This document shows positions 1 to 64,000 of a stretch of DNA of 64,000 nucleotides, in pieces. This stretch comes from an uncultured Planctomycetota bacterium (GTDB taxonomy: Bacteria > Planctomycetota > Planctomycetia > Gemmatales > Gemmataceae), in assembly GCA_963849325.1 (NCBI GenBank), contig CAWKHF010000012.1, positions 224,001 to 288,000 of the forward strand, read 5' to 3'. The translations under genes were made by a program, and so were the position numbers. The notes under the pieces are model-generated. The model saw nothing but the letters and a program-made list of their open reading frames with translations. It was not told the origin of the DNA and made no database searches. How positions within the stretch are numbered: the first letter of the stretch is position 1; every line of letters starts with the position of its first letter.

Positions 1-278
1 ATCGTGGGATTGGGCCGCTGGCCGGTTTCGAGTTTCGAGAGGGCGGATCGATCCATGCCGGTTAACTGGGTCAGGTCGGCCAGGCTCAGACCGCGCTCTT
101 CGCGTGCAGCCTTCAACTGTCCGAGCAGCGTTTCCAGTTCGCCGAAGGCCGTCATGCGCTCGTGATGCCGGTCGATCAGTTCCGGCAATTCCCCCGCGAC
201 CTGATCCCGAATCGCGCGGTACCTGGCAGCTTCCTCCGGCGTGAGGTGCCGGTTGCGGTTGATGCGACGCATGGTCAT
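1..278 (-). CDS. XRE-family helix-turn-helix protein, putative antitoxin (runs off window start)
   Basis: Manual translation from ATG 278: MTMRRINRNRHLTPEEAARY...LKAAREERGLSLADLTQLTGMDRSALSKLETGQRPNPT, a typical XRE HTH. ATGA overlap with the stop of the upstream gene. Confidence 0.8.
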   Translation of the reverse strand, partial: MTMRRINRNRHLTPEEAARYRAIRDQVAGELPELIDRHHERMTAFGELETLLGQLKAAREERGLSLADLTQLTGMDRSALSKLETGQRPNPT

Positions 279-541
279 GACCGATGTTTCCTCGGGACTT
301 CGTAGGCGGTCACCGGATAAACGGTGTCCGCATCGACCTCTTCATACACCACCATCACGTGTCGGCCCGTGCTGGTATCTCCGAACACCACAGGTCGCCC
401 GGATGATCGGCTGACGTCTGCGTCCGTCGCTTTCTGGAGTACCTCTTCGACCTCTTCTTTCGTAATACCGTGCTCGGCGCAGTACTGCACGTTGCCATCC
501 GGGTCGTCATCGAGATCCCAGAGAATCGCATCAAATGACAT
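275..541 (-). CDS. Small BrnT/DUF4258-like putative toxin
   Basis: 88-aa ORF with WD..N...HGIT.EEVEEV...G.T..GR.V.VVY......PVTAY pattern, directly upstream of and coupled to the XRE gene. Confidence 0.65.
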   Translation of the reverse strand: MSFDAILWDLDDDPDGNVQYCAEHGITKEEVEEVLQKATDADVSRSSGRPVVFGDTSTGRHVMVVYEEVDADTVYPVTAYEVPRKHRS

Positions 542-560
542 GACTCTTGGTTCCCTGGGA

Positions 561-599
561 TGTAGTATTATAATACCACAATCTCACCTGGGAAGTCAA
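561..599 (-). promoter_or_regulatory. Sigma70-like promoter of the TA operon with overlapping palindromic operator
   Basis: Minus strand TTGACT-N18-TATTAT with extended TG. Near-perfect 20-bp palindrome tgtagtattataataccaca (561-580) covers the -10. Confidence 0.55.
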
Positions 600-624
600 T
601 GAATGATGCTCTCGCCGGGGTCAA

Positions 625-1737
625 TTATCCCCAAACGACGCGCAAAACCAGCGTGTCTTCGTCCGCCGGTTCCACGGTCAGCGTGCCACCGAGCTGCCGC
701 AAGAGCGACTGCCCGGCCTGACGGCCGACCTCATCGAGATTGTCCCACAGCACCACCTGGGCCGGTGGCGCGCCGCCCTCCTCGCTCAGACCCGCCGGCG
801 CCTCCGCCATTTCCACGATCAGCGCGGCGCCGTCCGGTCGCTTCTCCGTCCGCAGCCGCACCGCCGCCTTCGTCCCGGCGCACACGCCCTCCAGAATGAG
901 GCGAACGAGTTGCTTGACGGTGCTGCGCGTCCTCGAGATCGACGGCGATTCCGCGTCGAACTGCATCGAGACGCGACGGCGCAACTCCGGCTCGTCCGCC
1001 ACGACCTCGACGACGATGCCGTTCAGATCGACCGCGTAGGACTTCTCGCGCCGCTCCTGGACGACGTGCTGGAGCGAGCGGACCAGCGCCGCCGCCTGCG
1101 CCCCGTGCTGGCGGATGGCGGACAGTTCCTGCCGTGTCTTCTCGTCCACGCGCAGCTGGACCACCGAGGTTTGCAGCATCATACTGTTAAGCGCGTTGTT
1201 CAACTCGTGGGCGAGGCCGACCAGCGCCTGACCCAGCAGCGCGAATCGCGCCAGCTCCGTTTGCTCGCGGCGCATCGTCTCCACGGCCCAGCGCAAGGCC
1301 GTCGCCGGAGCGGCCACGGCCAACAGCGCTTCGGCCCGTGCCACTTCCTCCTTCAACGTCCCTTCGGGCAGGGCGATCGCCAGGAAGCCGCGCCGGCGCT
1401 CCTCCTCGTGGATGGCCGCCGCCAGCGTCCGCACGCCGGACACAGCGGGCAGCGTTTGCACCCCCGTGGCCAGAGTGTCCAAGGATGCCAGTTGCGCGCG
1501 CCACGCTTCTTTCCGCTCCGAACCGGATGTGTCCTTTTCCGGGCGAACGGACAGACAATCGACGCCCTCGCCGCGGAGCAGGCAGGCGGTTCGGACGGCT
1601 GCGGGGAGGAGTTCGAGCAGCAAATCGGCGAGGCGGGCGGCGCGTTCCTCCGGCGCGGACGATTGCCGCAACAACACCGTGATGCCTGCCTGGCAGCGGC
1701 CCAGCAGGTCGGCCAAATCGGAGGAGGGGCCATTCAT
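625..1737 (-). CDS. Histidine kinase-like protein with intact H-box and degenerate ATPase domain
   Basis: Likely start MNGPSSD (1737). GAF-like N-terminus and H-box LAHELNNALNSM. No recognisable N-box Asn or DxGxG motif; only the ..LGG.LTV tail remains. Confidence 0.65.
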   Translation of the reverse strand: MNGPSSDLADLLGRCQAGITVLLRQSSAPEERAARLADLLLELLPAAVRTACLLRGEGVDCLSVRPEKDTSGSERKEAWRAQLASLDTLATGVQTLPAVSGVRTLAAAIHEEERRRGFLAIALPEGTLKEEVARAEALLAVAAPATALRWAVETMRREQTELARFALLGQALVGLAHELNNALNSMMLQTSVVQLRVDEKTRQELSAIRQHGAQAAALVRSLQHVVQERREKSYAVDLNGIVVEVVADEPELRRRVSMQFDAESPSISRTRSTVKQLVRLILEGVCAGTKAAVRLRTEKRPDGAALIVEMAEAPAGLSEEGGAPPAQVVLWDNLDEVGRQAGQSLLRQLGGTLTVEPADEDTLVLRVVWG

Positions 1738-1749
1738 GAGCAAATCCCT

Positions 1750-1800
1750 CCGAGCCGGAAGCAGAGACGAAGAGTGTCCTTGCTTACGCCTCCGGCTCGG
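1750..1800. repeat. REP-like palindrome (ccgagcc family)
   Basis: ccgagccgga...tccggctcgg arms, similar to 8013-8070 and 36894-36945. Confidence 0.6.
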
Positions 1801-2093
1801 GTTGGTCCATTTTGACCGTTCGTTCTTTGCATCTACCGTGCCGCCCAGCATCACCCAGCCGAACGCGCAACCAACCGAATCCGCTCCATTGGCATCGCGG
1901 TTGCCTCTCATTCTAGTAGCTGCGGGACGAGGCGTTGGTGTCCGCGAAGTACGGACAGTTCCATGACAGGAAACAGAGGGAGGCGGGCCTCCTTCGATCC
2001 GTCCGAGAAATCGGGCGAGGCTCTGGATGGACTCCAGGGAGGCGCAGGCGGCCGGTGGGACCACCGGCCGCCTGGTTTTTCGATCCCACCCTC

Positions 2094-3491
2094 TTACTCT
2101 TCCTTGAACGATTCCTTCTTGATGTTGTATTCGGCCAGCTTGGCGGAGATGCTGCGCCGCGACAGGCCGCAGATTTTGGCACATCGACCAACGTTGCCCC
2201 GGCTCTTTTTCATGGCGCGGGCCAGATAGCGGCGCTCCAGGTCGATGGTCACCTCGCGCAGCAAGTCCGGAAGCGGTTTGCTCAGATCGACCGCCGCCCC
2301 GCCGTCGCTGGAGCGGACGTGCAGGACTTCCAGGGGCAGATCCTCCGCCTGAATGCTCGGACCTCGCGCCGTGACGCAGGCGCGCTCGACGGCGTTCTCC
2401 AGCTCGCGGATGTTACCCGGCCACGAGTGGTTGAGGAGCTTTTCCATCGCCTCGGGCGCGAACGTCTTCGGCGCGTCGTTGGGCCGAGCGTGCTTGCCGG
2501 CGAAGTGCGTCGCCAACAGCGGAATGTCCTCGGGACGATCGCGCAGCGGCGGCAAGTCAATCTTGACCACGTTGAGCCGATAGTACAGGTCCTCGCGGAA
2601 CTTGCCCTTCTTGACCAGTCCCGGTAGTCCGCGGTTGGTGGCCGCGATGACGCGCACGTCCACCTCGATGCTGGCCGTCCCGCCGACGCGCTCGAAACAG
2701 CGTTCCTGGAGCACGCGCAGCAGCTTGGCCTGCATCGGCATCGGAATGTCGCCCACCTCGTCCAGAAACAGCGTACCGCCGTCGGCCTGCTCGAAACGAC
2801 CCTTGCGCTGGCTGACCGCTCCGGTGAACGAGCCTTTCTCGTGGCCGAACAGTTCGCTCTCCAGTAGCGTCTCCGGCAGGGCGGCGCAGTTGACGGCCAC
2901 GAACGGGCCGGAGCGCAGTTCCGAGGAGGCGTCGTGAATGGCCCGCGCCACCTGCTCCTTGCCGGTGCCCGTTTCCCCTTCGATCAGTACCGTCGTCGTC
3001 GTCTGGGCCACACTGCGGATCAGTTCGAAGACCGCGTGCATCTTCGGGTTGACGCTGAGCACGCCGCGAAAGGCGTACTGGTCCTGAAGACGCTCGCGCA
3101 GCTGCAAGACCTCGTCCTGTAGGGTCCGCTCGCGCAGGATGCGCTCGACCACCAGACGCAAGTGCTCCGGCTCGACCGGCTTGGCCATGAAATCGTAGGC
3201 CCCCATGCGCATGGCTTGAACGGCATGGTCAATGCTCCCAAATCCGGTCATGACGATGACCGTCACGGGTAACTTGCGTTCCTGAATGCGTTCAATGAGC
3301 TTCATGCCATCCAGGCGGGGCATCTGCAAATCGGTCAGCAGGATACTGTACTGATGCTCGCCCAGGGCGCGGAGAGCGGCCTCGCCATCGCCGACGGTAT
3401 CGACCGTGAACTGCCCTCCCGCCTCCAGCAAAGTCCGCAGTTGCTCGGAAGTGGCCTTGGAATCCTCGGCGAGCAGAATTCGTCGTTCCAT
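2094..3491 (-). CDS. Sigma54-dependent response regulator (NtrC/AtoC family: REC-AAA+-Fis HTH)
   Basis: Start MERRILLAEDS. REC (LTDLQMP), Walker A GETGTGKE, ESELFGHEKGSFTGA, Walker B LFLDEVG, FREDLYYRLNV, WPGNIRELEN, C-terminal HTH. Confidence 0.95.
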   Translation of the reverse strand: MERRILLAEDSKATSEQLRTLLEAGGQFTVDTVGDGEAALRALGEHQYSILLTDLQMPRLDGMKLIERIQERKLPVTVIVMTGFGSIDHAVQAMRMGAYDFMAKPVEPEHLRLVVERILRERTLQDEVLQLRERLQDQYAFRGVLSVNPKMHAVFELIRSVAQTTTTVLIEGETGTGKEQVARAIHDASSELRSGPFVAVNCAALPETLLESELFGHEKGSFTGAVSQRKGRFEQADGGTLFLDEVGDIPMPMQAKLLRVLQERCFERVGGTASIEVDVRVIAATNRGLPGLVKKGKFREDLYYRLNVVKIDLPPLRDRPEDIPLLATHFAGKHARPNDAPKTFAPEAMEKLLNHSWPGNIRELENAVERACVTARGPSIQAEDLPLEVLHVRSSDGGAAVDLSKPLPDLLREVTIDLERRYLARAMKKSRGNVGRCAKICGLSRRSISAKLAEYNIKKESFKEE

Positions 3492-3607
3492 TGCGACCTC
3501 GCACGACAAAGGTGAGAACCTATTTGCATGGTAATGGGCAAGGTTATGCTTGACAAGCGCCTGCCGAGTTCGGGTCGCTTCCTTATCCTCTTGTCGTCCC
3601 GCCGGTT

Positions 3608-3624
3608 TTGGCATCAACTGTGCA
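3608..3624 (+). promoter_or_regulatory. Putative sigma54 (-24/-12) promoter
   Basis: TTGGCATCAACTGTGCA: GG at 3610-11 and GC at 3622-23 (GG-N10-GC), ~80 nt upstream of the DUF1328 gene. Confidence 0.55.
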
Positions 3625-3702
3625 GAGTGGTTTAGCATAACCCGGACCATTCCGGCCCGGCTCGTGTCCTCGCTCCCTTCCTCGAACGGATTGGGGATTG
3701 CC

Positions 3703-3894
3703 ATGTTGCGCTTGGCCTTGCTCTTGCTGGTGACCGCCTTGGCGGCGGGTTTCTGTGGTTTTGGCCTGGTCGCGGACCTCTCGTTCGCGGCGGCGCGACT
3801 GCTTTTCGGGGTGTTCCTCCTGTTGTCCGTGCTCGCCTTCGCCGCCGGCCTACTCGACGAGCACTCGGTTGACGGGCGATGGCTGGAACGCTGA
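3703..3894 (+). CDS. DUF1328-family small membrane protein
   Basis: MLRLALLLLVTALAAGFCGFGLVADLSFAAARLLFGVFLLLSVL matches the two-TM DUF1328 pattern. Confidence 0.75.
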   Translation: MLRLALLLLVTALAAGFCGFGLVADLSFAAARLLFGVFLLLSVLAFAAGLLDEHSVDGRWLER

Positions 3895-4033
3895 GGAGAC
3901 TTCTCGTTCTCGCCTGCGACCTTGGTTCCCATGGAGAGGTCTGTTCTTGCTTCGTTGGTCGTGTCCAACCATCCGCAGGGCTGTCGGAGGCTGGCCATCC
4001 GGATCGCCCGAGCGATCCGGCAGGAGTACCGTG

Positions 4034-4438
4034 ATGGCAACGATCCTGCTGGTCGAAGATCATCCGATGAACCGGAAGTTGGTCCGCGACATCCTGCTCT
4101 TCCAGTTCGAGGTGGACGAGGCCGGCTCCGCCGAGGCAGCGCAGCAATATCTGCAAACCAACCGCCCCGACCTGATCCTGATGGACATTCAACTGCCCGG
4201 CATGGATGGCCTGACGTTGACGCGGCAACTCAAGGCCGACGCGGCCACGGCCGACATCCCCATCGTCGGCCTGTCCGCGCATGCCATGACCCGCGACGTG
4301 CAAATGGCCCGCGAGGCCGGCTGCGTGGATTACATTACCAAGCCCATCACGGACGATCCGTTCACGTTCCTGGAACGCATCGCCGGCTCCCTGACAGCGC
4401 ACAACGGTCAGTCGGAATCAACTTCGTCGCGATCCTGA
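4034..4438 (+). CDS. Single-domain response regulator (DivK-like)
   Basis: [13 protein letters not shown]...[15 protein letters not shown]...SAHAM...YITKP; RBS aggag upstream. Confidence 0.9.
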
Positions 4439-4466
4439 TGCGTTGCGCCTCGCCGGGAGCACGGTC

Positions 4467-7261
4467 ATGAGCGCACGATCTTTGCCCCTTAACTCGCTGC
4501 GGGCGCGGCTGCTTATTGGCATTGGCTTTCCGCTGGTGCTCTTCGGCGCCATCGCCGTTGTCGCCCTGAACATGCTCGACCGCTTGCTGACGGCGATGGC
4601 CCTGGAGAACCACAGCCACGCCGTCATCCTGCAAGGCGTCAAGCAGCAGGAAGCGCTGCGGCGCCTGCGCCTGATCGCCCGCTATGGTCCCGTCCTCCAG
4701 CCGGTCCTGCTCCAGCAAGATTCCGAGGACAATCGTCGCGGCTTCCTCGACGCCAACACGGCCGCCCTGGAGTTGGTGCAGAACGATCCCCAACAGAGCG
4801 AGCGCCTCGACGACGTGCGGCGGCTGGAGGCGGAATGGCATCAGCTGGTGCGACGGCAGTTCTGGCCGCGACCCGCGCGGCCGCAACCGCGCGAGGAGGA
4901 CGTCGCCAGGGACCGCCCGCTCGACCCCACCCTCTTCGCTCGGCAGAACGAGTATTATCAGCAGCAGATCGACGAACGGCTCCGCGGCTTCATCGCCATT
5001 GAGGAGGAACGGCTGGAGCAACGTCATCGGCATGCTGTGGAGCTGAGCACGCAGAGCGCCTGGACCATCGGCGTCGGTCTGGCCGTGGTCGTTGTCATCA
5101 CGGTGCTCGTTGCCTGGCGCGTCTCGGCGAGCGTGACCCGGCCGGTCGATCGCCTGCGCCGGGCCGCGCGACATCTGTTGACCGGCTCGTTCCGCATGGA
5201 GCCGCCCCGGGGGCCGACCGAGATCGCCCAGCTGATCGTCGATTTCAACCAGATGGGCCTGTCGCTGAGCGAGCGCCATCTCCGTCCGCGCGAGCAGGAG
5301 GAGGGCTATCGCCAGTACGTCATCGCCACGGCCAACCTGACCTGGCGTACCGGCGCCGACGGCCGAGTGGACAACGACATGGCCTCGTGGCGTGCCTTCA
5401 CGGGACAGACGGTCGAGCAGATGCGCGGCCTGGGTTGGCTCGATGCCATCCACCCCGACGAGCGCGAACAGGCCCGCGCGCATTGGCTGCACTGCGTCGG
5501 CACGCGCGGCCGCTACGAGATCGAGTATCGTTTGCGTTCCGCCGCCGGCATCTACCGAACCTTTCTCGCTCGCGCCGTGCCCATCGTCGGGCCGGACGGC
5601 GCGGTGCGCGAATGGATCGGCGCCTGCCTGGACGTGACGGAGCGGGCCGAGATGGACCGGCTGCGGCAGGACAAGGAGGCCGCCGAGGCGGCCACCCGCG
5701 CCAAGAGCGAGTTTTTGGCCAAGATGAGCCACGAGCTACGCACGCCGCTCAACGCCATCATCGGCATGTCACGCATGCTGACCACGCAGCGCTTTGGCCC
5801 GCTGACCGACAAGCAGGCCGACTATCTGGGCGACGTCATCGGCGCCGGCGAACACCTGCTGGCCCTCATCAACGACATCCTCGACCTGGCCAAGATCGAG
5901 TCCGGCGCATGGAACTGCAACCGGAGGGCTTTTCGGTTCGCGCCGCGGTGACGGCCGTCGTCTCGACGCTGCGGCCGTTGGCCGCCCCCAAGGACCTGCC
6001 GCTGCACGTCGAGCCGGCCGAGCCGGATGGCGAGATCGCCGCCGACCCCGCGCGCTTCAAGCAGATCCTGTACAACCTGCTGTCCAACGCCATCAAGTTC
6101 ACGCCGCGCGGCTCGGTGACAATCCGATGTCAGTGGATAGACCGCGCCGGCCGCGATGCCGTCCCCGTCGCCGAGCCGTCGGCGTCCGCCCTGCGCGTCG
6201 AGGTGATCGACACCGGCATTGGCATCGCGGCGGAGGACCAGTTTCGAGTCTGGGAGGAGTTTCGCCCGATTCCGTCGGCCGCTCAGCAGGTCGGCGCCCT
6301 TTCCGGCACCGGCCTGGGCCTGGCCCTGTCGCGCCAACTGGTGCAGCACATGGGCGGCACCATCTGGATGGAGAGTGCGCCGGGCCAGGGCAGCACCTTC
6401 GCCTTCGTCCTGCCGCGCAAATCAGAAGAAGGGACTAGGGAACAGGGACTAGGGACTAGAGAAGAAGCTTCTTCTCTAGTCCCTAGTCCCTGTTCCCTAG
6501 TCCCTCTTCCGACGATGGCCCTGGTAATCGAGGACTACCCGGCCACCCACAAGCTGCTGGTGGACTGGCTGCGCGAGGCCGGTTTGGCCACGGCGTCCGC
6601 CTTCGACGGCGAATCCGGTCTGCTCCAGGCCCGCCGACTCATCCCGAACCTGATCGTCCTCGACCTGCAGCTGCCCAGGCTCGACGGCTGGCAGGTGCTC
6701 ACTGCCTTGAAGCAGGATCCGGCGACGGCCGCCATTCCGGTCGTGATCGTCACCGCGACCGAGGAGCAGGCGCCGCCCAGCGGCCTGAGCGTGCAGGAGT
6801 TCTTCGTTAAGCCCCTGCACCGCGAGGATTTCTTTCGCCGCCTCCGCGCCGCCCGCCCCGGCCTGTTTGATCGGTCTCAACCGTTCAAGGTGCTACTGGT
6901 CGATGATGAGCCAGCCGACCGCAAACTGATGGCCGACCTGCTGGCCGCCGAGGGCGGCGAAGTACTGACCAGCGCCAACGGCAAGGAAGCCATCGAGCGC
7001 TTGCGGGACGTGCGGCCGGACCTCGTCGTGCTCGACCTGATGATGCCGGAGATGGACGGCTTTCGCGTCGTCGAGGAGGTTCGCGCGCGGCCGGATCTGC
7101 AGGACGTACCCATTCTAATCGTGACGGCCAAGGATTTGACCGCGGACGAGCAACGGGCGCTCCAGGGCCGCATCCAGGCCGTGCTGGCCAAGCAGAAACT
7201 GACGCCGGAGAAGTTCTACCAACACCTGTCCGCCCTAGGCCTGCTTCGCCGCGACAGCTAG
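4467..7261 (+). CDS. Hybrid sensor histidine kinase (TM-HAMP-PAS-HisKA-HATPase-REC-REC), one frameshift near 5908
   Basis: Joins ORFs 4443..5951 and 5387..7261. [37 protein letters not shown] and two receiver domains. KIESG|RMELQ is broken by one missing base. Confidence 0.9.
6430..6505. repeat. Perfect 76-bp palindrome of heptamer units inside the kinase CDS
   Basis: agggactagggaacagggactagggactagagaagaag followed immediately by its exact reverse complement. Confidence 0.9.
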
Positions 7262-7321
7262 ACGCGCAATCTGGATGAATGACCGCGCCGCCGGCATCGG
7301 TGAGGACGTTCGGGCGAAGCA

Positions 7322-7960
7322 TCAGTTCTGGCGGCGTCCGCCGGCGAGCGGAGGCGCTGTGCCGGAAAGCTCGGCCAGATCCTCCATGTATTCGGCGCAC
7401 TGCTGCCGCACGCGGGCCAGGACGCGCGAGGCGTTGACTTTCACGGCATTGGCGGTCAGGCCCAGCTCGGCGGCGACCGAGGCGCTGGGCCGGCCGCGCA
7501 GCAGACGCTGCTCGAAGCAGGCCCACGTGTTCGGCTGCGAGTTGCCGCGCACCCTTGCCAGCACGACTTCCAGGACGCGCTTGCGGTAGGAGTCGGACCA
7601 TTCGGCGTCCGGCTCGACGTCCGCTGCGGCGGGCTGAGACGCCAGGCGTTCGCGGTAGGCATCCTCCTCGCGCGCCTGCCGCTTGCGAGCGCGGGCCCAG
7701 TCGGCGATGGCGTTGCTCGTCACCTGCCATAGCCAGGTGCGGAAGCGGCCACGAGAGCGGTCCAGCTGGAAGTCGGGCAAGACGCGGTGCAGCTTGGTGA
7801 AGATTTCCTGCACCACGTCCCGAGCATCGTGCTCCTGCAATCCCTTGCCGCGAACATAGGCCAACAGCAGCGGCTCGTACAGGGAGCAAAACTCGTCCCA
7901 ACTCGCTCGGTCGGCGGGGTCGTGGAGGCGCTGGAGTAACGTGCTGCGTGTTTCCGTCAT
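7322..7960 (-). CDS. ECF RNA polymerase sigma factor
   Basis: TRSTLLQRL...WDEFCSLYEPLL...DARDVVQEIF...GRFRTWLWQVT; region 4 SVAAELGLTANAVKVNASRV. Confidence 0.9.
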   Translation of the reverse strand: MTETRSTLLQRLHDPADRASWDEFCSLYEPLLLAYVRGKGLQEHDARDVVQEIFTKLHRVLPDFQLDRSRGRFRTWLWQVTSNAIADWARARKRQAREEDAYRERLASQPAAADVEPDAEWSDSYRKRVLEVVLARVRGNSQPNTWACFEQRLLRGRPSASVAAELGLTANAVKVNASRVLARVRQQCAEYMEDLAELSGTAPPLAGGRRQN

Positions 7961-8012
7961 GATCGTATAGTCTACTTGTCGAGGGCTTCTTTTCGCCAGA
8001 GAAAATCGAACT

Positions 8013-8070
8013 TCCGAGCCTGAAGCGTAAGCGAAGAGTATCTCTTCTTCGCTTACGCTTCAGGCTCGGA
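8013..8070. repeat. REP-like palindrome (ccgagcc family)
   Basis: tccgagcctgaagcgtaagcgaaga / tcttcgcttacgcttcaggctcgga, perfect 25-bp arms. Confidence 0.8.
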
Positions 8071-8078
8071 GGGGTTCA

Positions 8079-9068
8079 TCAAGCGTCGTACTGCTTGCGG
8101 AAGTTTTCGTAGGCCAGCCGGTAGGCCTTGACCGCGGCCTCTTCCTTCTTGGCCAACTGTCCCAGCAGCTGGTTGATCTTCGTTACCACGTCGGCGGGAG
8201 CGACTTTGCCATCCTCGATCAGCGCCACGACCTCGGCCAACTCGTTGGTAAAGAAAGCTTCGTCGGCCTCCAGCAGCCGCAGGTAGGCATCCAGCAGTTC
8301 GCGCACCACCGGAGCGTTCGGCACGTCGAGCGCCTTCATCGACTCGCGGACAGTGCGGACGGTTTGCAGCAACTTCTCATGGGCCTTCTTCAGCCGCGAG
8401 CGATCGACCGGCCGACCGTCGGAGACCGGATTGAGTTCCCGGAGGAACTCCTGGAACGCCTCGCGTACCTTGCCGTGCAGCGTGTCGATCTTATCGCGGA
8501 AGGCGAAGGCGGCCTTGCCCTCGGCGGTCCAGACGCCGGTCTTCCAGAATGCCACCGTGTCCTTGACGTGTCCGACCATGTAATCGAGGGCGGTGCGAAG
8601 GTGGTTCGGCGTGATGCCGTGGTTGCTCACCGGCATCCACAGCCACAACTCGCCCGACGGCGTAATCACGAACTTGGCCGTTCCGACCTGGGCGTTGAGC
8701 TTCACGATCTTGAGAAGCGCCTCGGCCATGATTTTGTCGTCGGCGGGGACGCGGCCAAGGTACGATTCGATCCAGACCACCGAGCGGTCGGGGCTGAGCA
8801 ACACCGTCAGGTAGATGGTCCAGCCATCTCGTTTCACACAGACTTCGTACATTTTTCGGCCGTCGCTGAGCGGTGTGATTTTTCCCGGCTCGTAGCCGAG
8901 ACCGCGCAGCATCTGCAACAGGATCTCATCGGTCAGCGGCGCTCCCGGCTTGACCTCGGCGCCGGCGGTCGGCGCCCCGGGCAGGGGGGTCGGCCCGTCC
9001 GCCAGAACGCAGGACGTCATCAGGCCCAACAGGATGCCCGGCAGCAACAACTTCGTCAGACGCAACAT
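8079..9068 (-). CDS. Secreted hypothetical protein (YbjN/chaperone-like domain plus helical C-terminus)
   Basis: Start MLRLTKLL with a signal peptide; LSPDRSVVWIESYLG...LLKIVKLNAQVG..KF pattern resembles the YbjN fold. Confidence 0.55.
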   Translation of the reverse strand: MLRLTKLLLPGILLGLMTSCVLADGPTPLPGAPTAGAEVKPGAPLTDEILLQMLRGLGYEPGKITPLSDGRKMYEVCVKRDGWTIYLTVLLSPDRSVVWIESYLGRVPADDKIMAEALLKIVKLNAQVGTAKFVITPSGELWLWMPVSNHGITPNHLRTALDYMVGHVKDTVAFWKTGVWTAEGKAAFAFRDKIDTLHGKVREAFQEFLRELNPVSDGRPVDRSRLKKAHEKLLQTVRTVRESMKALDVPNAPVVRELLDAYLRLLEADEAFFTNELAEVVALIEDGKVAPADVVTKINQLLGQLAKKEEAAVKAYRLAYENFRKQYDA

Positions 9069-9247
9069 TGTTTGTCCCCTTTTGCTCGGGGCCTCTCCCC
9101 AGGACGCCCAGCGCCGGAAGAGGCCGGCCACGTATCAAGGACCGCGGCACGACCATCGTCCGCGGACGGATGGAAGAGTTCGATTTTCTTCCACCGCTGA
9201 TACGCGGCCGGGTGGCAAAGGTAACAGGGAAAAGTGCGCAGCCAACG

Positions 9248-9279
9248 AAAAAGCCGCCCGGATGGAAAGTCCGGGCGGC
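9248..9279 (-). terminator. Rho-independent terminator
   Basis: Minus strand gccgcccgga-ctttcca-tccgggcggc followed by TTTTT. Confidence 0.7.
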
Positions 9280-9311
9280 CGGCGAGGACGGACGAAGCCG
9301 CTAGGGAGGCT

Positions 9312-10635
9312 CAGTAGTTTCCGGTTCGGGCTGAGGGAGGAGGGGTGAGGGAGACAATCGCAAGGCTCCTCCTGAGAATGACTTGTACCACCAAGGACAT
9401 TCCAGGAGGGAGCCATGCGACAACGGCAGTATACACTCACCCCCGCCCACGTCCACGCCCACGTCAGCGCCCGGATGCAACAATATCTCCGCCTGGCTGA
9501 CCACGGCCCCCGCTGCCGAGCCGATACCCTGTGGGCCGTCCTCTGCTACGCCGCCAGCCGCATCATCTCTCTGGCCGCCGCCTGCGCCGCCCTCCGCGAC
9601 GCGCCCTCCGACACCGCCGCCCACGACGCCCTGCTCGCCACCCTCCCTGACTACGCCGAACTGCAACGCCGCCTCAACCGCGCCCTGCAAGGCGACCTGC
9701 CCCACGCCTTACGCCGACGCCGCCAGCCCTTGGCCATCGACTTGGTGCTCATCCCCTACCACGGCAGACCCCTGCACCACGCCAACGAGGTCTACCGCAG
9801 CCAAGCCAAGAGCGGGCACCAGCCACTTCCACGCCTACGCCACCGCCTACGTCATCCAGAAGGGCCGACGCTTCACCGTTGCCCTCACCCCGGTGGCCCG
9901 CCACGACGCCATGCCGGAGGTGCTCAAGCGGCGGCTGCGTGAGGCGGCGCGGGCCGGCATCCGCCCGCGTTATCTGCTGTTGGACCGCGGCTTTTGCAGC
10001 GTGGACGTCATCCGCTACCTGCAGAATGCCCGCTACGCCTGGTTGATGCCGTTGGTGCTGCGCGGCCAAGGCCGACCACCCCAAGGGACCGTCGGGCAGC
10101 CGGGTTTTCGCCGGCCGCAAGCGTAGCGGCTGGGCCGAGTACACGATGACCAACGCCGCCAAACGCCGGGCGCGGTTCCGGGTGTGTATCAAGTGTCGCA
10201 ACCGTCGCGGCGAGCGGGGGCGGCATGGCCGTGAGGCGTTGGTGTATGCCTTCGGCGGGCCGTTGCGTCCGTCGTCGTACACGTGGGTGAAGGAGACGTA
10301 TCGGAGTCGGTTCGCCATCGAGACGAGCTACCGTCAGATGCACCAAGCGCGGATTCGGACCTGCACGCGCGATCCGCTGCTGCGTTTGTTGTACGTGGGG
10401 GTGGCGTTGCTCTTGCGCAACGTCTGGGTGTGGTTGCATGGGCAGGTGTTGGCGCATCGTCAGCGAGGCGGTCGGCGGATCAATCTGGGGCGTTTGAGCT
10501 TTCGCAAGATGCTGGTGTGGTTGCAACACTGGGCCGAAGCACGCTTGGGTATCCACGATGAAATCGCCACGGAACATCGGATGTATGAATGAGTTGGGGC
10601 ATGGTATCATGATTCACACTCACCGGAAACTACTG
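9312..10635 (+). mobile_element. ISH3-like insertion sequence, 1,324 bp
   Basis: 14-bp terminal IRs cagtagtttccggt / accggaaactactg; 5-bp target duplication AGGCT at 9307-9311 and 10636-10640. Confidence 0.9.
9415..10592 (+). CDS. DDE transposase (ISH3/IS4 superfamily), frameshifts near 9815 and 10065
   Basis: LAIDLVLIPYHG, LLLDRGFCS and YRSRFAIETSYR motifs distributed over three frames. Confidence 0.85.
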
Positions 10636-10638
10636 AGG

Positions 10639-12666
10639 CTACCCCTTCTTCGCCGGAATGGCGTCGAGGATGTCCAGGACGGCTTTCTTGTTGAGCTTGC
10701 CGTAGCCCCATTCGGCGTTGGGCGTTGGCCCGGTGTGCTCGTCCCGGACGGCCTTGCCGTGGAGTAGTTCGTGGACCTGACCGAAGGTGAGGTCGGGGTT
10801 CTTTTGCAGCATGAGCGCGATGACGCCGGCGACGTAGGGAGTGGCGGCGCTGGTGCCGTTGAACAGGCGATAGCGGCCGCTGCTGTCGCGGTAGACATCG
10901 ACGTTGCTCGGCGCCGCCGCTGTAAAATACTGTCCGGGCGCCACCACGTCCGGCTTGACGATCCCCGGCGCCCGGCTGGGTCCGTGGCTGGAGTAGCGCG
11001 ACAGCGCTCCGAGCTGGATCGGCTCGCGGAACGGATCTTTGTAATCCTGGAACTGGCCGCGTTTGTGGAACTTGGTGTTCCAGTCGTAACTGCCGACCGT
11101 GATGACGTTGTGCGCCGAACCGGGATGGTCGAGTTGCATGGTCCGTTGCAGGCACTCGCCCACGAAGCGGGTCTTGTTCCCCCTTTGTCCGTCGAAATCG
11201 GTTCGCAGGAAGGCGTCCGCCTTGAGGGCCGTCCCGGAGGCACTCGCCAAGGTCAATTCGTCCTGGAGGTTCCGCGTCTTGTCGAAATCGATCTCGGATA
11301 CGACGGTCCCGATCAGGGGGTGGACGTAGGTTTGGACCTGCTTCAGACTCTCCCCGGCGATGCGGACGTCCTTGGCGTTTTTGGAGTCAAAATAGATCGT
11401 CATTCGCCCCGGTTCGCTGGCGAACCAGGTCAGTTTTGCCTTCTCCTGGCCCGGCCTGCATTCGACGAAGGCGTGCGTGCGCCAGTGGCCGGCGTTGCCG
11501 GCGGCGAAGCAGATAGCCTTCCCCTTGCTGTCGGGACCATCCAGGGGGAAGCGTACATCGAGCTGCCGCTCCATCACGCCGTTGCCGTCGTGCCCGAATT
11601 CGATCGCGTTGCCCCAACTACAGGTGATGACGTAAGGCTTTTTCGCTTCCTTCGCTTTTTGCTTGATCCAGTCGCAGAAGACGCCGAGCAGATAGCCGGT
11701 CTCCATGCCCCGCCCCGCCCCGCCGATGCGAATGGCGATAAGGTCCGCTTCCGGGGCCACGCCCGTGCTGAGGTGTGCGGCCTTGATCTCTCCGGTCGCC
11801 GCCCGGCCGTTGCCGGCGGCGATGCTGGCGCAGCCGGTGCCGTGGCTCTGATTGTCCCAGACGGGGATGTACGTCTCGCCCCTCAGGGCCGCGTTCAGGT
11901 CGTCGTTGTCGTAGACGGCCCCGATGTGCTTGCCGTTGGGATAGCGCACCGGCGCGGCGAGGCGCGAGGTCGAATCGGAGAGCGTGTCCCAGAAATAGAG
12001 CAAGCGAGAGACGGGTTTGCCGTCGCGGTCGAGGGTGATGAAATCGGGATGGCGGAAGTCGATTCCGCTGTCGATGACGGCGACGAGGACGCCCTTGCCG
12101 GTCAGCGGCACGTTGATTCCGCCGCGCACGATCTCCTCGGCCAGCTCGCGCGTCTTCTCGGCGGCCTCGGCGGTGCTCGGAGGAGGGACTTGCACGCCTT
12201 GCGCGAAATCGATCCAGCGCACGCCGGGAGCTTTCTCCAGGGCCAGCAACGTCTCCTTTTTGTTGAGGAACATATCGGCGAAGCGATCGATGCGCGTGAA
12301 CACGTCGGCCCCCTTGAGCTGGAAGTCCTGGCAAGCCTGCGGGGTGGTGAACTCGACGTGCAGCGCCAGGTACACCGAGTGCAGCTCCGGCCTGACGGCC
12401 AGCACGTCCTCGATGGGTGGATTACGGAGTAAAGTCCCTTGTTGAAACTCATCGAGGCCGCGGAGGAGGAGCTGCCGGAAAAACGGCGACATCTTCGGCT
12501 CGCCTACCGGGCCGGTAACTCCGCCGAGGTTCAGGTCGATGGGCTGATCTTTTTTGTCCGCTCCGGCCTTTTTCCCTTCGGGGGGCGCGGACGTTAAGTT
12601 GAGCCAGGAAAAGGCCAGAAACAGGATGGCCGCCACAGAGATCGTCATTGTCCTCTGCTGAGTCAC
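10639..12666 (-). CDS. S8 (subtilisin-like) serine peptidase, secreted
   Basis: Catalytic motifs VAVIDSGID, SHGTGCASIAAG and FNGTSAATPYVAG; oxyanion AAGNAG; N-terminal signal sequence. Confidence 0.92.
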   Translation of the reverse strand: MTQQRTMTISVAAILFLAFSWLNLTSAPPEGKKAGADKKDQPIDLNLGGVTGPVGEPKMSPFFRQLLLRGLDEFQQGTLLRNPPIEDVLAVRPELHSVYLALHVEFTTPQACQDFQLKGADVFTRIDRFADMFLNKKETLLALEKAPGVRWIDFAQGVQVPPPSTAEAAEKTRELAEEIVRGGINVPLTGKGVLVAVIDSGIDFRHPDFITLDRDGKPVSRLLYFWDTLSDSTSRLAAPVRYPNGKHIGAVYDNDDLNAALRGETYIPVWDNQSHGTGCASIAAGNGRAATGEIKAAHLSTGVAPEADLIAIRIGGAGRGMETGYLLGVFCDWIKQKAKEAKKPYVITCSWGNAIEFGHDGNGVMERQLDVRFPLDGPDSKGKAICFAAGNAGHWRTHAFVECRPGQEKAKLTWFASEPGRMTIYFDSKNAKDVRIAGESLKQVQTYVHPLIGTVVSEIDFDKTRNLQDELTLASASGTALKADAFLRTDFDGQRGNKTRFVGECLQRTMQLDHPGSAHNVITVGSYDWNTKFHKRGQFQDYKDPFREPIQLGALSRYSSHGPSRAPGIVKPDVVAPGQYFTAAAPSNVDVYRDSSGRYRLFNGTSAATPYVAGVIALMLQKNPDLTFGQVHELLHGKAVRDEHTGPTPNAEWGYGKLNKKAVLDILDAIPAKKG

Positions 12667-12761
12667 CGGTGTCCCCTTTCGTCGAAGGACAGAAAAGCCA
12701 GATAAAAAGATGGCAAAAATCTTTACTATTTCCTTTTAAGGTCTTAAAAGGCTCCTGACAC

Positions 12762-14268
12762 GAATGGCGTTCGGTTAAGCCGCATCTTCTTGTGGTGGTG
12801 AGGTTTGGTGTAACAGTTTATGGCGCAGCACGGAGCGTGGCTTATTCATCAGATCGTACGGCTTGGGTCGCCGCTTCTTCACACGCGGCTCCACCCGACC
12901 GGGCCGACACGGGTTTACCCGCAACGGCGGCAATTCTTCCCCACACCGCGCCTCGCGCAGCCAACGCCACGCATCCGCGAAACTAATGCGCTCCGGTTCC
13001 ACGTCTTGCTGCCGTGCCGCCTCCACCATCACCCGCCGCACCAGATTATACACCAACACGAAGACCAACAACTCCTTCCACACGCCACGCCACGTCTCAC
13101 AACGTAGCACATCCATACCGAGGGTTTGCTTGAGGTGACGCAGGTTTACTTCCACGCTCCAACGCTTCTCGTACAGCCGAGCCAACACCTCCGGCGGATA
13201 ACGCCGCCGATCCAACAGGGTGGTCACCAGCGTCAACTCCCGGACGCGGCAACCCGGCGTCCGGATCGGCACACGCAACTCACGGACCACCAGCGACGAC
13301 GGCAAGGATTCATACTCCTGGCTGTCCATCCAGGCCGGACACTCGGCCGGCTTGAAGTACTCGACGAGTTGATCGTCGCGGCCCAGCCGTCGCAGCCAGC
13401 GCGACCGGGGCAAGCCCGCTTCTGCCTTACGGGGCTGGCGGTTCGGCGCTGACGTGCGTCCGTCGCGGCTTGAAGGAGATGATAAGACGCTGAGGGGCAC
13501 GAAAGAGGCTGAAAACGCCTCGTTTCTGCCGCATCGCCAGATGAGCGTAGGAACAGAAAGCGCGATCACCGGCCACTACGTCGCCGGCCCGCAGTCCGCG
13601 ATGGGTCCAGGTCAGGTCGGCCAGGTCGTGCGTGCGTAAGGGGGCCGGCATGGCATTCATCAGATAGCCGGTATAGGCGTGGAACTGCACCAGCAGATGG
13701 GCCGTCGGGAAGCCGCAGCCTTGGGCCTGCTGGCCGCTCTGACCGAAGGCGGCACGCAAGTCGGGCGTGTCCGGCATGGAGAAACTCGAACCATCCAGGA
13801 AGAAGACGCGGTGGCCATGCCACAAGGCGCGTGGGTCGTTGTCGCTGGAGCGGCAGCGGTCGAGGACGGCGACGCCCAGTCGTTGGAAGAAGGGCACGGG
13901 CAGGCGTTGTCGGGCCTCGCAGTAGGACGAGTCTGCGAAGGAAAGCTTGGCGAGGCGGCGGAGTTCGGAGACCGAGGTGTTCCCTTCGAGGATTTGGCGG
14001 ATGAACAAGTGGGTGGTGACCAGGGGAGTCAGCCGACGCTGACGTCCGCCCAGACGGAGGCGCTCGTGCGAGGGAATGGATGAGGGGGGCATCGATCCAT
14101 TGGGCGGTAGCACCCTTGATGCGTTCGAGGGCTTGCGACATACTAAGCATGGCGGCCTCCTGAGATGATGAGGTCTGGACAACTCCATCATGGCAGGAGG
14201 CTGCCGCCTTTCCAAGATCGTCAGAAGTTCAAGCAGCGAAAGAGGCTACGCTTAACCGAACGCCATTC
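12762..14268 (-). mobile_element. IS4-family insertion sequence, ~1.5 kb
   Basis: Perfect 19-bp IRs gaatggcgttcggttaagc (12762-12780) / gcttaaccgaacgccattc (14250-14268); flanks are similar but not identical. Confidence 0.9.
12775..14150 (-). CDS. IS4-family transposase, frameshifted
   Basis: MLSMSQALERIKG start; FLDGSSF, GDRAFCS, LVTTLLD and YEKRWSVEVNLRHLK motifs split across ORFs 13566..14150, 13427..14215 and 12775..13569. Confidence 0.88.
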
Positions 14269-14319
14269 AGTCCCGACCCCTTTTCTTTTCGTGAAAGAAT
14301 CCAATTCGCTTTAGTTTCA

Positions 14320-14718
14320 TCATTGAGTACCTAAGAAGGTTTGGCCCTTAACCATGACATCACTTTTAATGTCGTATTTGTTTCCGGCTAGGTTAGCATT
14401 GAGAATGACCTGGAGGTCCAGACTGTACCGCTCGTTCCTTGCGGTTGCGACTATATTGACATAAAAAGAGATTGATAATGTGTTAATACAAACGAGGCGT
14501 GGATTAGAAGTTTCCACGCCATCGACGAGGCAATTACCTGATCCGATAAACTCGATAAATTCCATGTCTAAGTCGCTGTATTGACGACGAAGCACCCCTA
14601 GCAAGTGCTCACTTAGAAAAGCTCCCAAATCAGGCACGAGGTCCATACGCTCAAGTATCGCATTGATCGCGTCAGCCTTTTCGAAACCCAAAACGGCAGG
14701 TTGATGTGGACTTGTCAT
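14320..14718 (-). CDS. Putative orphan immunity protein (hypothetical)
   Basis: Low-GC ~132-aa ORF (start MTSPHQ, purine-rich RBS) at the distal end of the toxin array. Confidence 0.55.
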   Translation of the reverse strand: MTSPHQPAVLGFEKADAINAILERMDLVPDLGAFLSEHLLGVLRRQYSDLDMEFIEFIGSGNCLVDGVETSNPRLVCINTLSISFYVNIVATARNERYSLDLQVILNANLAGNKYDIKSDVMVKGQTFLGTQ

Positions 14719-14748
14719 GATCTCTTCTTCCTCGCTTGCCAAACCAAG

Positions 14749-15141
14749 CTACAGGGGATTGGCAGAACAAAGGCGTTCTGTAATGTCTCGAAGCTGTGCC
14801 AAACACTCCGCTTCCGTTGAATAGCGACACTCACCTATCTTCGCTACAACATCTTGCCCTACTGCATGGATCCTTCTCACGTCGGCTTCGAGGAGAATGG
14901 CCGTTTCGGTCACGGTGATCTCCAAACACCAACTAACGGCTTCTCCGGAAACCAATTCTACGTCTACGTACTCCTCAAGCCGGTAACTGTCGATTAAGTC
15001 CGGCATTTCAACCACGTGCTTAACCGATCTTACTTCATTAAGCTCACTTAGGTGAATCGCATGGAGCTTGAGCCGGCGGTGGCATTCGCCAATCGCCAGA
15101 AGTAGCGGGAATCCGCGGACATTAATTGAAATCGTGTTCAT
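14749..15141 (-). CDS. Putative immunity protein for the ART-like tip
   Basis: Low-GC acidic ORF (MNTISINVRG) starting 4 nt after the toxin stop. Confidence 0.65.
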   Translation of the reverse strand: MNTISINVRGFPLLLAIGECHRRLKLHAIHLSELNEVRSVKHVVEMPDLIDSYRLEEYVDVELVSGEAVSWCLEITVTETAILLEADVRRIHAVGQDVVAKIGECRYSTEAECLAQLRDITERLCSANPL

Positions 15142-15145
15142 TGTG

Positions 15146-16639
15146 TTATTGAGGGAACTTTCCCGAAGCTCCAGGGCCATAGGGAGGAGTTGGCGGCTTA
15201 GGAATTACTGCGTTTTTGAGAGCGTCTGGCGTCACATTCACCACACTTACATGACCCGGTGGAGTCGTCAAGCTTCCAGGCACTCCATCTGGAATTACCG
15301 ATCCAGGTGGTAGTTTGGAGGTATCAATCGCCATGTAATCCTGGCCGGGACGAAGAACAGGCCGTTGACCACCGAGCGGACCCGGTGTACCCGGTTGAAT
15401 CGGGTTGCTCAATGAATCTCTGAAAGACAAGTGACCGCCGTCTTGAGGACGTGGTGTGAGATTAGACGGGCTGGGCCGCCCCTCTCGATAGATGATCGGT
15501 GGTGTCTCGCCCGTCGCTGGCGGTACTGGAGCGGCGGGTTGACGGCCGCGGAAGAAACTGCGGCCACCCTTAAGGACGACAGGCGCCGCTATCACTGCTG
15601 CCTGAAGAGCGGCATCTCCCAGCATCTGACGCTGCTGCGCTTGCGTCAAGCCCAGATGACGACCCGTCGCCAAGTCCTCTCCCGTCCAACCCGTGTACGC
15701 CGCGCTCACTCCCGTCGCGTCGGCCAAACCGCCCCCCAGCGATTGCAGCACCGACTGACCCTGATTGAAACCACGATCCGCCGCGCTGGACAACGCCGAC
15801 ACCGCCAGCATCCCCATGCCCACCGCGAACAGCACCGGACCAACGCCCGGAACCAACAAGGCCACCGCACCCAAACCTATGCCCGCACCAACCATCGCCA
15901 CCGTCTTCCAACTGGGGAAGTAATCGATGAACGTCTGCCAGCCGCTCTGCGGCGGCGGCGGATTGACCTGGGCGATGACCGGATCGTCCAGCGAACGCAG
16001 GGCATCGGTATCGCGCTGCTGCTGGGCGCTTTGCACGTTGGCGTTGACCTGCTTCTGCACCTGATTGAGCAGCGCCGCCCGCTGCGTGTCGGCCAGGCTA
16101 ATGCTCTGGGTCGTCTGGTCGGCGTTCTTGGCCTGGGCATCGCTGACGGAAGCGTTGACGGCGGCGACGATGGCGGCGGGTGCTGGCGCGACTTCGGCCT
16201 GCACTTGCCCAGCAGCGGCGTCGGCCGCCGCCTGGATGGCGGCATCGGCGGCCGACGCTTTCTGAACAACGCTGTCATGGCCGACGGTGGCCACTTGGGT
16301 ATCATGCGTTTGGGCGGCGCTGGCGTCCTTATCCTGTTGGTTCTTCTGGTCCTGGGCGATCTGATCGTTGCCGCTCTTGACGGCGGCGTCCTGGTTGTGG
16401 GCGGCCTGATCGTCGGAGGCGTCCTGGTTGTGGGCCGCCTGATCGTCGGCGGCGTCCACGGCTTTCTGATCGGCGGCGGTGGGGGCCTCGGTTTTCTCCC
16501 AGGCGTCGGCGGCGTCCTGGTCGGCGTTGGCGTCGGTGACGGCGGCAGTCGCTTCGTCGTTGTCGTGAGCGGCGGCATCGAGCGTGGCGGCGTGCTCGTC
16601 CGCTTGCCAGGTGATGTTTACGGCCGTTAAATACGTCAT
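15146..16639 (-). CDS. Orphan toxin module: truncated stalk + TM + PT-TG-like junction + putative ADP-ribosyltransferase-fold tip, no Hint
   Basis: ~15530-16628 duplicates the carrier 3' region. Unique tip IIYREG..SNLTPRP.D..LSF...IDTSKL...GHVSV. Confidence 0.7.
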   Translation of the reverse strand: MTYLTAVNITWQADEHAATLDAAAHDNDEATAAVTDANADQDAADAWEKTEAPTAADQKAVDAADDQAAHNQDASDDQAAHNQDAAVKSGNDQIAQDQKNQQDKDASAAQTHDTQVATVGHDSVVQKASAADAAIQAAADAAAGQVQAEVAPAPAAIVAAVNASVSDAQAKNADQTTQSISLADTQRAALLNQVQKQVNANVQSAQQQRDTDALRSLDDPVIAQVNPPPPQSGWQTFIDYFPSWKTVAMVGAGIGLGAVALLVPGVGPVLFAVGMGMLAVSALSSAADRGFNQGQSVLQSLGGGLADATGVSAAYTGWTGEDLATGRHLGLTQAQQRQMLGDAALQAAVIAAPVVLKGGRSFFRGRQPAAPVPPATGETPPIIYREGRPSPSNLTPRPQDGGHLSFRDSLSNPIQPGTPGPLGGQRPVLRPGQDYMAIDTSKLPPGSVIPDGVPGSLTTPPGHVSVVNVTPDALKNAVIPKPPTPPYGPGASGKFPQ

Positions 16640-16654
16640 CAGTGGCAGTCTACG

Positions 16655-17050
16655 CTATGATGCGCCCCAACCTGTTCCTTCGCAGATTTCACAGCGTACC
16701 TCATCATTCATACCCGTTCCAAAACAGACCGGACATTGGAACTTTAAGGACTGAAGCCCTCCTTCTATGCCCTGCCCCACAATAAAGACGGCTTTGTGTA
16801 GACACCCGTCTGCGTCGTAGAACTGAACTTCCACACGGCGGGGGTGTTCCACAATACTGACTACTTCAGAGACCTCAGATACCCTGTTGACAAAGTCAAC
16901 TGGGTCGAAGTCGCCTGCCAAAAACGGAGTTAACTTTTGCTTGAAATCCGACGGTTCGCCTCCTTCCGGCTTCGGCCAGATCGCAACAATCTTCCTTAGT
17001 CGCTCAATATAGTTACCAGTGTTTGGCTCCAAGTGGTCGTGCATGGTCAT
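16655..17050 (-). CDS. Putative immunity protein with C-terminal CxxCxGxG zinc-finger pair
   Basis: Low-GC ORF 2 nt after the toxin stop; CPVCFGTG...CEICEGTG. Confidence 0.65.
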   Translation of the reverse strand: MTMHDHLEPNTGNYIERLRKIVAIWPKPEGGEPSDFKQKLTPFLAGDFDPVDFVNRVSEVSEVVSIVEHPRRVEVQFYDADGCLHKAVFIVGQGIEGGLQSLKFQCPVCFGTGMNDEVRCEICEGTGWGAS

Positions 17051-17052
17051 GA

Positions 17053-19817
17053 TTATTTCAAGCTCCCTCCATACTGCTGCAACGCCGCCTCGATTCTTTC
17101 CAGTGCATCTGGCACCTGATCAAGGAACCGGAAACGCGGATCGTTCTTGAACAGGTTGGCTACGTCCTGGACATTACCTCGCGCTGAAGCGGCTTTAGCA
17201 GGCAGCGTCTTACTGAGGATTACATCGATGTTCTTATTCAGTTCAGCGATCTGGGTAGGTGTCAACTTGGCACCGGCAGGTAGAGCCTTGATTCCTTTGA
17301 TGACTTGTGGATCAGGCATCGCTCCCTTTGAACCAGAGGAGCCGGCCTGATGGCCATTGGTGTTATGACTCCAGACGGCGAAGCCCCAATCGTCACCACC
17401 CACGAAATACGTCTGCAACTCCCGCACGCGGAAATTATAGACACGCACCACCGCGCCGGCATCCACCATGTCCTCGACCATCACCGGCTCACCGCTCAGC
17501 GTCTGGATCATATCTCCACGACGCAACGACCACGCCAGCACCCAACCACGACCCGGCACGTAAAACGGATGCTCCCCCGTCGGACGCAACTCCCGACCAC
17601 CCACCGTCAGACGCACCACCGGCGCCAAGCGGACAAACACCTCCTCCACCACCTGCTCCACCACCGCAGCCGACGGATTGTACTGATCGCGGCTGAGGAC
17701 ACGGTCGCCGATCAGGATACGCTCAATCGCCTTGCAGCCGTACAGCAGACGAATCAGCGTCCCCGCCACGAAACAGGCCGTCTGCACCTGCGCCTGCTGA
17801 GCACTACCGGCCTTGCCAGCGTTGCTGCCCGCACTCGACTGCGGCGGCGTCGGCGGCTCGGTCGTCCCCTTCTGCGCCGCCGGCTGACGGCCACGCAGGA
17901 AGGAACGAGCACCGCGGACACCACCGTACAACAGCAATCCCGTCTGAATCGTGCCCTCCGTCAACATCTGACGTTGCTGCGCCGCCGTCAAGCCCAGATG
18001 ACGACCCGTCGCCAGGTCCTCTCCCGTCCAACCCGTGTACGCCGCACTGACCCCCGTGGCATCCGCCAAACCGCCCCCCAGCGATTGCAACACCGTCTGA
18101 CCCTGGTTGAAACCGCGATCCGCCGCGCTGGACAACGACGACACCGCCAGCATCCCCATGCCCACCGCGAACAGCACCGGACCAACGCCCGGAACCAACA
18201 AGGCCACCGCACCCAGACCCACGCCCACACCGACCATCGCCACCGTCTTCCAACTGGGGAAGAAATCGAGGAACGTCTGCCAGCCGCTCTGCGGCGGCGG
18301 CGGATTGACTTGCGCGATCACCAGGTCATCCAGCGAACGCGCCGCATCGATGTCGCGTCCCTGCTGGGCGCTTTGCACGTTGGCGTTGACCTGGTTCTGC
18401 ACTTGCGTGAGTAGCGCCGCCCGCTGTGTGTCGGCCACGTCGATGCTCTTGGCGGTTTGATCGGCGTTTTTGGCTTGGGCATCGCTGAGTGCGGCGTTGA
18501 CGGCGGCGACGAGGGCGGCGGGGGCCGGCGCGACTTCGGCCTGCACTTGCCCAGCAGCGGCGTCGGCCGCCGCCTGGATGGCGGCATCGGCTGCCGACGC
18601 TTTCTGGACGACGCTGTCGTGAGAGACGGTGGCTACCTGCGTATCGTGCGCTTGCGCGGCGTCGGCGTCCTTGTTCTGTTGGTTCTTCTGGTCCTGGGCG
18701 ATCTGATCGTTGCCGCTCTTGACGGCGGCGTCCTGGTTGTGGGCCGCCTGGTCGTCGGCGGCGTCCACGGCTTTCTGGTCGGCAGCGGCGGCGGGGGCCT
18801 CGGTCTTTTCCCAGGCGTCGGCGGCGCCCTGGTCGGCGTTCGCGTCGGTGACGGCGGCTGTCGCTTCATCGTTGTCGTGAGCGGCCGCATCAACGGTGGC
18901 CGCGTGCTCGTCTGCTTGCCAGGCCGTGTCCACCGCCGTCACGTCATCGGCGGCGGCCTGCGCTTCATCGTGGGCGTCGGCCACGGCGGCGTCGGCCTCG
19001 GTCTGGACGGCGACCTGAGCGTTGGCATCTTCGGCGTCGGACTCGGCGTCATCGGCCTTGGCCTCGGCCACCGTCTTGTCCGTCTCGGCGTTGTAGTCGG
19101 CCTCGGCATCAGCCACGTCCGCCGCGGCATCGCTGGCCGTGCCCTGGACCCAGGCGGCCATCTCCACGTCCAGCAAGTGCGCGTAGCGCGTGCCGGTCTG
19201 CTCGGCCCAGCTATGCACGTCGCTGCCGGCGGCCGACAACACGGCATCCACCTGCTGCTGCCACGCCGACATCTCGGCGTTGTTGCAGGCTTCGTTATCT
19301 TGCCGCGCCGCATCCAACGCGGCACTATCGGCAGCCGTGGTCTCTTGATCCCATTGTACGGCGGCGGCCGCATCGGCCAGTTGCTGCTGCTCCCAGGCCG
19401 CATCCACGGTGTCCGTCCAGGCCACGCCTGCCGCGGCATCCGCCTCGTCCTGGGCCACATCGGCGGCGCTGGCCGCGTCGTCCAGGGCCACGCCCGCCGC
19501 CGTCACTGCCGCGATGTACGGCGCATACGCCGCCGCGTTGGTCTGCTCCTCGGCGGAGGTCGCCGCCTCGTAGCTGTCCGTCCACGTCTGCTCGGCGTCG
19601 GCCAGGGCATCGTCGCATTGCTTCTGGGCGTCGGCGATGGCGTCGTCACGCACCTGCGCCGCCGCGTCCACGGTGTCGGCCAACGCCTGATCGGCAGTGG
19701 ACAGGGCGTCGGCCAGCGTCTTCTTGGCCGCCGTCATGCCCTGGTCATAGGTCCGCTCATTGTCGGCCTGAGCGTCGGCCAACGCCTGGTCAGCATCCGC
19801 GGCGGTGTCCAGGCACG
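17053..19817 (-). CDS. Orphan toxin module: truncated stalk + TM + Hint (17362-17775) + unknown ~100-aa helical tip
   Basis: Duplicate of the carrier from ~30340 onwards; Hint motifs CFVAGT, TGEHPFYV, VYNFRV, WSHN. Confidence 0.8.
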
Positions 19818-19830
19818 TAGGATTGGGCCG

Positions 19831-20325
19831 TCACACTTCAACTAGAATTGTCGAAAACCTCTCTTGCACTCCGCTTTCCGTGTTTGCGACGAATGTAAAT
19901 TTCGTCTCCCCAAGGGGTATACAGACTGGGGCGCCTGTCGCACGAAGATCAGATCCAGAAACCGGCTGGTATCTGACTTGATCGAAGGGATGCTCCTGGG
20001 TCGAGAAACCGACAAATACCTTATAACCATCGAGCTGTGGGGTGGTTTCCACAACCTCGATGAAACTCTTGCCATCATAAGACGGGTAGACTGTACCGTA
20101 TTCCGGTGTGGCGAGATCATCTTGATGTTCAGTAGAGAACAGAATCGACCGCAGAACCATGTTCTTGTAAAGGCTCTGGGCAATCTCATCCCAGTCGTCA
20201 TACGCTTCCTCATCCCGCCAAGGAATCCTCCCCCTTTCCATATAAGGAATCAAGGCCACAAGAGCGTCACGAAAATTTAGCATCAGATGGTGGACAGAAG
20301 TAGTCCACCGTTCTCCACCAGCCAT
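19831..20325 (-). CDS. Putative immunity protein
   Basis: Low-GC 164-aa ORF with TAATG overlap on the stop of the upstream toxin tip. Confidence 0.7.
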   Translation of the reverse strand: MAGGERWTTSVHHLMLNFRDALVALIPYMERGRIPWRDEEAYDDWDEIAQSLYKNMVLRSILFSTEHQDDLATPEYGTVYPSYDGKSFIEVVETTPQLDGYKVFVGFSTQEHPFDQVRYQPVSGSDLRATGAPVCIPLGETKFTFVANTESGVQERFSTILVEV

Positions 20326-20912
20326 TAGGAACCTCCGAATAGTTTGTCGATGAAGTCCAATTCTTCTGGTGTAGGAGGCCGCTTCGGCCCAAAACCCTGA
20401 CCGGGGGTAACCGGCTTCACTCGGTCCTTGGTGATGTCAAGGATGACCTGGCCTTTATCGTCCGTGACATAGACACGTCCCTTCGATCCTTTGATCAAAC
20501 TATTCGGGGGACCGGTAAGGTTCTTAACTTGTGAGCCGCTACGGCCACCGCTCAGGGCAGGCAGGTCTGGTCTCGGTGTCGCCCCACCCTGTGGAGCAGG
20601 CGAGCCAGCCTCGTGTCCATTAGTGTTATGGCTCCAGACGGCGAAGCCCCAATCGTCGCCACCCACGAAATACGTCTGCAACTCCCGCACGCGGAAATTA
20701 TAGACGCGCACCACCTCGCCGGTGTCCACCATGTCCTCGACCAGCACCGGCTCGCCGCTCAGCGTCTGAATCACGTCGCCACGACGCAACGACCACGCCA
20801 GCACCCAACCGCGACCCGGCACGTAGAAGGGATGTTCGCCCGTCGGACGCAATTCCCGACCACTCACCGTCAGACGCACCACCGGCGCCAAGCGAACAAA
20901 CACCTCCTCCAC
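20325..20912 (-). pseudogene. Orphan toxin module: 3' part of Hint + unknown ~99-aa basic tip
   Basis: 20620-20910 is nearly identical in DNA to 17357-17650. Tip SGGRSGSQVKNLTGPPNS...GRVYVTDDKGQVILDITKDRVKPV. Confidence 0.75.
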
Positions 20913-21027
20913 TACGGGAGAAAATGATCGAAAAACGTTTAAGGCCTTAATAATATCCTGATTAATTTTATACTTTTACGATGCTTTTTATAAATTTTTT
21001 CCCGTCCTTGATACTTTTCTGGTCATC

Positions 21028-21399
21028 TTATGTCCCAGCATTCTTCTCAGCACGAAATTGCAGCCACCTAGATGCATCAACTTCATCTGCTTCAATAAAA
21101 GGTTCTCGGGGTTCAAAATGATCGAACGGGGAGGATGGCTCGCTTCGGCAGCATGGAACATCGCCGTTCTTGTAGCCAGTAGGTTTCTTTGATTGTAGAA
21201 ACGTACATCCCTCGCTCACGCTTAGATTCCATTCAAATAGCGCGTTGACCCACCACCAGCAATATCGCCTCGGGCATCCAGCCGGAGGAATCTGCGCGGC
21301 CAGAGCTAGGTCACTTTTTGTTAACCCCCGTTCAGCAAGGGAAAGACGGTGTTCGCTCATCGCATTCTCTCCATCTCGATCAAGATTTGCATTATTCAT
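21028..21399 (-). CDS. Putative immunity protein (Cys/Trp-rich)
   Basis: Low-GC 123-aa ORF starting 10 nt after the stop of a toxin-tip remnant. Confidence 0.55.
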   Translation of the reverse strand: MNNANLDRDGENAMSEHRLSLAERGLTKSDLALAAQIPPAGCPRRYCWWWVNALFEWNLSVSEGCTFLQSKKPTGYKNGDVPCCRSEPSSPFDHFEPREPFIEADEVDASRWLQFRAEKNAGT

Positions 21400-21409
21400 C
21401 GTTCAACCC

Positions 21410-21544
21410 TCATGGCAGTAAAGTAGACCCAGGAAAGACAATCTTTCCCCCGATAACACTACCGTCAGGATCGATCCAATAATGCCACTCGACCTGCCGG
21501 CCGGATTCGTCCAGGAATACCTCGAAGACCTTTTGAGTTCCTGG
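21410..21544 (-). pseudogene. C-terminal remnant of a further toxin tip
   Basis: Manual translation PGTQKVFEVFLDESGRQVEWHYWIDPDGSVIGGKIVFPGSTLLP*; open from the MITE edge with no start codon. Confidence 0.55.
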
Positions 21545-21546
21545 CC

Positions 21547-21767
21547 GAATGGCGCTGACTTAAGAAGCAAGTGCTTCTTAAATAAAGACTTAGGACTTTG
21601 ACCTTTCGGTAGGAACAGGTAGAGAACATTTGTTTACTTCTACTCTGCGCCCGATGAATTACGCCGCCCACGGAAGTCGCTGATTGGTTGGCTAGCCGCC
21701 AGAAAGCCGCCCAGGACAACGTAAGGACTGAAAAGGCTTATGTTTGCGCCTTAAGTCAGCGCCATTC
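21547..21767. mobile_element. 221-bp MITE with IS4-type ends
   Basis: Perfect 18-bp IRs gaatggcgctgacttaag / cttaagtcagcgccattc, related to the IS4 IRs at 12762 and 14268; no transposase. Confidence 0.85.
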
Positions 21768-21824
21768 AGTCCCGACCCCCTTTCCGACCCCCTTTCTTCT
21801 CCCCTTTTCTTCTCCGCCTGCTGG

Positions 21825-22214
21825 TCAGTCCTCTTCCCAGGCGATGTTAGCAGGTAAATGCCGCGTCCTGAAGAAATATCTAACGGCTTCACGAGCGGTA
21901 TCAAATGGGATGGCGTGCTGAATGGGGAACTCAGACCATTGGTCCATGAAATGGAAGACAACGGTTCCTTCTCCCGTTAGATCGCCAACGCTGGATAGGT
22001 ACGGCGGTTCGCCTGAACCAGAGACATAATTGAGCACGCTCAAATCCCGGCCAACTCCGATCGCAAGCGATCCACCATTCTCAGGAGCTTCGACGGAGAC
22101 AAGTACAGCTCGGTCGCCCTGGTATTTGGCGTGCAAGTCATCCAACAACGCATCAAGCTCGGATAGCGAGGATATTTCTTTCTCGCCATCCTCTGACCAT
22201 TGCACTTTCCACAT
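21825..22214 (-). CDS. Imm1-family immunity protein (second copy)
   Basis: MWKVQW...LAIGVG...PPYLSS...FHFMDQWSEFP..HAIPFDTAREAVRYFF....P..IAWEE, an Imm1/DddI-like pattern. Confidence 0.75.
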   Translation of the reverse strand: MWKVQWSEDGEKEISSLSELDALLDDLHAKYQGDRAVLVSVEAPENGGSLAIGVGRDLSVLNYVSGSGEPPYLSSVGDLTGEGTVVFHFMDQWSEFPIQHAIPFDTAREAVRYFFRTRHLPANIAWEED

Positions 22215-22245
22215 GGTCACTATAAAGGCAGTCATGAGACAGTTT

Positions 22246-22650
22246 CTAAAACTCCTCCCAAGCAACGGCAGGACTGCGGCCACCCGTTTCCATGAAATAA
22301 GCGATGATTTGGTTTATTCGCTCAGGCGAAAGGCCGTATCGTCTATCGATCGGTGTGGCCGTACCCCCAACCACAAACTCCATGTCGCCGGCATGCGACT
22401 TCACTCCGGTCGGGCTAACTGCCATCCTATATGGAGGGGTTCCGTCGCTAGGGGCGTACTGAACACAACCAATATCAACCCCCAACCCCACTGTCAGAGT
22501 GATACCGTTATCGCCAATCAATTCACACATGAAGGGCGACCTAGAACAGCGCAACTCATTCAGCAAACCAACGATCTGTAGGGGGTTGGTAAAGCTCTCA
22601 TCGTTTCGCGGGTTGTCACGATCTTCCAAGTCCTGAAATGTTACTTTCAT
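22246..22650 (-). CDS. Imm1-family immunity protein, cognate to the deaminase tip
   Basis: MKVTF...LTVGLG...PPY...EFVVGGTATPI..RY.L.......YFMETGGRSPAVAWEE; ATGA overlap with the toxin stop. Confidence 0.8.
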   Translation of the reverse strand: MKVTFQDLEDRDNPRNDESFTNPLQIVGLLNELRCSRSPFMCELIGDNGITLTVGLGVDIGCVQYAPSDGTPPYRMAVSPTGVKSHAGDMEFVVGGTATPIDRRYGLSPERINQIIAYFMETGGRSPAVAWEEF

Positions 22651-25600
22651 CGAGCATTCCCAATAAACAATATGGAGGAGCCATCCGGCAACACGACCGT
22701 CAATCTGCTGCCCGGAGGCAACATGTTTGCGAGATTCTGTTGACAAGGCAGACAAATCTTCGGGTTGTTGATGTGCAGCACGGCCTCTTGAATTCCTTGC
22801 TGCCGCATCAACGCCGAAGCGTGTCCTTCTACATGCGTGGAGGTTATAGCGTTGAATCCGGGGGAAGGCTTTGGCAAGGAAGCCGCTGGTCCCGCCCGTC
22901 CACTCAGCAGGGGCGTATCACCCGCCGCCGTTCGCAGGACGCCAGACGTTTTGCCGCCCGCTACGAATTCGGGCAGCGTTACTCCTTCTCCGCAGTTGTT
23001 GTGGACGAGGACTTGCCCAGTTCCAACGGCATAGCAATGCAGACCCTCCACCTGGAAATTGTACACCTCCTGTCGAACTTGCCGCACCGCCAACCTCGTG
23101 ACCGGCGCTTGCCGACCCGACTTGAGCAGCAGCACGTCTCCCACCTGCAGGTCACCCGCATCCACCCAGCGGCCAGGAACCTTCGCTCCGGCCGGCGTCT
23201 CGGGGACGTGTTCGGGACGTGGCCGCGACTCCAGCCCTTGCCCCTCGATGACCCAGAAGGGGTGTCCGGCTGTCGCCTCGATGATTTCGCCCGCTACGAG
23301 GAGCGCTACCGAATCTCCCTCGTGATCGAACCGATAGGTCTCGACAACTGAGCGGAGCTTCCACTTCTTGGCAACGAGATCGTAGGCCCACACCCGATCT
23401 GACACCCGGATGGTCTCGATCGATTTGAGGCCCTCCGCAGCGGAAATCAAGGTGCCAGCAGGGAAGCAATTGGGGAAGCACCCTGCTTGTCGGGCAGCGG
23501 GAGCGGCCGCTTGGCGACCACGGAGGAAATTACGGCCGCCCTTGATGGCGCCTGGCAACAGCATGGCAGCGATTTGCACGCCGCTCTCTCCCAGCATCTG
23601 ACGTTGTTGCGCGTCGGTCAAGCCCAAATGGCGGCCCGTCGCCAGGTCCTCTCCCGTCCAACCCGTATACGCCGCGCTCACCCCCGTGGCGTCGGCCAGG
23701 CCGCCCCCCAGCGATTGCAGCACCGTCTGACCCTGGTTGAAACCGCGATCCGCCGCGCTGGACAACGACGACACCGCCAGCATTCCCATGCCCACCGCGA
23801 ACAGCACCGGACCAACGCCAGGAACCAACAAGGCCACCGCACCCAGACCTACGCCCACACCAACCATCGCCACCGTCTTCCAACTGGGGAAGAAATCGAT
23901 GAACGTCTGCCAGCCGCTCTGCGGCGGCGGCGGATTGACCTGGGCGATGACCAGATCATCCAGCGAACGCGCCGCATCGGTATCGCGCTGCTGCTGGGCG
24001 CTTTGCACGTTGGTGTTGACCTGGTTCTGCACTTGATTGAGCAGGGCCGCCCGCTGCGTGTCGGCCAGGCTGATGCCCTGGGTCGTCTGATCGGCGTTCT
24101 TGGCCTGGGCATCGCTGACGGCGGCGTTGACGGTGGCGATGATGGCGACGGGTGCCGGCGCGACTTCGGCCTGCACTTGCCCAGCAGCGGCGTCGGCCGC
24201 CGCCTGGATGGCGGCATCGGCTGCCGACGCTTTCTGGACAACGCTGTCGTGAGAGACGGTGGCCACTTGGGTATCATGCGTCTGGGCGGCGTTGGCATCC
24301 TTGGTCTGCTGCGTCTTGCTGGGCTTGGGCGATCTGATCGTTGCCGCTCTTGACGGCGGCGTCCTGGTTGTGGGCCGCCTGGTCGTCGGCGGCGTCCACG
24401 GCTTTCTGGTCGGCAGCGGCGGCGGGGGCCTCGGTCTTTTCCCAGGCGTCGGCGGCGTCCTGATCGGCGTTGGCGTCGGTGACGGCGGCAGTGGCTTCAT
24501 CGTTGTCGTGAGCGGCCGCATCAACGGTGGCCGCGTGCTCATCCGCTTGCCAGGCGCTGTCCACCGCCGTCACGTCGTCGGCGGCGGCCTGCACTTCATC
24601 ATGGGCGTCGGCCACGGCGGCGTCGGCCTCGGTCTTGACGGCGACCTGAGCGTTGGCATCTTCGGCGTCGGACTCGGCGTCGTCGGCCTTGGCCTCGGCC
24701 ACCGTCTTGTCCGTCTCGGCGTTGTAGTCGGCCTCGGCATCAGCCACGTCCGCCGCGGCATCGCTGGCCGTGCCCTGGACCCAGGCGGCCATTTCCACGT
24801 CCAGCAGATGGGCGTAGCGTGTGCCGGTCTGCTCGGCCCAGCTATGCACGTCGCTGCCGGCGGCCGACAATACCGTGTCCACCTGGCTCTGCCACGCCGC
24901 CATCTCCGCGTTATCGCAGGCTTCGTTGTCCTGCCGGGCCGTGTCCAACGCCGTGCTGTCGGCCGTGGACGTATCCGCGTCCCACTGCTCGGCGGCGGCG
25001 GCATCCGCCAGTTGCTGCTGCTCCCAGGCGGCATCCACGGTATCGGTCCAGGCCACGCCGGAGGCGGCGTCGGCTTCGTCCTGGGTCACGTCGGCGGCGC
25101 TGACCGCATCATCCAGAGCCACGCCCGCCGCCGTCACCGCCGCGATGTACGGCGCGTAGGCCGCCGCGTTGGTCTGCTCCTCGGCGGAGGCCGCCGCCTC
25201 GTAGCTGTCCGTCCACGTCTGCTCGGCGTCGGCCAGGGCATCGTCGCATTGCTTCTGGGCGTCGGCGATGGTGTCGTCGCGCACCTGCGCCGCCGCGTCC
25301 ACGGTGTCGGCCAAATCCTGATCGGCGGCGGACAGGGCATCCGCCAGCGTCTGCTTGGCCGCGGTCATGCCGTCGTCATAGGTCAGTTCGTTATCAGCCT
25401 GTGTGTCGGCCAACGTCTGCCCGGCGTCGGCGGCACTGTCCAGGTACGCCTGCAGAGCTTGCGCCTTGGCCGTTTGCAGGTCGGCCAACGGCTGGGCCAG
25501 GGCCTTGGTGTAGCCGGCGTTGGCGTCGTTGACGGCGTTGTTATAGACTTGGCGGGCGTTGGCATAGGCATCGTACTTGGTCTTCTCGATGGCGTTGGTC

Positions 25601-27294
25601 GCGCTTTGCTGCACCATCTGAGCGGTGCCGTCGGCCGTGACCTGCGTAATGGAGGCATCGTCCCGGGCCAGCAGGTAGGTCTGCTGCGCCTGTCGCAACT
25701 CGTTGGTTACGGCCTGGGCGGCATTGGGATCGCCGCTCTTCTCGGCGTTGTTATAGTCGGTTTGATATTGGCCATTGACGAAGTTCCAGTAAGTGGCGGC
25801 GGCGGCCTGGACGGTCTTGTTGTAGGCCGCCAGGTCTTTATTGAGGGCGCTGACGTAGTTGGCCTGAGTCGATTGACGCGAGCTGGCGTACTGCTGGTCC
25901 ACCGGATTGGTGGTCTGGATGAACTGATTGGCGGCGGCCTGACGCGCTGCGGAGGCGGCCTGTTGAGCAGCTTGGTCGGCGGCATCGTAGGCGTTCTGGG
26001 CGGTGGTGAGGGCAGTGTCGCGGATGCCACTGGCATTCTGGATGGTGTTGTTGTAGTCGTTCTGGGCGTTGCTATTGGCCTGGTCGAAGTCGCTTTGCAG
26101 TTGGTTGGTCTGATCGTTGTAGGCGTTTTGGGCGTCGGAGATGGCGGTGTTGTAGTCGTCTTCGGCCTGGCCCTGGACGGTGTCGTAGGTGTCGTTGGCT
26201 TGTTGGGTGGCCTGGTCGCTGGCGGCCTGGGCGGTGGTGGCGGCATCGTCGTAGGCAGAGTCGGCGGCGTCCTCGGCGTTTTGTCGGTCTTGGGCCGACT
26301 GGTTGGTGGCGTCGCTGTAGGTCTGGTCGGCGGCGGCGATGGCTTGACCGTAAGCCGTTTGCGCAGCGGCGACGGTTTGGTCGTGGGTGGCTTGGTTGGC
26401 GGCGAGGGCGTTGTTGTAGTCCTGGTCAGCCTGGTCCTGAGCCGCCTGCTCGGTGGCCGCGTCGGTGGCGACGGTCTGGTTGTAGGTGGTATCGGCGGTG
26501 TCGTAGGCGTTTTGCAGGTTGGCCTGCACGGTGTTCATCTGGTCGTTGAGCGTGTTCTCCGCCTGCTGATTGGCGGCATCATCGGCGGTCTGGGCGTTCT
26601 GTGTGGCGGCCTGGACGTTGGGGTCTTGCGAGAAGTCGGGCACGGTGGTGGCGGCCTGGTCGTCGGGTCCGTTGGCGTAATCGGCCTCGGCGGCGTTGGC
26701 GGCCTGGTCGAAGGCGGCCTGGTTCTGATCGCCGCTGGTCTGGGCGGCGGCGTCGGCTTGCGTCTCGGTCGCCGTGGCGGCTGACTCGGCGTCGGCGTCG
26801 GTCTGGGCGAGCTGCTGCTGCGCTTGCTGGTCCGCTTGCTGATTGGCCTGGTCAGCGTTGTCGAGGACGTTCTGCAAGGTCTGTTGATCGGCGGCATCGC
26901 GGCTGGTGTTGGCGGCGTCGGCGGCGGTGCTGCTGTCGTCGAGGGCTTGTTGCAGGGTGCTGGTCTGGTCGCTCAGTTGTTGATCGTCGGTCTGGGTGCG
27001 ATTCTGGTAGGCGGTGTCGGCGGTGTTGGTGCTGGCCTCGTCGGTGGCGTCGGCGGCGGCCTTGACGGTGTTATAGGTATCGTTGGCCGTGTCCACGCTG
27101 GTGTTGTACTGCTGGTCGGAGGCGTCGGCGGCGGTGTTGTACTGAGCGACGGCGGCTTGGGTGTCGGTGGCGAGCTGAGTGGCGTCGTCCTGGGTGGCTT
27201 GGTTGTAGGCGTCGTCGGCGGCTTGCGTGGCGGCGTCGGCGGCGGTGTTGTCGTTGGCCAGCGTTTGCGTGAAGTTCTGGGCAGGCTGAGGCAT
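22647..27294 (-). CDS. Orphan toxin module: long stalk copy + TM + Hint (22998-23468) + SCP1.201/DddA-like deaminase (22647-22997); frameshift near 24320
   Basis: Duplicate of the carrier from ~32173. Hint CFPAGT...TAGHPFWV...VYNFQV...VHN; deaminase HVEGH...INNP.IC.PC...MLPPG..LTVV.P.G...F.GN. Confidence 0.88.
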
Positions 27295-27311
27295 TAGCGG
27301 GCTATGAGCAT

Positions 27312-27926
27312 CTACCATCCTGTAAGGAGCTGCCCTTCCAGGATTTCGTAACCTTCCGCAATCACCTCGATGTAGCTGTCATGCCCAAGAATCAAATAAT
27401 GCCTCCACTTCCGATATCTGTCCTGCGCCGCTCCCGTTTCATCGAGCCAAGGGGACAATTCAACCTCATAAATCGACGGATCAGGACAGATGCCCGATTG
27501 TTGCCAGGAGTCACGAGTTTGCTGCAAATGCTTGAGTATGTCCTCTCCAGGTGTCCAACTTCCGGTGACTTGCGACCAATCAAACAGGGATTCATCGATG
27601 ACTTCCTTATCCGAATGAGAAGGGCACATTCTCGACCATATACCACTCTTGAAAACGAACCGCAGAAGGCGATACGGCCCCTTCTGGCTGGAATTCGCCA
27701 GTTGGAAGGTACTTGGCGGTTGAACAACTAGAACGCCTGATGACGAAGATACCGATACATCCTCACAGTGGTAATATGCGACAAAATCCACATGGGTTTC
27801 ACCTTGCGAGGAACATTCGGTTGCCACGAGGCGAAGAAACGGCGTTGATGGTGATACCATCCAGGGCACCTGTATCGGCATCAGGATTGGTTTTTGCACT
27901 CTTGTACTTGGCATGGTGTTCCTCAT
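27312..27926 (-). CDS. Putative immunity protein for the primary toxin tip
   Basis: Low-GC 204-aa ORF with TAATG overlap on the carrier stop. Confidence 0.7.
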   Translation of the reverse strand: MRNTMPSTRVQKPILMPIQVPWMVSPSTPFLRLVATECSSQGETHVDFVAYYHCEDVSVSSSSGVLVVQPPSTFQLANSSQKGPYRLLRFVFKSGIWSRMCPSHSDKEVIDESLFDWSQVTGSWTPGEDILKHLQQTRDSWQQSGICPDPSIYEVELSPWLDETGAAQDRYRKWRHYLILGHDSYIEVIAEGYEILEGQLLTGW

Positions 27927-30900
27927 TAGGGAAGTTCAATCACTCGCAGCACAGTAAGGTCCGTCTGGCTTGGCGTCACCGGCACCCGCGGTCCTGGCAG
28001 CGGGGCATCCGGGATGATAGGCGGTTCTTTCAGTCGTGCAAGCAAACGCCGCGTCGAGTCGATAATTTTGATGTTTGTCGGCTTCATCCCTGCCTCGCTG
28101 AGTGCTGCCAGTGAACGAGTGTTGGCCGACACGAGGGCCCATCAGCCATCTTGAAAGCTTCAATTGGCAACTGATCCGGCGTCATTTTTCCCGCACGCAA
28201 GTCAGCAGCCACATCACTAATTAGTCTCCCAGCAAGTTCTGGCGGCCGGCCTTTCGTACCAAATGTTGGCCCAACACGTTTCTGCCCGAACAACGGCCCT
28301 GCCGCTGACTGGGAAGCAGGCGGCACCACTGGCGCCGGCGTGACCGGAGCCGGCTTTGGACCACCCGGTGCGGCAGGGGGCGGAGCGGGCGGCTTGGGCG
28401 CGGCAGGCTGGCGGCCGCGGAGGAAATTGCGCCCACCCTTGACAGCGACGGGCAAAAGCAGGGCCGCCACCTGCAGGCCCGTCTCTCCCAGCATCTGACG
28501 TTGCTGGGCGGGCGTCAAGCCCAGATGACGACCCGTCGCCAAGTCCTCTCCCGTCCAACCCGTGTACGCCCGCTCACCCCCGTCGCGTCGGCCAGGCCGC
28601 CCCCAAGCGATTGCAACACCGACTGACCCTGGTTGAAACCGCGATCCGCCGCGCTGGACAACGCCGACACCGCCAGCATCCCCATGCCAATGGCAAACAG
28701 CACCGGACCGGCGCCCGGAATCAACAACGCCACCGCACCCAGACCCACGCCCGCACCAACCATCGCCACCGTCTTCCAACTGGGGAAGAAATCGATGAAC
28801 GTCTGCCAGCCGCTCTGCGGCGGCGGCGGATTGACCTGGGCGATGACCAGATCATCCAGCGAACGCGCCGCATCGATGTCGCGGCCTTGTTGGGCACTTT
28901 GCACGTTGGCGTTGACCTGGTTCTGCACTTGATTGAGCAGGGCCGCCCGCTGCGTGTCGGCCAGGCTGATGCTCTGGGTCGTCTGGTCGGCGTTCTTGGC
29001 CTGGGCATCGCTGACGGCGGCGTTGACGGCGCCGATGATGGCGGCGGGTGCCGGCGCGACTTCGGCCTGCACTTGCCCAGCAGCGGCGTCGGCCGCCGCC
29101 TGGATGGCGGCATCGGCCGCCGACGCTTTCTGGACGACGCTGTCGTGAGAGACGGTGGCCACCTGGGTATCATGCGTCTGGGCGGCGCTGGTATCCTTGT
29201 CTTGCTGCCTTTTTGGTCCTGAGCGAGTTGGTCACTGCCGCTCTTGACGGCGGCGTCCTGGTCGTGGGCCGCTTGATCGTCAGCGGCGTCCACGGCTTTC
29301 TGATCGGACGCGGCAGCGGGGGCCTCGGTCTTCTCCCATGTGTTGGCGGCGTCCTGATCGGCGTTAGCGTCGGCGACAGCGGCAGCGGCTTCATCGTTAT
29401 CGTGAGCGGCGGCATCGAGCGTGGCCGCGTGCTCGTCCGCTTGCCAAGCCGTATCCACGGCCGTTACCTCATCGGCGGCCGCCTGCACCTCGTCATGCGT
29501 ATCGGCCACTGCGGCCTCTGCCTCCGTTTTGACGGCCGCTTGAGCGTTGCTGGCCTCGGCGTTGCTCTCGGCATCCTCGGCCTTGGCCTCGGCTACGGTC
29601 TTGTCTGTCTCGGCGTTGAAGTCGGCGTCCGTATCCGCGACGTCGGCCGCGGCGTCGGACTCGGTGCCCTGGACCCAGGCAGCCATTTCCACGTCCAGCA
29701 AGTGGGCGTAGCGAGTCCCCGATTGCTCGGCCCAATTATGCAGGGCATCGCTCTGGACAGACAACACCGCATCCACTTGCTGCTGCCATGCCGCCATCTC
29801 CGTATTATTGCAGTCCTCGACAGCCGTACGGGCCGCATCGAGAGCGACGCTGTCGGCCGTGGCCGTATCCGCGTCCCACTGCTCGGCGGCGGCCGCATCC
29901 GCGAGTTGCTGGGTCTCCCAGGCGGCATCCACCGCATCCGTCCAGGCCACGCCGGAGGCGGCGTCGGCTTCGTCCTGGGCCACGTCGGCGGCGGTGACGG
30001 AGTCGTCCAACGTCACACCCGCCGCCGTCACCGCCGCGATGTACGGCGCATACGCCGCCGCGTTGGTCTGCTCCTCGGCGGAGGCCGCCGCCTCGTAGCT
30101 GTCCGTCCACGTCTGCTCGGCGTCGGCCAGGGCATCGTCGCATTGCTTCTGGGCGTCGGCGATGGTGTCGTCGCGCACCTGCGCCGCCGCGTCCACGGTG
30201 TCGGCCAACGCCTGATCGGCAGCGGACAGGGCATCGGCCAGCGTCTGCTTGGCCGCGGTCATGCCGTCGTCATAGGTCAATTCGTTATCAGCCTGTGTGT
30301 CGGCCAACGTCTGCCCGGCGTCGGCGGCCGTGTCCAGGTACGCCTGCAGAGCTTGCGCCTTGGCCGTTTGCAGGTCGGCCAGCGGCTGGGCCAGCGCCTT
30401 GGTGTAGCCGGCGTTGGCGTCGTTGACGGCGTTGTTATAGGTTTGGCGAGCGTTGGCGTAGGCATCGTACTTGGTCTTCTCGATGGCGTTGGTCGCGGTC
30501 TGCTGCACCATCTGGGCGGCGCCGTCGGCGGTGACCTGCTTGATGTAGGCGTCGTCTCGGGCCAGCAGGTAGGTCTGCTGCGCCTGCCGCAGCTCCTTGG
30601 TCACGGCCAGACCGGCATTGGGATCGTTGCTCTGCTCGGCGTTGTTATAGTCGGTCTGATATTGGCCATCGGCGAAGTTCCAGTATGTGGCCGCGGCTGC
30701 CTTGACGGCCGTGTTGTAGTTCGCCAGGTCTTTGTTGAGGGCACTGACGTAATCGGCCTGGGTGGACTGACGGGCTTTGGCGTATTGCGCGTCCACCGGG
30801 TTGGTGGTCTGGATGAACTGCTGGGTGGCGGCTTGCCGCGCCGCCGAGGCGGCCTGCTGAGCGGCCTGGTCGGCGGCGTCGTAGATGCCCTGGGCCTTGG

Positions 30901-33731
30901 TGATAGCGGCGTCGCGGTCGTTGCCGGCGTCCTGGACAACGCTGTTGTAGTCGTTCTGGGCGTTGCTATTGGCCTGGTCGAAGGCGCTTTGCAGTTGGTT
31001 GGTCTGATCGTTGTAGGCGTTTTGGGCGTCGGAGATGGCGGTGTTGTAGTCGTCCTCGGCCTGGCCCTGGACGGTGTTGTAGGTGTCGTTGGCTTGTTGG
31101 GTGGCCTGGTCGCTGGTGGCCTGGGCGGCGGTGGCGGCATCGTCGTAGGCAGAGTCGGCGGCGTCCTCGGCGGTCTGCCGGTCTTGGGCCGACTGGTTGG
31201 TGGCATCGGTGTAGGTTTGGCCGGCGGCGGCGACGGCTTGATCGTAAGCCGTTTGCGCAGCGGCGACAGTTTGGTCGTGGCTGGTCTGGTTGGCGGCGAG
31301 GGCGTTGTTGTAATCCTGGTCGGCCTGGTCCTGAGCCGCCTGCTCGGTGGCCGCGTCGCTGGCGACGGTCTGGTTGTAGGTGTTATCGGCGGTGTCGTAG
31401 GCGTTTTGCAGGTTGGCCTGGACGGTGTTCATCTGGTCGTTGAGGGTGGCCTCGGCCTGCTGATTGGCGGCATCGTCGGCGGTCTGGGCGGACTGCGTGG
31501 CGGCCTGAACGTTGGGATCCTGGGAGAAGTCGGGCACGGTGGTGGCGGCTTGGTCGTCCGGGCCGTTGGCGTAGTCGGCCTCGGCGGCGTTGGCGGCCTG
31601 GTCGAAGGTGGCCTGGTTCTGATCGCCGCTGGTCTGGGCAGCGGCGTCGGCTTGCGTCTCGGTCGCCGTGGCGGCGGACTCGGCGTCGGCGTCGGTCTGG
31701 GCGAGTTGCTGCTGCGCTTGCTGGTCCGCTTGCTGCTCGGCTTGGTCGGCGTTGTCGAGGGCGTTCTGCAAGGTCTGCTGATCGGCGGCATCGCGGCTGG
31801 TGTTGGCGGCGTCGGCGGCGGTGCTGCTGTCGTCGAGGGCTTGCTGCAGGGTGCTGGTCTGGTCGCTCAGTTGTTGATCGTCGCTCTGGGTGCGATTCTG
31901 GTAGGCGGTGTCGGCGGCGTTGGTGCTGGCCTCGTCGGTGGCGTCGGCGTCGGCCTTGACGGTGTTATAGGTATCGTTGGCCGTGTCCACGCTGGTGTTG
32001 TACTGCTGGTCGGAGGAGTCGGCGGCGGTGTTGTACTGAGCGACGGCGGCTTGGGTGTCGGTGGCGAGCTGAGTGGCGTCGTCCTGGGTGGCTTGGTTGT
32101 AGGCGTCGTCGGCGGCTTGCGTGGCGGCGTCGGCGGCGGTGTTGTCGTTGGCCAGCGTTTGCGTGAAGTTCTGGTCGGCGGTTTGTCCGCTGGTCTGGTA
32201 GCCCTGATCGATGCTGCTTTCCTGTTGGCTAAGGTTGTCGTTGAGGGCGGAGATGGTCTGCTGCTCTTGCTGATCGTCGGCAGCGGCGTCGTTGGTGAGG
32301 GTTTGCTGATCGTTCTGGACTTCCTGGATCACGGTGGGATCACTGGAGAACGTCATCGACCTCGGTAGAGCCGTAGTCGGTGGGGTCGGACTGACCAGGG
32401 TCGGGCGGACCATACAGATCCAGCGTCTCCGTGCCATCGGATGAATCGGAGGAATCGGTGGCGTCTGCTGTGCCCGCCGTGGTGTTATCGGCGGCGCTGC
32501 TGTCCGCGGGCGTCGAGGAGGCGGGGTCGGTGCCATCGGTTGAATCGCTGGAGTCGGCGAGGGACATCGGCGCCATCGTGGATGTTCCCGCCGCGGCGGA
32601 GGATGCCGAGGTCTTGCCGGCCTTGGGGTCGGTGGTCGAAGTGGGGACGGCGGGCGGGTCGCCGATAGCTGCCGAGTGGGGCGTCGGCGGCGGCAGGAGA
32701 GCGGGGCTGGCGGTGGGAGGCAGCGTAGTGGTGTGCGCCGGCGTGCCTTGAGGCAGGCGAGGCAGGCTTGAGCCAGTAGGAGCCGGAGTGTTGGCCCCGC
32801 GCACATCGGCGATGACCTGCGTCAGTCCAGACAATGCCTGGCTACTTTTCGTGGGCGGAGGTGGCAGGGTGAAGGCGGGCAGGGCGTGGTTGGCCGCCGG
32901 GCTGGAGGGGGTCGGACTGGTCTGGCTCTGGGTCGGACTGGTATTGGCCTGGCTGCTGCTGTTGAGAGCAACCGTGGCCGGCGTCGAAGGTGCGGCGTTG
33001 GCGCCATTCTGGGCCAGCAGGGTGTTCCAGTTCGGATTGCTGCCTCCTCCTCCTCCACCGCCTCCGCCGCTACCGCCGCCGGCGTTGGGCGTGCTGCTGC
33101 CGCCGGGACCGCCACCGCCGCCGGTGTCATTGTTAGGGTTGGACGGCGGTGCCGATGGAGGCGGCGAAGAGGACCGTGTGGGAGGCGGCGTCAAGGCAAG
33201 GTCTGTATCATCCGTCAGCGTCGGAGCGAAGGAGAGCGGCTGGGTGCTGCTGCTGGTGTTGTCGGTCGATGGGTTCTCCTGCTCAGGCGTGGAGGTGGCG
33301 GATTGGTCAGCTGCCGCCGGCTGTTTCAGGAGCAGCCAGGTCCAATAGTCCGGCGCGGACGAGGTCGAGGCGAGGTCCACCCCGGCGTCGGCGTTTTCTT
33401 GCGGCGGTAGTGAGACCGCAACGATGTCGGCATCCGCGTTGACTTCCGCATTCGCCGTCGGCGTTGGCTGAGAGGTGGCCAGCATGGGCGGGGGCGGGGC
33501 CAAGTTCGCCAGGCTCGACAGGAGTAACGGTGTGATGGCTTCGCCGGGCAGATCGCGCGAGGACAACGGCTCCAGCATCGGCCGCGAGGACCGCCGAGAC
33601 GTGGGGATGGCAGCGCGCCGCAGTCGTGGGCGATGACAGGTTTGCCGCAGGGCTTGATACAAATGAGTCGTAGTCCGTCCAACGTGCCAGATGGCCAGAC
33701 GCATCCAGCGACAACGCTGTCTCGGAGGCAT
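27926..33731 (-). CDS. Full-length polymorphic toxin carrier (~1,900 aa); four apparent frameshifts near 32350, 29212, 28570 and 28138
   Basis: Joins ORFs 32340..33731, 28721..32806, 28515..29162, 28084..28779 and 27926..28132. The breaks at 29212 and 28570 read through in the orphan copies. Order: RPMLEPLSSRDLP, S/T/P/G linker, A/D/Q/T stalk, hydrophobic segment, TGEDLATG, ParB-like tip. Confidence 0.8.
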
Positions 33732-33821
33732 GAAAGATCCTCTCCGCGGCTGTGCGGTGATCGTTAGGCCGCGATCGTCTTCGTCACCCGTTCAACTGAC
33801 CTGTCTTGGACACAGGGGAGG

Positions 33822-33880
33822 ATTCTAGGTGCGCCGAAGATTACTGTCTAGTAATAAATTACATTTTCGCAAGAAAATTC
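33822..33880 (-). promoter_or_regulatory. Sigma70-type promoter of the toxin array with AT-rich UP element
   Basis: Minus strand TAGACA (33850-33845)-N17-TAGAAT (33827-33822); AT-rich tract 33851-33880. Confidence 0.65.
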
Positions 33881-33962
33881 GGGGCTATCGACCGGATTGC
33901 GAGTCGGTCCTCGCCGCACGGCAACGGAGTTGGAACCCGGCCCCGATACGCCACGACGACCT

Positions 33963-34655
33963 TCAGGTGACGTGTTCCCAGCGCACTCCCGTGACGGTCG
34001 GCTCGATGTTCAGCCGCGACATCAGGTCTTCCATGGCGCGATCGTCGCGGCGAAGCGAGAAGACGTCGGCCACCACGGCCGTCTTGTCGGGATGGTCGGC
34101 GTCCTGCGTGGCGATACCCTGGATGGTCATGCCCGGATGCGTGTTGACGTGCCGCAGGAGAATGGTGCGAATGATGCCCTCGTGCTTCTGATCGCACAGG
34201 ACGCGCAGTCGATAGAACGTCTCGGCGCTGGCGGACATGCGGACGCGCGAGTCGATCCAGCGTGCGATCGGCCGCAAGCCGAGGTGCAGGACGAGGACGG
34301 CGCAGGTGCCGATGAGAGCGTGCAAGGGATAGCCGGCGCCGGACAGCGTGCCGATGGCGGCGCTGCACCACAAGGTGGCGGCGGTGGCCATGCCCTTGAC
34401 GTTGAGGCCTTCGCGCAGGATGACGCCGCCGCCAAGGAAACCGACGCCGCTGACGATGTACGAGGCGATGCGCGTCGGGCTGTCGCGGTCGCCCAGCAGG
34501 TGCGTCAGCGACACGAACAGGGCGGCGCCGACACAAACCAGGGCGTTGGTGCGCAGGCCGGCCGGGTGCTGGCGGAACTGACGCTCCAGGCCGATTGCGA
34601 CGCCCAGAAGCAGGGCGACAAGGATGCGCAGGGTGAAGGAGAATGTGTCCATCAT
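33963..34655 (-). CDS. mgtC: MgtC/SapB-family membrane protein
   Basis: IGLERQ...AGLRTNALV...RIASYIVSGVGFLGGGVI...TAATLWCSAAIG, plus ACT-like C-terminus. Confidence 0.9.
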   Translation of the reverse strand: MMDTFSFTLRILVALLLGVAIGLERQFRQHPAGLRTNALVCVGAALFVSLTHLLGDRDSPTRIASYIVSGVGFLGGGVILREGLNVKGMATAATLWCSAAIGTLSGAGYPLHALIGTCAVLVLHLGLRPIARWIDSRVRMSASAETFYRLRVLCDQKHEGIIRTILLRHVNTHPGMTIQGIATQDADHPDKTAVVADVFSLRRDDRAMEDLMSRLNIEPTVTGVRWEHVT

Positions 34656-34661
34656 TGGCTC

Positions 34662-34782
34662 CCCAAAGAGCCTCACGCCAAGGCGCAAAGAACGCAAAGG
34701 AAAAGAGAAGGAAGACCCAAGTGACGCGCGCTTATTTTATCTTTCTTTGCGTTCTTTGCGCCTTGGCGTGAGGCTCTTTGGG
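34662..34782. repeat. REP-like palindrome (cgcaaag family)
   Basis: cccaaagagcctcacgccaaggcgcaaagaacgcaaag with its reverse complement; similar element at 38787-38896. Confidence 0.8.
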
Positions 34783-36754
34783 TTAGGTCCGCGGAAACAC
34801 CCGGATCGGTTCCCGATGCAGATCGTGTGCTGACAACATATCCGCATCGGCCGACGCCTCCCACACACGCATCACCCGCAGACCGGCGACGGGACATTCG
34901 TGTCCCGGCCGGCTCTGGTAGCCCTCCTCCGACGCCACTTCCCATTCGACGCGCGGCCGCAGACGGGCATCGTAGATCACCAACCCCGGTCCCACGGCGG
35001 AACGAGCGATCAGCAGATCCCCGCCGCCGAACACGTCCTCCAGGCGAAAACGTTGCCTCAGAGGTGTGAAGTCGAATTGCCGCCAAGAACGCCCGGACGC
35101 TGCCGGGTGTGGTACGGAGAAAAACGAAGTCGGCGGCGGCTCGCCGGGCGTCCGCCAACGACACCGTACCCGGTCGAACGGCGCCGCCGATCGCGTCCAG
35201 GGGCAGACCATGCACCTCGGGAGGATCGAGCGCAAGCGACGCTTCGGCGGCGCGCAACCGCTCGCGCGCGATGGAGGCGCTGAACGCCTCGGCGGAGAGC
35301 AGCAACGTGCCGTCCGGCTCGGTGGCGGCCTTTCCGACGCCGAGCGGACGATCCAGGAAAACCGCCAGCCCCAGCTCGCGCCATTCGTCGGGGTGCTGGA
35401 GATCGAGCAGGCTTTGACGCAGCAGACCGGCGGCCTGGGGACCGAGTCGGTGCGACAGGGGATCCTCGGCGTACAGGCGCCGCGTCCTCCGGGCGGGCTG
35501 CATGATCTGCTCCTCGGGAACGCGCGGGTGGCTCGCCGGCAGGACGCGAGTGTTCTCGCCGGGTGAGGTCGGCAGGTCCGGAACGGGATGTCCTTCGTAA
35601 CGGCGGCGCAGCAGCCAGCCCTGGCGCAGAGCGCGGCGACGGAGACGCTTGCGCCGCTGGATCGGTTCGCTGTCCTCCGCCGCGTCCGCGAACAGCTCGG
35701 GCCGACGTTCGAGGATCGTCAGGTATTCCTTCAGCACGGCGTCGAGCAGCAGGGCGTCGGGGTAATTGGCGCCACGATGATGAAAGACGACGAGGTCGTA
35801 AGCGGTCAGGTGCCGGCCGAGGTGCCGCAGCAAGTAACTCAGGAAATCAACCACTTCATCCGTCTGAAATAGACCGCATTCTTCGAGGGTGCGCAGGAAG
35901 AGCAGCGTTTTCTCGACCAGATCGGTATACGGTGACAGCGAAACTTCATTGAACAGCGTCCGCAGCAGGGTGGACAGGTCGGCCGTCGTCCGGTCGAGCT
36001 CCGACCAGCGGCGGACGAACGCCGTGGCGGCGTCCACCATCTCCGTGGCCGGCGCCGCGTGCAAGAACGTCTCCAGCAGGCGGGCCTGTTCGCGCAGGTT
36101 CACGGGCGGCGACAGCATGTCCGCCACCAGCTCGCGCCAGGTACGCGGGGTCTCGGCCGCGTCCGGGGCGGCGAGGCGATGGCAGTAGAAAAGTTGACCG
36201 AATGAGAAAGCCGGCAGCGGCGTCTCGACCGAAGCCAGGGGTAGCCGAGACGTGCCGACGACCGCCTGAAAGAGCCGGCACGCCAACTCGTCGCGCAGCT
36301 CGTCGAGGTCGGCGAAACGGTCGAGGCCAATCGTACCCACCAGTTCGCGGACCCACTTGCGCCGCTCCCGGCTTTGGTAGACGTTTCCGCCCGCGTCATA
36401 GCCTTCCCAGACATAACTATCCAGGCCGCGGACGACGTGCAGCCGTCCACCGTCCGCGTCGAGCTTCAGAGCCAGCAACGGTTCTCCCGATCTCTCTCCA
36501 TTCGGGGCGGTCCTCTGATATGTGTTCCACGCCTCGAAGGAACGCCGCTCGCGGGTGTGTGCCGGGTCGAGAAGCCGGCCCTGAAAGATCTCCCACACCA
36601 GCTCTTCGGAGGCGACGTGTTCCCACTCCAGCGCGAGGTCCGGACCCAGAAAGAAATGCGCCGGCCGAAACATCTCCGCAATCAGTCCACGCACGGCCTC
36701 CAGCCCGACCGGATCGCCGGGCGCATCAGCCGAGCGTGTACGGAAGCGAGGCAT
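34783..36754 (-). CDS. Conserved hypothetical protein, frameshift near 35080
   Basis: Protein-like ORF 34673..36781 whose plausible C-terminus (FDFTPLRQRF...) lies in ORF 34783..35235. Confidence 0.6.
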
Positions 36755-36893
36755 GACGGCTTCTCCGCTATCGCGGACCAAACGAGTGTCGAGAGTGACG
36801 CCTCATTGTACCATCGGCGAACGCGGTGGACTTCTTGCTTGCAGGGACTCGGCCGGAACGCCATACTACCGGGGTCCGTGGGCGAGAAACCCT

Positions 36894-36945
36894 TCCGAGC
36901 CGAAAGCGTCCGAACGATCCTCTTCGCTGACGCTTCCGGCTCGGA
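36894..36945. repeat. REP-like palindrome (ccgagcc family)
   Basis: tccgagccgaaagcgtc...gacgcttccggctcgga. Confidence 0.65.
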
Positions 36946-36981
36946 CGAAAACAGTTGGTCCCTTCACGAAGGAGCCTCTCG

Positions 36982-38778
36982 ATGCGGCATCATTATGCGT
37001 TCGCCTTCTCGCTGGTGCTGGCCCCCGGCCTGGTCCGAGGGGCGGAGGACGTTCCCGAACGACTGCTGCCGGCCTCGACGCAGATTTACCTGCGTTGGGA
37101 CGGCATCGACGCCCACAAGGCCGCCTACGGCAAGACCGGCCTCGGCCAGATGATGAAGGGCGATACCGGCCGCTTTGTGGCCGGCCTGTTCGACAAATTG
37201 CAGACCAGCGCCGGCGCCCTGTTGACCGTCGAATCGCTGCGGCGCGGCGAAGACCCCAAGACCTTGAAACGGATGCAGGCCGACGCCAAGGCGGCGGCCA
37301 CGCTCTTTCCGCGGATCGGCCAAAACGGCTTCATCCTCGCCGGCGAACTGCGCCGGCTCGATCCACCGGAGGCACAGGTCTTTCTCATCCTGCCCGGCAT
37401 GGGCGACAATCCCGAACCGCTGTTCGGCGCCCTGCGGCTGGCCATCGGTCTGGCTCAGGGGAAGGTCCAGGAGCGGAAAATCGCCGGGCGAACGGTCGCC
37501 GGCATCGATCTGGCGCCGATCCACCTGGCCTGGTGGGTCGAGGGCAAGCACGCGGTCGTCTCCATCGGCACCGACAAGCCGGAAACGGTCGTCCAGAACA
37601 TGACCGCCGCCGACCGGACGCCGCTGACGGATAGCCCTTTGTTTAAGCGCCTCGCCGGCTTCCACAAGTTCGAGACCAGCGCCCGCGCCTTCGTGGACGT
37701 GGCCGCCTTCGTCAAGATGGGCGCCGAGCGCAACAAGGACGTCGCCAAGCTGCTCGACGAACTCGGCCTGAGCGGACTGCGGAGCCTGGTGATGTATTCG
37801 GGTTTCGAGGGTCGCGCCGAGCGCGGCCTGGTCGAATGGGACGTGCCCGGACCACGAAAGGGGCTGCTGGCCCTGCTGAGCGGCAAGTCCTTCCAGCTGG
37901 GCGATGTGCCGCCGCTGCCGCCCGACGTGGTCAGCTGGTCCATGACTAACTTCGACAGCGCCGCCTTTTACGACACCGCCTACCAGGCCGCCGAACAGAT
38001 TGTCCGCCTCGTCTCGCCGGACGACGTGCCCAAGGTCAAGGAGTTCCGCAAACAGGCCAACGATCTGCTCGGCGTGGACATTCGCAAGGACCTGCTCGGA
38101 TCGCTAGGCGATCGCTTCGCTTATTACACCTCGCCCGCCGACGGGCCGTTCACCCTGGGCCAGACCGTACTCTTCCAGATCAAGGACGCCGGCAAACTGC
38201 TGACGACGCTGGAGCAGATCATCAAGAGCCTCGGCACGGCGGCGGGCAAACAGGTGCGCATCAAGAAGCGCGACTATCGCGGCATCATGGTCCACGAAGT
38301 TTACGTGCAGCAGCAGGGCTTTATCCTCGTGCCAAGCTACGCCGTCTGCAAAGACTGGCTCGTCGTCGGATTTTACCCGCAAGCCGTGCAGGCGTTCATC
38401 CAGCGCAGCAAGGGCGAGATGACGGTGTGGAAACCGTCGCCGGTCGTTCGGGATTCGCTCGACAAGCTGCCGAAAAAGTTCATCTCCATCTCGTACACCG
38501 ATCCGCGGCCTTCGTTGACGCAGTTGTTGTCGATCGCCCCGCTCATCGGCGGTACGGTGAGCAGTCTGAATCCGCAGCTGAACTTCGAGGTCGGCAGTCT
38601 GCCGAGTACGCAGGAGGTGACCAAACACTTGTTCCCGAACGTGTCCGTCACCAGCGACGACGGCAAGACGCTGCGTCAGGACAGCCGTGACTCGCTGGCC
38701 CTGCCGTTCGACATCACCGGGCTGGACACGTACAGCCTGTTCATTCTGTTCACCGTGTTCCGAGGATTCGCTGGCTAA
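36982..38778 (+). CDS. Exported hypothetical protein (DUF3352-like)
   Basis: RBS aaggag, signal peptide, ERLLPASTQIYL start motif, ~598 aa. Confidence 0.65.
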   Translation: MRHHYAFAFSLVLAPGLVRGAEDVPERLLPASTQIYLRWDGIDAHKAAYGKTGLGQMMKGDTGRFVAGLFDKLQTSAGALLTVESLRRGEDPKTLKRMQADAKAAATLFPRIGQNGFILAGELRRLDPPEAQVFLILPGMGDNPEPLFGALRLAIGLAQGKVQERKIAGRTVAGIDLAPIHLAWWVEGKHAVVSIGTDKPETVVQNMTAADRTPLTDSPLFKRLAGFHKFETSARAFVDVAAFVKMGAERNKDVAKLLDELGLSGLRSLVMYSGFEGRAERGLVEWDVPGPRKGLLALLSGKSFQLGDVPPLPPDVVSWSMTNFDSAAFYDTAYQAAEQIVRLVSPDDVPKVKEFRKQANDLLGVDIRKDLLGSLGDRFAYYTSPADGPFTLGQTVLFQIKDAGKLLTTLEQIIKSLGTAAGKQVRIKKRDYRGIMVHEVYVQQQGFILVPSYAVCKDWLVVGFYPQAVQAFIQRSKGEMTVWKPSPVVRDSLDKLPKKFISISYTDPRPSLTQLLSIAPLIGGTVSSLNPQLNFEVGSLPSTQEVTKHLFPNVSVTSDDGKTLRQDSRDSLALPFDITGLDTYSLFILFTVFRGFAG

Positions 38779-38786
38779 CAAGAAGA

Positions 38787-38896
38787 GCCTCACGCAAAGG
38801 CGCAAAGAACGCCAAGAAAGACAAGAGGAAAAGGAGAACGTCAGGTTCTTGCTTTCCTTTTCTTCTCTTTGCGTTCTTTGCGCCTTTGCGTGAGGC
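38787..38896. repeat. REP-like palindrome (cgcaaag family)
   Basis: gcctcacgcaaaggcgcaaagaacgc...gcgttctttgcgcctttgcgtgaggc. Confidence 0.8.
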
Positions 38897-39005
38897 CCTT
38901 CTTTTTTTCGACTCCGGTTGACACCATCGCCGCGAAAGGTAACATCTTCCGCTCTCCCTTGCCGTCGCACCTCTGCCTCCTCCCTCTCCCTTGCGAGGAC
39001 AAGCG

Positions 39006-39959
39006 ATGCGACGACGAACCTTGTTGCTCACCCTGGCCTGGCTGAGTAGCGCCCCGCTGTGCGGACAGCCGATTAAGGAATTGCGCGGCCATAGCGCTCC
39101 GGTGTACGCCGTCGCCTTCCGGCCCGATGGCGGCCGCATGGCCTCGGCCAGCTTCGACCACACCATCAAGGTCTGGGACGTGGACCGTGGCCGACTGGTC
39201 CGCACCTTCGTCGGCCACACGGCCCAGGTGTTGACGCTGGCCTATAGCACCGACGGCCGGCAGCTCGCCTCCGCGGGACTGGACGGCACCATTCGGCTGT
39301 GGGACGCCGCTTCCGGCCGCGCCGTCGCCTTTCTGAACAGCCGTAATCAGTGCGTTCAGGGCATCGCCTTCACGCCGGACGGACGCCACCTGATCGCCTG
39401 CGGCGAGACCGGCACTGTGGAAGTGTGGCGGACCTCGGAAGGCGTCCGGGAGCGGTCGATCTCGGTCGAACTGTCGCCGGTGCCGCTATACGCGGTGGCC
39501 GTCTCGCCAGACGGCCGTTTGCTAGCCCTGGGAGGTCTGGACGGCCGGATTCACGTGTTGGATCTCATGACAGGCCAACCGCGGCGCACCCTGGAAGGAC
39601 ATGCGGATGCCGTCTACAGCCTGGCTTTCTCTCCCGAGGATGGCGCTCTGCTGTCCGGCTCCGGCGACCGGACGCTGCGCCGCTGGGACGTGACGACGGG
39701 GAAGCAACGGGACTGCCTCGACGGGCACGATGGGGCGGTGTACCAGGTCGGCTACAGTCCCGATGGCCGGCGTCTTCTCTCGGCGGGGACGGACGGAGAA
39801 GTGATGATCTGGGATGCCGGCAGCGGCGTCCTCTTGCACCGCCATCGCTTCCCCGGCAAGGCGCTTTGTGCTGCTTTCACTCCCGACGGGCGGCGCGTCG
39901 CGGCGGGCAGCGGACAGACCGGCTGCTATCTGCTGGAGCTGCCGCGGCACCTCCGCTAG
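39006..39959 (+). CDS. WD40-repeat protein
   Basis: Seven GH..V..VAF.PDG..LAS...D.TI..WD repeats; N-terminal signal-like segment. Confidence 0.92.
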   Translation: MRRRTLLLTLAWLSSAPLCGQPIKELRGHSAPVYAVAFRPDGGRMASASFDHTIKVWDVDRGRLVRTFVGHTAQVLTLAYSTDGRQLASAGLDGTIRLWDAASGRAVAFLNSRNQCVQGIAFTPDGRHLIACGETGTVEVWRTSEGVRERSISVELSPVPLYAVAVSPDGRLLALGGLDGRIHVLDLMTGQPRRTLEGHADAVYSLAFSPEDGALLSGSGDRTLRRWDVTTGKQRDCLDGHDGAVYQVGYSPDGRRLLSAGTDGEVMIWDAGSGVLLHRHRFPGKALCAAFTPDGRRVAAGSGQTGCYLLELPRHLR

Positions 39960-39960
39960 G

Positions 39961-40033
39961 TTTCTGTTTAGCCGCGACGCGCAGCGGAGCGCGGGACAGC
40001 CGCGCTCCGCTGCGCGTCGCGGCTAAACAGAAA
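39961..40033. repeat. Perfect palindrome with 34-bp arms between convergent genes (possible bidirectional terminator)
   Basis: tttctgtttagccgcgacgcgcagcggagcgcgg-gacag-ccgcgctccgctgcgcgtcgcggctaaacagaaa. Confidence 0.8.
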
Positions 40034-40048
40034 ACGCGCAACTTCTCC

Positions 40049-40663
40049 CTACGATTTGGTTGAACCGCTCAGATCGACGAAGGTGCCGCCGTTCTCGACC
40101 AGATCTTCGCCAACGGCGCAGGTCCACAGAACGCGCACAACGAAGTCCCATGTTTCCGTCCCATCCGGACTGGGTATGGCGACATGGATTTTCTGCCCCA
40201 GGAACCGCCGCGTGCCAATAAGGCGGATGCCGGTCGCGGACAGATCTCGGCTCATCAGGGTGTATTCGCGCTCGTCCTCGGTTCGGACCCGAACCGGCTG
40301 GACGAAATCGATGCGGTCTTCCTCGCGGCGCTCGACCCGTTGGGCGGCGCTGCGATACTGGCGGATGATCTGCCGGACGGTTTTCTGAACACCGAGCTGC
40401 TGCGACTGCTCGCGGCGCACGCGCTCGCTGACGGGGGCGGTGTAATAATAGCGGCCCTTGCGATAGGCGAGGGCGGGGCGGGCCACGGCCAGCACGTCCT
40501 TCCACAGCGATTCGGACACGCCCGCTTCGCTCAGCACCGTCCGGACCTGACGAGGCAGGATGAATCCCTGACGCTGCGCCTGACGGATGACCAGCTCCGC
40601 GACGCCCTGAAGGTTCGTCGAGATCATGGACCAAGACCCCTTGCCGACGAGGCGCTGAGACAC
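40049..40663 (-). CDS. PilZ-domain protein
   Basis: ERREEDR (RxxxR) and SRDLSATGIRL (DxSxxG) motifs. Confidence 0.75.
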   Translation of the reverse strand: MSQRLVGKGSWSMISTNLQGVAELVIRQAQRQGFILPRQVRTVLSEAGVSESLWKDVLAVARPALAYRKGRYYYTAPVSERVRREQSQQLGVQKTVRQIIRQYRSAAQRVERREEDRIDFVQPVRVRTEDEREYTLMSRDLSATGIRLIGTRRFLGQKIHVAIPSPDGTETWDFVVRVLWTCAVGEDLVENGGTFVDLSGSTKS

Positions 40664-40674
40664 AGTTCCCCAGT

Positions 40675-40708
40675 CGCTTGCGGCTTAGCGAACGCGAAAC
40701 CGCAAGCG
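40675..40708. repeat. Short REP-like palindrome
   Basis: cgcttgcggcttagcg-aa-cgcgaaaccgcaagcg. Confidence 0.55.
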
Positions 40709-40762
40709 GTCAGGAATCCGGCGCAAGTTTAGCACATTTTCCAGCCCGGCGACGGCGGAGGA

Positions 40763-41340
40763 TCAAGGGCGACTGGTGCGGGGTCGTGTGGCCTGTTCGA
40801 GGGCCAGCCGCGCCGCCTCGGCCTCGGTCGCGGCCACGGCTTCGATGCGCCGCGTGAGTCCGGGCTGACCTCCGGGAACCCAGCAGGTAAAGCGCGACTG
40901 GCCATTGGGCAACGCCTCGACGTGGAAACTGACGACGCCCAGTTCCTTGATCCGCGCGTGGATCGCCGGCCAATCAGATGCCGGCGCGGGGGTCGGTCGA
41001 ACGGTCACGCCCAGTTGTTCCGGCGACGGCATGGTCAAGGGCGCCGGACGGGGCCGAACCGGCTCCTCGGGTGCCTGGGCGCGGACCACGGGAGGCGGCT
41101 GCGATGAGGCCGCCGCGCGAGGAGTGGCGCCGCCGGCATCCGCGGGACCGGCGCCGGAGCGTACACCGGCGCGGGATAGACGGGGACATACGTGGGAGCA
41201 GGTATCGGCGAACCGCCGAAAAGAGGGGTGCCACACCCCGCCGGGCCTCACGGCCCGGCGCCGGATCGAGCCGGCAGGGCTAGACTCCAGAACAGCACCG
41301 GCAGACCAATGACAAGCCAGCGATGCGCTTCCTTGCGCAT
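40763..41340 (-). CDS. Exported Pro-rich hypothetical protein with in-frame TGA at codon 31 and a frameshift near 41125
   Basis: GGAGG RBS, then MRKEAHRWLVIGLPVLFWSLALPARSGAGP*GPAGCGTPLFGGSPIPAPTYVPVY...; C-terminus in ORF 40763..41251. Confidence 0.5.
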
Positions 41341-41719
41341 GGAGAGTCCTCCGACCGCAGCGGTCCCTGCCGCGGTTGAATCAGCGAGAGTCGTCCCGTG
41401 TGCGGACGAGGTTCGTCGAAGCACCCGGCGGAGAGCTTCCTGCTCGAAACCGAGGAGCTTGGGGCGTGACAGGCGGGCGAACAGGCGAGTCCTCTTCCCA
41501 GCCGTTCGTCACGAAGTCGAGGCGATATAACAGCACGCCTCGGGCCTGAAAAGAGCAACTTCACAAGACGGGGATTCTGCACAATTTACACACCCGCCGG
41601 ACATAATTACAAACACCCTCTCCCTCAAGCCACTCCCTTCGTTCCTTCGTTCCTGGGGTCTGATAAGATAATCTTGAGGGCGCAACGACACGCAACCGCC
41701 GCTCCCCATGAGACGAACT

Positions 41720-42109
41720 ATGCACTCAACGACCTCTTCCACCTCGACCCGCTCCTGGGGCATGGCCTTGTTGCTTCAGCGCTGCCCTCGCTGCCGAACC
41801 GGCCGAATCTTCCACGCGATGTTTGCGATGAACCTCTCCTGCCCGGTTTGCGCTTTGCCTTTCCGGCGTGAGGAGGGCTTCTGGCTCGGGGCCATGTATT
41901 GCAGCTATGGCCTGGCCATGGTCATCCTCGTCCCGCTCTTTTTCCTCTTTCAGTGGTTGTTCCCGAGTTGGCCGGGCGTGCTGGTGGCCTTCGTGGCCAC
42001 TCTGCCCTACCTGCCCTTGACGCCGATCATCTTTCGCTACTCGCGTGTCCTGTGGATCTACTTTGAGGACTACGTTGAGCCGAGGGAGTTGTACTCGCCC
42101 CGACGGTGA
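41720..42109 (+). CDS. DUF983-family membrane protein
   Basis: RCPRCRTGRIF...CPVC...REEGFWLGAMY followed by two TM helices. Confidence 0.8.
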   Translation: MHSTTSSTSTRSWGMALLLQRCPRCRTGRIFHAMFAMNLSCPVCALPFRREEGFWLGAMYCSYGLAMVILVPLFFLFQWLFPSWPGVLVAFVATLPYLPLTPIIFRYSRVLWIYFEDYVEPRELYSPRR

Positions 42110-42125
42110 GAGTCTGTCCGTTAAG

Positions 42126-42236
42126 CCCCTCTCCCCCGTACTCGGGGGAGAGGGGTTGGGGTGAGGGGGTGCGGTTTCTGCATCTTTTCCGCCCCCTCAC
42201 CCCAACCCCTCTCCCCCGAGTACGGGGGAGAGGGGG
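42126..42236. repeat. Composite C/G-rich palindromic repeat
   Basis: cccctctcccccgtactcgggggagaggggttggggtgagggg and its inverted copy. Confidence 0.75.
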
Positions 42237-42364
42237 AATAACGGGACAGGCTTTGAGCGCTCGCGGGGCCGGAGACCGCCTCTTGTGGCGGTCGGCGCCG
42301 CCCTTACAATGGGGTCGGCGTCTCCACTCGCCCCGCAAACCCACCGGAAAGTCTGACCATCCCG

Positions 42365-45215
42365 ATGAAGCGATCCCTCCTCTGCTCGGCGGCCGTCGCC
42401 CTGGTGCTGATCGTCTCGACTGCCCACCTGGCGCGCCCCGAGGACAAACGTCCCACGGAGTCACCTCGCGCACGACCCACGCTTGCAAGTCGATCTCTTC
42501 GCCGCTGCTCCAGAACATCGTCCACCCCATCGGCATCGTCTTCGACGACCGCGGCCGCCTGCTGGTGATCGAGAGCCACACGCACTTCCGGCCGCCGAAC
42601 TATTCAGGCCCGAAACACGACCGCGTGCGCCTCCTCGAAGACACCGACGGCGACGGCAAGGCCGATCGCTTCACCACCTTTTTCGAGGGCACGCGGGCAA
42701 CCATGGACATCGCCGCTCATCCGGATGGCTCGGTATACCTCGCCACGCGCAACGAAGTCCTGCGGCTGCGCGATACCGACGGCGACGGCAAGGCCGACGA
42801 CAAGCGCCGTATCGTCTTTCTCGACACCAAGGGCGATTACCCGCACAACGGCCTGTCGGGATTGGCCTTCGACTCGAAGGGCAACCTCTACTTCGGTCTC
42901 GGCGAGAACCTCGGAGCGACGTACCGGCTGATCGGCGCCGACGGCACGACGCTGACCGGCGGCGGCGAAGGGGGCGGCATCTTCCGGTGTACGGCGGACG
43001 GTCGGAAGCTGCGGCGCGTGGCGACGGGCTTCTGGAACCCATTCGGCGTCTGCCGCGACATCTTCGGCCGCGTCTTCGCGGTGGACAACGATCCCGACGC
43101 CATGCCGCCGTGCCGGCTGGTACACGTCGTCGAGGGCGGCGACTACGGCTACCAGTTTCGCTACGGCCGTTCGGGCCGGCACCCCTTCCAGTCGTGGGAC
43201 GGCCAGCTGCCGGGCACCCTGCCGATGGTCAGCGGCACCGGCGAGGCGCCGTGCGAAGTCCTCAGCTACGAATCCGACGGCCTGCCCCGTGAGTACCTCG
43301 GCAATTTACTGGTCACGTCCTGGGCGGACCATCGTATCGAGCGCTACGCGGTCAAGGAGCGCGGGGCTTCGTATGCGGCGGAGCGCCAGCCGTTCGTCCA
43401 GGGAGGCGAGGGTTTCCGGCCGGTGGGGTTGGCCGTGGCGCCGGACGGCTCGCTGTTCGTCAGCGACTGGGTGCGCAGCGATTACAACCTGCACGGCAAG
43501 GGGGCCGTCTGGCACATTCGACCGCGACAGACCACGAGCAAGACGGAGCGGCCAACGGAGCCGCGCCGCGGCCTCTTGAGCGGGCACCGTCCACTGCGCG
43601 AGGCGGCGGCGCGCCGGCTTGCTTCCGAGGAATCCGGCCGCGCGTTCCTCCGCGAACAACTCCACAGCCGCGACGTTCGCGTCCGCGCCGCCGCACTGAC
43701 CGCGCTGGTCGATGCCGGCGACCGCACGCTCGAACTGAATACCGTGGCGGAGAAAGATCCGCTGACGCCGATCCGTGGCATGGCCGTCCGCGCCCTGGTC
43801 GAACGCGGCGAGGATGCAAACCGTTTCCTCGATGCCAGCCAGCCGCCAGCGCTACGGCTGGAGGCGATTCCCTCTCTGCGAGGCGCGTCCGCCTTGCCGC
43901 GTTTGCTCCACCTGCTGACCGATCCCGACCCGTTCCTGCGCAGCGCCGCCGTGAAGCAACTGGGCGATCAGACGGACCTGCTCGGCTCCATCGAGGTCCG
44001 TTCGCTCAAGCAGCCGTTGCAGCGTATCGGCATCCTGCTGGCCTGGCGGGCATCCGGCCGTGCCGAGGGGACGCGCCGGCTGTCCGAGTGGCTGGCCGAC
44101 CCGGACGAAGACGTGCGCTTCCTCGCCGTCAAGTGGATCGCCGACGAAAAGCTGGTCGCATATCGGCCGCAGCTCGTGGAGGCACTGAAGGACCGCGGGC
44201 TGAACGTGCGGCTGTTCTTCGCCTGCTCCTCGGCGCTGGCCCGGCTGGACGACCGCGACGTAAGTGAAGCGAAGTTGGCCGATTACTTCCTCGACCGCCT
44301 CCAGGATGGGAAGGGTCCGCCGACCCTGCGCGTGCTGGCCCTGCAAATGATACCCGCGAACTATCCGAAGTTGACGCTCAATCTCCTGCGCCAACTGCTA
44401 TCCCAAAACGACGCGGCCCTACGGCTCGAAGCAGTTCGCACCCTGAGCGATCATCCCAACCCCGGCCGTGAATCGCTTCTGCTCGATGTCGTTCGTGATG
44501 CGCGCCAGGCAGACGCCATGCGGGCGCAGGCCATCCTCGGTCTGTCGGAGCACTGCGCGGGAGCATCTCAACGACCTGCTGCCGCTGATTGACGGAGAGA
44601 ACGCCGTCCTCCGGGACGAGGCCTTGCGCCCTCAAGGACGTGCAGGGGAGTGCCGCGCAGCGCAGCCATCTGGAAGAGATCGCCCGCCGTCACCCCGCCA
44701 GCGCATCCCTCGTGGCTCGGGTGCTGGGCCGGCCGTTCGTCAAGGACCGTCCTCGGCCGGACGACCTGGACGGTTGGTTAAAGCACCTGGAGGGACCGGC
44801 CGACGCCGGCGCCGGGCGGCGTGTCTTCTTTCACCCCAAGCTGGCCGGCTGTTTTCGCTGTCATCGCGTCGAGGGACGTGGCCGTGAGGTCGGACCCGAC
44901 CTCAGCACCATCGGCCGCACCGACCGGCGGCACATCCTCGAATCGATCCTGCGCCCGAGCAACCTCGTCGCGCCACACTATCAGGTCTGGCAGATCGAAA
45001 CCGACGACGGCAAGATCCGCACCGGAATGCTCGTTCGGACGGTGCTCGACGAATACACCTACCTGGACGCCAAGGGCGAGCTGTTCAAGCTGAACACGCG
45101 CCGCATCACCGCCAGCCGCTCCGTGCCCACCTCGATCATGCCGGATGGCCTGACCGATTTGCTGACGGACCAGGAGCTGCGCGATCTGCTCGCGTATCTG
45201 TGTGCCCGTCGCTGA
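42365..45215 (+). CDS. PVC-type heme-binding CxxCH protein (propeller dehydrogenase-like + HEAT repeats + cytochrome c); frameshifts near 42460-42510 and 44555-44630
   Basis: Signal peptide MKRSLLCS; DTDGDGKAD repeats, GFWNPFG, HEAT-like repeats, CFRCH, VGPDLS, SIMPDGL. Confidence 0.85.
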
Positions 45216-45311
45216 CCGTCCTGCAGAGCTATCACGGCGATCCTTGCTGTCTTTTCCGACTTCCGGCATGACGATTGCTCGCACAGAGGAGGATGCTCGA
45301 TCACTCTGGCT

Positions 45312-45819
45312 ATGGGGGTCATCATGCCCGCAGACAGATGTTCTCTGGCGAAGGCCGTGGACGTTTTGAAACACGTTTTGGGAGCGGACGCCACCGAGCG
45401 AGAGAATGACTGGATCGGGCGCGTGGATGTCGCCCTGGCCGGCGTGGAACGATCCGTGCGGCGGCACCGCGCGGTCTTGAAAGACCCCCAAGGACGTATC
45501 GTCGATGTGGACAGCTCGCTCAACCCTTCGCCAACCGTGGCCCGGCGCACGGAGCGTCTGCGACGAGAACTGAACGATCTTCTATGCGAAGCTCAGACTC
45601 TGCGCGAAGCTGAAAGAAATCCACCCTTCCGGGGGAGGGACCGACGCTTCCACGACCGCCGGTGCATTGCCCGTGGCGCCGGAAGCCGCCGACGTCGCCG
45701 ACTTCGGCGTCTTCTGCGAGCGCACGGAGCGGTTGCTGGAGGGGTTCACTCACTTCGATGAGAAGGAAGCCGAGTTGATGCGGGAGAGCGTCACGATGGA
45801 CCTTGGCGCCGGCGATTGA
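45312..45819 (+). CDS. Hypothetical helical protein, frameshift near 45625
   Basis: ORF 45312..45761 plus an alternative frame ending ...ESVTMDLGAGD* at 45819. Confidence 0.5.
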
Positions 45820-45867
45820 CACCTTCTTGGTCCGATACAATGGGAGGAGGATGGCCCGCTGGGGACC

Positions 45868-46899
45868 ATGCGCGAACGCCGGGTGTCGGACGCAGAGAAA
45901 GCGATGGAAGCGCACAGAAACGAGCCGATCGAACCGACGCATTTCGATGGCCGACGTTATTTCAATCCGGCGGCCCCGGTCTACGGCTTCCGCGTCTGGC
46001 GTGTCCTGGGCTGGATGGCGCGACGGCGGCCCCAGCCCTGGCCGAGATGGATCGACGATCCGACCCAGCCCGGTCCCCCGGCCGTCCTCGGTCCGCATCA
46101 AATCGCCGCCACCTTCGTCGGCCAATCGACCTTCTTGCTGCAACTGGACGGCGTCAATGTGCTGACCGATCCCGTGTGGTCGGATCGCGCCAGCCCCTTG
46201 CGCTGGGCCGGGCCGCGGCGCGTGCGCCGGCCGGGGCTGGCTTTCGAGCAGTTGCCGCCCATCCATCTCGTTTTGGTCAGCCACAATCATTACGATCACA
46301 TGGACCTGACGACGCTGCGGCGATTGCAGCGGCGCTTCGATCCGCTCTTCGTCACCGGACTGGGCAATCGGCACTACCTGAGGAAGCGCGGTCTGCGCCG
46401 CGTCGAGGAGTTGGACTGGTGGCAGACGTGTCCGGGACCCGGCGGCATGGTGGTGACGATGACGCCTGCCCAGCACTTCAGTCGGCGCGGCCTGTTCGAC
46501 CGTCTGCGCACCCTCTGGGGCGGCTTCGTGTTGACGTCCGCGTCGGGGCGAATCTTCTTCACCGGCGATAGCGCCTACGGCGCTCACTTCCAGGAAATCC
46601 GTCGCCGTCTGGGTCCGATCGATCTGGCCCTGCTACCCATCGGCGCCTACGAGCCGCGCTGGCTGATGCGGGCGGCGCACATGAACCCGGAGGAGGCGGT
46701 GCGGGCGCACCAAGACCTCGCGCCTCGGCTGAGCATCAGCATGCACTTCGGCACCTTTCAGCTGACCGACGAGGCCATCGACGCCCCCATCGGCGAACTT
46801 CGGCGAAGCCTCCGCCAGCACGACGTCGAGGAGAGCGCTTTCCTCGTTCCGGGGTTTGGCGAAACCATCGTTCTCCGAGCAATAACAAACGGAACTTGA
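45868..46899 (+). CDS. MBL-fold metallo-hydrolase (NAPE-PLD/RomA-like)
   Basis: LTDPVWS, SHNHYDH, PAQHFS.R, GDSAY, LPIGAYEPRW, HMNPEEA, MHFGTF. Confidence 0.9.
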   Translation: MRERRVSDAEKAMEAHRNEPIEPTHFDGRRYFNPAAPVYGFRVWRVLGWMARRRPQPWPRWIDDPTQPGPPAVLGPHQIAATFVGQSTFLLQLDGVNVLTDPVWSDRASPLRWAGPRRVRRPGLAFEQLPPIHLVLVSHNHYDHMDLTTLRRLQRRFDPLFVTGLGNRHYLRKRGLRRVEELDWWQTCPGPGGMVVTMTPAQHFSRRGLFDRLRTLWGGFVLTSASGRIFFTGDSAYGAHFQEIRRRLGPIDLALLPIGAYEPRWLMRAAHMNPEEAVRAHQDLAPRLSISMHFGTFQLTDEAIDAPIGELRRSLRQHDVEESAFLVPGFGETIVLRAITNGT

Positions 46900-46902
46900 A
46901 CC

Positions 46903-46956
46903 ACAAGCCCGGAGCGCTAGCGACGGGTTTTCCGTCGCTAGCGCCTCCGGGCTTGT
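46903..46956. repeat. REP-like palindrome between convergent genes
   Basis: acaagcccggagcgctagcgacgg...ccgtcgctagcgcctccgggcttgt. Confidence 0.75.
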
Positions 46957-46966
46957 AGACGGAAAA

Positions 46967-48007
46967 CTATTTCATCTTCTTGAAGCGCTCGTAGTTCTCC
47001 GCGACGCGGCCGTCCTTGGCGTCGCCCAGATGGATGAACATGCCGTAGCGCAGTTTCAAGTGCTTGTCCTTCTCGATGCGCACAAGGTCTTTTTTGTCCT
47101 TCTTGTCCTTCATGGCCGGGAAGCCGGATTTGGCACGGCCGAAGGGGTTGGCCGCCATCAGGCCGTAGCCGCGACTGTGCCAACAGGACGGAATCGGATT
47201 GTCCGGCCCGGCGAAGAGGGCGATGCCCACCATGTCGCCGCCGACCAACCCGGAGTAGTCGCACCATGCCGACAGCTGGCCCCAGCACTCCTTCTCGCCG
47301 ACCTTGCCCTCGGCGTTGGTGATCTTGCCCCGGCCGCCCTTCTCGCGCATGCTGTCGTTGACGCGCACACCGAAGGCCCCCTCCTTCGTATCGCCGAAGG
47401 TGATCGGCATGACACTGGCATGCAAATCGATGTCCACGATGAAGAAACGGGCCGTGGTGAAATTGTAGAACTGGATCTTGCGCACCTCGTCCAGCACCTT
47501 ATCGCCGTCGGCGCTGCGCCACTCGTTGTAGGTAGTCACCCAGGCGTGGTTCTGATCGTTGTGGCCCTCGCTGGTGCGGACGCAGACAATGCGGCCGGCG
47601 TTGGCGCCCTCGGCCCAGAAGTCGATGCCCTCGACGCCCTTGGTCTTGCGCTTCAGTTCCATGCCCTCGGGAATGACGTCGCCGTAGGTGAACCAGGCCG
47701 ACTTTTGGTGCGGATGGTCCATCGAGCCGCCAATCGGGGCCGGCAGCATCGGCCAGCTGCGCGTGACTTCGCGGCTGTTGGAGGCTTCCAGCGGCCAGAA
47801 GTACGGCTTGGCGTGGTCGCGGCCGAAGTCGTAAATCGCCGCCTCGTTCTTGTAGACGCGAAACTCGATGTTCGCCCGGTTGACCCAGATGGTCACGTCC
47901 GCCGGGAAGAGCGCCTCCTCCCGTTGCTGCGCCGCGCCCGGCAGGGCCATCACCCCCAGGGCGAGGCCCAGCGCCGCCAGCGGGAACAATGTTTGCTTGA
48001 TTCGCAT
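46967..48007 (-). CDS. DUF6807/PmoA-like exported protein
   Basis: KPYFWPL...DHPHQKS.W...FGDTKEGAFGVR...WHSRGYGLMAANPFG. Confidence 0.75.
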   Translation of the reverse strand: MRIKQTLFPLAALGLALGVMALPGAAQQREEALFPADVTIWVNRANIEFRVYKNEAAIYDFGRDHAKPYFWPLEASNSREVTRSWPMLPAPIGGSMDHPHQKSAWFTYGDVIPEGMELKRKTKGVEGIDFWAEGANAGRIVCVRTSEGHNDQNHAWVTTYNEWRSADGDKVLDEVRKIQFYNFTTARFFIVDIDLHASVMPITFGDTKEGAFGVRVNDSMREKGGRGKITNAEGKVGEKECWGQLSAWCDYSGLVGGDMVGIALFAGPDNPIPSCWHSRGYGLMAANPFGRAKSGFPAMKDKKDKKDLVRIEKDKHLKLRYGMFIHLGDAKDGRVAENYERFKKMK

Positions 48008-48213
48008 GACGATGTCTCCTAGTCGGGTCCGCCCTCTCTATACTGAACCGAGGGCCGCCGAAATTCGCGGCGGCTGACACCCGACGCGAGTATAAAGGGT
48101 ATTCTCTCCGCGGTCCACAAGCCAGTTACGAGAAGTGGGCCGTTCCCGTGAGACCGGCGGGACGCCGGTCCACCGATTCGGGTTGTCCCCTGCTCATTCA
48201 AGGAGTGTTGTTC

Positions 48214-49830
48214 ATGTACAGACGATGGTTGACCGGGACGGCCCTGCTGGGCCTGATGCTGGTGATGCCCGCCGCGACGCGGGCCGCCGAGGACAAGGCG
48301 GAAAAGCCGGCCGTGGTCGTGCGCCTCGCCTCCCTCGACAGCGTGCGGGCCGACCTCCGCTACCTCGCCGAGGTCGTCGGCCATGGCGAGCAGGTCAAGC
48401 AGTTCGATGCCCTGCTTCAGTCCAAGCTGGACGGCATCGACCCCAAGAAGCCGATCGGCGCCTACGGTTGGGTCGGCCGCACCGGCATCGACAGCCAGCT
48501 CGTCGTCCTCGTGCCCGTCCGTGACCAGAAGGCGTTCCTCGGCCTGTTCGACAACTTCGACGCCAAGCCCGACAAGGGCGACGATGACGTGTACACGGTC
48601 AACCTGGACAAGGTGCCTGCCCCCGTGTACTTCCGATTCGCCAACGATTACGCCTACCTCACGCTGCGCGACAAGGAAGTGCTCGACAAGAACAAGCTGC
48701 TCGCTCCGGCGGCGGTGCTGCCGGCCGGCCAGATCGGCATGCTCTCGTTGCTGGTCAACATCGACCAGATCCCTGAAAATCTCCGGGAGTTGGCGCTGGG
48801 CAACCTCGAAAACCAGCTGGCCAACGTCAAGGACAAGGAGGTGCCCAAGGAAACCGAGGCCGAGAAGAAGCTCCGCCTCGCCGTGGTCGATGAACTAAGC
48901 TCCGGCCTCAAGTCGCTGTTCAACAATGGCGGCGAAACGGCGCTGCGCCTGGACGTGAAGCGCGACAGCAGCGATCTATCGCTGTCGCTGAGCGTGGCGG
49001 GCAAGGCCGGCACGTCCCTGGCCACGACCATCCAGAATCTGGGGCGCGTGCAAAGCGTGACGGCGTCGTTGATCGGCGCGGACTCGGCCATCAACGGCGC
49101 GATGACCGTGAGTCTGCCGGAAAAGTTGCGTGAATTGCTGGCGCCGGCGATCGAGGACCAGGAAAAGAAAGCGCTGGCCAGGGCGAAGGAGCCGGCCGAG
49201 CGCGAGGCGCTGGGCACCCTGCTGCGGTCACTGCGGCCCACGCTGCAGAGTGGCGAGCTGGACTTTGCCGCCGACCTGCGCGGTCCGGGCGAGGGCGGAC
49301 TGTATACCGGCATCTTCGGCATCAAGGTCAAGGACGGCGCCGCCATCGACAAGGCGCTACGCCAAATCGTCGCCGGGCTGCCGCCGAAGGAACGCAAGAC
49401 CGTGACCCTGGACGTGGACAAGGTCGGCGCCGTCGCCATCCACCGTATTGTACCAGACAGGAACGATGCCGAGGGCAAGCGGCTCTTCGGCGACAACCCT
49501 CTCTACGTCGCCGTGCGCTCCAACGAAGTCCTGGCGAGCATCGGCCCCAAAGGGTTGAACGCCCTCAAGGACGCCGTGGAGACGACGCCGAAATCGGCCG
49601 GCGTGATGGAGCTGCAAATGTCCTTGCGCCGGTTGGCGCCGCTGATGGTCAAGGACAATCCGTCGGCGCCCGAGGTCGCCCGCCAGGTCTTCGCCGACGG
49701 CAAAGACAACGACAAGCTCCGCATCACACTGGAGGGCGGCAAGACGCTCAAGCTCCACCTCGACATGAAGGCGCCGCTGGTGGCGTTCTTCAACAAGCTC
49801 CAGCAAGCGAAGAAGAGTCAAGCCAAGTAA
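48214..49830 (+). CDS. Exported hypothetical protein
   Basis: RBS aggag, signal peptide MYRRWLTG...AATRA, strong GC3 bias. Confidence 0.7.
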   Translation: MYRRWLTGTALLGLMLVMPAATRAAEDKAEKPAVVVRLASLDSVRADLRYLAEVVGHGEQVKQFDALLQSKLDGIDPKKPIGAYGWVGRTGIDSQLVVLVPVRDQKAFLGLFDNFDAKPDKGDDDVYTVNLDKVPAPVYFRFANDYAYLTLRDKEVLDKNKLLAPAAVLPAGQIGMLSLLVNIDQIPENLRELALGNLENQLANVKDKEVPKETEAEKKLRLAVVDELSSGLKSLFNNGGETALRLDVKRDSSDLSLSLSVAGKAGTSLATTIQNLGRVQSVTASLIGADSAINGAMTVSLPEKLRELLAPAIEDQEKKALARAKEPAEREALGTLLRSLRPTLQSGELDFAADLRGPGEGGLYTGIFGIKVKDGAAIDKALRQIVAGLPPKERKTVTLDVDKVGAVAIHRIVPDRNDAEGKRLFGDNPLYVAVRSNEVLASIGPKGLNALKDAVETTPKSAGVMELQMSLRRLAPLMVKDNPSAPEVARQVFADGKDNDKLRITLEGGKTLKLHLDMKAPLVAFFNKLQQAKKSQAK

Positions 49831-49842
49831 CGGTACGCTCGT

Positions 49843-49880
49843 CCCCATTTCGCCGCCCCGCGCTCCGCGGCGAAATGGGG
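49843..49880 (+). terminator. Hairpin after CDS, possible terminator
   Basis: ccccatttcgccgc...gcggcgaaatgggg followed by aacttgtttt. Confidence 0.55.
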
Positions 49881-49912
49881 AACTTGTTTTCGCGGGAACT
49901 TTACAGAAACCC

Positions 49913-49942
49913 TAGACAAAACCACACGCTGCCGTATACTAT
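49913..49942 (+). promoter_or_regulatory. Putative sigma70 promoter upstream of EF-G
   Basis: TAGACA (49913-18)-N16-TATACT (49935-40). Confidence 0.45.
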
Positions 49943-50158
49943 TAAACTTACTTCTACTTCGCGCCCTCCCTAGCGGAAGCCGGCAGTGATGGATGGTTCT
50001 TTCGGGTTAGTGTCTGTCGCTCTCCTCTGTGTGCTGCGGTTGTGAATCGCGGCACGGAATCCGCACCTGGAGATAACCGAAGCGATGTGGTGTGGGCTGG
50101 AAGCGTGTTCCAGCCGCCGCTGTCCCTGTTCTCGTTTCAGGAGTGCCGCCGCCTCCAG

Positions 50159-50245
50159 AGTTCTGAGTTCTGAGTTCTGAGTTCTGAGTGAAGAGCAATC
50201 CGCTTGCCTCTTTCACTCAGAACTCAGAACTCAGAACTCAGAACT
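50159..50245. repeat. Heptamer (agttctg)n inverted repeat in the EF-G leader
   Basis: (agttctg)x4 agtgaa ... ttcact (cagaact)x4. Confidence 0.85.
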
Positions 50246-50266
50246 TTGCGAATGGCCTGCAACCTC

Positions 50267-52383
50267 ATGCTCGAAAACCTTCGTAACATTGGCATCATCG
50301 CGCACGTCGATGCGGGGAAAACAACGACGACGGAGCGCATCCTCTACTTCAGCGGTTCCAAGCACAAGGTTGGCGACGTCGATGAGGGCAACACCACGAC
50401 GGACTTCGACCCCCTGGAACGGCAGAAGGGCATCACCATCAACAGTGCCGCCGTCACCATCGAATGGGGCGACACACGCATCACTCTGATCGACACGCCC
50501 GGCCACGTCGATTTCACGGCCGAGGTCGAGCGTAGTCTGCGCGTGCTCGACGGGGCCGTCGGCGTCTTCTGCGCCGTCGGCGGCGTCGAGGTGCAGTCGG
50601 AGACGGTCTGGTATCAGGCCAACAAGCATCAGGTGCCGCGCATTGCCTATATCAACAAGCTGGATCGCACCGGCGCCGACTTCTTCGGCTGCATCCAGCA
50701 GATGAAGGACAAGCTCGGCGTCCTGCCGGCCATCTGCGCTCTGCCGGCCGGCGAGGCCAACCAGTTCAAGGGCGTCATCGACCTGGTGCGCGATGAAGTT
50801 CATCCTCAAGGATCCCACGGACAAGACGCACGTCAAGTACGACCTGGTCGAGATGCCCGACGAGTACAAGGAGCTGGCCGAGGAGTACCGCGGCCATCTG
50901 CTCGAGGCCGCCTCGCACGCCGACGATCACCTGCTGGAACTGGTGCTGGAAGGCAAGCCGGTGTCCGAGGACGTGCTGGTCAAGGCGCTGCGGGCCGGCA
51001 CGCTCAGCGGCAAGCTGACGCCGATCCTGTGCGGCTCGTCAAAGAACTTCCACGGCGTTCAGCTCTTGCTCGACTCGGTGATCGATTATCTACCGTCGCC
51101 GTTGGAGCGTCCGCCGGTCACGGGTTTGATTCCCAAGAGCAAGGACAAGGAAGAGACCTCGCGCAAGCCCGATGCCAAGGAGCCGTTCTCCGGCCTGGCC
51201 TTCAAGACCATCAGCGAGAGCACCGGCGACCTGGTGTTCGTGCGCATCTACTCGGGCGAGTTGCATCCCAAGGACGACGTGCGGAACACGGCGGTCGGCC
51301 GCGGCGAGCGCGTGGCCCGCATCTTCCGCATGATGGGCGATCGCCGCGACAGCCTCGACGTGGCCGGGCCGGGCGAGATCGTCGCCGTCGTCGGCCTCAA
51401 GCAGACGCACACCGGCAATACGCTGTGCGCGACCGAATGCTCCGATCGCGCTGGAGGACATCCGCTTCCCCGATCCGGTCATCGCGCAGGCGATCGTCCC
51501 CGATCGCAGCACGGACGAGTCGAAGCTGGCCGACGCCCTGGGCAAGCTGGTCCGCGACGATCCGACCTTGAAGTGCCGCACCGACCCGGAGACCAAGGAG
51601 CTGATCCTCAGCGGCATGGGCGAGCTGCACCTGGAAGTGTCGGTCGAGAAGCTAATGCGAACGCCGGGCGTCAAGGTGACGGTCGGTCGGCCGCAGGTGG
51701 CCTATCGACAGACGCTGTCCAAGGCGGTCGAGATCGAGACGCGCTTCATCAAGCAGTCGGGCGGCCGCGGCAAGTTCGCCGTCGTCTACATGCGCTTCGA
51801 GCCGCTGACCAAGGACCAGGTCGCCGAGTGGACGACCTATCAGGAAGAGCAGGGAGAGAAGCCGGACCCCAATAATATCTATTTCCTGGACAAGATCGTC
51901 GGCGGCGTCGTGCCGGGCGAGTACATTCCGTCCGTGCAGGCCGGCTTCCGCGATGCCTGCGTCAAGGGGGCCAAGTACGGCTTCCAATGCGTCGATATGC
52001 AGGCGACGCTGTTGGATGGCAAATATCACGAGGTGGATAGCTCGCAGGATGCGTTCAAGCTGGCGGGCATCGAGTGTACGCGCGAGGCGCAGCTCAAGGC
52101 CGGCATCACGCTGCTGGAGCCGATCATGAACGTGGTCGTCTTGGCGCCGTCGCAGTACCTCGGCGACCTGACGCGCGACATCAGCCGCCGTCGCGGCGAG
52201 ATCCTGAACTCCAGCATGGACAAGGGCCGCTGTCAGCTGCACGCCTACGTCCCGCTGGCTGAGCTGTTCGGCTACACCAGCGAGCTGCGCAACTTCACCA
52301 GCGGCACGGCATCGTTCAGCATGGAGCCGAGCCACTACGCCCCGGTCAAGGAGGAATTGGCCGATCTGCGCGCGGCGAGCTGA
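50267..52383 (+). CDS. fusA: Elongation factor G, stand-alone paralogue; frameshifts near 50790 and 51435
   Basis: [64 protein letters not shown]. No rpsL, rpsG or tuf adjacent. Confidence 0.92.
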
Positions 52384-52408
52384 GCAACAATCATGGAAAA
52401 CCCTTCGC

Positions 52409-52456
52409 AGCCGCAGCGTCAGCGAGGGAGGTTCCCTCGCTGACGCTGCGGGCTCC
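52409..52456. repeat. REP-like palindrome between convergent genes
   Basis: ccgcagcgtcagcgaggga...tccctcgctgacgctgcgg. Confidence 0.75.
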
Positions 52457-52463
52457 GATCATC

Positions 52464-53198
52464 TCACTCCAGCACCTTTCGCCAGCGCTGGGGCAAGACG
52501 GCGAACGCCGTCTGATACGTCGCCTCCAACGGAACCAGAACGTGGGCATTGGGCTGCAGGAACAGCGGCATGTCCGGGAGGACGTCGCCGACGGCGACCG
52601 GCTCAATGTACGCTCGGGTCGTCAGGTCGCATTCGTAGGCGGCTAACGTGAGCGGCTTATCCGCCGGCAGGACAAACGGCTTGTCCTCGACCTCGGCCCA
52701 GATGGCGGCGTGGACGCCGTTGGGATCGCGCCGGCCGGGCGGAAACGGATCGACGATCAGCAGATGGATGCGGTGTTCGAGCAACTCGCACGCCTTGTCC
52801 AGCAGCGCCCGAAAGGCGTGCCGGCTGGCTTTGTTCCCTGGCGAGACGATTTCCAGCATGGCGACGATCCGATCCCCACTGACGTGGCGGACGGCGATGG
52901 AACTCTTCTTGCGACGATAAAACTCGGCATCGGTTTCCGCCACGAATCGCGTCTGGGGTCGAGTCTGCCGTGCCGTCATGGTGCCGACGCCTCCGCTATC
53001 CGGCTCGCCCTCCTCCTGGCGCTCATCCTGGAGGGTAAGGACGTTGGGACCGAAGCCGGCCGCTTGCTGCTCGGGTAAGGCGTAGTAATCGCTCGGCAGG
53101 CCGCCCTGGTTCAGCAGCCGTGCGATCTCGTGAATCCAGCCGTGATGAAAGGCGTGGAAGATGCCGGCTTCCACTCGCGTCCAGTCGTGCATGGGCAT
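52464..53198 (-). CDS. DUF4058-family (restriction-endonuclease-like fold) protein
   Basis: MPMHDWTRVEAGIFHAFH...LEIVSPGNK...LLIVDPFPP...LPDMPLFL...VPLEATY. Confidence 0.75.
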   Translation of the reverse strand: MPMHDWTRVEAGIFHAFHHGWIHEIARLLNQGGLPSDYYALPEQQAAGFGPNVLTLQDERQEEGEPDSGGVGTMTARQTRPQTRFVAETDAEFYRRKKSSIAVRHVSGDRIVAMLEIVSPGNKASRHAFRALLDKACELLEHRIHLLIVDPFPPGRRDPNGVHAAIWAEVEDKPFVLPADKPLTLAAYECDLTTRAYIEPVAVGDVLPDMPLFLQPNAHVLVPLEATYQTAFAVLPQRWRKVLE

Positions 53199-53217
53199 GG
53201 CAAGTCCCTCTGGTCGA

Positions 53218-54153
53218 TTACGGTCCAGAATCCCCCGCGTCGCCCTCCTCCTGTATCGTCTGCGGGTCGCGGCGCTTGATCAAGGTGACTTCGTTGCCGG
53301 CGGCGTTATACCGCACTTCGTCCATGATCGTCCGCATCAGCATGACGCCGCGGCCGGCGTCGGGCAGACTGTCGGAGCCAGGTAGACGCGATACCTCGAA
53401 GCCGGAACCTTCATCGCGGATGACGAAGACAGCCTCGCTCCGCGAGATGCGGGCGACGACGTGAATGCGGCGGTTGCGGTACGGCTCCTCGCCCCGTCGC
53501 TGCCGCCCCAGCGCCTCGTAGGTGCGGCGATCGGCCGGACTCGTCGCCGAACGGACCTCCAGGTTGCCGTGATAACAGGCGTTGGTCAGCGCCTCCTCCA
53601 CGGCGACGCCGACGCGAAGACGCTCGGTCTCGTCGGCCAGCGGCAGACAACGCAGCATCTGTTGCAAGTGGTTGACCAGCGATTTGATAAGGGCCGGGTC
53701 GTTGTCGAGCGTGAAGACCAACTCGCTCGCCTCCAGGTAGTGCATCAGGCGCGAGTGGCCGCGATCTTCGCGTGAGCCGCGAAGGATGCGCTCGACGGTC
53801 GGCACCAGGTCGTCAGCCAGTTGGCGCTTGGGCACGTAACTGGCGGCCCCCTGCCGCAGCGCTTGGGCGGCGATGTCCTCGCTGCCCTGGGCGGTCATCA
53901 GCACGACCGGCACGAGCGGGAAGTCGTTCTTGACCGCCGCGACCAGTTCCAGACCGTTCATGTCCGGCATCTGCAAATCGGTGAGCACCAGATCGGGTAG
54001 CTGTCCGCTCAGCTGCCGCAGCGCCTCCTTGCCGTCGCCGGCGTACTGCACGGTGCAGTCGAAATGCTTTTCCAGCAGAGCGCCGGCCAGCCGCCGGTCG
54101 ATCGGCGAATCATCGACGACAAGTACGTTCAGCACGGGAGTCTCCTCGATCAA
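53218..54153 (-). CDS. Response regulator fused to an RsbW-like ATPase (anti-sigma kinase) domain
   Basis: REC (VVDDS, LTDLQMP, YVPK) followed by EEALTNA..HGN, RDEGSGF, GRGV.LM. Confidence 0.88.
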   Translation of the reverse strand: MIEETPVLNVLVVDDSPIDRRLAGALLEKHFDCTVQYAGDGKEALRQLSGQLPDLVLTDLQMPDMNGLELVAAVKNDFPLVPVVLMTAQGSEDIAAQALRQGAASYVPKRQLADDLVPTVERILRGSREDRGHSRLMHYLEASELVFTLDNDPALIKSLVNHLQQMLRCLPLADETERLRVGVAVEEALTNACYHGNLEVRSATSPADRRTYEALGRQRRGEEPYRNRRIHVVARISRSEAVFVIRDEGSGFEVSRLPGSDSLPDAGRGVMLMRTIMDEVRYNAAGNEVTLIKRRDPQTIQEEGDAGDSGP

Positions 54154-54913
54154 ACGGCGGCGTCAGTCGGTATCGTTCCGCTCCGATTCGGTGCGCAGGC
54201 CGGTTCGGTCCTCTAACCGATTGCTGCTCGGACGGCCCGTAGGCCGGGTCGGTGTAAATCAACTGGAAGCGGAGGTGGGCAACCGTCAGGATGCTGCCGG
54301 GCGGCAGGGGTTTCGCTTCCGCCCGGACGCCATCGACGCGGACGCCGTTGCGGCTACCCAGGTCGCGCACGGACCACTGGCCATGCGCCCATTCCAGCTG
54401 GCAGTGACGGCCGGAGATGGTGGCAAAAGGGAGGACAATGTCGCAATCGGGGTGGCGGCCGACGACGAGTTGCGTCCTGTACAGCGTGAGGGGATCACCG
54501 CCGCCGCAAGGCAGCAGCAGACCCAACGCCTCCCCTGTGGGGGGCTCGGCCGGCTCCAACGTCGTGGACCGCGCCGTCCTCCCTCCGAAGGTGGGGGCGG
54601 CGGTGCCGCGCATCGGCGTTCGACCTCCCGGCGGCGCGTAGACCACGTTGTAGCGATACCGCGCCAGCGCCAGCACGTCGTCGGGCATCAGACGGCGCGA
54701 GGCGCAGATGATGCCGTTGACGCGCGTACCGTTGCTGCTGCCCAGGTCGCGGGCAAACCAGTAACCGTCGAGCAATTCCATCTCGCAGTGACGCCCGGAG
54801 ATGGTGCGGAAGGGCAGCGTGATGTCGCAGTAGCTGTGCCGGCCGAGCAGCAGTTGCGGCTTGAGCAGGGGGATGGGCGCTCCTCCTCCGCACGGCAGCA
54901 GTTGACCAAGCAT
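54110..54913 (-). CDS. Tandem FHA-domain protein
   Basis: Two copies of LLPCGGG.P...GRH..CDI.LPF.TISGRHC....DLGS.NG.RV.G; the 3' end is uncertain because it overlaps the next gene. Confidence 0.85.
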   Translation of the reverse strand: MLGQLLPCGGGAPIPLLKPQLLLGRHSYCDITLPFRTISGRHCEMELLDGYWFARDLGSSNGTRVNGIICASRRLMPDDVLALARYRYNVVYAPPGGRTPMRGTAAPTFGGRTARSTTLEPAEPPTGEALGLLLPCGGGDPLTLYRTQLVVGRHPDCDIVLPFATISGRHCQLEWAHGQWSVRDLGSRNGVRVDGVRAEAKPLPPGSILTVAHLRFQLIYTDPAYGPSEQQSVRGPNRPAHRIGAERYRLTPPFDRGDSRAERTCRR

Positions 54914-55000
54914 CGCGGTTCATCCTTCATCCCGAGAAATCTCTGTTTATTCTGCGCGGGACGATCGGCGGCGCCCAGAGAAATCCCGAGGGAAAAAAGA

Positions 55001-55074
55001 GAACCACGGATAACACGGATAACACGGATAAAGAAATTCTTTATTATCCGTGTTATCCGTGTTATCCGTGGTTC
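55001..55074. repeat. Nonamer (cacggataa)n inverted repeat
   Basis: gaac(cacggataa)x3 ... (ttatccgtg)x3 gttc. Confidence 0.85.
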
Positions 55075-55089
55075 ATTTGTTTTTTTCCC

Positions 55090-58000
55090 TCAGCGCTCGG
55101 GGCGATAGCGGATGTCGTTGACGATGCGGCGCGTCGGACCCTGGATGCGCTCCAGCGATTCGCTCACCATCGCCGGCGCCGGGCGATTCAGGCGTTCGAG
55201 CATGGCGCCCTGGTTGAAGTCGTCGTTCGCGTCGCGCCGTTTGTTCTGCGCCAGGCGCGACAGGCCCAGGTAGTAGAAATAACGTGCGTCCTGCGTATCG
55301 TTCTCGATGGCGAGCAGGAACGACTTTTCGGCGTTGAGGTAGTCGCGGTCAAAGTAGAAGTTCAGACCGCCGGCGAAATGGCGGACGGCCTCGGCCGGAT
55401 TGGGCGTCCGCAAGCTGTCGGGCCGCTTCAGACGCGGATGGTTGAGGACCAGGTACAGCAGGCCGTTGCCGTACTCGCGCGGCATGAACGGCCGCACGCC
55501 CTCGACATAGGTTTGCAACGCCATCGTCCAGCGGCCCTTGATGGCCAGCGCCTGCGCCGCACGTTGAAGGGTACTTTGTCGGCCGGGGAGTTGAGGACGG
55601 CGTCGGCCAACTTCTCCGCCTCGTCCCAGCTGGCCTGCTCGTCCGGCAGGCCCGGCGCTTGCAGTCCCAGCACCATCATCAGGGCCAACAGCTTCTTCTC
55701 CTCCCGAGTGCGGGCCGGGTCGCGTCCGCCGACCTTGTCGCCGCCGGCATTCGGTATCGGCGCCGGCAGTCCCGCCGGACGCGCTTCGCCGGCCTGCGAC
55801 AGCACACGCGCCAGGGCGATGCGATAGCGGCTGCCGTCGGCGTCGAGCGCGGGATGGGCAGTCATCGCCTTGCGATAGCTGGTGATGGCCACGTTCCATT
55901 GGCCCAACTCCTCGGCGATACGGCCGGCGGCGTAATGCCCCTCGGCGAGTCCGGCCTTGACCGCCTCGGCGGCGTCCTTGCTCGCGGCGGTCAGTAGCGG
56001 GTCCGTTCGCTTCAGCGGACCTTGCCCCATGGAGCGAGCGGCGTCCAGCTCGATCAGGCTCGCGCTGGGCGTACAGCTTGGCGTGCTCCTTCTCCGGCAG
56101 CGACTTTATGGCCCGCTGGAGTACCGCCATCGCGGCATCCATTTGACCGCGATCGTAGAGGCTCGCGGCCTGGCCGGCGAAGTAGGCGGCCGGGTCCGAC
56201 ACCTCCTTCAAGGCGGCGTCGGCGGCCAGCAGCCATTCGCCCTTGTCCACCGCCGTGCGACCTGCCTCCAGGGCGGACTTGGCCTCGGCGAACTTCTCGC
56301 TGTTCCGCAGCGCCAGGCCGAGGATGACCTGCGCCTGTCCCTTCTGCGCCGGCGTCGCCGCCTGGTCGGTCTTGACGCGATCGACGTCCACCGTCGCCTT
56401 GCTGGCCAGCTCCGCTCGTCCACGGTCCTTCTCCAGGAGCAGCAGCCATAGAGGCAGCATCTCCTCCGGCCGCCAGCGCTGTTTCAGGGTCGCCGTCGAG
56501 CTGAGCAATGTCGTCGCGCTGCTTGCGAATCATCCCTTGCGGATCCTTGATCCGGGCCGATCTCGATCACCTTGCGGATCGCCTCGCCGAGGTCCGGCTT
56601 ACCCTCGGGGTCGAGGAGCTTGGCCGCGGCCAGTTCATCGCTGATCTTCTTCAGGGAGCCCTGGAGTTCCTTGTTGGCGGCCGTCAACTTCTGCTCCAGC
56701 TCGGCGGCGGTCTTGAGCTTGGCGTCGCGGTCCTTGATGGTGTCCTCCGCCGTCTTCAGTTTGGTGGTCAGGTCGGTGGCCTCCTTGGTGGACTTGTCGA
56801 GTTTCGTCGTCAGGTCTTCGACCTTCGCCTCGGCGTCCTTCTTGTCGGCGAGAAGGCGATCGACGCCCTTGGGAAGATCCTCGGCGCGAGTGATGACCTT
56901 CTCCATGATGAGTTTGTCGGACACGGCCTTGACGGTCTCGCCACTGGTCTGGGCCTTCTTGAGCAAGTCTTGCAGCGCGTCTGGGGCCGTGTTCTTGTCC
57001 GTCAGGTAGCCGCCCTCGCGCAGATGGCCCTCCAGCAGCCAGTATTGCTTCAGTTCGTCACAGCAGCGGAGGAAGATTTCTTCCGTCGGATCGCTGAGCG
57101 GGTTCTGGGCCTTGCGCAGTCGGGTGAAACGCCGTTTATCGTGGACCGCGCGCGCTTTGTCGAGGGCCTGGGTTGCTTCGAGGTACTTGCCGCTACGGGC
57201 CAGCCGGGCTGCCTGCCAGAAGTCGAAGCCAGCCTCGTCCTCGCCTCCGGCCGGCGGTTGGGGTTGCGGCTGCGGTTGCTGGAGACCAATGAGCAAGAGG
57301 GCCAACAAAGCGGCGCGATCCTCGACGCGCTCGGGCAACAGCCAGGCCGCACCGGGGGCCGCGCCGGACGATTTCAAATCAACACGGTCGATGGCGGACT
57401 CGAAGCGCCGCTTCTGCAGCGGCACATTCTGGGCGGTGGCGGTGTCGGCGCCCTTGGTGTACTCGGCGCGGGCCTCGGCGTATTTGTTGGCCAACTCCTG
57501 AATCAGCCCCAGGTCGTAAATGGCATCAAGGTTCTTGGCCTCGGCCGCTTTCTGCAAGTCGGCGATGGCCTGTTGCAACGGCGGGTCTTGCAGGTTGACC
57601 TTCGCCCCCGTCTTCTGGAGGTAGGCACCCAGACGATAACTGCCGCGTTCGGCCAGCTGCTCGGGCTTGTCTTCCTGAATCTGCTCGATGCCCGCCTTGG
57701 CGGCCTCGTCCCAGTCACCATTGCGAAGGTAAGCGACCCGAGATGGAGACGTCGGCGCGGGAGCCTGGATCGGAGCCGCCACCTGCTGCTTCTTCTCTCC
57801 ACCGGCGCCGATCATCGCCGGCACGTCGAGACCGCCGAAGCGGGCGCCGATCAGTCCGCCGGCGCCAACGAGGACGCCGAGGAACGTCCCGCCGATCAAA
57901 GCGGGAATACGCGAGCGCGGCTTGGCGGGCCGGGCCGGTTTTTCTTCTGCCTCCGCTTCCGCCTCGGCCTCGGCCTCCGCCTTCTCTTCGGCTTCGGCTT

Positions 58001-59418
58001 CGGCCTCGGCCACGGCGGCCTCGGCCTCTCCGGCGGCGGCCTCTTCCTCGGCCATCGCGGCCAAGTCGGCATCGCCGGCCGGCGTCTCGTCCAGTCCGGC
58101 GAGCAGCTCGTCTACCTCTGCCTCCGAAACGGCCGGTTCTTCTCCGGCGGCGGTGACTTCCTCGCCTTTGTCCTTGGTGGCCGCGCCTCCCTCAAAGGCG
58201 ACCGTCTCCTCTCCGGCGAAAGCCGGCGATTCATCCGCGGGGACCGCCGCCTCCTCAGCGACGACCGCTTCTTCTTCGGCGAGGGTCCCCTCGTCGGGCG
58301 ATTCCGCCTGGAGTGCTTCGAGCCGGAGATCGCTGTCGGCGGCGGAAGGACTCGCCAATTCAGCGATGTCGCTCAGATCGGCGGCCGAATCCGCGGCGAC
58401 GACCTCCTCGATCCCCTCGCCTTCGGACGGGACCGGCTGGGCGATTTCCGCGTGGGAGCCGAGATCGACGGCCGAGTCCGACGCCGCCGGAGACGCCGGA
58501 AGGGGATGGCTCCGCCACTCCGCCCCAATCGATGCCGCTGTCGTCCGCCGCCTCGACAACTTCGTCGGCCTCGTCCGCGACTTCCGCCGTGCTCCGCTCG
58601 AGCGGCACCGCATCGAGGGCAGCCTCCGCCGTCAACTCCGCCTCCGGTGCGTGCGGGTCGGCGGTGGCCTCGACGACCTCGGCGACCGCATCGCGCTCGG
58701 GAGGTGTCTCCGCGAGGGGAGGGGCCAGAGCGGCATCGCTCGGCGACGCCAGGTCGATCACGTCCTCGTCGGCGAGGTTGACGGCCGACTCCTCGATCAG
58801 ATCGACGTGGCTGGCGTCGCTGGCCAACTCGGCCACGAACACGTCCGATTCGGCCGGCGGCGCCGCCGCCACGACCGCGCCGGAGTCTTCCTCAACCAGC
58901 TCGACCGGAGAGGCGCCGAGGTCCACGGCGGAATCGGAGACCGGCCCCGCCGGCTCCGGTGCCGCTTCCGTCAGATCGACCACCTCGGCGTCCTCGGCAG
59001 GGGGAGCGGGCGGCTCCTCAGCGATCAACTCACCGACAATCTCCTCCTCTGAGATGTCCGGCTCGACAGCTCCTGTGCCGTGGGCCAGCAAATCGGCGTC
59101 GGACGGCGAATCGACCTTGAGCTGATTGGCAGACGGCTCGCTAACGAGAGCGGCCCACTCGACGTCCGAAGCGCCGCTGGGGGGCACCTCCGCCGCGTCG
59201 CCGGCGCCGGAGACCGCCGGCGTCTGGCCGAGATCGATCACCGCATCGGAAGGCGTCGTCTCCGCAGGCAGTTCCGCCGGGCCGACGTTGGTCAGCTGCG
59301 TCTTGCGATCTTCCGCCGACCCACTTGCCAACTGAGTCTTTTTCGCGGCCGCACAGTGGGGGCACGCCGAAAGATCGTCCGCGTAGTCACGTTTGCATAC
59401 GTCGCAGTGTTTCGCCAT
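55090..59418 (-). CDS. Large membrane-anchored TPR/coiled-coil protein with N-terminal Zn ribbon and acidic disordered region; several frameshifts
   Basis: Joins ORFs 58360..59418 (CDVC...CPHC), 56484..58613 (TM, coiled coil), 55428..56030 and 55090..56508 (TPR-like). Confidence 0.7.
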
Positions 59419-59680
59419 GCCTTTGCACTCCGCTATCGAGGTGGGCTCCGAGGAGGAGCCGTCAGGGTGCGGGAAATATCGCCAGTCCCAGGGCGTCGAA
59501 ATGCGCAGGGCCGTACAGCCCGGATCGTCGTTATGTTCCCTCTATTTTCCCGAGCTTGCCACGGGAGGGCAACTCCATTCCGCCGTTTCCGCCGATTCTC
59601 CGCCGTCAAGGCCGGTACGAACGCTCCAACCCCTGCAATCGACACAACCGCCGCGACCAGGTAATCGAGATCCTACCTAT

Positions 59681-59738
59681 CCGAGCCGCGACCGTCAGGG
59701 AGCAGAGAAAGCACCGCTCCCTGACGGTCGCGGCTCGG
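59681..59738. repeat. REP-like palindrome
   Basis: ccgagccgcgaccgtcagggagc / gctccctgacggtcgcggctcgg, perfect 23-bp arms. Confidence 0.8.
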
Positions 59739-59825
59739 TATCTTTCGCCATGCGTGACTCCGTAGAATGTCCCCTGCGAGGCCGGAGGCGAAAATTCATG
59801 GCCCACTTGAAAAGGGGAGGCTCGG

Positions 59826-60683
59826 ATGGCATTCATCGACGTACACGTCCACGTTTGGACGGATGACATCGCCCATTATCCGTTGGCGCCGGCTTTCAAG
59901 GCGGAAGACATGAAACCTCGTCGCTTCACGCCGGACGATCTGTTCCAGCATACCAAACCGGCTGGTGTGGATCGCATCAACCTGATCCAGATGAGTTATT
60001 ACGGCTTCGACAATCGCTATATGATGGACATGATGGCCCTGCACAAGGACGTTTTCTCCGGCACGGCGGTCATCGATCCCGCGGCCGAACACCCCGATCA
60101 TCTCATGGGCGAGATGGCGAAAAAGGGCGTGCGTGCTTTCCGCATCTACCCCGGCCTGGAACGCGGCATCAAGCCCAACGAGGGCAAGGGTGAGGGCTGG
60201 TTGCGTCCGGCCGGCTACGAGAAGATGTTCGTCGCTGCCGCCAAGAACAACCAGGCCATCAGCTGCCTCATCAATCCCAATGCCTTGCCGGATCTGGATC
60301 GCCTGTGTCGCAAATACCCCGGCACGCCGGTCGTTATCGACCACCTTTGCCGCATCGGCGCCGACGGCACCATTCGAGAGAAAGAGGTCAACGCCCTGTG
60401 CGACATGGCCAAGCACAAGAACGTCATGGTGAAAATCGGTGCGTTCTACGCCCTGGGCGCGAAGAAGGCTCCGTACACCGACCTGGCGCCACTCCTCCGC
60501 AGGGTGGTCCAGGCGTTCGGCGTCGAGCGCTGCATGTGGGAGAGCGATTGTCCGTTCCAGGTCGTCGAGCAGAAGTACCAGGACAGCATCGACCTGGTGC
60601 GCCGCCGGCTGGATTTCCTCAGCGCCGAGGACAAGGACTGGTTGCTGCGGCGCACGGCGGAGAAATTCTTCTTCCCCAAATAA
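59826..60683 (+). CDS. Amidohydrolase_2-family protein
   Basis: IDVHVHVW, VIDHL, RCMWESDCPF. Confidence 0.88.
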   Translation: MAFIDVHVHVWTDDIAHYPLAPAFKAEDMKPRRFTPDDLFQHTKPAGVDRINLIQMSYYGFDNRYMMDMMALHKDVFSGTAVIDPAAEHPDHLMGEMAKKGVRAFRIYPGLERGIKPNEGKGEGWLRPAGYEKMFVAAAKNNQAISCLINPNALPDLDRLCRKYPGTPVVIDHLCRIGADGTIREKEVNALCDMAKHKNVMVKIGAFYALGAKKAPYTDLAPLLRRVVQAFGVERCMWESDCPFQVVEQKYQDSIDLVRRRLDFLSAEDKDWLLRRTAEKFFFPK

Positions 60684-60704
60684 AGTCCCGCTCGGCTGAC
60701 CACC

Positions 60705-61706
60705 CTATTCGGATCGGCCGGCCAGGATCTCGACCTTGTCGAGACTCTGCCGAGCGCCCAGGGCGATGAGCGTATCGCCGGCTTCCATGACGGCATCGCC
60801 GGGCGGGTTGGCGACGAGATGGCCGTTCGCCTTCTGGATGGCGACGACGATGACGCCCAGGTCCTGGCGCAGTCCGCTGGCGTGCAGCGTAACTCCGGCC
60901 AACTTACCACCGGCGTGGATGCGCGTCTCCTCGATCTGCAAATCGAGGTGTTCGGTGCGCGTGGCCAGCTCGATGAAGTCCACCACGGCGGGGCGCAGCA
61001 CGGCCATGGCCACCTTGGCGCCGCCGATGGCGTAGGGAGTGACGACGCGGTTGGCGCCGGCGCGGCGCAGCTTCTCCTCGGCCAGCTCGCCCTCGGCGCG
61101 GGCCACGATGAACAGCTTGTCGTTGAGCAGGCGGGCGCTGAGGGTGATGAACAGGTTGTCGGCGTCGGAGGCGGCGACCGTGACCAGGGCGCGGGCGCGT
61201 TCGACCCCGGCGCGGCGGAGCACGTCGTCGGAGGTGGCGTCGCCCTGCAGGGCGATGCCATGCGGCACGTCGAAATCCTGCAGCAACTCCTGCCGGCGAT
61301 CGATGATGACGAAGGGGAGATGCTGATTGGAGAACTCGCGGCAGACGTGCCGGCCCATGCGGCCATAGCCACAAATAATCATGTGATTCTTCAACTCCGA
61401 CAGACTGCGTTCCATGCGCTGCCTCCCCAGCAGTTGCCGTACCTCGCCGCTGACCACCAGCCGAATCAGTTCCGTGACCGCGTAAAAGAAGTTCAGGACG
61501 CCGACCAGCAGCAGGACAATGGTGAAGAGCCGTCCGCCGCGCGACAGGGGATGGACCTCGCCATAGCCAACCGTCGTCAGGGTGGTCACCGTCATGTACA
61601 GGGCGTCGAAAAGCGAATACTCATCCTCGATCAGGTAATAGCCCGTCGTCCCCGCCACGATGAGGACGATGGGGATGAGCACGAGCAGAAGGTAGCGACG
61701 CGGCAC
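60705..61706 (-). CDS. Potassium channel protein with TrkA-N/TrkA-C (RCK) domains
   Basis: GTG start; selectivity filter TTVGYGE, ICGYGRMG, GDAT, C-terminal RCK_C. Confidence 0.92.
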   Translation of the reverse strand: MPRRYLLLVLIPIVLIVAGTTGYYLIEDEYSLFDALYMTVTTLTTVGYGEVHPLSRGGRLFTIVLLLVGVLNFFYAVTELIRLVVSGEVRQLLGRQRMERSLSELKNHMIICGYGRMGRHVCREFSNQHLPFVIIDRRQELLQDFDVPHGIALQGDATSDDVLRRAGVERARALVTVAASDADNLFITLSARLLNDKLFIVARAEGELAEEKLRRAGANRVVTPYAIGGAKVAMAVLRPAVVDFIELATRTEHLDLQIEETRIHAGGKLAGVTLHASGLRQDLGVIVVAIQKANGHLVANPPGDAVMEAGDTLIALGARQSLDKVEILAGRSE

Positions 61707-61722
61707 GACGTTTCTCCCTGGA

Positions 61723-63219
61723 TCACTGCGGCCTCGACGGCTCTGAGCAGCGCCGCAGCAACTCCTGGCGCGCGGACTGGAAGACTTCGGTGAGGTGGCC
61801 GCGCTGATGCTCACTGGCACAGCGGGCCTCCTGCGCGACCCAGGCGAGCATCGCATCGAGGACGGCAAGCAGGGGGGCAATGGTGCCGGCATTCGGACGC
61901 ACGGGCCGCCCCTCGACCTGCAAATACACCGGCGAGGTGTGGGCGTGGATGGAGGAACGGCTGTCGTTTCCCAGGCACCGCGCCGCCAGCCAACCGCTCG
62001 CCGTGGCCGGCACTTCCGCCTCGATGAGCGCCGTGCGTCGATCACCGTCGGCCTGCCGGGCGGCAATGACCTCGCCATCGTGCAGCAGCTCCAGCCGATC
62101 GAACGCCGCCGCGCTACGGGCTTCAGCGCGCATGCGCACCGTCGCTCCCTCATCCGTCAGGGACAGCACCGAACCGGGGTCGTGCCCGTCTACGGTCAGC
62201 CACAGCAGCGGACCAGCGGTCACGAAGGTACGCCCCGCTCGAACCGCCTCGATCCAGGCGCCATAACTCCATTCCTGCCCCGCCTCCAGACGAGCATAGG
62301 TGCGAACGGCGCCCAGCGCCATCGTGTTGCGGTCCTTGCCGCTGGAGCCGACCAGAGGCAGACGCTGCCCACTGGCGAGCAGACGATACCAGTCCGCCAG
62401 CGGCGGCAACTGCGAATCTTCCAGGCGGCAAACCTCGAAGGCATCGACCTTGCCCAGGAGCAACGCCACCAGCGTTTCGCCCTGCGGATGCTCCGGCGTC
62501 AAACGTGGCTCATCCGGCCAGACGACGAGTCCCTTCTTGCGATGGCACTGATCGCACCAGTCACAGACCGACCAATCATCCAGGCCGTCGGGCGCTCCGA
62601 AACGCAGAGGATGGACAATGCGGTGACAGTTGAGCAGCGCCACCGTGCCGAGGATGGGGTGCGTGTTGCAGGTGTTGACGACGACACAGGGCGCTCCCTC
62701 CAGGGCCGGCTTCGTGCCGCTGAAGGCGAGCAGGTTGACCAGCGCCGCCGGCCGTTCGCCGTGCGGCGGTCGCTCGCGCGCCAGCAGATTGACCACATCC
62801 AGCCCTTCGGCCGCTCCCTCCAACTGGGCGGCGTGAGGCGACATTTCATGCGCCCGGCCGTCGCCCGCGTACCAGTCCTGCGCGCGCGGATCGATCCAGC
62901 GCTCGACGGCCAGGCGCAGCGAGATTTTCCCCGGCCCGAGGACGACCTCGCGTTGCAGAGGCACGTATTCCGGTCCCTTGTGGATCTCGACGCGAACCGG
63001 GCCAGGCGGCAGGTGGACCTCGCAGGTGCCGTCGATGTAGGCGAAGGAATCGTCGCCGAGCCGGACCTGGCCGCCAACGTCCTCGCCGGGTCCGGTAGCG
63101 AACGCGGCGAGTCGCCCGAATGGCATGTGACAGACGCCGCTGGAATCGACGAGGCGAATGCGTACCGGCGTGGGCCGGCCGGTGGCGGCATCGTTGACGC
63201 GGACATGAACGGTGAGCAT
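61723..63219 (-). CDS. CehA/McbA-like PHP-fold metallohydrolase
   Basis: KGPEY, WYAGD..H, WYRLL..G, GAVRTYA, AGRTFVT.GP, AHTSPVY motifs. Confidence 0.7.
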   Translation of the reverse strand: MLTVHVRVNDAATGRPTPVRIRLVDSSGVCHMPFGRLAAFATGPGEDVGGQVRLGDDSFAYIDGTCEVHLPPGPVRVEIHKGPEYVPLQREVVLGPGKISLRLAVERWIDPRAQDWYAGDGRAHEMSPHAAQLEGAAEGLDVVNLLARERPPHGERPAALVNLLAFSGTKPALEGAPCVVVNTCNTHPILGTVALLNCHRIVHPLRFGAPDGLDDWSVCDWCDQCHRKKGLVVWPDEPRLTPEHPQGETLVALLLGKVDAFEVCRLEDSQLPPLADWYRLLASGQRLPLVGSSGKDRNTMALGAVRTYARLEAGQEWSYGAWIEAVRAGRTFVTAGPLLWLTVDGHDPGSVLSLTDEGATVRMRAEARSAAAFDRLELLHDGEVIAARQADGDRRTALIEAEVPATASGWLAARCLGNDSRSSIHAHTSPVYLQVEGRPVRPNAGTIAPLLAVLDAMLAWVAQEARCASEHQRGHLTEVFQSARQELLRRCSEPSRPQ

Positions 63220-63358
63220 GAACGATCCTCGACTAACCCGCCAGCCCGCTGCGCCATCGTTTTTCTCTTGACATCACCTCTCCAAGAGGCGGTAATGCCA
63301 GAATACCTCATGGCGAGTCGTCTTTTCGGCCGGAGTTCTTACGCTTGGAGAAAGCGCA

Positions 63359-64000
63359 ATGATTCTGCACAAACGTTCCAATTCAGGTGGATGGGATCGC
63401 GCGTTCACGTTGATCGAGCTGCTGGTGGTCATCGCCATCATTGCCATCCTCATCGGCTTGCTGTTGCCCGCCGTGCAAAAGGTCCGCGAGGCCGCCGCAC
63501 GCTCGCAGTGTACCAACAACTTCAAGCAGTGGGGCCTGGGCATGCACATGTACAACGACACGATGGGAACTCTTCCCCCGGGCGCGACCGCCAGCCCACG
63601 ACATACCTGGATCGTGCATCTGTGGCCTTACGTCGAGCAGGGCAATCTGGCGAACCTGTACGGCAATGTGAATACCCAGCCGTTCTACCTGCCCAACGCG
63701 ATCGTCCAGAACACGCTCAACGGCGCTTGCACCCAGCAGGTGAAATTGTACTACTGCCCCTCCGACCGCCCCGGTGCGTATTGGAAAGGCGACTCGTACT
63801 GGCGCTGCCGCAGCAACTACGCGGTCAACTGGGGGCCCGTGCCCATCCCCTATGCGGGAACGCCGCTTATGGGGCCTTTCGGCTACCAGGGCAACAATAC
63901 CAGCACTCCCCTGATCACCGCCATCCAGGTGATCGCTGACGGCACCTCGAACACGCTGCTCATGTCCGAGGTCATCCTCCCTCCCAATGATGGAGACCGC
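63359..64000 (+). CDS. DUF1559 prepilin-type N-terminal cleavage/methylation protein (runs off window end)
   Basis: Manual translation: [57 protein letters not shown]...CPSD...DGTSNT. Confidence 0.95.

Follow-up and report, generated by a model that had tools for sequence, protein, structure and literature searches.

Polymorphic toxin systems of the Rhs, CdiA and MafB types consist of a full-length toxin gene and its immunity gene, followed by 5'-truncated cassettes of tip and immunity gene that retain upstream homology for recombination. In its accessible part, Zhang et al. 2012 (PMC3482391) already describes proteins built as leader, alpha-helical stalk, HINT and toxin, pairs Imm1 with SCP1.201 deaminases (planctomycetes included), and reports HINT as never found with T6SS or PVC-type export. 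The same overall plan recurs in the PT-TG/PT-HINT groups in the accessible part of Becerra Soto et al. 2026 (PMC13483458). As far as these texts go, the ALF/PT-TG/PT-HINT group shares with the locus studied here the succession of leader, alpha-helical stalk, hydrophobic segment, pre-toxin domain, HINT, variable toxin and immunity gene. Our literature search found no paper characterising toxin delivery in Planctomycetota.

The window analysed here is a 64,000-nt stretch of DNA from a Gemmataceae-type planctomycete. It contains a locus that is very probably an interbacterial polymorphic toxin-immunity system with stored cassettes, laid out like those of Rhs, CdiA and MafB. Self-blastn aligned the copies of the carrier on the minus strand, as the original prediction had it. 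The array comprises the following copies.

27926–33731, minus strand: copy A, the sole full-length carrier, ~1,935 codons (from ORFs and paralogue comparison); leader, Pro/Ser/Thr/Gly-rich linker, stalk, transmembrane (TM) hairpin, TG-like domain and tip A, without HINT
22647–27318, minus strand: copy B, 5'-truncated, with one frameshift near 24300–24540; stalk, TM hairpin, TG-like domain, PT-HINT and DddA-like deaminase tip
20325–20912, minus strand: remnant E, tip E behind the 3' part of a HINT domain that scores 45.2 bits
17053–19782, minus strand: copy C, an intact frame of 909 aa; stalk end, TM hairpin (18124–18252), TG-like domain (17920–18114), PT-HINT (17362–17757) and a helical tip
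15146–16639, minus strand: copy D, an intact frame of 497 aa; stalk end, TM hairpin, TG-like domain and tip D, without HINT

The conserved sequence said to be common to the copies was found at 86–91% nucleotide identity to copy A or to each other. Copy B (23491–27280) matched copy A (28386–32174) at 90.2% over 3,800 nt, copy C (17962–19817) matched copy B (23592–25448) at 90.9%, copy D (15615–16627) matched copy B (23587–24570) at 88.7%, and remnant E (20587–20912) matched copy C (17324–17649) at 90.8%. Orphan 5'-truncated cassettes with upstream homology, which form part of the definition of polymorphic toxins by Zhang et al. 2012, are thus present. The count of four truncated copies has to be amended to three (B, C and D) and one remnant (E). 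Likewise, the six C-terminal tips counted originally are five, which are mutually unrelated as claimed (no BLASTP pair below E 0.2). The sixth was probably the out-of-frame tail of copy B, a copy that a frameshift splits into ORFs 24274–27318 and 22647–24542. The dN/dS between copies was 0.13–0.29 at dS 0.13–0.63, and the shared parts have therefore diverged as working coding sequence; purifying selection acts on the part shared by the copies.

The HINT domain of copy B, the tips described individually and the small genes are as follows.

27926–28401, minus strand: tip A, in two reading frames (105 aa and 68 aa), no family match
27312–27926, minus strand: putative immunity gene for tip A, 204 aa, GC 0.50
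22998–23468, minus strand: HINT domain of copy B, 61.6 bits, with Cys start and HN end
22674–22958, minus strand: tip B, DddA-like (SCP1.201-type) deaminase, 59.7 bits
22246–22653, minus strand: Imm1 immunity gene a, 28.8 bits
21825–22235, minus strand: Imm1 immunity gene b, 69.4 bits
21028–21399, minus strand: 123-aa ORF of low GC that matches no family and may be an orphan immunity gene
19831–20325, minus strand: putative immunity gene for tip E, 164 aa
16655–17050, minus strand: putative tip C immunity gene, encoding 131 aa that include a CxxC...CxxC zinc ribbon
14749–15141, minus strand: putative immunity gene for tip D, 130 aa
14320–14718, minus strand: second small low-GC gene downstream of tip D (132 aa, ORF GC 0.45), a possible orphan immunity gene

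All five tips are followed directly at the 3' side by a small gene, in the tight coupling and with the low GC content that had been predicted: the pairs overlap by TAATG (A and E) or ATGA (B and Imm1 gene a) or are separated by gaps of 2 nt (C) and 4 nt (D), and the small genes have 45–52% GC against 64.9% in the genome. By family, the immunity genes are recognizable only as the two Imm1 genes after tip B, which both lie above the Pfam cut-off (PF14430, 22.4 bits) and are related to each other (E 6.9e-8). Tip B itself exceeds the bit score set for DddA-like deaminases (PF14428, >25 bits plus HxE and CxxC zinc motifs), and HVE and CLPC are seen in its translation. The arrangement resembles DddA-DddI and SCP1.201 + Imm1 pairs in these motifs and in the Imm1 genes that follow, whereas the carrier differs; the deaminase activity of tip B is a prediction. 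PT-HINT (PF07591, >27.7 bits, with Cys start and HN end) scored above the Pfam cut-off in copies B (61.6 bits), C (62.2 bits) and E (45.2 bits), and Pfam placed none in copies A and D. The other four tips and their adjoining small genes had no family match in Pfam or NCBIfam. The ESM Atlas likens tip D to Tox-ART-HYD1 (0.90, with 115 features in common) and tip E to Ntox33 (0.82), both leads only, with no confirmation of either family by Pfam. A ParB-like identity of tip A was considered and dropped, as no search supported it. Lacking a family, these four tips, together with five or more of the small genes, are candidate new toxin-immunity pairs.

The original prediction had asked whether the C-termini of homologues vary, and they do: P0002–P0006 and P0158 each end differently after a conserved FLRGR linker, the divergence beginning right after this linker or right after HINT. 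Together with the five unrelated tips, these differing ends make up the variable C-terminus of the Zhang et al. 2012 definition. Furthermore, metagenome contig L028 bears a similar array with a DddA-like tip and Imm1, in which the cassettes are truncated at the hairpin, the TG motif or HINT. The stalk carrier has few relatives and was found at a single locus in the 8.16-Mb assembly. Of 10 genomes from the same genus, two gave a match.

The carrier shows none of the RHS, haemagglutinin/TPS, LXG/WXG, PAAR or VgrG signatures in Pfam and NCBIfam, in agreement with the original prediction, and ALF is also absent. Unlike Rhs proteins, no ORF of the window contains RHS/YD repeats; unlike CdiA and other two-partner systems, the carrier and 23 neighbouring ORFs lack a TPS domain and haemagglutinin repeats; and MafB-N domains are absent from the carrier. 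Its stalk (1,050 aa) hit no Pfam family at E ≤ 10, hence no ALF repeat, which sets it apart from ALF-repeat stalks, and had no match in NCBIfam either. Streptomyces HINT proteins similarly contain 1,100–1,200 residues without Pfam match, with 24–30% Ala, and a hydrophobic segment 50–70 residues ahead of HINT, but the sequence match to them is confined to HINT (12–28% query coverage). Compared with the HINT/ALF group, the carrier has a repeat of 11 residues instead of 7/14, an acidic, Gln- and Thr-rich composition, and an N-terminus without a Sec-type signal peptide. Since the tip-presenting end is made of described modules and the plan was published in 2012, the locus represents an unannotated stalk family in a known class. 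The suggestion of an undescribed planctomycete class is supported as regards a polymorphic toxin-immunity system with orphan cassettes, but the class was already known. Judged by sequence, novelty rests in the carrier, a stalk family without annotation. As the locus is not a new system class, its value is incremental; it offers a worked example of antagonism, by contact or secretion, in Planctomycetota.

A single gene of ~1,900 aa had been predicted. The full length from 33731 to 27926 agrees with this, but copy A consists of five ORFs (32340–33731, 28721–32806, 28515–29162, 28084–28779 and 27926–28132) and has no single open frame. Three or four breaks lie near 32345, 29150, 28527 and 28125; comparison with paralogues C and D demonstrates two of them, and the other two are inferred. 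It follows that no leader-bearing toxin would come from the locus as assembled. Real frameshifts may have killed the full-length gene and left a decaying relic, whose immunity genes alone may protect against the toxins of neighbours. We consider this possible, although it is the less probable reading. Four breaks in copy A and one in copy B, a split DDE transposase at the end of the array, and a metagenome relative (L033) whose stalk is likewise spread over three frames would fit decay, as would the 23 ORFs scanned outside the array, which show no such breaks. However, the frames are clean between breaks (1,056 and 1,003 stop-free codons), and given these frames and the low dN/dS, any decay must be very recent. 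In addition, repeats that are 90% alike are prone to polishing errors, and an assembly of 14 contigs with only 84.7% completeness would fit a long-read assembly carrying indel errors.

The break near 32345 is not proven to be an error because no paralogue covers that point. An in-frame ATG (MTFSSDPTV...), preceded by a GAGG, lies 17 nt before the stop of the first ORF, as would be expected if the carrier were two genes, a 463-aa protein of leader and linker and then a separate, leaderless stalk-toxin protein. This is unlikely, since the other breaks in copy A are clear frameshifts against the paralogues and a leaderless stalk-toxin would be without a visible export signal. Copy A, treated here as one carrier, and the sequence before it contain the following features.

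33822–33850, minus strand: best sigma-70-like promoter match, TAGACA-17-TAGAAT, 10/12, upstream of the ATG at 33731
32340–33731, minus strand: N-terminal ORF of copy A, 463 aa, leader and low-complexity linker
29170–32338, minus strand: acidic alpha-helical stalk of copy A, about 1,050 residues (1,046 aa analysed)

The original prediction of one promoter is right in that the best minus-strand site (33850–33822) precedes the full-length gene, but other candidates exist: the region has 10 promoter-like sites, against 3.7 ± 2.1 in shuffled sequence, and the site at 33850–33822 is therefore not the sole candidate. An inverted repeat with 6-bp arms overlaps its -35 element. The leader of copy A is basic-rich and terminates in RPMLEPLSSRDLP, which is LEPR-XLL-like, and is followed by ~400 low-complexity residues rich in Pro, Ser, Thr and Gly. 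The NCBIfam LEPR-XLL model (NF012209, N-terminal LExLExRxLL motif, score >17 bits) gave no match to the first 100 carrier residues at E ≤ 10, which places the carrier outside that family; three of five typical leaders of the same genome matched this model and one of the five scored above the cut-off. A custom profile built from 28 leaders of the same genome aligned carrier residues 25–62 in the right place, with a score of only 8.6 bits that is not significant genome-wide. The leader might thus be a degenerate LEPR-XLL-like one, with a likeness at the pattern level only. No relatives of the N-terminal 150 residues were found at E ≤ 0.001 among the proteins of 812–2,315 aa searched, and our literature search found no paper joining 'LEDR' with Planctomycetes.

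The pre-toxin part common to the copies consists of a glycine-rich TM hairpin and a PT-TG-like domain below threshold. With PT-TG (PF14449, cut-off 23.5 bits), Pfam gave no matches at the locus at E ≤ 1. One of eight module sequences matched at E 0.025, below the cut-off, as did seven of 93 wider relatives (best 21.1 bits), whose matches coincide with the stretch of the TG-like part. The hairpin/TG module is therefore probably a distant relative of PT-TG, yet no member by the curated cut-off. A profile search with this module recovered 117 representative proteins at E ≤ 1e-3, in which RHS repeats, eCIS_core or Big_5 precede the module and PT-HINT or many named toxin domains follow it. The module is largely missed by current Pfam models and joins RHS, eCIS_core and helical-stalk carriers. 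A Foldseek search of the copy D model against the PDB gave no match at E ≤ 0.001. The best rows of that search were NaK channel pore domains (E 0.39, not significant).

Toxins with eCIS_core (DUF4157) resemble the carrier in having a helical stalk with an 11-residue period, a TM hairpin, a TG-like domain and a toxin (P0089, P0094, P0096 and P0124). It should be noted that eCIS_core scored above the Pfam cut-off only in P0124 and P0125; P0089, P0094 and P0096 were grouped by stalk and hairpin likeness, and P0125 was placed here by the Pfam scan only. The profile match to these five proteins spans only the stalk end, the hairpin and the TG part, and none of them has HINT. A contractile injection system could carry the toxin as its cargo, in place of display on a surface fibre, given the N-terminal eCIS_core domains of the distant hairpin/TG relatives P0124 and P0125 and a genome that encodes a sheath and an eCIS_core protein (contig C4). 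This is very unlikely: no eCIS_core, PAAR or VgrG domain was found in the carrier by Pfam, the eCIS genes sit on another contig, and HINT, according to Zhang et al. 2012, is never associated with export by T6SS or PVC-type systems. The genome (84.7% complete) yielded no VipB. The gene upstream of the locus is MgtC, no secretion partner gene was seen adjoining the locus, and none of the 23 neighbouring ORFs scanned is CdiB- or MafA-like.

The stalk of copy A is composed of 26% Ala, 14% Asp, 13% Gln and 10% Thr, with a periodicity of 11 residues (z = 4.0 at lag 11) and a hydrophobic period of 3.66, and AlphaFold2 predicted helices of 60–127 residues. A search for full-length relatives containing its N-terminal half, among proteins of 748–2,382 aa, returned only P0158, which is itself 5'-truncated. 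It is extremely improbable that the family consists of coiled-coil proteins with a surface or structural role whose variable ends are not toxins. A generic long helix does make up most of the protein, four tips match no family, and a wide VIA-align search returned generic coiled coils only (Z ≤ 8.4, within the long-helix noise range, with the hairpin/TG part barely covered). Against this reading stand the DddA-like deaminase with Imm1, the PT-HINT domains, the small genes linked to the tips and the orphan layout.

For a toxin-immunity system with stored cassettes, we propose that copy A would be the expressed gene and that its non-classical, basic-rich leader, of the LEPR-XLL type of this lineage, would direct export. 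Behind the disordered linker of about 400 residues, the acidic 11-residue-repeat stalk would display the protein at the surface and keep the toxin distant from the cell, followed by the two-helix hairpin, which may insert into a membrane, the PT-TG-like domain and the toxin tip. In the HINT-bearing copies the tip might be freed by self-cleavage, and the four tips without a family would be toxic as well, the producer being protected by the product of the gene directly downstream. The truncated copies would serve as stored cassettes, from which a tip, together with its immunity gene, could be exchanged into copy A by recombination within conserved sequence of the stalk, the hairpin or HINT.

A bolder extension, which we put forward only tentatively and regard as rather improbable, is that the hairpin/TG-loop is a self-contained, widespread membrane-entry device unnamed in databases, maybe an oligomeric channel. 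It may insert into the membrane of the target cell and pass the tip across. The fibre that it rides may be a new, acidic 11-residue-repeat kind exported by the uncharacterised LEPR-XLL route of planctomycetes, and at 0.15 nm per residue its length is estimated at about 150 nm.

The toxin array is a repeated gene family occupying 14320-33731 on the minus strand of the window. It comprises one full-length carrier gene (copy A), three 5'-truncated copies (B, C and D) and one remnant (E), which together end in five C-terminal tips. Self-blastn placed the copies as follows.

23491-27280, minus strand: copy B, matching copy A (28386-32174) at 90.2% over 3,800 nt
17962-19817, minus strand: copy C, matching copy B at 90.9%
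15615-16627, minus strand: copy D, matching copy B at 88.7%
20587-20912, minus strand: remnant E (short), matching the HINT part of copy C at 90.8%

The original prediction was right in counting one full-length gene and one remnant, but its four truncated copies reduce to three and its six tips to five. The extra tip is probably an effect of a frameshift that splits copy B into two ORFs: the simplest reading of the "sixth" is copy B's tail seen out of frame. Only copy A reaches the upstream ATG (33731), which is served by the ribosome-binding site GGAGAGGA; the top sigma-70-like site of the region (33850-33822) lies upstream of this ATG. An inverted repeat with 6-bp arms and a 4-nt spacer (about 33841-33856, minus strand) overlaps the -35-like hexamer of the best copy A promoter match and could be an operator. 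The upstream neighbour of the array (33963-34697, minus strand) is an MgtC family gene (128.9 bits) with an MgtC/SapB C-terminal domain and shows no apparent connection with the toxin system. At its other end (3'), the array directly adjoins a split DDE_Tnp_1 transposase in two overlapping frames (12775-14215, minus strand), with profile positions 1-107 in ORF 13427-14215 and 118-200 in ORF 12775-13569.

The five tips were mutually unrelated (no pair below E 0.2, BLASTP), and a small gene followed every one of them: tips A and E overlap theirs by TAATG and tip B by ATGA, and the two are separated by 2 nt in C and by 4 nt in D. These small genes had a GC content of 45-52%, compared with 64.9% for the genome, so the predicted tight coupling of unrelated tips to low-GC small genes was borne out. 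Copy B ends in a DddA-like deaminase (59.7 bits, Pfam) in which the HVE and CLPC motifs are retained; both of the next two genes are Imm1 (28.8 and 69.4 bits, Pfam). In Zhang et al. 2012 (PMC3482391), Imm1 is listed as the immunity partner of SCP1.201 deaminases, planctomycetes included. Pfam also detected PT-HINT in B (61.6 bits), C (62.2 bits) and E (45.2 bits), and the HINT domains of the array keep the Cys start and the HN end. Because of the PT-HINT domains, the motif-bearing DddA-like tip, the Imm1 genes and the published pairing, the reading as a polymorphic toxin system is secure. Tips A, C, D and E and their adjoining genes had no Pfam or NCBIfam match, and the ESM Atlas gave only weak leads, linking tip D to Tox-ART-HYD1 and tip E to Ntox33. 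A low-GC (GC3 0.42) ORF of 123 aa with several Cys and Trp (21028-21399, minus strand) separates the Imm1 pair from remnant E; it has neither a preceding tip nor a family match.

With the intact copies C and D as reference, copy A is one base short at each of two sites, near 29150 and near 28527, and copy B is one base longer at the site equivalent to the first of these. We infer further breaks in copy A near 32345 and, within tip A, near 28125, although an in-frame ATG near 32345 could start a separate gene instead of marking a break. The codon-position GC plot is consistent with frame switches in copy A near 32400 and 29200. Since the frames between breaks are clean and dN/dS across copies is 0.13-0.29, the lesions are either recent or artefacts. 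In a metagenome relative (contig L033, 3098-4478), the stalk lies in three frames, which implies two frame changes within 1.4 kb, so stalks are broken outside the source assembly as well.

The copy A stalk (1,046 aa analysed) is rich in Ala (26%), Asp (14%), Gln (13%) and Thr (10%), with a hydrophobic period of 3.66 residues and a clear 11-residue periodicity (z = 4.0, 3.5, 3.1 and 3.5 at lags 11, 22, 33 and 44). AlphaFold2 modelled helices of 60-127 residues with short breaks between them, at a pTM of 0.27 that leaves helix packing undefined by the model. No family was named for the stalk by Pfam (E <= 10) or NCBIfam (E <= 0.1). The N-terminal ORF of copy A (463 aa) has a basic-rich start ending in RPMLEPLSSRDLP, followed by a low-complexity Pro/Ser/Thr/Gly-rich linker. 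This leader fails the NCBIfam LEPR-XLL model and scores only 8.6 bits against our own 28-leader profile, with the alignment at the right place. Its LEPR-XLL-like character is a lead rather than a result, because the motif was spotted before being tested. In the source genome, a basic stretch leading into LExLExRxxP/L opens at least 28 long ORFs, including several clustered on contig C5 and further ones on C2 and C1. The NCBIfam model recognises three of five tested leaders of this genome, and the 28-leader profile matched 69 of its ORFs at E <= 0.022, apparently members of a large family of proteins with LEPR-XLL-type leaders. A literature search found no paper on the export route of such proteins.

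All copies share the order stalk end, NPPPPQS motif, hydrophobic hairpin, TG-like stretch and FLRGR linker, followed by HINT and tip in B, C and E and directly by the tip in A and D. The hairpin (residues about 511-553 of copy C) is glycine-rich, with two helices and a PGxGP turn, and the conserved stretch after it centres on GGxADxTG...YxGxTxxDLATGxHL. A profile of this module, built from eight aligned sequences, matched 117 representative proteins at E <= 1e-3; tightening the cut-off to E <= 1e-10 leaves 41. Pfam scans of 30 longer matches found RHS repeats (6), eCIS_core (2) or Big_5 (2) upstream of the module and PT-HINT in five, with others ending in Ntox28, Tox-MPTase5, WHH or GH-E. Among 93 matches shorter than about 1,000 residues, PT-HINT occurred in 12, and AHH, Tox-GHH, REase-5, REase-7, colicin DNase, NucA/B, EC869-like, HicA, TNT and DddA-like domains in one each. 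PT-TG (PF14449) matched seven of the 93 where the TG-like part lies, all below threshold (best 21.1 bits against a cut-off of 23.5). It also matched a single one of the eight sequences behind the profile (E 0.025), with no match at the window locus at E <= 1. From the sub-threshold PT-TG matches and varied partner domains, we infer that the module is a pre-toxin unit with promiscuous partners, probably a remote relative of PT-TG preceded by a transmembrane hairpin. Current models mostly fail to detect it. AlphaFold2 with the 93-sequence alignment modelled it (copy D residues 267-358) at block-mean pLDDT 66-92, mostly above 73, with no significant match among solved structures.

The orphan-array layout works like those of Rhs, CdiA and MafB, but their defining domains are absent from the window locus. 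Among the described systems compared, HINT toxins on alpha-helical stalks (Zhang et al. 2012, PMC3482391) and PT-TG/PT-HINT architectures (Becerra Soto et al. 2026, PMC13483458) are the nearest relatives; the PT-TG/PT-HINT sections of the latter do not mention planctomycetes. Actinobacterial HINT toxins among the protein-search matches follow the same plan: their hydrophobic segment precedes HINT, some have a Sec signal, and their Ala-rich stalk has a 7/14-residue repeat. Another group of relatives, including two eCIS_core proteins, combines an 11-residue stalk, hairpin and TG-like domain without HINT. The array is real and well formed; the proposed new class gives way to a variant within a known toxin kind, the nearest described in these sources being HINT-type helical-stalk toxins. 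On contig C4 of the source genome (about 511875-518828), an eCIS_core protein (113 bits) lies about 6.5 kb from a match to a phage-type sheath, which suggests that the genome encodes a contractile injection system away from the array; a search of the genome for the T6SS protein VipB found none.

The carrier locus is rare. Both the carrier and PT-HINT occur only at the window locus within the 8.16-Mb assembly. A stalk/hairpin query was run against 40 related genomes, 10 of them from the same genus; it matched two, both of that genus. The module profile, for which only seven candidates were scored in each genome, matched one of a phylum-wide sample of 400 other genomes. Stalk-sharing proteins in a large protein collection were five from metagenomes (P0002-P0006) and P0158; the remaining 35 matches of the P0002-P0006 search shared HINT only, and no second full-length, leader-bearing copy was found in these collection searches. 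Genome collections yielded two loci, one in a Gemmataceae MAG and a weak, hairpin-only one in an Armatimonadaceae MAG, and public contig scans yielded 11 metagenome loci. One metagenome contig (L028, 10,154 nt) carries a similar orphan array, with cassettes cut at the hairpin, TG motif or HINT. Its DddA-like tip and Imm1 gene are near-identical to those of copy B, which suggests that entire cassettes of tip and immunity gene move between loci.

Follow-up and report, generated by a model that had tools for sequence, protein, structure and literature searches.

The window, by which we mean the whole stretch of 64,000 nucleotides analysed here (contig CAWKHF010000012.1 of the uncultured Gemmataceae assembly GCA_963849325.1), contains four tandem paralogous cassettes, the second of which carries the deaminase toxin tip under study. 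The features of this cassette and of the genes adjoining it are as follows.

22650..22997, minus strand: 116-aa deaminase toxin tip (PF14428 match, AF2 model), formed by residues 424-539 of P0001, a called protein of 539 aa
22647-22649, minus strand: toxin stop codon (TGA)
22833-22835, minus strand: predicted Zn ligand H478
22827-22829, minus strand: predicted catalytic E480
22752-22754, minus strand: predicted Zn ligand C505
22743-22745, minus strand: predicted Zn ligand C508
22998..23468, minus strand: pre-toxin HINT (bacterial intein-like) domain, from ...GCFPNCFPAGT to ...LVHN (PF07591)
23469..24266, minus strand: front part of the 539-aa ORF (shared scaffold), from the GTG at 24264-24266
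24264..24300, minus strand: frame break, where this copy has +1 nt against copy 3 (17053-19782), a paralogue that stays in frame
24274..27318, minus strand: upstream scaffold ORF, 1014 aa, low complexity, rich in Q/D/A/T/N
22246..22650, minus strand: Imm1-A, 134 aa (PF14430, Imm1), its ATG overlapping the toxin TGA (ATGA)
21825..22235, minus strand: Imm1-B, 136 aa (PF14430, E 6.1e-19)

The open reading frame from which the tip derives (22647..24542, minus strand) ends in translation with ...LVHNNCGEGVTLPEFVAGGKTSGVL...THVEGHASALMRQQGIQEAVLHINNPKICLPCQQNLANMLPPGSRLTVVLPDGSSILFIGNAR*, and on the minus strand positions 22997 to 22650 comprise exactly 116 codons 3′ of the ...VHN that closes the HINT domain, followed by the stop; the plus-strand frame across 22650-22997 holds many stops. 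The PF14428 profile (DddA-like/SCP1.201) matched the 118-aa tip alone far above chance, with an E-value of 3.5e-17 and 63.0 bits against a gathering cut-off of 25, and a whole-genome scan with the same profile gave 62.3 bits for the tip. A phmmer search of the PDB recovered DddA chains at E-values of 2.8e-8 to 6.4e-7, and the NCBIfam search returned no family for the tip. The zinc and catalytic motif that the family requires ([HD]xE in helix 2 together with CxxC) is intact as H478-V-E480 and C505-L-P-C508, and in an alignment of the tip's relatives these H, E, C, and C residues are kept in 58, 58, 59, and 59 of the 59 rows, respectively. In the same alignment the tip retains 23 of 24 invariant or near-invariant subfamily columns, the sole exception being an Ala to Ser change, and the F-x-G near its end is near-invariant across the subfamily (F/Y in 58/59 rows, G in 58/59). 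The residue two positions after the catalytic Glu is His (HVEGH), as in 55 of 59 subfamily rows (Q in three, N in one); the clade signature [HD]xEx[KQ] published in 2011, which was derived from few sequences, has Lys or Gln there (Iyer 2011, PMC3239186), and this His, polar but neither K nor Q, was counted against the overall explanation given below.

The AlphaFold2 model of the tip (pLDDT 93.7, pTM 0.87) contains the structural elements expected of the family, namely a strand (33-38) followed after 24 residues by a helix (63-74), a strand (78-83) leading into N84 and N85, and a hairpin (105-109/115-119), and it has the DddA-type three-dimensional fold. Superposition in VIA-align gave Z scores of 14.5-14.7 against DddA (6u08/8e5d/8e5e; rmsd 2.2 Å, 103 aa aligned) and 15.1 against TOD6, compared with 8.5 for DddB, about 8 for plant DYW domains, and about 5-6.7 for housekeeping (CDA-type) cytidine deaminases and APOBECs. 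All 11 Foldseek matches in the PDB at E ≤ 0.001 were DddA or TOD dsDNA-deaminase entries (TMq 0.57-0.72), and housekeeping cytidine deaminases reached a TM score of ~0.4 at most. By profile and predicted fold, the tip is a real small Zn cytosine-deaminase toxin domain of the DddA-like/SCP1.201 (BaDTF1, PF14428) family. The original prediction, made from the letters of the sequence, had proposed a ~116-aa SCP1.201/DddA-like deaminase directly behind a HINT domain; its family and size are borne out by the HMM, the fold prediction, and the fold comparison, its placement is correct, and the peptide that it quoted is present and encoded by the minus strand. The outcome that it had named as refuting, the lack of a predicted deaminase fold, did not occur. 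The HxE...CxxC motif and the HVEG, NNP, and L-P likenesses to DddA on which it was built likewise hold, the latter being visible in the phmmer alignment of the two proteins, which ends short of the F.GN that the prediction also listed.

The tip is nonetheless an ordinary new member of the DddA/SCP1.201 family and belongs to a large, already catalogued subfamily, its clade comprising 639 clusters at 50% identity. It has the Pfam family and fold of the toxin domain of Burkholderia cenocepacia DddA (PDB 6U08, 8E5D/8E5E) and the string HVEG...NNP...C-x-x-C...LP...TVV.P.G in common with it, and both are C-terminal tips of interbacterial toxins, although DddA is carried by a T6SS effector and the tip follows a HINT domain on a scaffold of unknown kind. 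Compact natural relatives exist in UniProt, such as the 106-aa PF14428 proteins A0A3D1KCU5 / A0A1G0ZLX7, which bear the same subfamily signature (GVLRT..G...SG...GFD..TRTHVEG.AAALM..GI.E..LYINNP.IC.SC...LP.ML) and, like the tip, end right after F.G, but which are stand-alone short ORFs. Table S1.2 of PMC11472066 includes these two among its 'candidate Sdds', and they are absent from the final candidates tested there; our full-text literature search found no paper naming them. The Sdd ssDNA deaminases (Sdd6, Sdd7, SflSdd, SviSdd, Air1Sdd) are members of the same Pfam family, and neither they nor the tip have a DddA-type tail. Compared by eye, Sdd6 has S-x-x-x-GPA and HVE[AG]HAAA.M in common with the tip's subfamily, whereas the Sdds that have been tested come from actinobacteria, have WXG/LXG-like helical N-termini, and, as seen in the supplement of PMC11472066, mostly carry HVE[MIV]K, with 5-10 residues separating the Cys pair, where the tip has two residues.

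Imm1-A matched PF14430 with an E-value of 1.3e-6 and 29.6 bits (cut-off 22.4), and is 44-50% identical to the immunity genes beside the five nearest tips (L002-L006). Its AF2 model (pLDDT 92.9) had strong PDB matches only to the DddI chains 6u08 B/D/F, with TM scores of 0.64-0.82 by either normalisation; phmmer against the PDB gave chance-level matches only, such that the link to DddI, to which Imm1-A is only 15-17% identical, appears by fold alone. A tip followed by an ATGA-overlapping Imm1 gene whose model matches DddI only therefore constitutes a classic polymorphic toxin/immunity pair, in which Imm1-A is the predicted cognate immunity protein. Pairing of Imm1 with SCP1.201 has already been published (Iyer 2011, PMC3239186; a table in Zhang 2012, PMC3482391), and among 69 related loci Imm1 is the downstream ORF in 48, a 4-nt stop/start overlap is present in 32, and the immunity type tracks the tip clade. 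The cited portion of PMC13034033 describes the inhibitor genes of the Sdds (Sddi) as lying directly downstream and encoding about 134-140 aa with a DddI-like fold; the 134-aa Imm1-A, which overlaps the toxin stop and has such a fold, is arranged in the same way. Imm1-B is 25% identical to Imm1-A and closest (44%) to the immunity genes adjoining the Sorangium-type tips L018, L019, and L013, and is a second Imm1 gene that belongs to a different specificity class; it is likely an orphan immunity gene. The NCBIfam search returned nothing for either protein.

Upstream of the tip, the HINT domain matched PF07591 (PT-HINT) with an E-value of 1.2e-16 and 61.6 bits (cut-off 27.7); Hint_2 matched the same ORF below its cut-off (E 1.9e-4), and the NCBIfam model TIGR01443 (intein C-terminal region) gave a weak match at P0001 400-423 (E 0.0058). 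We infer that this domain cuts the tip free by autoproteolysis. The front part of the 539-aa ORF contains a Q/A-rich stretch, a long hydrophobic stretch, and a conserved block, ...AAYTGWTGEDLATGRHLGL...FLRGRQ. The hydrophobic stretch (P0001 129-172, positions 23751-23882), where alone the Kyte-Doolittle 19-aa mean rises, to values of up to 2.12, likely forms two transmembrane helices. A Pfam search of the front part gave nothing but noise even at E ≤ 5; a PT-TG domain guessed from the stretch 'TGWTGEDLATG' was rejected for want of any Pfam match at that same threshold. The upstream scaffold ORF had no Pfam or NCBIfam family, and a trafficking or secretion domain, sought with both collections on all of the scaffold ORFs, was not recognised. 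In an atlas search with the scaffold every match lay below 0.9. In a search of proteins near it in length, 3 of 8000 scored candidates were related, each of them a paralogue from the window itself, and a search of longer proteins returned 0 of 1193 candidates; both results are weak evidence. The scaffold was found only in its own genome and in one metagenome protein, P0002.

From these parts we propose that the toxin would be exported on its lineage-specific scaffold, that the PT-HINT domain would cleave after ...VHN to release the 116-aa deaminase, and that in a rival cell the enzyme would turn C to U in DNA, with mutagenic effect and lethality via uracil excision and replication arrest, as the cited portion of PMC7901873 describes for DddA. 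The producer would be protected by the translationally coupled Imm1-A, which, having the fold of DddI, presumably plugs the toxin's DNA-binding face. The whole of this explanation, an SCP1.201 Zn cytosine-deaminase tip with HINT release, Imm1-A immunity, and a preference for ssDNA, strikes us as reasonably probable; the +1 frameshift, the 5′ truncation, and the lack of a recognised trafficking domain were counted against it.

The setting of the cassette bears on whether it would be expressed. Scaffold paralogues lie at three other places in the window at 83-93% identity, and the four scaffolds carry four unrelated tips, the combination of conserved N-terminal part, variable tip, and immunity gene by which polymorphic toxins are recognised. 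This array resembles the orphan-cassette systems of Rhs, CdiA, and MafB type (Zhang et al. 2012) in its conserved N-terminal scaffold and variable tips, and also in its pre-toxin HINT domain, its immunity gene directly downstream, its truncated downstream cassettes, and the lower GC of its tips and immunity genes (0.47-0.58, against 0.64-0.71 for the scaffold), but differs from them in that the searches found no trafficking domain, whether Rhs, FilH, PAAR, LXG, MafB, or another type. BLASTN aligned 27280..23491 with 32174..28386 at 90.2% identity over 3795 nt, the homology to the upstream copy beginning about 180 nt inside the upstream gene (27280 = 32174) and stopping just before the HINT domain, which marks the upstream scaffold ORF as a 5′-truncated copy of the upstream cassette's scaffold. 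That ORF stops at a TGA (24274-24276) 7 nt ahead of the GTG; the extra nucleotide was seen in a three-copy alignment, and copies 3 and 4 run in frame across the junction (...SGNDQIAQDQKNQQ.KDA.AAQ.HDTQVATV.HD...). Because the cassette is 5′-truncated and cut from its scaffold by a +1 frameshift, its expression here is uncertain, and it may be made only as the GTG-started 539-aa protein or act as a spare module to be drawn on in recombination. Two frame breaks also interrupt the upstream 'main' copy, and the breaks may therefore be assembly errors, such as consensus errors in repeats that are 86-93% identical.

An alternative that follows this line further makes the cassette a silent reserve ('orphan') module, whose deaminase would be produced only after recombination with the upstream full-length gene restores the frame and the N-terminus. 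Its place as second of four tandem paralogues, the missing counterpart to the 5′ end of the upstream gene, the extra nucleotide at a junction that copies 3 and 4 cross in frame, the lower GC of the tips and immunity genes, and the presence at 20325-20912 of another, detached orphan fragment made up of HINT-C and a tip are all consistent with such a role. The GTG just past the upstream stop nevertheless opens an intact 539-aa ORF that was accepted by the gene caller, the tip is undecayed in its conserved columns, the coupled immunity gene is intact, and the frame breaks that the alternative depends upon may be artefacts of assembly; we thus regard it as quite possible, though on balance not what we expect. 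It bears on expression alone and fits either substrate.

The favoured explanation includes a preference for ssDNA. The original prediction described the SCP1.201 clade as including both dsDNA and ssDNA deaminases, in agreement with the cited portion of Huang et al. (bioRxiv 10.1101/2023.05.21.541555), but held that the substrate could not be read from the sequence; that view needs to be amended, as the sequence does bear on the substrate through the absence of the DddA wedge residue Phe1375, Met1379, and the SPKK tail. In the gap-free phmmer alignment P507 of the tip stands at the position of DddA Phe1375, N511 at Met1379, and I474 at Ala1341, such that the tip has neither the aromatic wedge nor the hydrophobic minor-groove patch of the dsDNA-deaminase (Ddd) subclade, to which DddA, Ddd_Ss, and Ddd1/7/8/9 belong. 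The wedge column is aromatic in only 2 of 59 subfamily rows, and the TOD4 dsDNA deaminase, whose structure has been solved, has an aromatic wedge (TCGYC); a literature search on the TOD4/TOD6 deaminase found no relevant paper. The tip ends with ...LFIGNAR, its last residue being aligned with DddA 1417 in the fold superposition, and because it has no C-terminal tail, the tail-borne K1420 and SPKK motifs of DddA are without equivalents; 53 of 59 relatives likewise end without any tail.

DddA loses its activity with the substitutions F1375A/R and M1379A/R and is inactive with most changes at A1341, according to the cited portion of PMC10442228; deletion of its SPKK motifs kills dsDNA activity, and homologues without SPKK motifs were weak on dsDNA in four of four cases (PMC9935910). 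A DddA-like enzyme without the motif showed a strong ssDNA preference, and C-terminal truncation of another deaminase shifted activity to ssDNA (bioRxiv 10.1101/2023.06.29.547047). An ssDNA-CBE reporter gave a signal from 22 of 24 randomly chosen SCP1.201 proteins (cited portion of bioRxiv 10.1101/2023.05.21.541555). Since published work links the loss of Phe1375, Met1379, and the SPKK tail to lost dsDNA activity, ssDNA preference is the better bet, and the tip probably acts on ssDNA rather than dsDNA. Among the points set against the ssDNA reading, the tip resembles DddA no less than it does the Sdds in C-x-x-C spacing, HVEG, and NNP, and a screen by NEB found many bacterial deaminases active on both ssDNA and dsDNA, and some on RNA (bioRxiv 10.1101/2023.06.29.547047).

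That the tip might instead be a true dsDNA deaminase (Ddd) like DddA, opening the duplex another way, is suggested by its structural neighbours, since every one of the solved structures closest to the model, in a PDB set containing no Sdd structure, is a dsDNA deaminase (DddA with a Z of 14.6, TOD6 with 15.1); C-x-x-C, HVEG, NNP, and N472 (equivalent to the backbone-contacting N1339 of DddA) are common to both proteins, and about 100 positions of the family profile, the N-terminal LPE[FY]..G.T.GVL motif among them, align with the TOD4 deaminase. We consider this unlikely, given that DddA and its homologues lose all or much of their dsDNA activity when any one of the features missing from the tip is lost, that the tip and DddA are only 27-31% identical, and that in the cited portion of Huang et al. 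the Ddd subclade of the structure clustering consists of DddA plus ten proteins only. Although the fold does not reveal the substrate, a non-DNA target (RNA, free nucleotide) or a catalytically dead tip is very improbable, the H/E/C/C set and nearly all subfamily-conserved residues being intact, every characterised PF14428 member in the cited papers acting on DNA, and Imm1-A having the fold of DddI, which the cited portion of PMC10442228 describes as a DNA mimic.

Beyond the ssDNA preference that we favour, a more speculative reading, which we likewise think unlikely, is that the Planctomycete-centred subfamily 'GGKT..SG..GPA..THVEGHAAA..NNP.IC..C' represents a third functional PF14428 type on an undescribed delivery scaffold. 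Such a type would be naturally minimal (a core of about 100 aa, with 116 aa released), without the wedge and tail of DddA and without the long Cys-loop of the actinobacterial Sdds that have been tested, and its substrate or sequence context may differ from those of both Ddd and Sdd, for example as context-free ssDNA editing below mini-Sdd size or, alternatively, as attack on the duplex by another mechanism.

If active, the tip would offer base editing a conveniently small part, a naturally occurring DNA cytosine deaminase of 116 aa paired with a 134-aa inhibitor; engineered mini-Sdds measure about 130-160 aa, and Sddi-type inhibitors are already in use as off-switches. This advantage is common to hundreds of catalogued relatives, and published accounts of the family's biology (toxin, HINT release, Imm1 immunity) go back to 2011-2012; the finding therefore adds a candidate rather than a concept. 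Less expected is where the tip sits, in an array of four tandem cassettes on a scaffold without a recognisable secretion domain, which may hint at a delivery route not yet described in Planctomycetota-like bacteria.

The putative cytosine-deaminase domain (hereafter the tip) is carried on the minus strand, where an ORF at 22647..24542(-) ends in ...VYNFQVEGLHCYAVGTGQVLVHNNCGEGVTLPEFVAGGKTSGVLRTAAGDTPLLSGRAGPAASLPKPSPGFNAITSTHVEGHASALMRQQGIQEAVLHINNPKICLPCQQNLANMLPPGSRLTVVLPDGSSILFIGNAR*; read on the plus strand, these bases are interrupted by many stops. The original prediction had placed the deaminase peptide directly behind the HN of the pre-toxin intein-like HINT domain, and both peptide and position were borne out on this strand:

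22997..22650, minus strand: tip, 116 codons following the HINT '...VHN' (ORF reading)
22649-22647, minus strand: stop codon of the tip (ORF reading)

The gene caller's protein, P0001, is 539 aa long with a GTG start, which by arithmetic from the ORF end lies at 24264-24266, and its numbering places the motif residues at H478, E480, C505, and C508. Searched alone as 118 aa, the tip matched Pfam PF14428 (DddA-like, formerly SCP1.201-like) at E 3.5e-17 (63.0 bits, cut-off 25), and the preceding 157 aa matched PT-HINT in Pfam at E 1.2e-16; the sole addition from NCBIfam was a weak intein C-terminal match ending at N423. DddA chains were matched by the tip at E 2.8e-8 to 6.4e-7 (phmmer, PDB sequences), and a profile of 59 relatives reached DddA at 1e-12 and the 'TOD4/TOD6' deaminase at 1e-10.

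An AlphaFold2 model of the tip was built on alignment A2, in which the tip is joined by 58 representatives; to keep the alignment clean, these were picked from the 150 listed for a length below about 265 aa. The model (pLDDT 93.7, pTM 0.87) has the predicted strand and helix order of a C-terminal-hairpin deaminase. All 11 of its Foldseek PDB matches at E ≤ 0.001 were DddA or TOD entries (TMq 0.57-0.72), with housekeeping cytidine deaminases next in the ranking at a TM of about 0.4. In VIA-align, model residues 10-123 were superposed on DddA 1299-1417 (Z 14.5-14.7, rmsd 2.2 Å, 103 aa) and TOD6 scored Z 15.1, with lower scores for DddB (8.5), plant DYW domains (about 8), and CDA-type cytidine deaminases and APOBECs (about 5-6.7); the tip is hence predicted to have the deaminase fold whose absence would have counted against the original prediction. 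The clade signature published in 2011 includes an insert, an Asn after strand 3, a hairpin, and a Lys or Gln two residues past the catalytic Glu (Iyer 2011, PMC3239186); the tip has the first three, whereas the residue at the last position is His. By HMM and predicted fold the tip is a PF14428/BaDTF1 member, and it is a real, intact-looking deaminase toxin domain.

An exhaustive HMMER search of 1.84 billion cluster representatives recovered 639 clusters related to the tip at E ≤ 1e-3, of which 294 passed 1e-10 and 34 passed 1e-30; the top match was the metagenome protein P0002 (83% identical). Of 805 candidates in a word-indexed search, 37 proteins reached E ≤ 1e-3; PF14428 was found in 36 of them, and their N-termini differ, three having HINT and three RHS names or domains. 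One metagenome protein of 521 aa, P0026, holds PF14428 and PF14430 in a single ORF, either as a natural fusion of toxin and immunity protein or because the gene call read through. With one genome taken per species, 78 loci with a tip relative were collected, the closest from Pirellulales/Planctomycetaceae MAGs (73-78% identity) and others from Xanthobacteraceae, Sorangium, Chloroflexota, and actinomycetes. In a maximum likelihood tree of the 47 of 79 rows in which at least 91 query residues were matched, the tip grouped with sequences from four Planctomycetota MAGs and from one labelled Betaproteobacteria (6-row clade, support 99/98). PF14428 is patchy among kin: it occurs once in the window's own genome and in 3 of the 40 relatives searched, and none of 10 genomes from its genus has it. 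The toxin family is already known, as are compact members of the tip's own subfamily in UniProt, such as a 106-aa protein among the 'candidate Sdds' (ssDNA deaminases) in Table S1.2 of PMC11472066; this protein is absent from the tested final candidates of that source, and a full-text search found no paper naming its accessions.

The gene after the tip begins with an ATG that shares bases with the tip's TGA (cgATGAaa), and it encodes a 134-aa protein, Imm1-A, matching Pfam Imm1 at 29.6 bits (cut-off 22.4); a second Imm1 gene follows:

21825-22235, minus strand: Imm1-B, 25% identical to Imm1-A

Defining the downstream ORF as the first of at least 90 aa with its start no more than 40 nt ahead of the stop or 200 nt beyond it, we found one at 69 of the 78 related loci, with Imm1 (E ≤ 1e-3) in 48 of the 69 and a 4-nt stop/start overlap in 32. 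At E ≤ 0.001 the AF2 model of Imm1-A (pLDDT 92.9) matched nothing in the PDB other than three DddI chains of 6U08, DddI being the immunity protein of DddA (TM 0.64-0.82 by either normalisation, 15-17% identity); sequence search alone did not recover DddI. Imm1-A shares 44-50% identity with the immunity genes adjoining the five nearest tips (L002-L006), and Imm1-B is nearest (44%) to those beside the Sorangium-type tips L018, L019, and L013. Because of these nearest immunity genes, we read Imm1-A as the predicted cognate immunity protein, presumably binding the tip, and Imm1-B as a likely orphan of a different specificity class; a toxin matching Imm1-B is not present in this genome. The association of SCP1.201, Imm1, and HINT is in print (Iyer 2011, PMC3239186; Zhang 2012, PMC3482391), and Sdd enzymes are reported to be inhibited by downstream ORFs of 136-140 aa (PMC13034033).

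The original prediction held that the substrate could not be read from the sequence, which stands insofar as sequence gives no proof, but the residues with which DddA engages dsDNA do bear on the question. In the DddA crystal structure, Phe1375 is the intercalating residue, Ala1341 and Met1379 make up the rest of a hydrophobic patch in the minor groove, and DNA is contacted by Asn1378, Arg1403, Ser1331, Asn1339, Tyr1340, Lys1402, and Lys1420, the mutants F1375A/R and M1379A/R being dead (PMC10442228). Gap-free stretches of the phmmer alignment to DddA chains gave the following correspondences:

DddA residues and their counterparts in the tip
Phe1375: Pro507
Met1379: Asn511
Ala1341: Ile474
Asn1378: Gln510
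Tyr1340: Ala473
Asn1339: Asn472 (kept)

The last residue of the tip protein aligns with DddA 1417 (VIA-align), and the tip hence lacks anything matching Lys1420 or the SPKK-related motifs of the C-terminus. Residue counts for the subfamily in the wedge column, that of Phe1375, are S27 N11 P8 G8 W2 L1 out of 59 rows, and 53 of the 59 have nothing past the tip's last residue (longest tail 16); TOD4, the other solved dsDNA enzyme matched, has TCGYC, again with an aromatic wedge. Deletion of the SPKK motifs abolished dsDNA activity, and on dsDNA 4/4 homologues with the motif were active and 4/4 without it weak or inactive (Mi et al., PMC9935910). In the NEB screen (bioRxiv 10.1101/2023.06.29.547047), a DddA-like enzyme lacking the motif strongly preferred ssDNA, C-terminal truncation moved another enzyme toward ssDNA, and none of the enzymes acted on dsDNA alone. 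Huang et al. (bioRxiv 10.1101/2023.05.21.541555) placed DddA and ten proteins in the dsDNA (Ddd) subclade; from the other SCP1.201 proteins they took 24 at random, and 22 of these gave ssDNA-CBE reporter signal. None of three sequence features tied to the Ddd subclade is found in the tip, and we consider that it probably prefers ssDNA. Against this reading, C-x-x-C, HVEG, and NNP are common to the tip and DddA; the tested actinobacterial Sdds, unlike the tip, carry HVE[MIV]K and space their two Cys by 5-10 residues (PMC11472066 supplement, by eye); and ActSdd, a tested protein with C-x-x-C and a short C-terminus, is tabled as 'near inactive, toxic' in the same source. Real duplex activity is unlikely, and another substrate, or inactivity, is more improbable still.

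The scaffold segment just before HINT occurs at four places in the genome, all within the window, with 76-93% scaffold identity to other copies (the weakest piece being a short fragment):

14749-33731, minus strand: tandem array of four paralogous toxin cassettes (scaffold paralogy)
about 32356..28084, minus strand: copy 2, most complete; tip (28084-28500) without HINT or family, next small ORF 27312-27926
27318..22647, minus strand: copy 1, the deaminase-bearing cassette
20325-20912, minus strand: orphan HINT-C and tip fragment, 90.6% identical to the copy 3 HINT over 329 nt, then diverging; tip 20325-20621, next small ORF 19831-20325
19782..17053, minus strand: copy 3, 909 aa, in frame through a Q/D/A-rich part, hydrophobic stretch, HINT, and unknown tip (17053-17400), next small ORF 16655-17050
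16639..15146, minus strand: copy 4 (P0176), in frame likewise; tip 15146-15598, next small ORF 14749-15180

At the downstream end of the array lies an IS element with a broken transposase (12775-14215, minus strand), its two overlapping ORFs each matching one half of DDE_Tnp_1 (profile positions 1-107 and 118-200). A 463-aa ORF of no family (32340-33731, minus strand), S/T/P/G/A-rich with a poly-Gly run, has a stop overlapping the MTFSS... at which copy 2, the most complete toxin copy, likely starts, and could be a separate gene or the toxin's true N-terminus, frame-shifted.

Copies 1 and 2 are 90.2% identical (27280..23491 and 32174..28386), with homology ending just ahead of HINT. At the scaffold junction, copy 1 carries +1 nt (24264-24300) and copy 2 -1 nt (29160-29200), with an extra 1-nt gap in copy 2 at about 28680; from these breaks and the in-frame copies 3 and 4, the ancestral cassette is read as one long polypeptide. 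Copy 1 is 5'-truncated and frame-broken, leaving an intact 539-aa ORF whose GTG lies 7 nt past the upstream stop. Since the breaks sit in 86-93% identical repeats, they could be assembly or consensus errors; they could also be two independent breaks at one spot, or a deliberate two-gene split. Just past the junction, copies 1 and 2 have a GTG and copy 3 a GTA.

The scaffold comprises about 1000-1300 Q/D/A/T/N-rich aa, behind which lie a single long run of hydrophobic residues, which likely forms two TM helices, and the conserved block 'AAYTGWTGEDLATGRHLGL...FLRGRQ'. It matched no Pfam or NCBIfam family, no scaffold ORF had a trafficking domain in either database, and the relatives found were the window's paralogues and P0002 only; the scaffolds have a GC of 0.64-0.71, the tip one of 0.575, and the two Imm1 genes 0.52 each. 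The array scaffold may serve for delivery and be of a type not yet described. None of the other four C-terminal tips matched a Pfam family even at E ≤ 5; they are candidates for new toxin domains, and the small ORFs after them may be their immunity genes. The tip itself is predicted to work by the scheme of DddA and the Sdds, in which a DddI-like protein neutralises a Zn deaminase toxin. Being very small and having a matched predicted inhibitor, it would be of some value as a candidate editor, and the uncharacterised scaffold around it would be of somewhat greater value than that.

Follow-up and report, generated by a model that had tools for sequence, protein, structure and literature searches.

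What does the long acidic polypeptide encoded at this planctomycete locus look like when folded, and what does it do for the toxin gene to which it belongs? The window, that is, the whole stretch of 64,000 nucleotides that was analysed, contains on its minus strand a stop-free frame (32353..29201) that translates into 1,051 residues, referred to below as the stalk. The preliminary description took it for a hendecad coiled coil that could project a toxin. The best explanation of the locus is that the stalk is the shaft of one large polymorphic toxin of a Gemmataceae-type planctomycete. Judging from structural models and comparison with relatives, the chain most likely folds on itself as an unusually long antiparallel two-helix hairpin rod, with one turn at residues 575-587. 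The features are collected in Table 1; the gene that contains the stalk is called copy A.

Table 1. Features of the toxin locus (window coordinates; residues are those of the stalk unless stated)
Feature	Position	Strand	Remarks
Copy A N-terminal part	32340..33731	-	basic stretch, degenerate planctomycete-type motif RPMLEPLSSRDLP; frame differs from stalk
Stalk N arm	30632..32338	-	residues 6-574; one loop at 263-279; AF2 helices 6-262, 280-574
Predicted hairpin turn	30593..30631	-	residues 575-587, ..EQSNDPNAGLAVT..; AF2 turn 575-579
Stalk C arm	29201..30592	-	residues 588-1051, same frame as N arm; breaks 785-792, 878-881
C-arm continuation ('linker')	28833..29162	-	~110 residues up to NPPPP motif; other frame in copy A
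Hydrophobic helical hairpin, copy A	28647..28778	-	WKTVAMVGAGVGLGAVALLIPGAGPVLFAIGMGMLAVSALSSAA; two ~20-residue segments, PGxGP turn between
TG-motif region, Pro-rich linker and toxin tail, copy A	27929..28640	-	TG motif ..AYTGWTGEDLATGRHLGLT.AQQRQM..
Candidate immunity protein, copy A	27312..27926	-	204-aa ORF directly after toxin tail; by position only
Orphan copy B	22647..27318	-	90.3% nt identity to A over 3,791 columns
Copy B stalk ORF	24274..27318	-	1,014 aa; stalk residues ~60-1048
Copy B 3' ORF	22647..24542	-	linker, TM hairpin, TG region, PT-HINT, DddA-like deaminase
Two Imm1-family immunity genes	22246..22755, 21825..22283	-	after deaminase; PF14430 E 2.3e-6, 6.1e-19
Short orphan	20325..20912	-	C-terminal half of PT-HINT + toxin tail; PF07591 E 1.4e-11, profile positions 49-136
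Candidate immunity ORF of short orphan	19831..20325	-	164 aa
Orphan copy C	17053..19782	-	intact single ORF, 909 aa; stalk residues ~671-1051 onward
Orphan copy D	15146..16639	-	intact single ORF, 497 aa; last ~90 stalk residues onward
Small candidate immunity ORFs after copy D	14749..15180, 14320..14742	-	
Split IS4-type transposase	12775..14215	-	beyond copy D immunity ORFs

Composition and periodicity of the stalk

The stalk is rich in Ala (25.9%), Asp (13.8%), Gln (13.1%), Thr (10.3%) and Asn (6.6%) and poor in Pro (0.9%) and Gly (1.9%), in agreement with the preliminary description. It is a very polar sequence, with YWFLIVM making up 15% of the residues, and it holds 186 Asp and Glu against 33 Lys and Arg (net charge -153). 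A mechanically called ORF spans 28721..32806, its Arg/Pro-rich ends being out-of-frame read-through around the stalk. The stalk is coding and under selection, as indicated by a dN/dS of 0.22 between copies A and B; the ratio exceeds 1 in no segment of that comparison (maximum 0.84, on 4 changes), which gives no sign of diversifying selection at the tip of the rod.

The recurrence of aromatic residues every 11 positions, previously noticed in the peptides ANDTYNTVQGQ, AEDDYNTAISD and AQNAYNDQTNQ (residues 421-453), is borne out by autocorrelation. Among the 54 aromatic residues, lags 11, 22, 33 and 44 account for 16, 20, 14 and 15 pairs (z 8.5, 11.0, 7.3 and 8.2), the 99th percentile of the largest z per shuffle being 4.2 in 2,000 shuffles. 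The 157 YWFLIVM residues are in excess at lags 4, 7, 11, 15 and 22 (z 4.6, 4.3, 8.6, 4.7 and 9.1), Ala reaches z 7.9 at lag 11, and the hydrophobic spacing is that of a hendecad (4/7/11/15/18). Modulo 11, the aromatic residues fall at 8 in all 9 cases between positions 52 and 261, at 7 in all 16 between 326 and 557, and at 1 in 9 of the 15 between 595 and 826, the unbroken register runs extending over 19 to 21 hendecads. Sliding windows of 77 residues likewise give a period peak at 3.60-3.76 in 28 of 45 cases and a near-heptad one (3.54) in a single case; they show residues 750-1051 (the last ~300) to be weakly periodic. Fourier analysis of the full length, which had also been proposed, does not exceed the shuffles at 11 or 3.667 (power 3.4-5.2, with the 99% shuffle maximum at 7.7-9.4), owing to three shifts of register along the chain; the aromatic 5.5 harmonic alone exceeds the shuffles (12.8).

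The N-arm consensus is A-x-x-x-Y-[ND]-x-A-[VT]-x-x, with Ala at a in 15, Tyr at e in 14 and Ala at h in 15 of the 22 hendecads of residues 322-563. The C-arm profile is similar (a, Ala 18/22; e, Tyr/Leu/Trp 14/22; h, Ala 13/22). TRF detected no recent DNA repeat behind the 11-residue beat, only low-score rows of 2-3 copies. The hendecad register is retained in relatives at only 46% identity, the aromatic lag-11 z being 8.7 in P0007 and 6.3 in P0003.

The toxin gene

The stalk family is very rare, with 23 matches among 1.84 billion representatives. In intact relatives, the gene encodes, in this order, a basic stretch with a LExLExR-type motif, a variable spacer, the helical region of ~1,170 residues, NPPPP, a hydrophobic helical hairpin, a TG-motif region, an optional PT-HINT domain and a variable toxin, followed by an immunity gene. 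The previously proposed order of stalk, transmembrane segment, Hint and toxin holds, as does the absence of UmbA/UmbB-like genes (none by Pfam in the window's 48 scanned ORFs or fragments). Stalk, TM hairpin and toxin share one frame in P0007 (1,960 aa), P0003, P0005, P0006 and P0009 and in window copies C and D, and the C-arm continuation is not split from the stalk ORF in copies C and D or in any of the relatives. Three things had escaped the earlier reading: stalk, TM hairpin and toxin of copy A lie in different frames, three further copies of the stalk exist, and the upstream ORF of 463 aa is part of the same gene in relatives.

The last 180 residues of this upstream ORF align to P0008 (E 2e-13) and end in LDLYG..DPTDYG.TEVDDV; in P0008 and P0007 the N-terminal part continues in frame into the stalk. 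The N-terminal planctomycete-type motif is carried by 56 long ORFs of the genome, and its canonical form is found in P0018 and P0020. After the motif, copy A has ~370 residues rich in Pro, Ser, Ala, Thr and Gly (14.7, 14.7, 13.9, 13.4 and 9.1%, respectively, from residue 91), likely a disordered spacer. Some relatives (P0018 and P0020) carry Ig/PKD-like repeats at the N-terminus instead. The copy A N-terminal ORF has no Pfam or NCBIfam match, and a hydropathy scan finds no hydrophobic segment in it; the same scan finds one in P0007 (residues 59-77).

The hydrophobic hairpin is conserved in the family alignment, with 19-residue hydropathy means of 1.8-2.4 in all seven members tested. Copy A lacks PT-HINT, and neither its toxin tail (Pfam) nor its candidate immunity protein (Pfam, NCBIfam) has a match; the corresponding stretch of copy C gives no PT-TG (PF14449) match at a threshold as loose as E<=5. 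Copy A is interrupted 3-4 times in all, including near 29205, near 28570 and probably near 28140. At the first of these spots, measured against the intact copies C and D, a base is missing from copy A and an extra one is present in copy B. The frame breaks of A and B probably reflect faulty assembly, since the EF-G and sensor kinase genes of the window are broken as well.

Evidence for a probable hairpin fold

From shallow alignments (12-21 rows, mostly fragments) and a monomer as sole input, AF2, which is prone to folding long helices back on themselves, predicts helix everywhere in the stalk but at its ends and in four short loops (3 to 17 residues), in keeping with the long helical region proposed at the outset. 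In its first model, pLDDT is highest (80-89) at residues 450-700, symmetrically about 576, and lower (43-78) in the base-proximal helices; the C arm consists of helices 578-784, 793-877 and 882-1050. A second model, of residues 250-900, consists of a 295-residue and a 298-residue helix with a turn of 5 residues between them, pairs 280-574 with an unbroken 580-877, and reaches a mean pLDDT of 76, with values of at least 80 across 350-549 and 590-759. The pTM of the two models is 0.32-0.39. The best structural match of the hairpin is PrgA (6z9l_A, Z 13.5, 517 residues aligned, model 47..627); a chemoreceptor (2ch7_A, Z 12.9, 309/309 aligned) superposes too, though the geometry is read from superpositions with an rmsd of 9-19 Å and long helical models commonly reach Z 13-14 through arrangement alone. 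The antiparallel two-helix rods of Rad50, MukB and Smc also superpose, and the model fits such solved rods along almost its entire length.

Comparison with relatives points to the same turn. The stalks of copy A and P0007 align without gaps for 572 + 460 residues, their only indels (+2, +4) being at 574-588, and P0003 differs by a single 2-residue indel at 586. An alignment offset of 0 is better than shifts of 3, 4, 11 or 22 in 25 of 25 windows for P0007 and 19 of 19 for P0003. The turn residues P578 and G581 are 6-9 residues off the midpoint (587) of the helical region, which, from stalk start to NPPPP, measures 1,174 residues in copy A and 1,178 in P0007. Residue ~580 is also the mirror point of the helix breakers (264-280 with 879-896, 51/56 with 1101/1103, and 378 with 770/779), and register runs of 21 hendecads lie on either side (326-557 and 595-826). 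The mirrored hydrophobic correlation peaks at S = 1152/1156, matching the AF2 turn, with a tie at 1189.

The evidence thus favours the alternative of a shorter, folded-back structure over a fully extended coil of ~150 nm, both of which had been envisaged. As modelled, with 295 residues per arm, the rod would be about 44 nm long. The geometry suggests that the base-proximal halves (residues 6-262 with ~900-1156) may pair too; if the whole region does so (~570 residues per arm), its length would be about 85 nm. The oligomeric state would be that of a single chain folded on itself.

The stretch next to the turn is both marked and variable. An aromatic cluster, YWNF..Y...Y, immediately precedes it (residues 557-569; YWNF at 30674-30685), and the motif [FY]W[DN]F is discernible by eye near the turn in A, B, P0007, P0003 and P0016. 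Stalk identity is lowest at residues 441-600, where A and B share 80-82% versus 88-100% in most other windows; between A and P0007 it is 32-38% in three of the four windows and 57% in 481-520.

Proposed role of the rod and alternatives

The explanation we prefer overall, and hold to be somewhat better than an even bet, is a hairpin shaft that reaches out with its tip and carries the toxin at its base. The hendecads have a small-large-small core, with Ala at a and h and Tyr/Leu/Trp at e. The 3.67-residue beat would let the hydrophobic stripe run almost along the helix axis, and two nearly straight helices could thus pair across hundreds of residues. The hairpin would bring the N-terminal region and the membrane-hairpin/toxin module together at the base and away from the rod's far end, which goes against the earlier suggestion that the stalk could project the toxin. 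The far tip would present the conserved aromatic motif amid the most variable sequence. Such a rigid, strongly negative spacer may contact a target surface through its tip, much as colicins do with their receptor-binding hairpin. Next to the toxin, the hydrophobic hairpin could then aid membrane crossing, and PT-HINT could release the toxin. The analysis establishes the 11-residue beat, the helicity, the gene architecture, the array of copies and the rarity of the family; pairing over the full length, the oligomeric state, which end contacts what, the export route and a reach or aiming function of the colicin or PrgA kind are what we infer. In P0018 and P0020, with their Ig/PKD-like repeats at the N-terminus, target binding could instead be at the base.

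It is also conceivable, if rather unlikely, that the same rod stands on the producer's surface, one end being fixed in the envelope via the hydrophobic hairpin or the N-terminal region. It would then keep other parts tens of nanometres off, and would serve as a spacer or a contact-dependent weapon instead of being released like a colicin. [quoted passage not shown] The N-terminal hydrophobic segment of P0007 could serve as anchor, and the repeats ahead of the stalk in some relatives are adhesin-like. However, the N-terminal ORF of copy A has no such segment, Pfam and NCBIfam reveal no LPXTG or other known anchor and no globular tip domain, and a rod anchored at the N-terminal-region end would not project the toxin, which the hairpin sets at that very end.

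Hendecads are classically found in parallel bundles that are straight or right-handed, e.g. tetrabrachion. A parallel, in-register homo-oligomer (dimer to tetramer), ~150 nm when extended and with the toxin at its far end, would explain the periodicity as well as a hairpin does, and the AF2 models cover a single chain only. We nevertheless regard it as improbable. Such a coil can take up whole extra hendecads at any point, but the indels of two relatives at 46% identity are confined to 574-588. In both A and P0007, no more than 9 residues separate the flexible NDPNAG turn from the midpoint; AF2 is confident of a turn there, and breakers and register shifts are mirrored about it. Moreover, a multi-strand bundle standing on its own would have little core to rely on, with only three positions per 11 residues, of which two are Ala.

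Amphipathic 11-residue repeats are also a hallmark of apolipoproteins, alpha-synuclein, perilipins and LEA proteins. A disordered acidic region that becomes helical only on a surface would agree with the polar composition, with the moderate AF2 confidence (mean pLDDT 66-76) and with a weak structural match to ApoA-IV (3s84_B, Z 8.2). This is very doubtful: the net charge would repel anionic membranes, Pfam yields no LEA, apolipoprotein or synuclein match, and the exact length kept over >1,000 residues, the registers of 19-21 repeats and the low dN/dS speak for a defined fold.

Many phage tape measure proteins end in hydrophobic segments. A helical ruler of this type, lodged in a phage or tailocin tube with aromatic markers per 11 residues and a membrane-active end, hardly deserves credence even though 11-residue repeats with conserved W/F markers are reported in such proteins (PMC3271669), since stalk, copy C and P0007 have no PHROGs match (0/3), Pfam finds no tail, sheath or baseplate gene among the window's 48 scanned ORFs or fragments, and the protein carries PT-HINT and polymorphic toxins that come with immunity genes.

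Orphan copies and their immunity genes

Downstream of copy A come three to four orphan copies, together with immunity genes; including A, four copies bear stalk sequence. Copy B has a +1 frame break near 24310, between stalk and linker, and matches PT-HINT (PF07591, E 1.2e-16) and a deaminase (PF14428, E 3.7e-16). In copy C, the stalk part is 83% identical to A and is followed by linker, NPPPP (18292-18306), TM hairpin, TG region, PT-HINT (PF07591, E 8e-17) and toxin tail. Copy D continues from the stalk through linker, TM hairpin and TG region into a different toxin tail. If the hairpin shaft is the correct reading, recombination with these downstream copies could replace the toxin, and copy B could replace the tip too.

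Architecture of the toxin and its locus

The stalk belongs to a large polymorphic toxin with several other parts. On its N-terminal side lie a basic stretch with, by eye, an LExLExR-type motif and then a variable spacer; the stalk comes third and runs into a helical continuation of ~120 residues that ends at NPPPP. Beyond this point come a hydrophobic helical hairpin (the TM hairpin, two ~20-residue segments flanking PGxGP), a conserved region with a TG motif, an optional PT-HINT domain (PF07591) and a variable toxin. A single reading frame holds all parts in the related proteins P0007 (1,960 aa), P0003, P0005, P0006 and P0009, and in window copies C and D. The spacer is rich in P, S, T and G in the window and in two relatives, P0007 and P0008, where it is probably disordered; in two more distant relatives, P0018 and P0020, it consists, by eye, of Ig/PKD-like repeats. 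The ORF upstream of the stalk in copy A matches P0008 as far as ..DPTDYG.TEVDDV (E 2e-13), and in P0008 the sequence up to this point continues directly into the stalk.

Four stalk-bearing copies are arrayed in tandem in the window, A being the full copy and B, C and D orphans (see table). They have the stalk, the TM hairpin and the TG region in common, yet carry four different toxin tails. Copy B ends with PT-HINT and a DddA-like deaminase (PF14428, E 3.7e-16) followed by two Imm1 (PF14430) genes. PT-HINT is also present in copy C and in a short orphan. The tails of A, C, D and the short orphan have no Pfam match at E<=0.1, and the small ORFs that follow the tails other than that of B belong to no family in Pfam or NCBIfam. 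In copy C, the TM hairpin together with the TG region (the TM-TG module) has no match to the pre-toxin TG domain PF14449 even at E<=5, although the conserved TG motif is visible. The three marks of polymorphic toxins in the sense of Zhang et al. 2012, namely a variable C-terminal toxin, a downstream immunity gene, and a pre-toxin domain with orphan cassettes, are all found here.

Features of the window that bear on the stalk toxin, with other genes mentioned in the text
Feature	Coordinates (nt)	Strand	Remarks
N-terminal motif of the toxin	33500-33600		LExLExR type
ORF upstream of the stalk	32340..33731		463 aa
Mechanical ORF over the stalk	28721..32806		R/P-rich ends are read-through from other frames
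Stalk of copy A	32353 to ~29201	-	ATG at 32353; 1,051 residues
Copy B	22647-27318	-	starts at stalk residue ~60; 90.3% nt identity to A over 3,791 columns
Short PT-HINT orphan	20325..20912	-	without stalk
Copy C	17053..19782	-	intact ORF, 909 aa; starts at stalk residue ~671
ORF directly after copy C	16655-17050	-	131 aa
Copy D	15146..16639	-	intact ORF, 497 aa; starts at stalk residue ~963
IS4-type DDE transposase	12775-14215	-	split into two ORFs; ends the toxin array
S8 subtilase	10639-12666	-	675 aa; signal-like N-terminal segment; just past the IS element
EF-G	50204-52383	+	across three frames (GTP_EFTU, EF-G_D2, III-IV-C)
Sensor kinase	4443-7261	+	HisKA and HATPase_c in different frames

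The G+C content falls to 0.55 at 14001-16000 and to 0.52 at 20001-22000, against a background of ~0.65, precisely where the orphan array has its toxin tips and immunity genes, a pattern that horizontal shuffling of cassettes would produce. The ORF directly after copy C has a C-terminal CxxC...CxxC zinc-ribbon and a weak NCBIfam match to anti-TRAP RtpA that falls below threshold (E 1.3e-4; 22 bits, the cutoff being 65). This ORF is a candidate for the immunity protein of a toxin that has no assigned family.

Hendecad periodicity of the stalk

The stalk contains 25.9% A, 13.8% D, 13.1% Q, 10.3% T and 6.6% N, with only 0.9% P and 1.9% G, and has a net charge of -153. The 11-residue periodicity claimed for it in the preliminary description is borne out by lag counts, by sliding windows and by the aromatic register. 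Its 54 aromatic residues form 16, 20, 14 and 15 pairs at lags of 11, 22, 33 and 44 (z of 8.5, 11.0, 7.3 and 8.2); in 2,000 shuffles, the largest z per shuffle has a 99th percentile of 4.2. All hydrophobic residues together show the hendecad ladder of lags 4, 7, 11, 15 and 22 (z of 4.6, 4.3, 8.6, 4.7 and 9.1), and Ala has a z of 7.9 at lag 11. The period lies at 3.60-3.76 in 28 of 45 sliding windows and near 3.5 in one, the periodicity being weak at residues 750-1051. Taken modulo 11, the aromatic residues keep to one position in 9/9 cases at residues 52-261, in 16/16 at 326-557 and in 9/15 at 595-826. The consensus of the repeat is A-x-x-x-Y-[ND]-x-A-[VT]-x-x, with Ala at position a in 15 of 22 repeats, Tyr at e in 14 and Ala at h in 15.

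A Fourier or autocorrelation analysis had been put forward as a check. Lag counts and sliding windows on a 77-residue scale answer it positively, but a Fourier transform across the whole stalk gives no peak over shuffles at 11 or 3.667. This is because the stalk has three register shifts, and the two local measures were used instead. TRF finds no repeat array in the DNA of the stalk, indicating that the 11-residue beat is structural; it is kept in relatives of 46% identity. A hydrophobic periodicity of 11/3 = 3.67 across many turns, the mark of a hendecad coiled coil, is present in the stalk. The AF2 model of all 1,051 residues is helix throughout (6-262, 280-574, 578-784, 793-877 and 882-1050), apart from both ends and four short loops that span 3 to 17 residues.

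Evidence for a probable hairpin

The stalk probably folds back on itself as a hairpin rod. In the full-length AF2 model the mean pLDDT is 66.5, with the best values, 80-89, at residues 450-700. A model of residues 250-900 reaches a mean pLDDT of 76 (>=80 across 350-549 and 590-759) and consists of helices of 295 and 298 residues with a 5-residue turn between them. Its hairpin geometry is read from superpositions on solved antiparallel coiled coils: it matches the stalk of PrgA (6z9l_A; Z 13.5, 517 residues aligned, rmsd 19, model residues 47..627) and a chemoreceptor hairpin (2ch7_A; Z 12.9, all 309 residues), and it also superposes on the arms of Rad50, MukB and Smc. Scores of this size are nothing unusual for a long helical model and speak of geometry, not kinship.

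The sequences, as an independent line of evidence, point the same way. Indels relative to P0007 (+2, +4) and P0003 (2 residues) occur only at residues 574-588; 572 and 460 residues are otherwise gapless, and the gapless offset outscores shifts of 3, 4, 11 and 22 residues in 25/25 and 19/19 windows. From the start of the stalk to NPPPP there are 1,174 residues (P0007 has 1,178), with the NDPNAG turn only 6-9 residues off the midpoint. Helix breakers are mirrored around residue ~580 (264-280 with 879-896, 51/56 with 1101/1103, and 378 with 770/779), and unbroken registers of 21 hendecads stand on either side of the turn. A correlation of mirrored hydrophobicity peaks at 1152/1156, a value tied by 1189. 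The more distant fragments P0018 and P0020 show a difference of exactly 11 residues near the N-terminal end.

The predicted turn is 5-13 residues long and has no domain in it. A conserved [FY]W[DN]F cluster marks the distal tip of the predicted rod, and the identity within the stalk is lowest at residues 441-600: 80-82% between A and B and, relative to P0007, 32-38% in three of the four 40-residue windows and 57% in that of 481-520. That the tip is a receptor site is a tentative proposal, clearly less likely than not.

Alternative readings

The main alternative is a stalk that, like PrgA, is anchored to the producing cell. According to a preprint (10.1101/2020.06.18.156562), the two helices of PrgA form an antiparallel coiled coil within a single chain, 38.5 nm long and called the longest bacterial one in the PDB, with paired prolines that cause a kink; the protein has a CAP protease-like tip domain and an LPXTG anchor. 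PrgA, a protein of Firmicutes, is the closest solved shape to our model, but it is no toxin, no sequence relation to it was found, and families corresponding to the CAP tip domain or the LPXTG anchor were not found here.

Three other readings are less likely. The stalk might form a parallel homo-oligomer of ~150 nm, the length that the preliminary description had considered for a fully extended coil. The indels, the position of the turn, the mirrored breakers and the AF2 models point instead to a folded-back rod. A second reading is that of amphipathic 11-mers that become ordered on a surface, which the 11-residue beat would also fit. A ruler of the tape measure kind has aromatic markers 11 residues apart in its favour, as found in long helical phage tape measure proteins (PMC3271669), but nothing else shared was found: PHROGs match 0 of 3 proteins, there are no phage or tail genes in the window, and the stalk is fused to toxin modules.

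The hairpin is the reading we retain. At 0.15 nm per residue the modelled part of the rod is predicted to measure ~44 nm, and the rod would reach ~85 nm if the outer halves pair too. If true, this is about double the length of any bacterial two-helix coiled coil with a solved structure. Pairing over the full length has somewhat less than an even chance; a complex prediction for the base-proximal arms (copy A 1-262 with copy C 210-492), which scored 0.00 without controls, has no weight either way.

Relation to known toxins

Colicins such as Ia and E3 follow the order of unstructured N-terminus, antiparallel helical hairpin, C-terminal toxin and adjacent immunity protein. Their hairpins are 10-16 nm long; the tip is the candidate receptor site, and across the rod the other end can make contact at a distance. 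The same order of N-terminus, hairpin and toxin with immunity is predicted here, whereas the predicted length is 44-85 nm, and the TM hairpin, TG region and PT-HINT lie before the toxin with orphan cassettes behind it. Colicin Ia (1cii_A) superposes on the model with Z 7.9 over 255 residues, a non-specific level. Colicin families are absent from the Pfam scans, which leaves a likeness of architecture alone, and neither a lysis gene nor a plasmid context was seen.

In Rhs/CdiA-type loci, downstream promoterless cassettes share the 3' end of the carrier for recombination. Unlike the YD shell or beta-helical filament of those systems, the carrier here is an alpha-helical hendecad rod. The carrier homology of orphan B, 3.8 kb, is presumably far above what is usual for their orphan cassettes. 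Pfam scans of the window reveal no T5SS, T6SS or T7SS markers.

The UmbC toxin of Streptomyces (PMC11062931) is a polymorphic toxin in which two long coiled-coil segments of one chain converge as a stalk bearing HINT and a variable C-terminal toxin (deaminases included), with immunity genes nearby. A TAT signal and a ring of eight ALF repeats belong to it, as do the partners UmbA (trypsin-like plus lectin) and UmbB; the toxin sits at the tip of the stalk and the total length is ~30 nm. The two systems have in common an intramolecular coiled-coil stalk, HINT, a polymorphic toxin and nearby immunity genes. They differ in that the stalk toxin has a hydrophobic hairpin before the toxin, which is predicted to sit at the base, a rod predicted to be 1.5 to 3 times longer and, by eye, the LExLExR-type N-terminal motif in place of a TAT signal; no sequence similarity was found. 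The preliminary description had seen no UmbA/UmbB-like partner genes, and in agreement with this a Pfam scan that covered 48 ORFs or fragments of the window detects none. Trypsin-like or lectin neighbours are likewise missing from the window ORFs, the only peptidase being the S8 subtilase. As for ALF repeats, for which Pfam and NCBIfam may or may not hold a model, no family of these libraries falls on the N-terminal ORF, the stalk or P0007; the N-terminal part of the toxin is low-complexity P/S/T/G.

Proposed mechanism

By established coiled-coil theory, a hydrophobic stripe with a period of 3.67 residues runs nearly parallel to the axis of its helix. Two helices that are close to straight and have an Ala/Tyr/Ala core could therefore zip along hundreds of residues, and the conserved length of the stalk would be explained if a one-sided indel breaks this pairing. 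The hairpin would bring the N-terminal region and the TM hairpin with the toxin together at the base and place the tip at the far end. We prefer to see the stalk toxin as a colicin-like reach-and-aim device, in which the tip would touch the target, the acidic rod would act as a stiff spacer, the TM hairpin might help the toxin across a membrane and PT-HINT would free it. Orphan B keeps the tip and carries a different toxin, such that recombination with it could swap both at once.

A bolder version takes the whole 1,170-residue region as an ~85-nm single-chain rod that would found a new class of delivery among the polymorphic toxins of Planctomycetes, in the form of a giant colicin-like bacteriocin. 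Its variable aromatic tip would pick the target, its base would carry a membrane-inserting hairpin and a self-cleaving toxin, and tip and toxin would be exchangeable through the 3.8-kb orphan. We regard this version as less likely than not.

Distribution and novelty

The family is very rare. A full HMMER search of 1.84 billion representatives yields 23 proteins at E<=1e-3, most of which are fragments, and word-indexed searches give 4 near-length proteins (one being the window's own) and 1 longer. A search with the TM-TG module returns 8 proteins, three of them from the window. Of 40 related genomes, 1 carries the stalk, as a fragment, and belongs to the same genus. In a sample of 400 further genomes from across the phylum, the family profile A3 has seven PT-HINT-only matches, one match to the TM-TG module only and none to its stalk part. 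Pfam, NCBIfam and PHROGs have no match on the stalk; a PDB sequence search with profile A4 (E<=0.1) and Foldseek against the PDB (E<=0.001) gave none, and the ESM Atlas none that was usable. No relative was found among genome contigs with P0007 or in metagenomes with A3, and a metagenome search with P0003 gave no more than 3 short contigs, which match in the toxin tail. In a genome of another family of the phylum, a hydrophobic hairpin and TG module are fused to a tail that bears an HExxH motif (HEIGH; L025, G249:C451:1-1839). The tail is metallopeptidase-like by eye and the contig ends before any carrier; the TM-TG module may accordingly occur on other carriers.

No description of a hendecad or antiparallel coiled-coil stalk on a polymorphic toxin was found in the literature, Gemmataceae included. 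Zhang et al. 2012 (PMC3482391) describe variable C-terminal toxins, cognate immunity genes and the PT-HINT pre-toxin domain; in the main text portion of that paper, supplements aside, planctomycetes figure in tables only and the term 'coiled coil' is absent. The carrier appears to be previously undescribed, on a polymorphic toxin of known type.

Little is known of how Planctomycetes compete with other bacteria, or of how proteins with the LExLExR motif exit the cell. The family joins PT-HINT, a DddA-like deaminase and Imm1 to a carrier that is assigned to no family and has hardly any relatives. If the hairpin is true, it would be the longest single-chain two-helix rod proposed for bacteria and a clean natural case of hendecads pairing straight helices over hundreds of residues, useful in coiled-coil design. 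The locus offers a testable, putative rod-shaped reach-and-aim device outside colicins and umbrella toxins, and supplies toxin tails that are still uncharacterised, among them a DddA-like deaminase of the base-editing kind.

Frame breaks, selection and the N-terminal motif

The reading frame of copy A changes near 32345, 29205 and 28570, and probably again near 28140; that of copy B changes near 24310. Compared with the intact copies C and D, the junction of stalk and linker is one base short in A and one base too long in B. These breaks are probable assembly errors, since the EF-G, sensor kinase and transposase genes of the window are also broken. The genome measures 8.16 Mb with about 65% G+C, and its completeness of 84.7% in only 14 contigs, together with the three broken genes, suggests an indel-rich long-read assembly. 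A gene near the toxin, at 46967-48007, shares 70-77% identity with genes from Gemmataceae MAGs, so the organism most likely belongs to the Gemmataceae (Planctomycetota).

Between the stalks of A and B, dN/dS is 0.22, which argues for purifying selection and against decay of the stalk itself to a pseudogene. The dS is a mosaic that ranges over 0-0.94 (22647-27318 compared with 28396-32174): it is 0-0.03 at residues 60-179, 0.07-0.10 at 660-779 and 0.6-0.9 at 840-1050, which indicates repeated gene conversion between the two copies. Diversifying selection at the tip is unsupported, dN/dS being <=0.84 in every 60-residue window.

The N-terminal motif is abundant in the genome. In 56 long ORFs (for example on contigs C5, C1 and C2), a basic stretch is followed by [LVIM]E.[LVIM]E.R (typically ..RLESLEERLAPA..), about 30-50 residues past the Met and without a hydrophobic core. 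The proteins that carry it are presumably exported.
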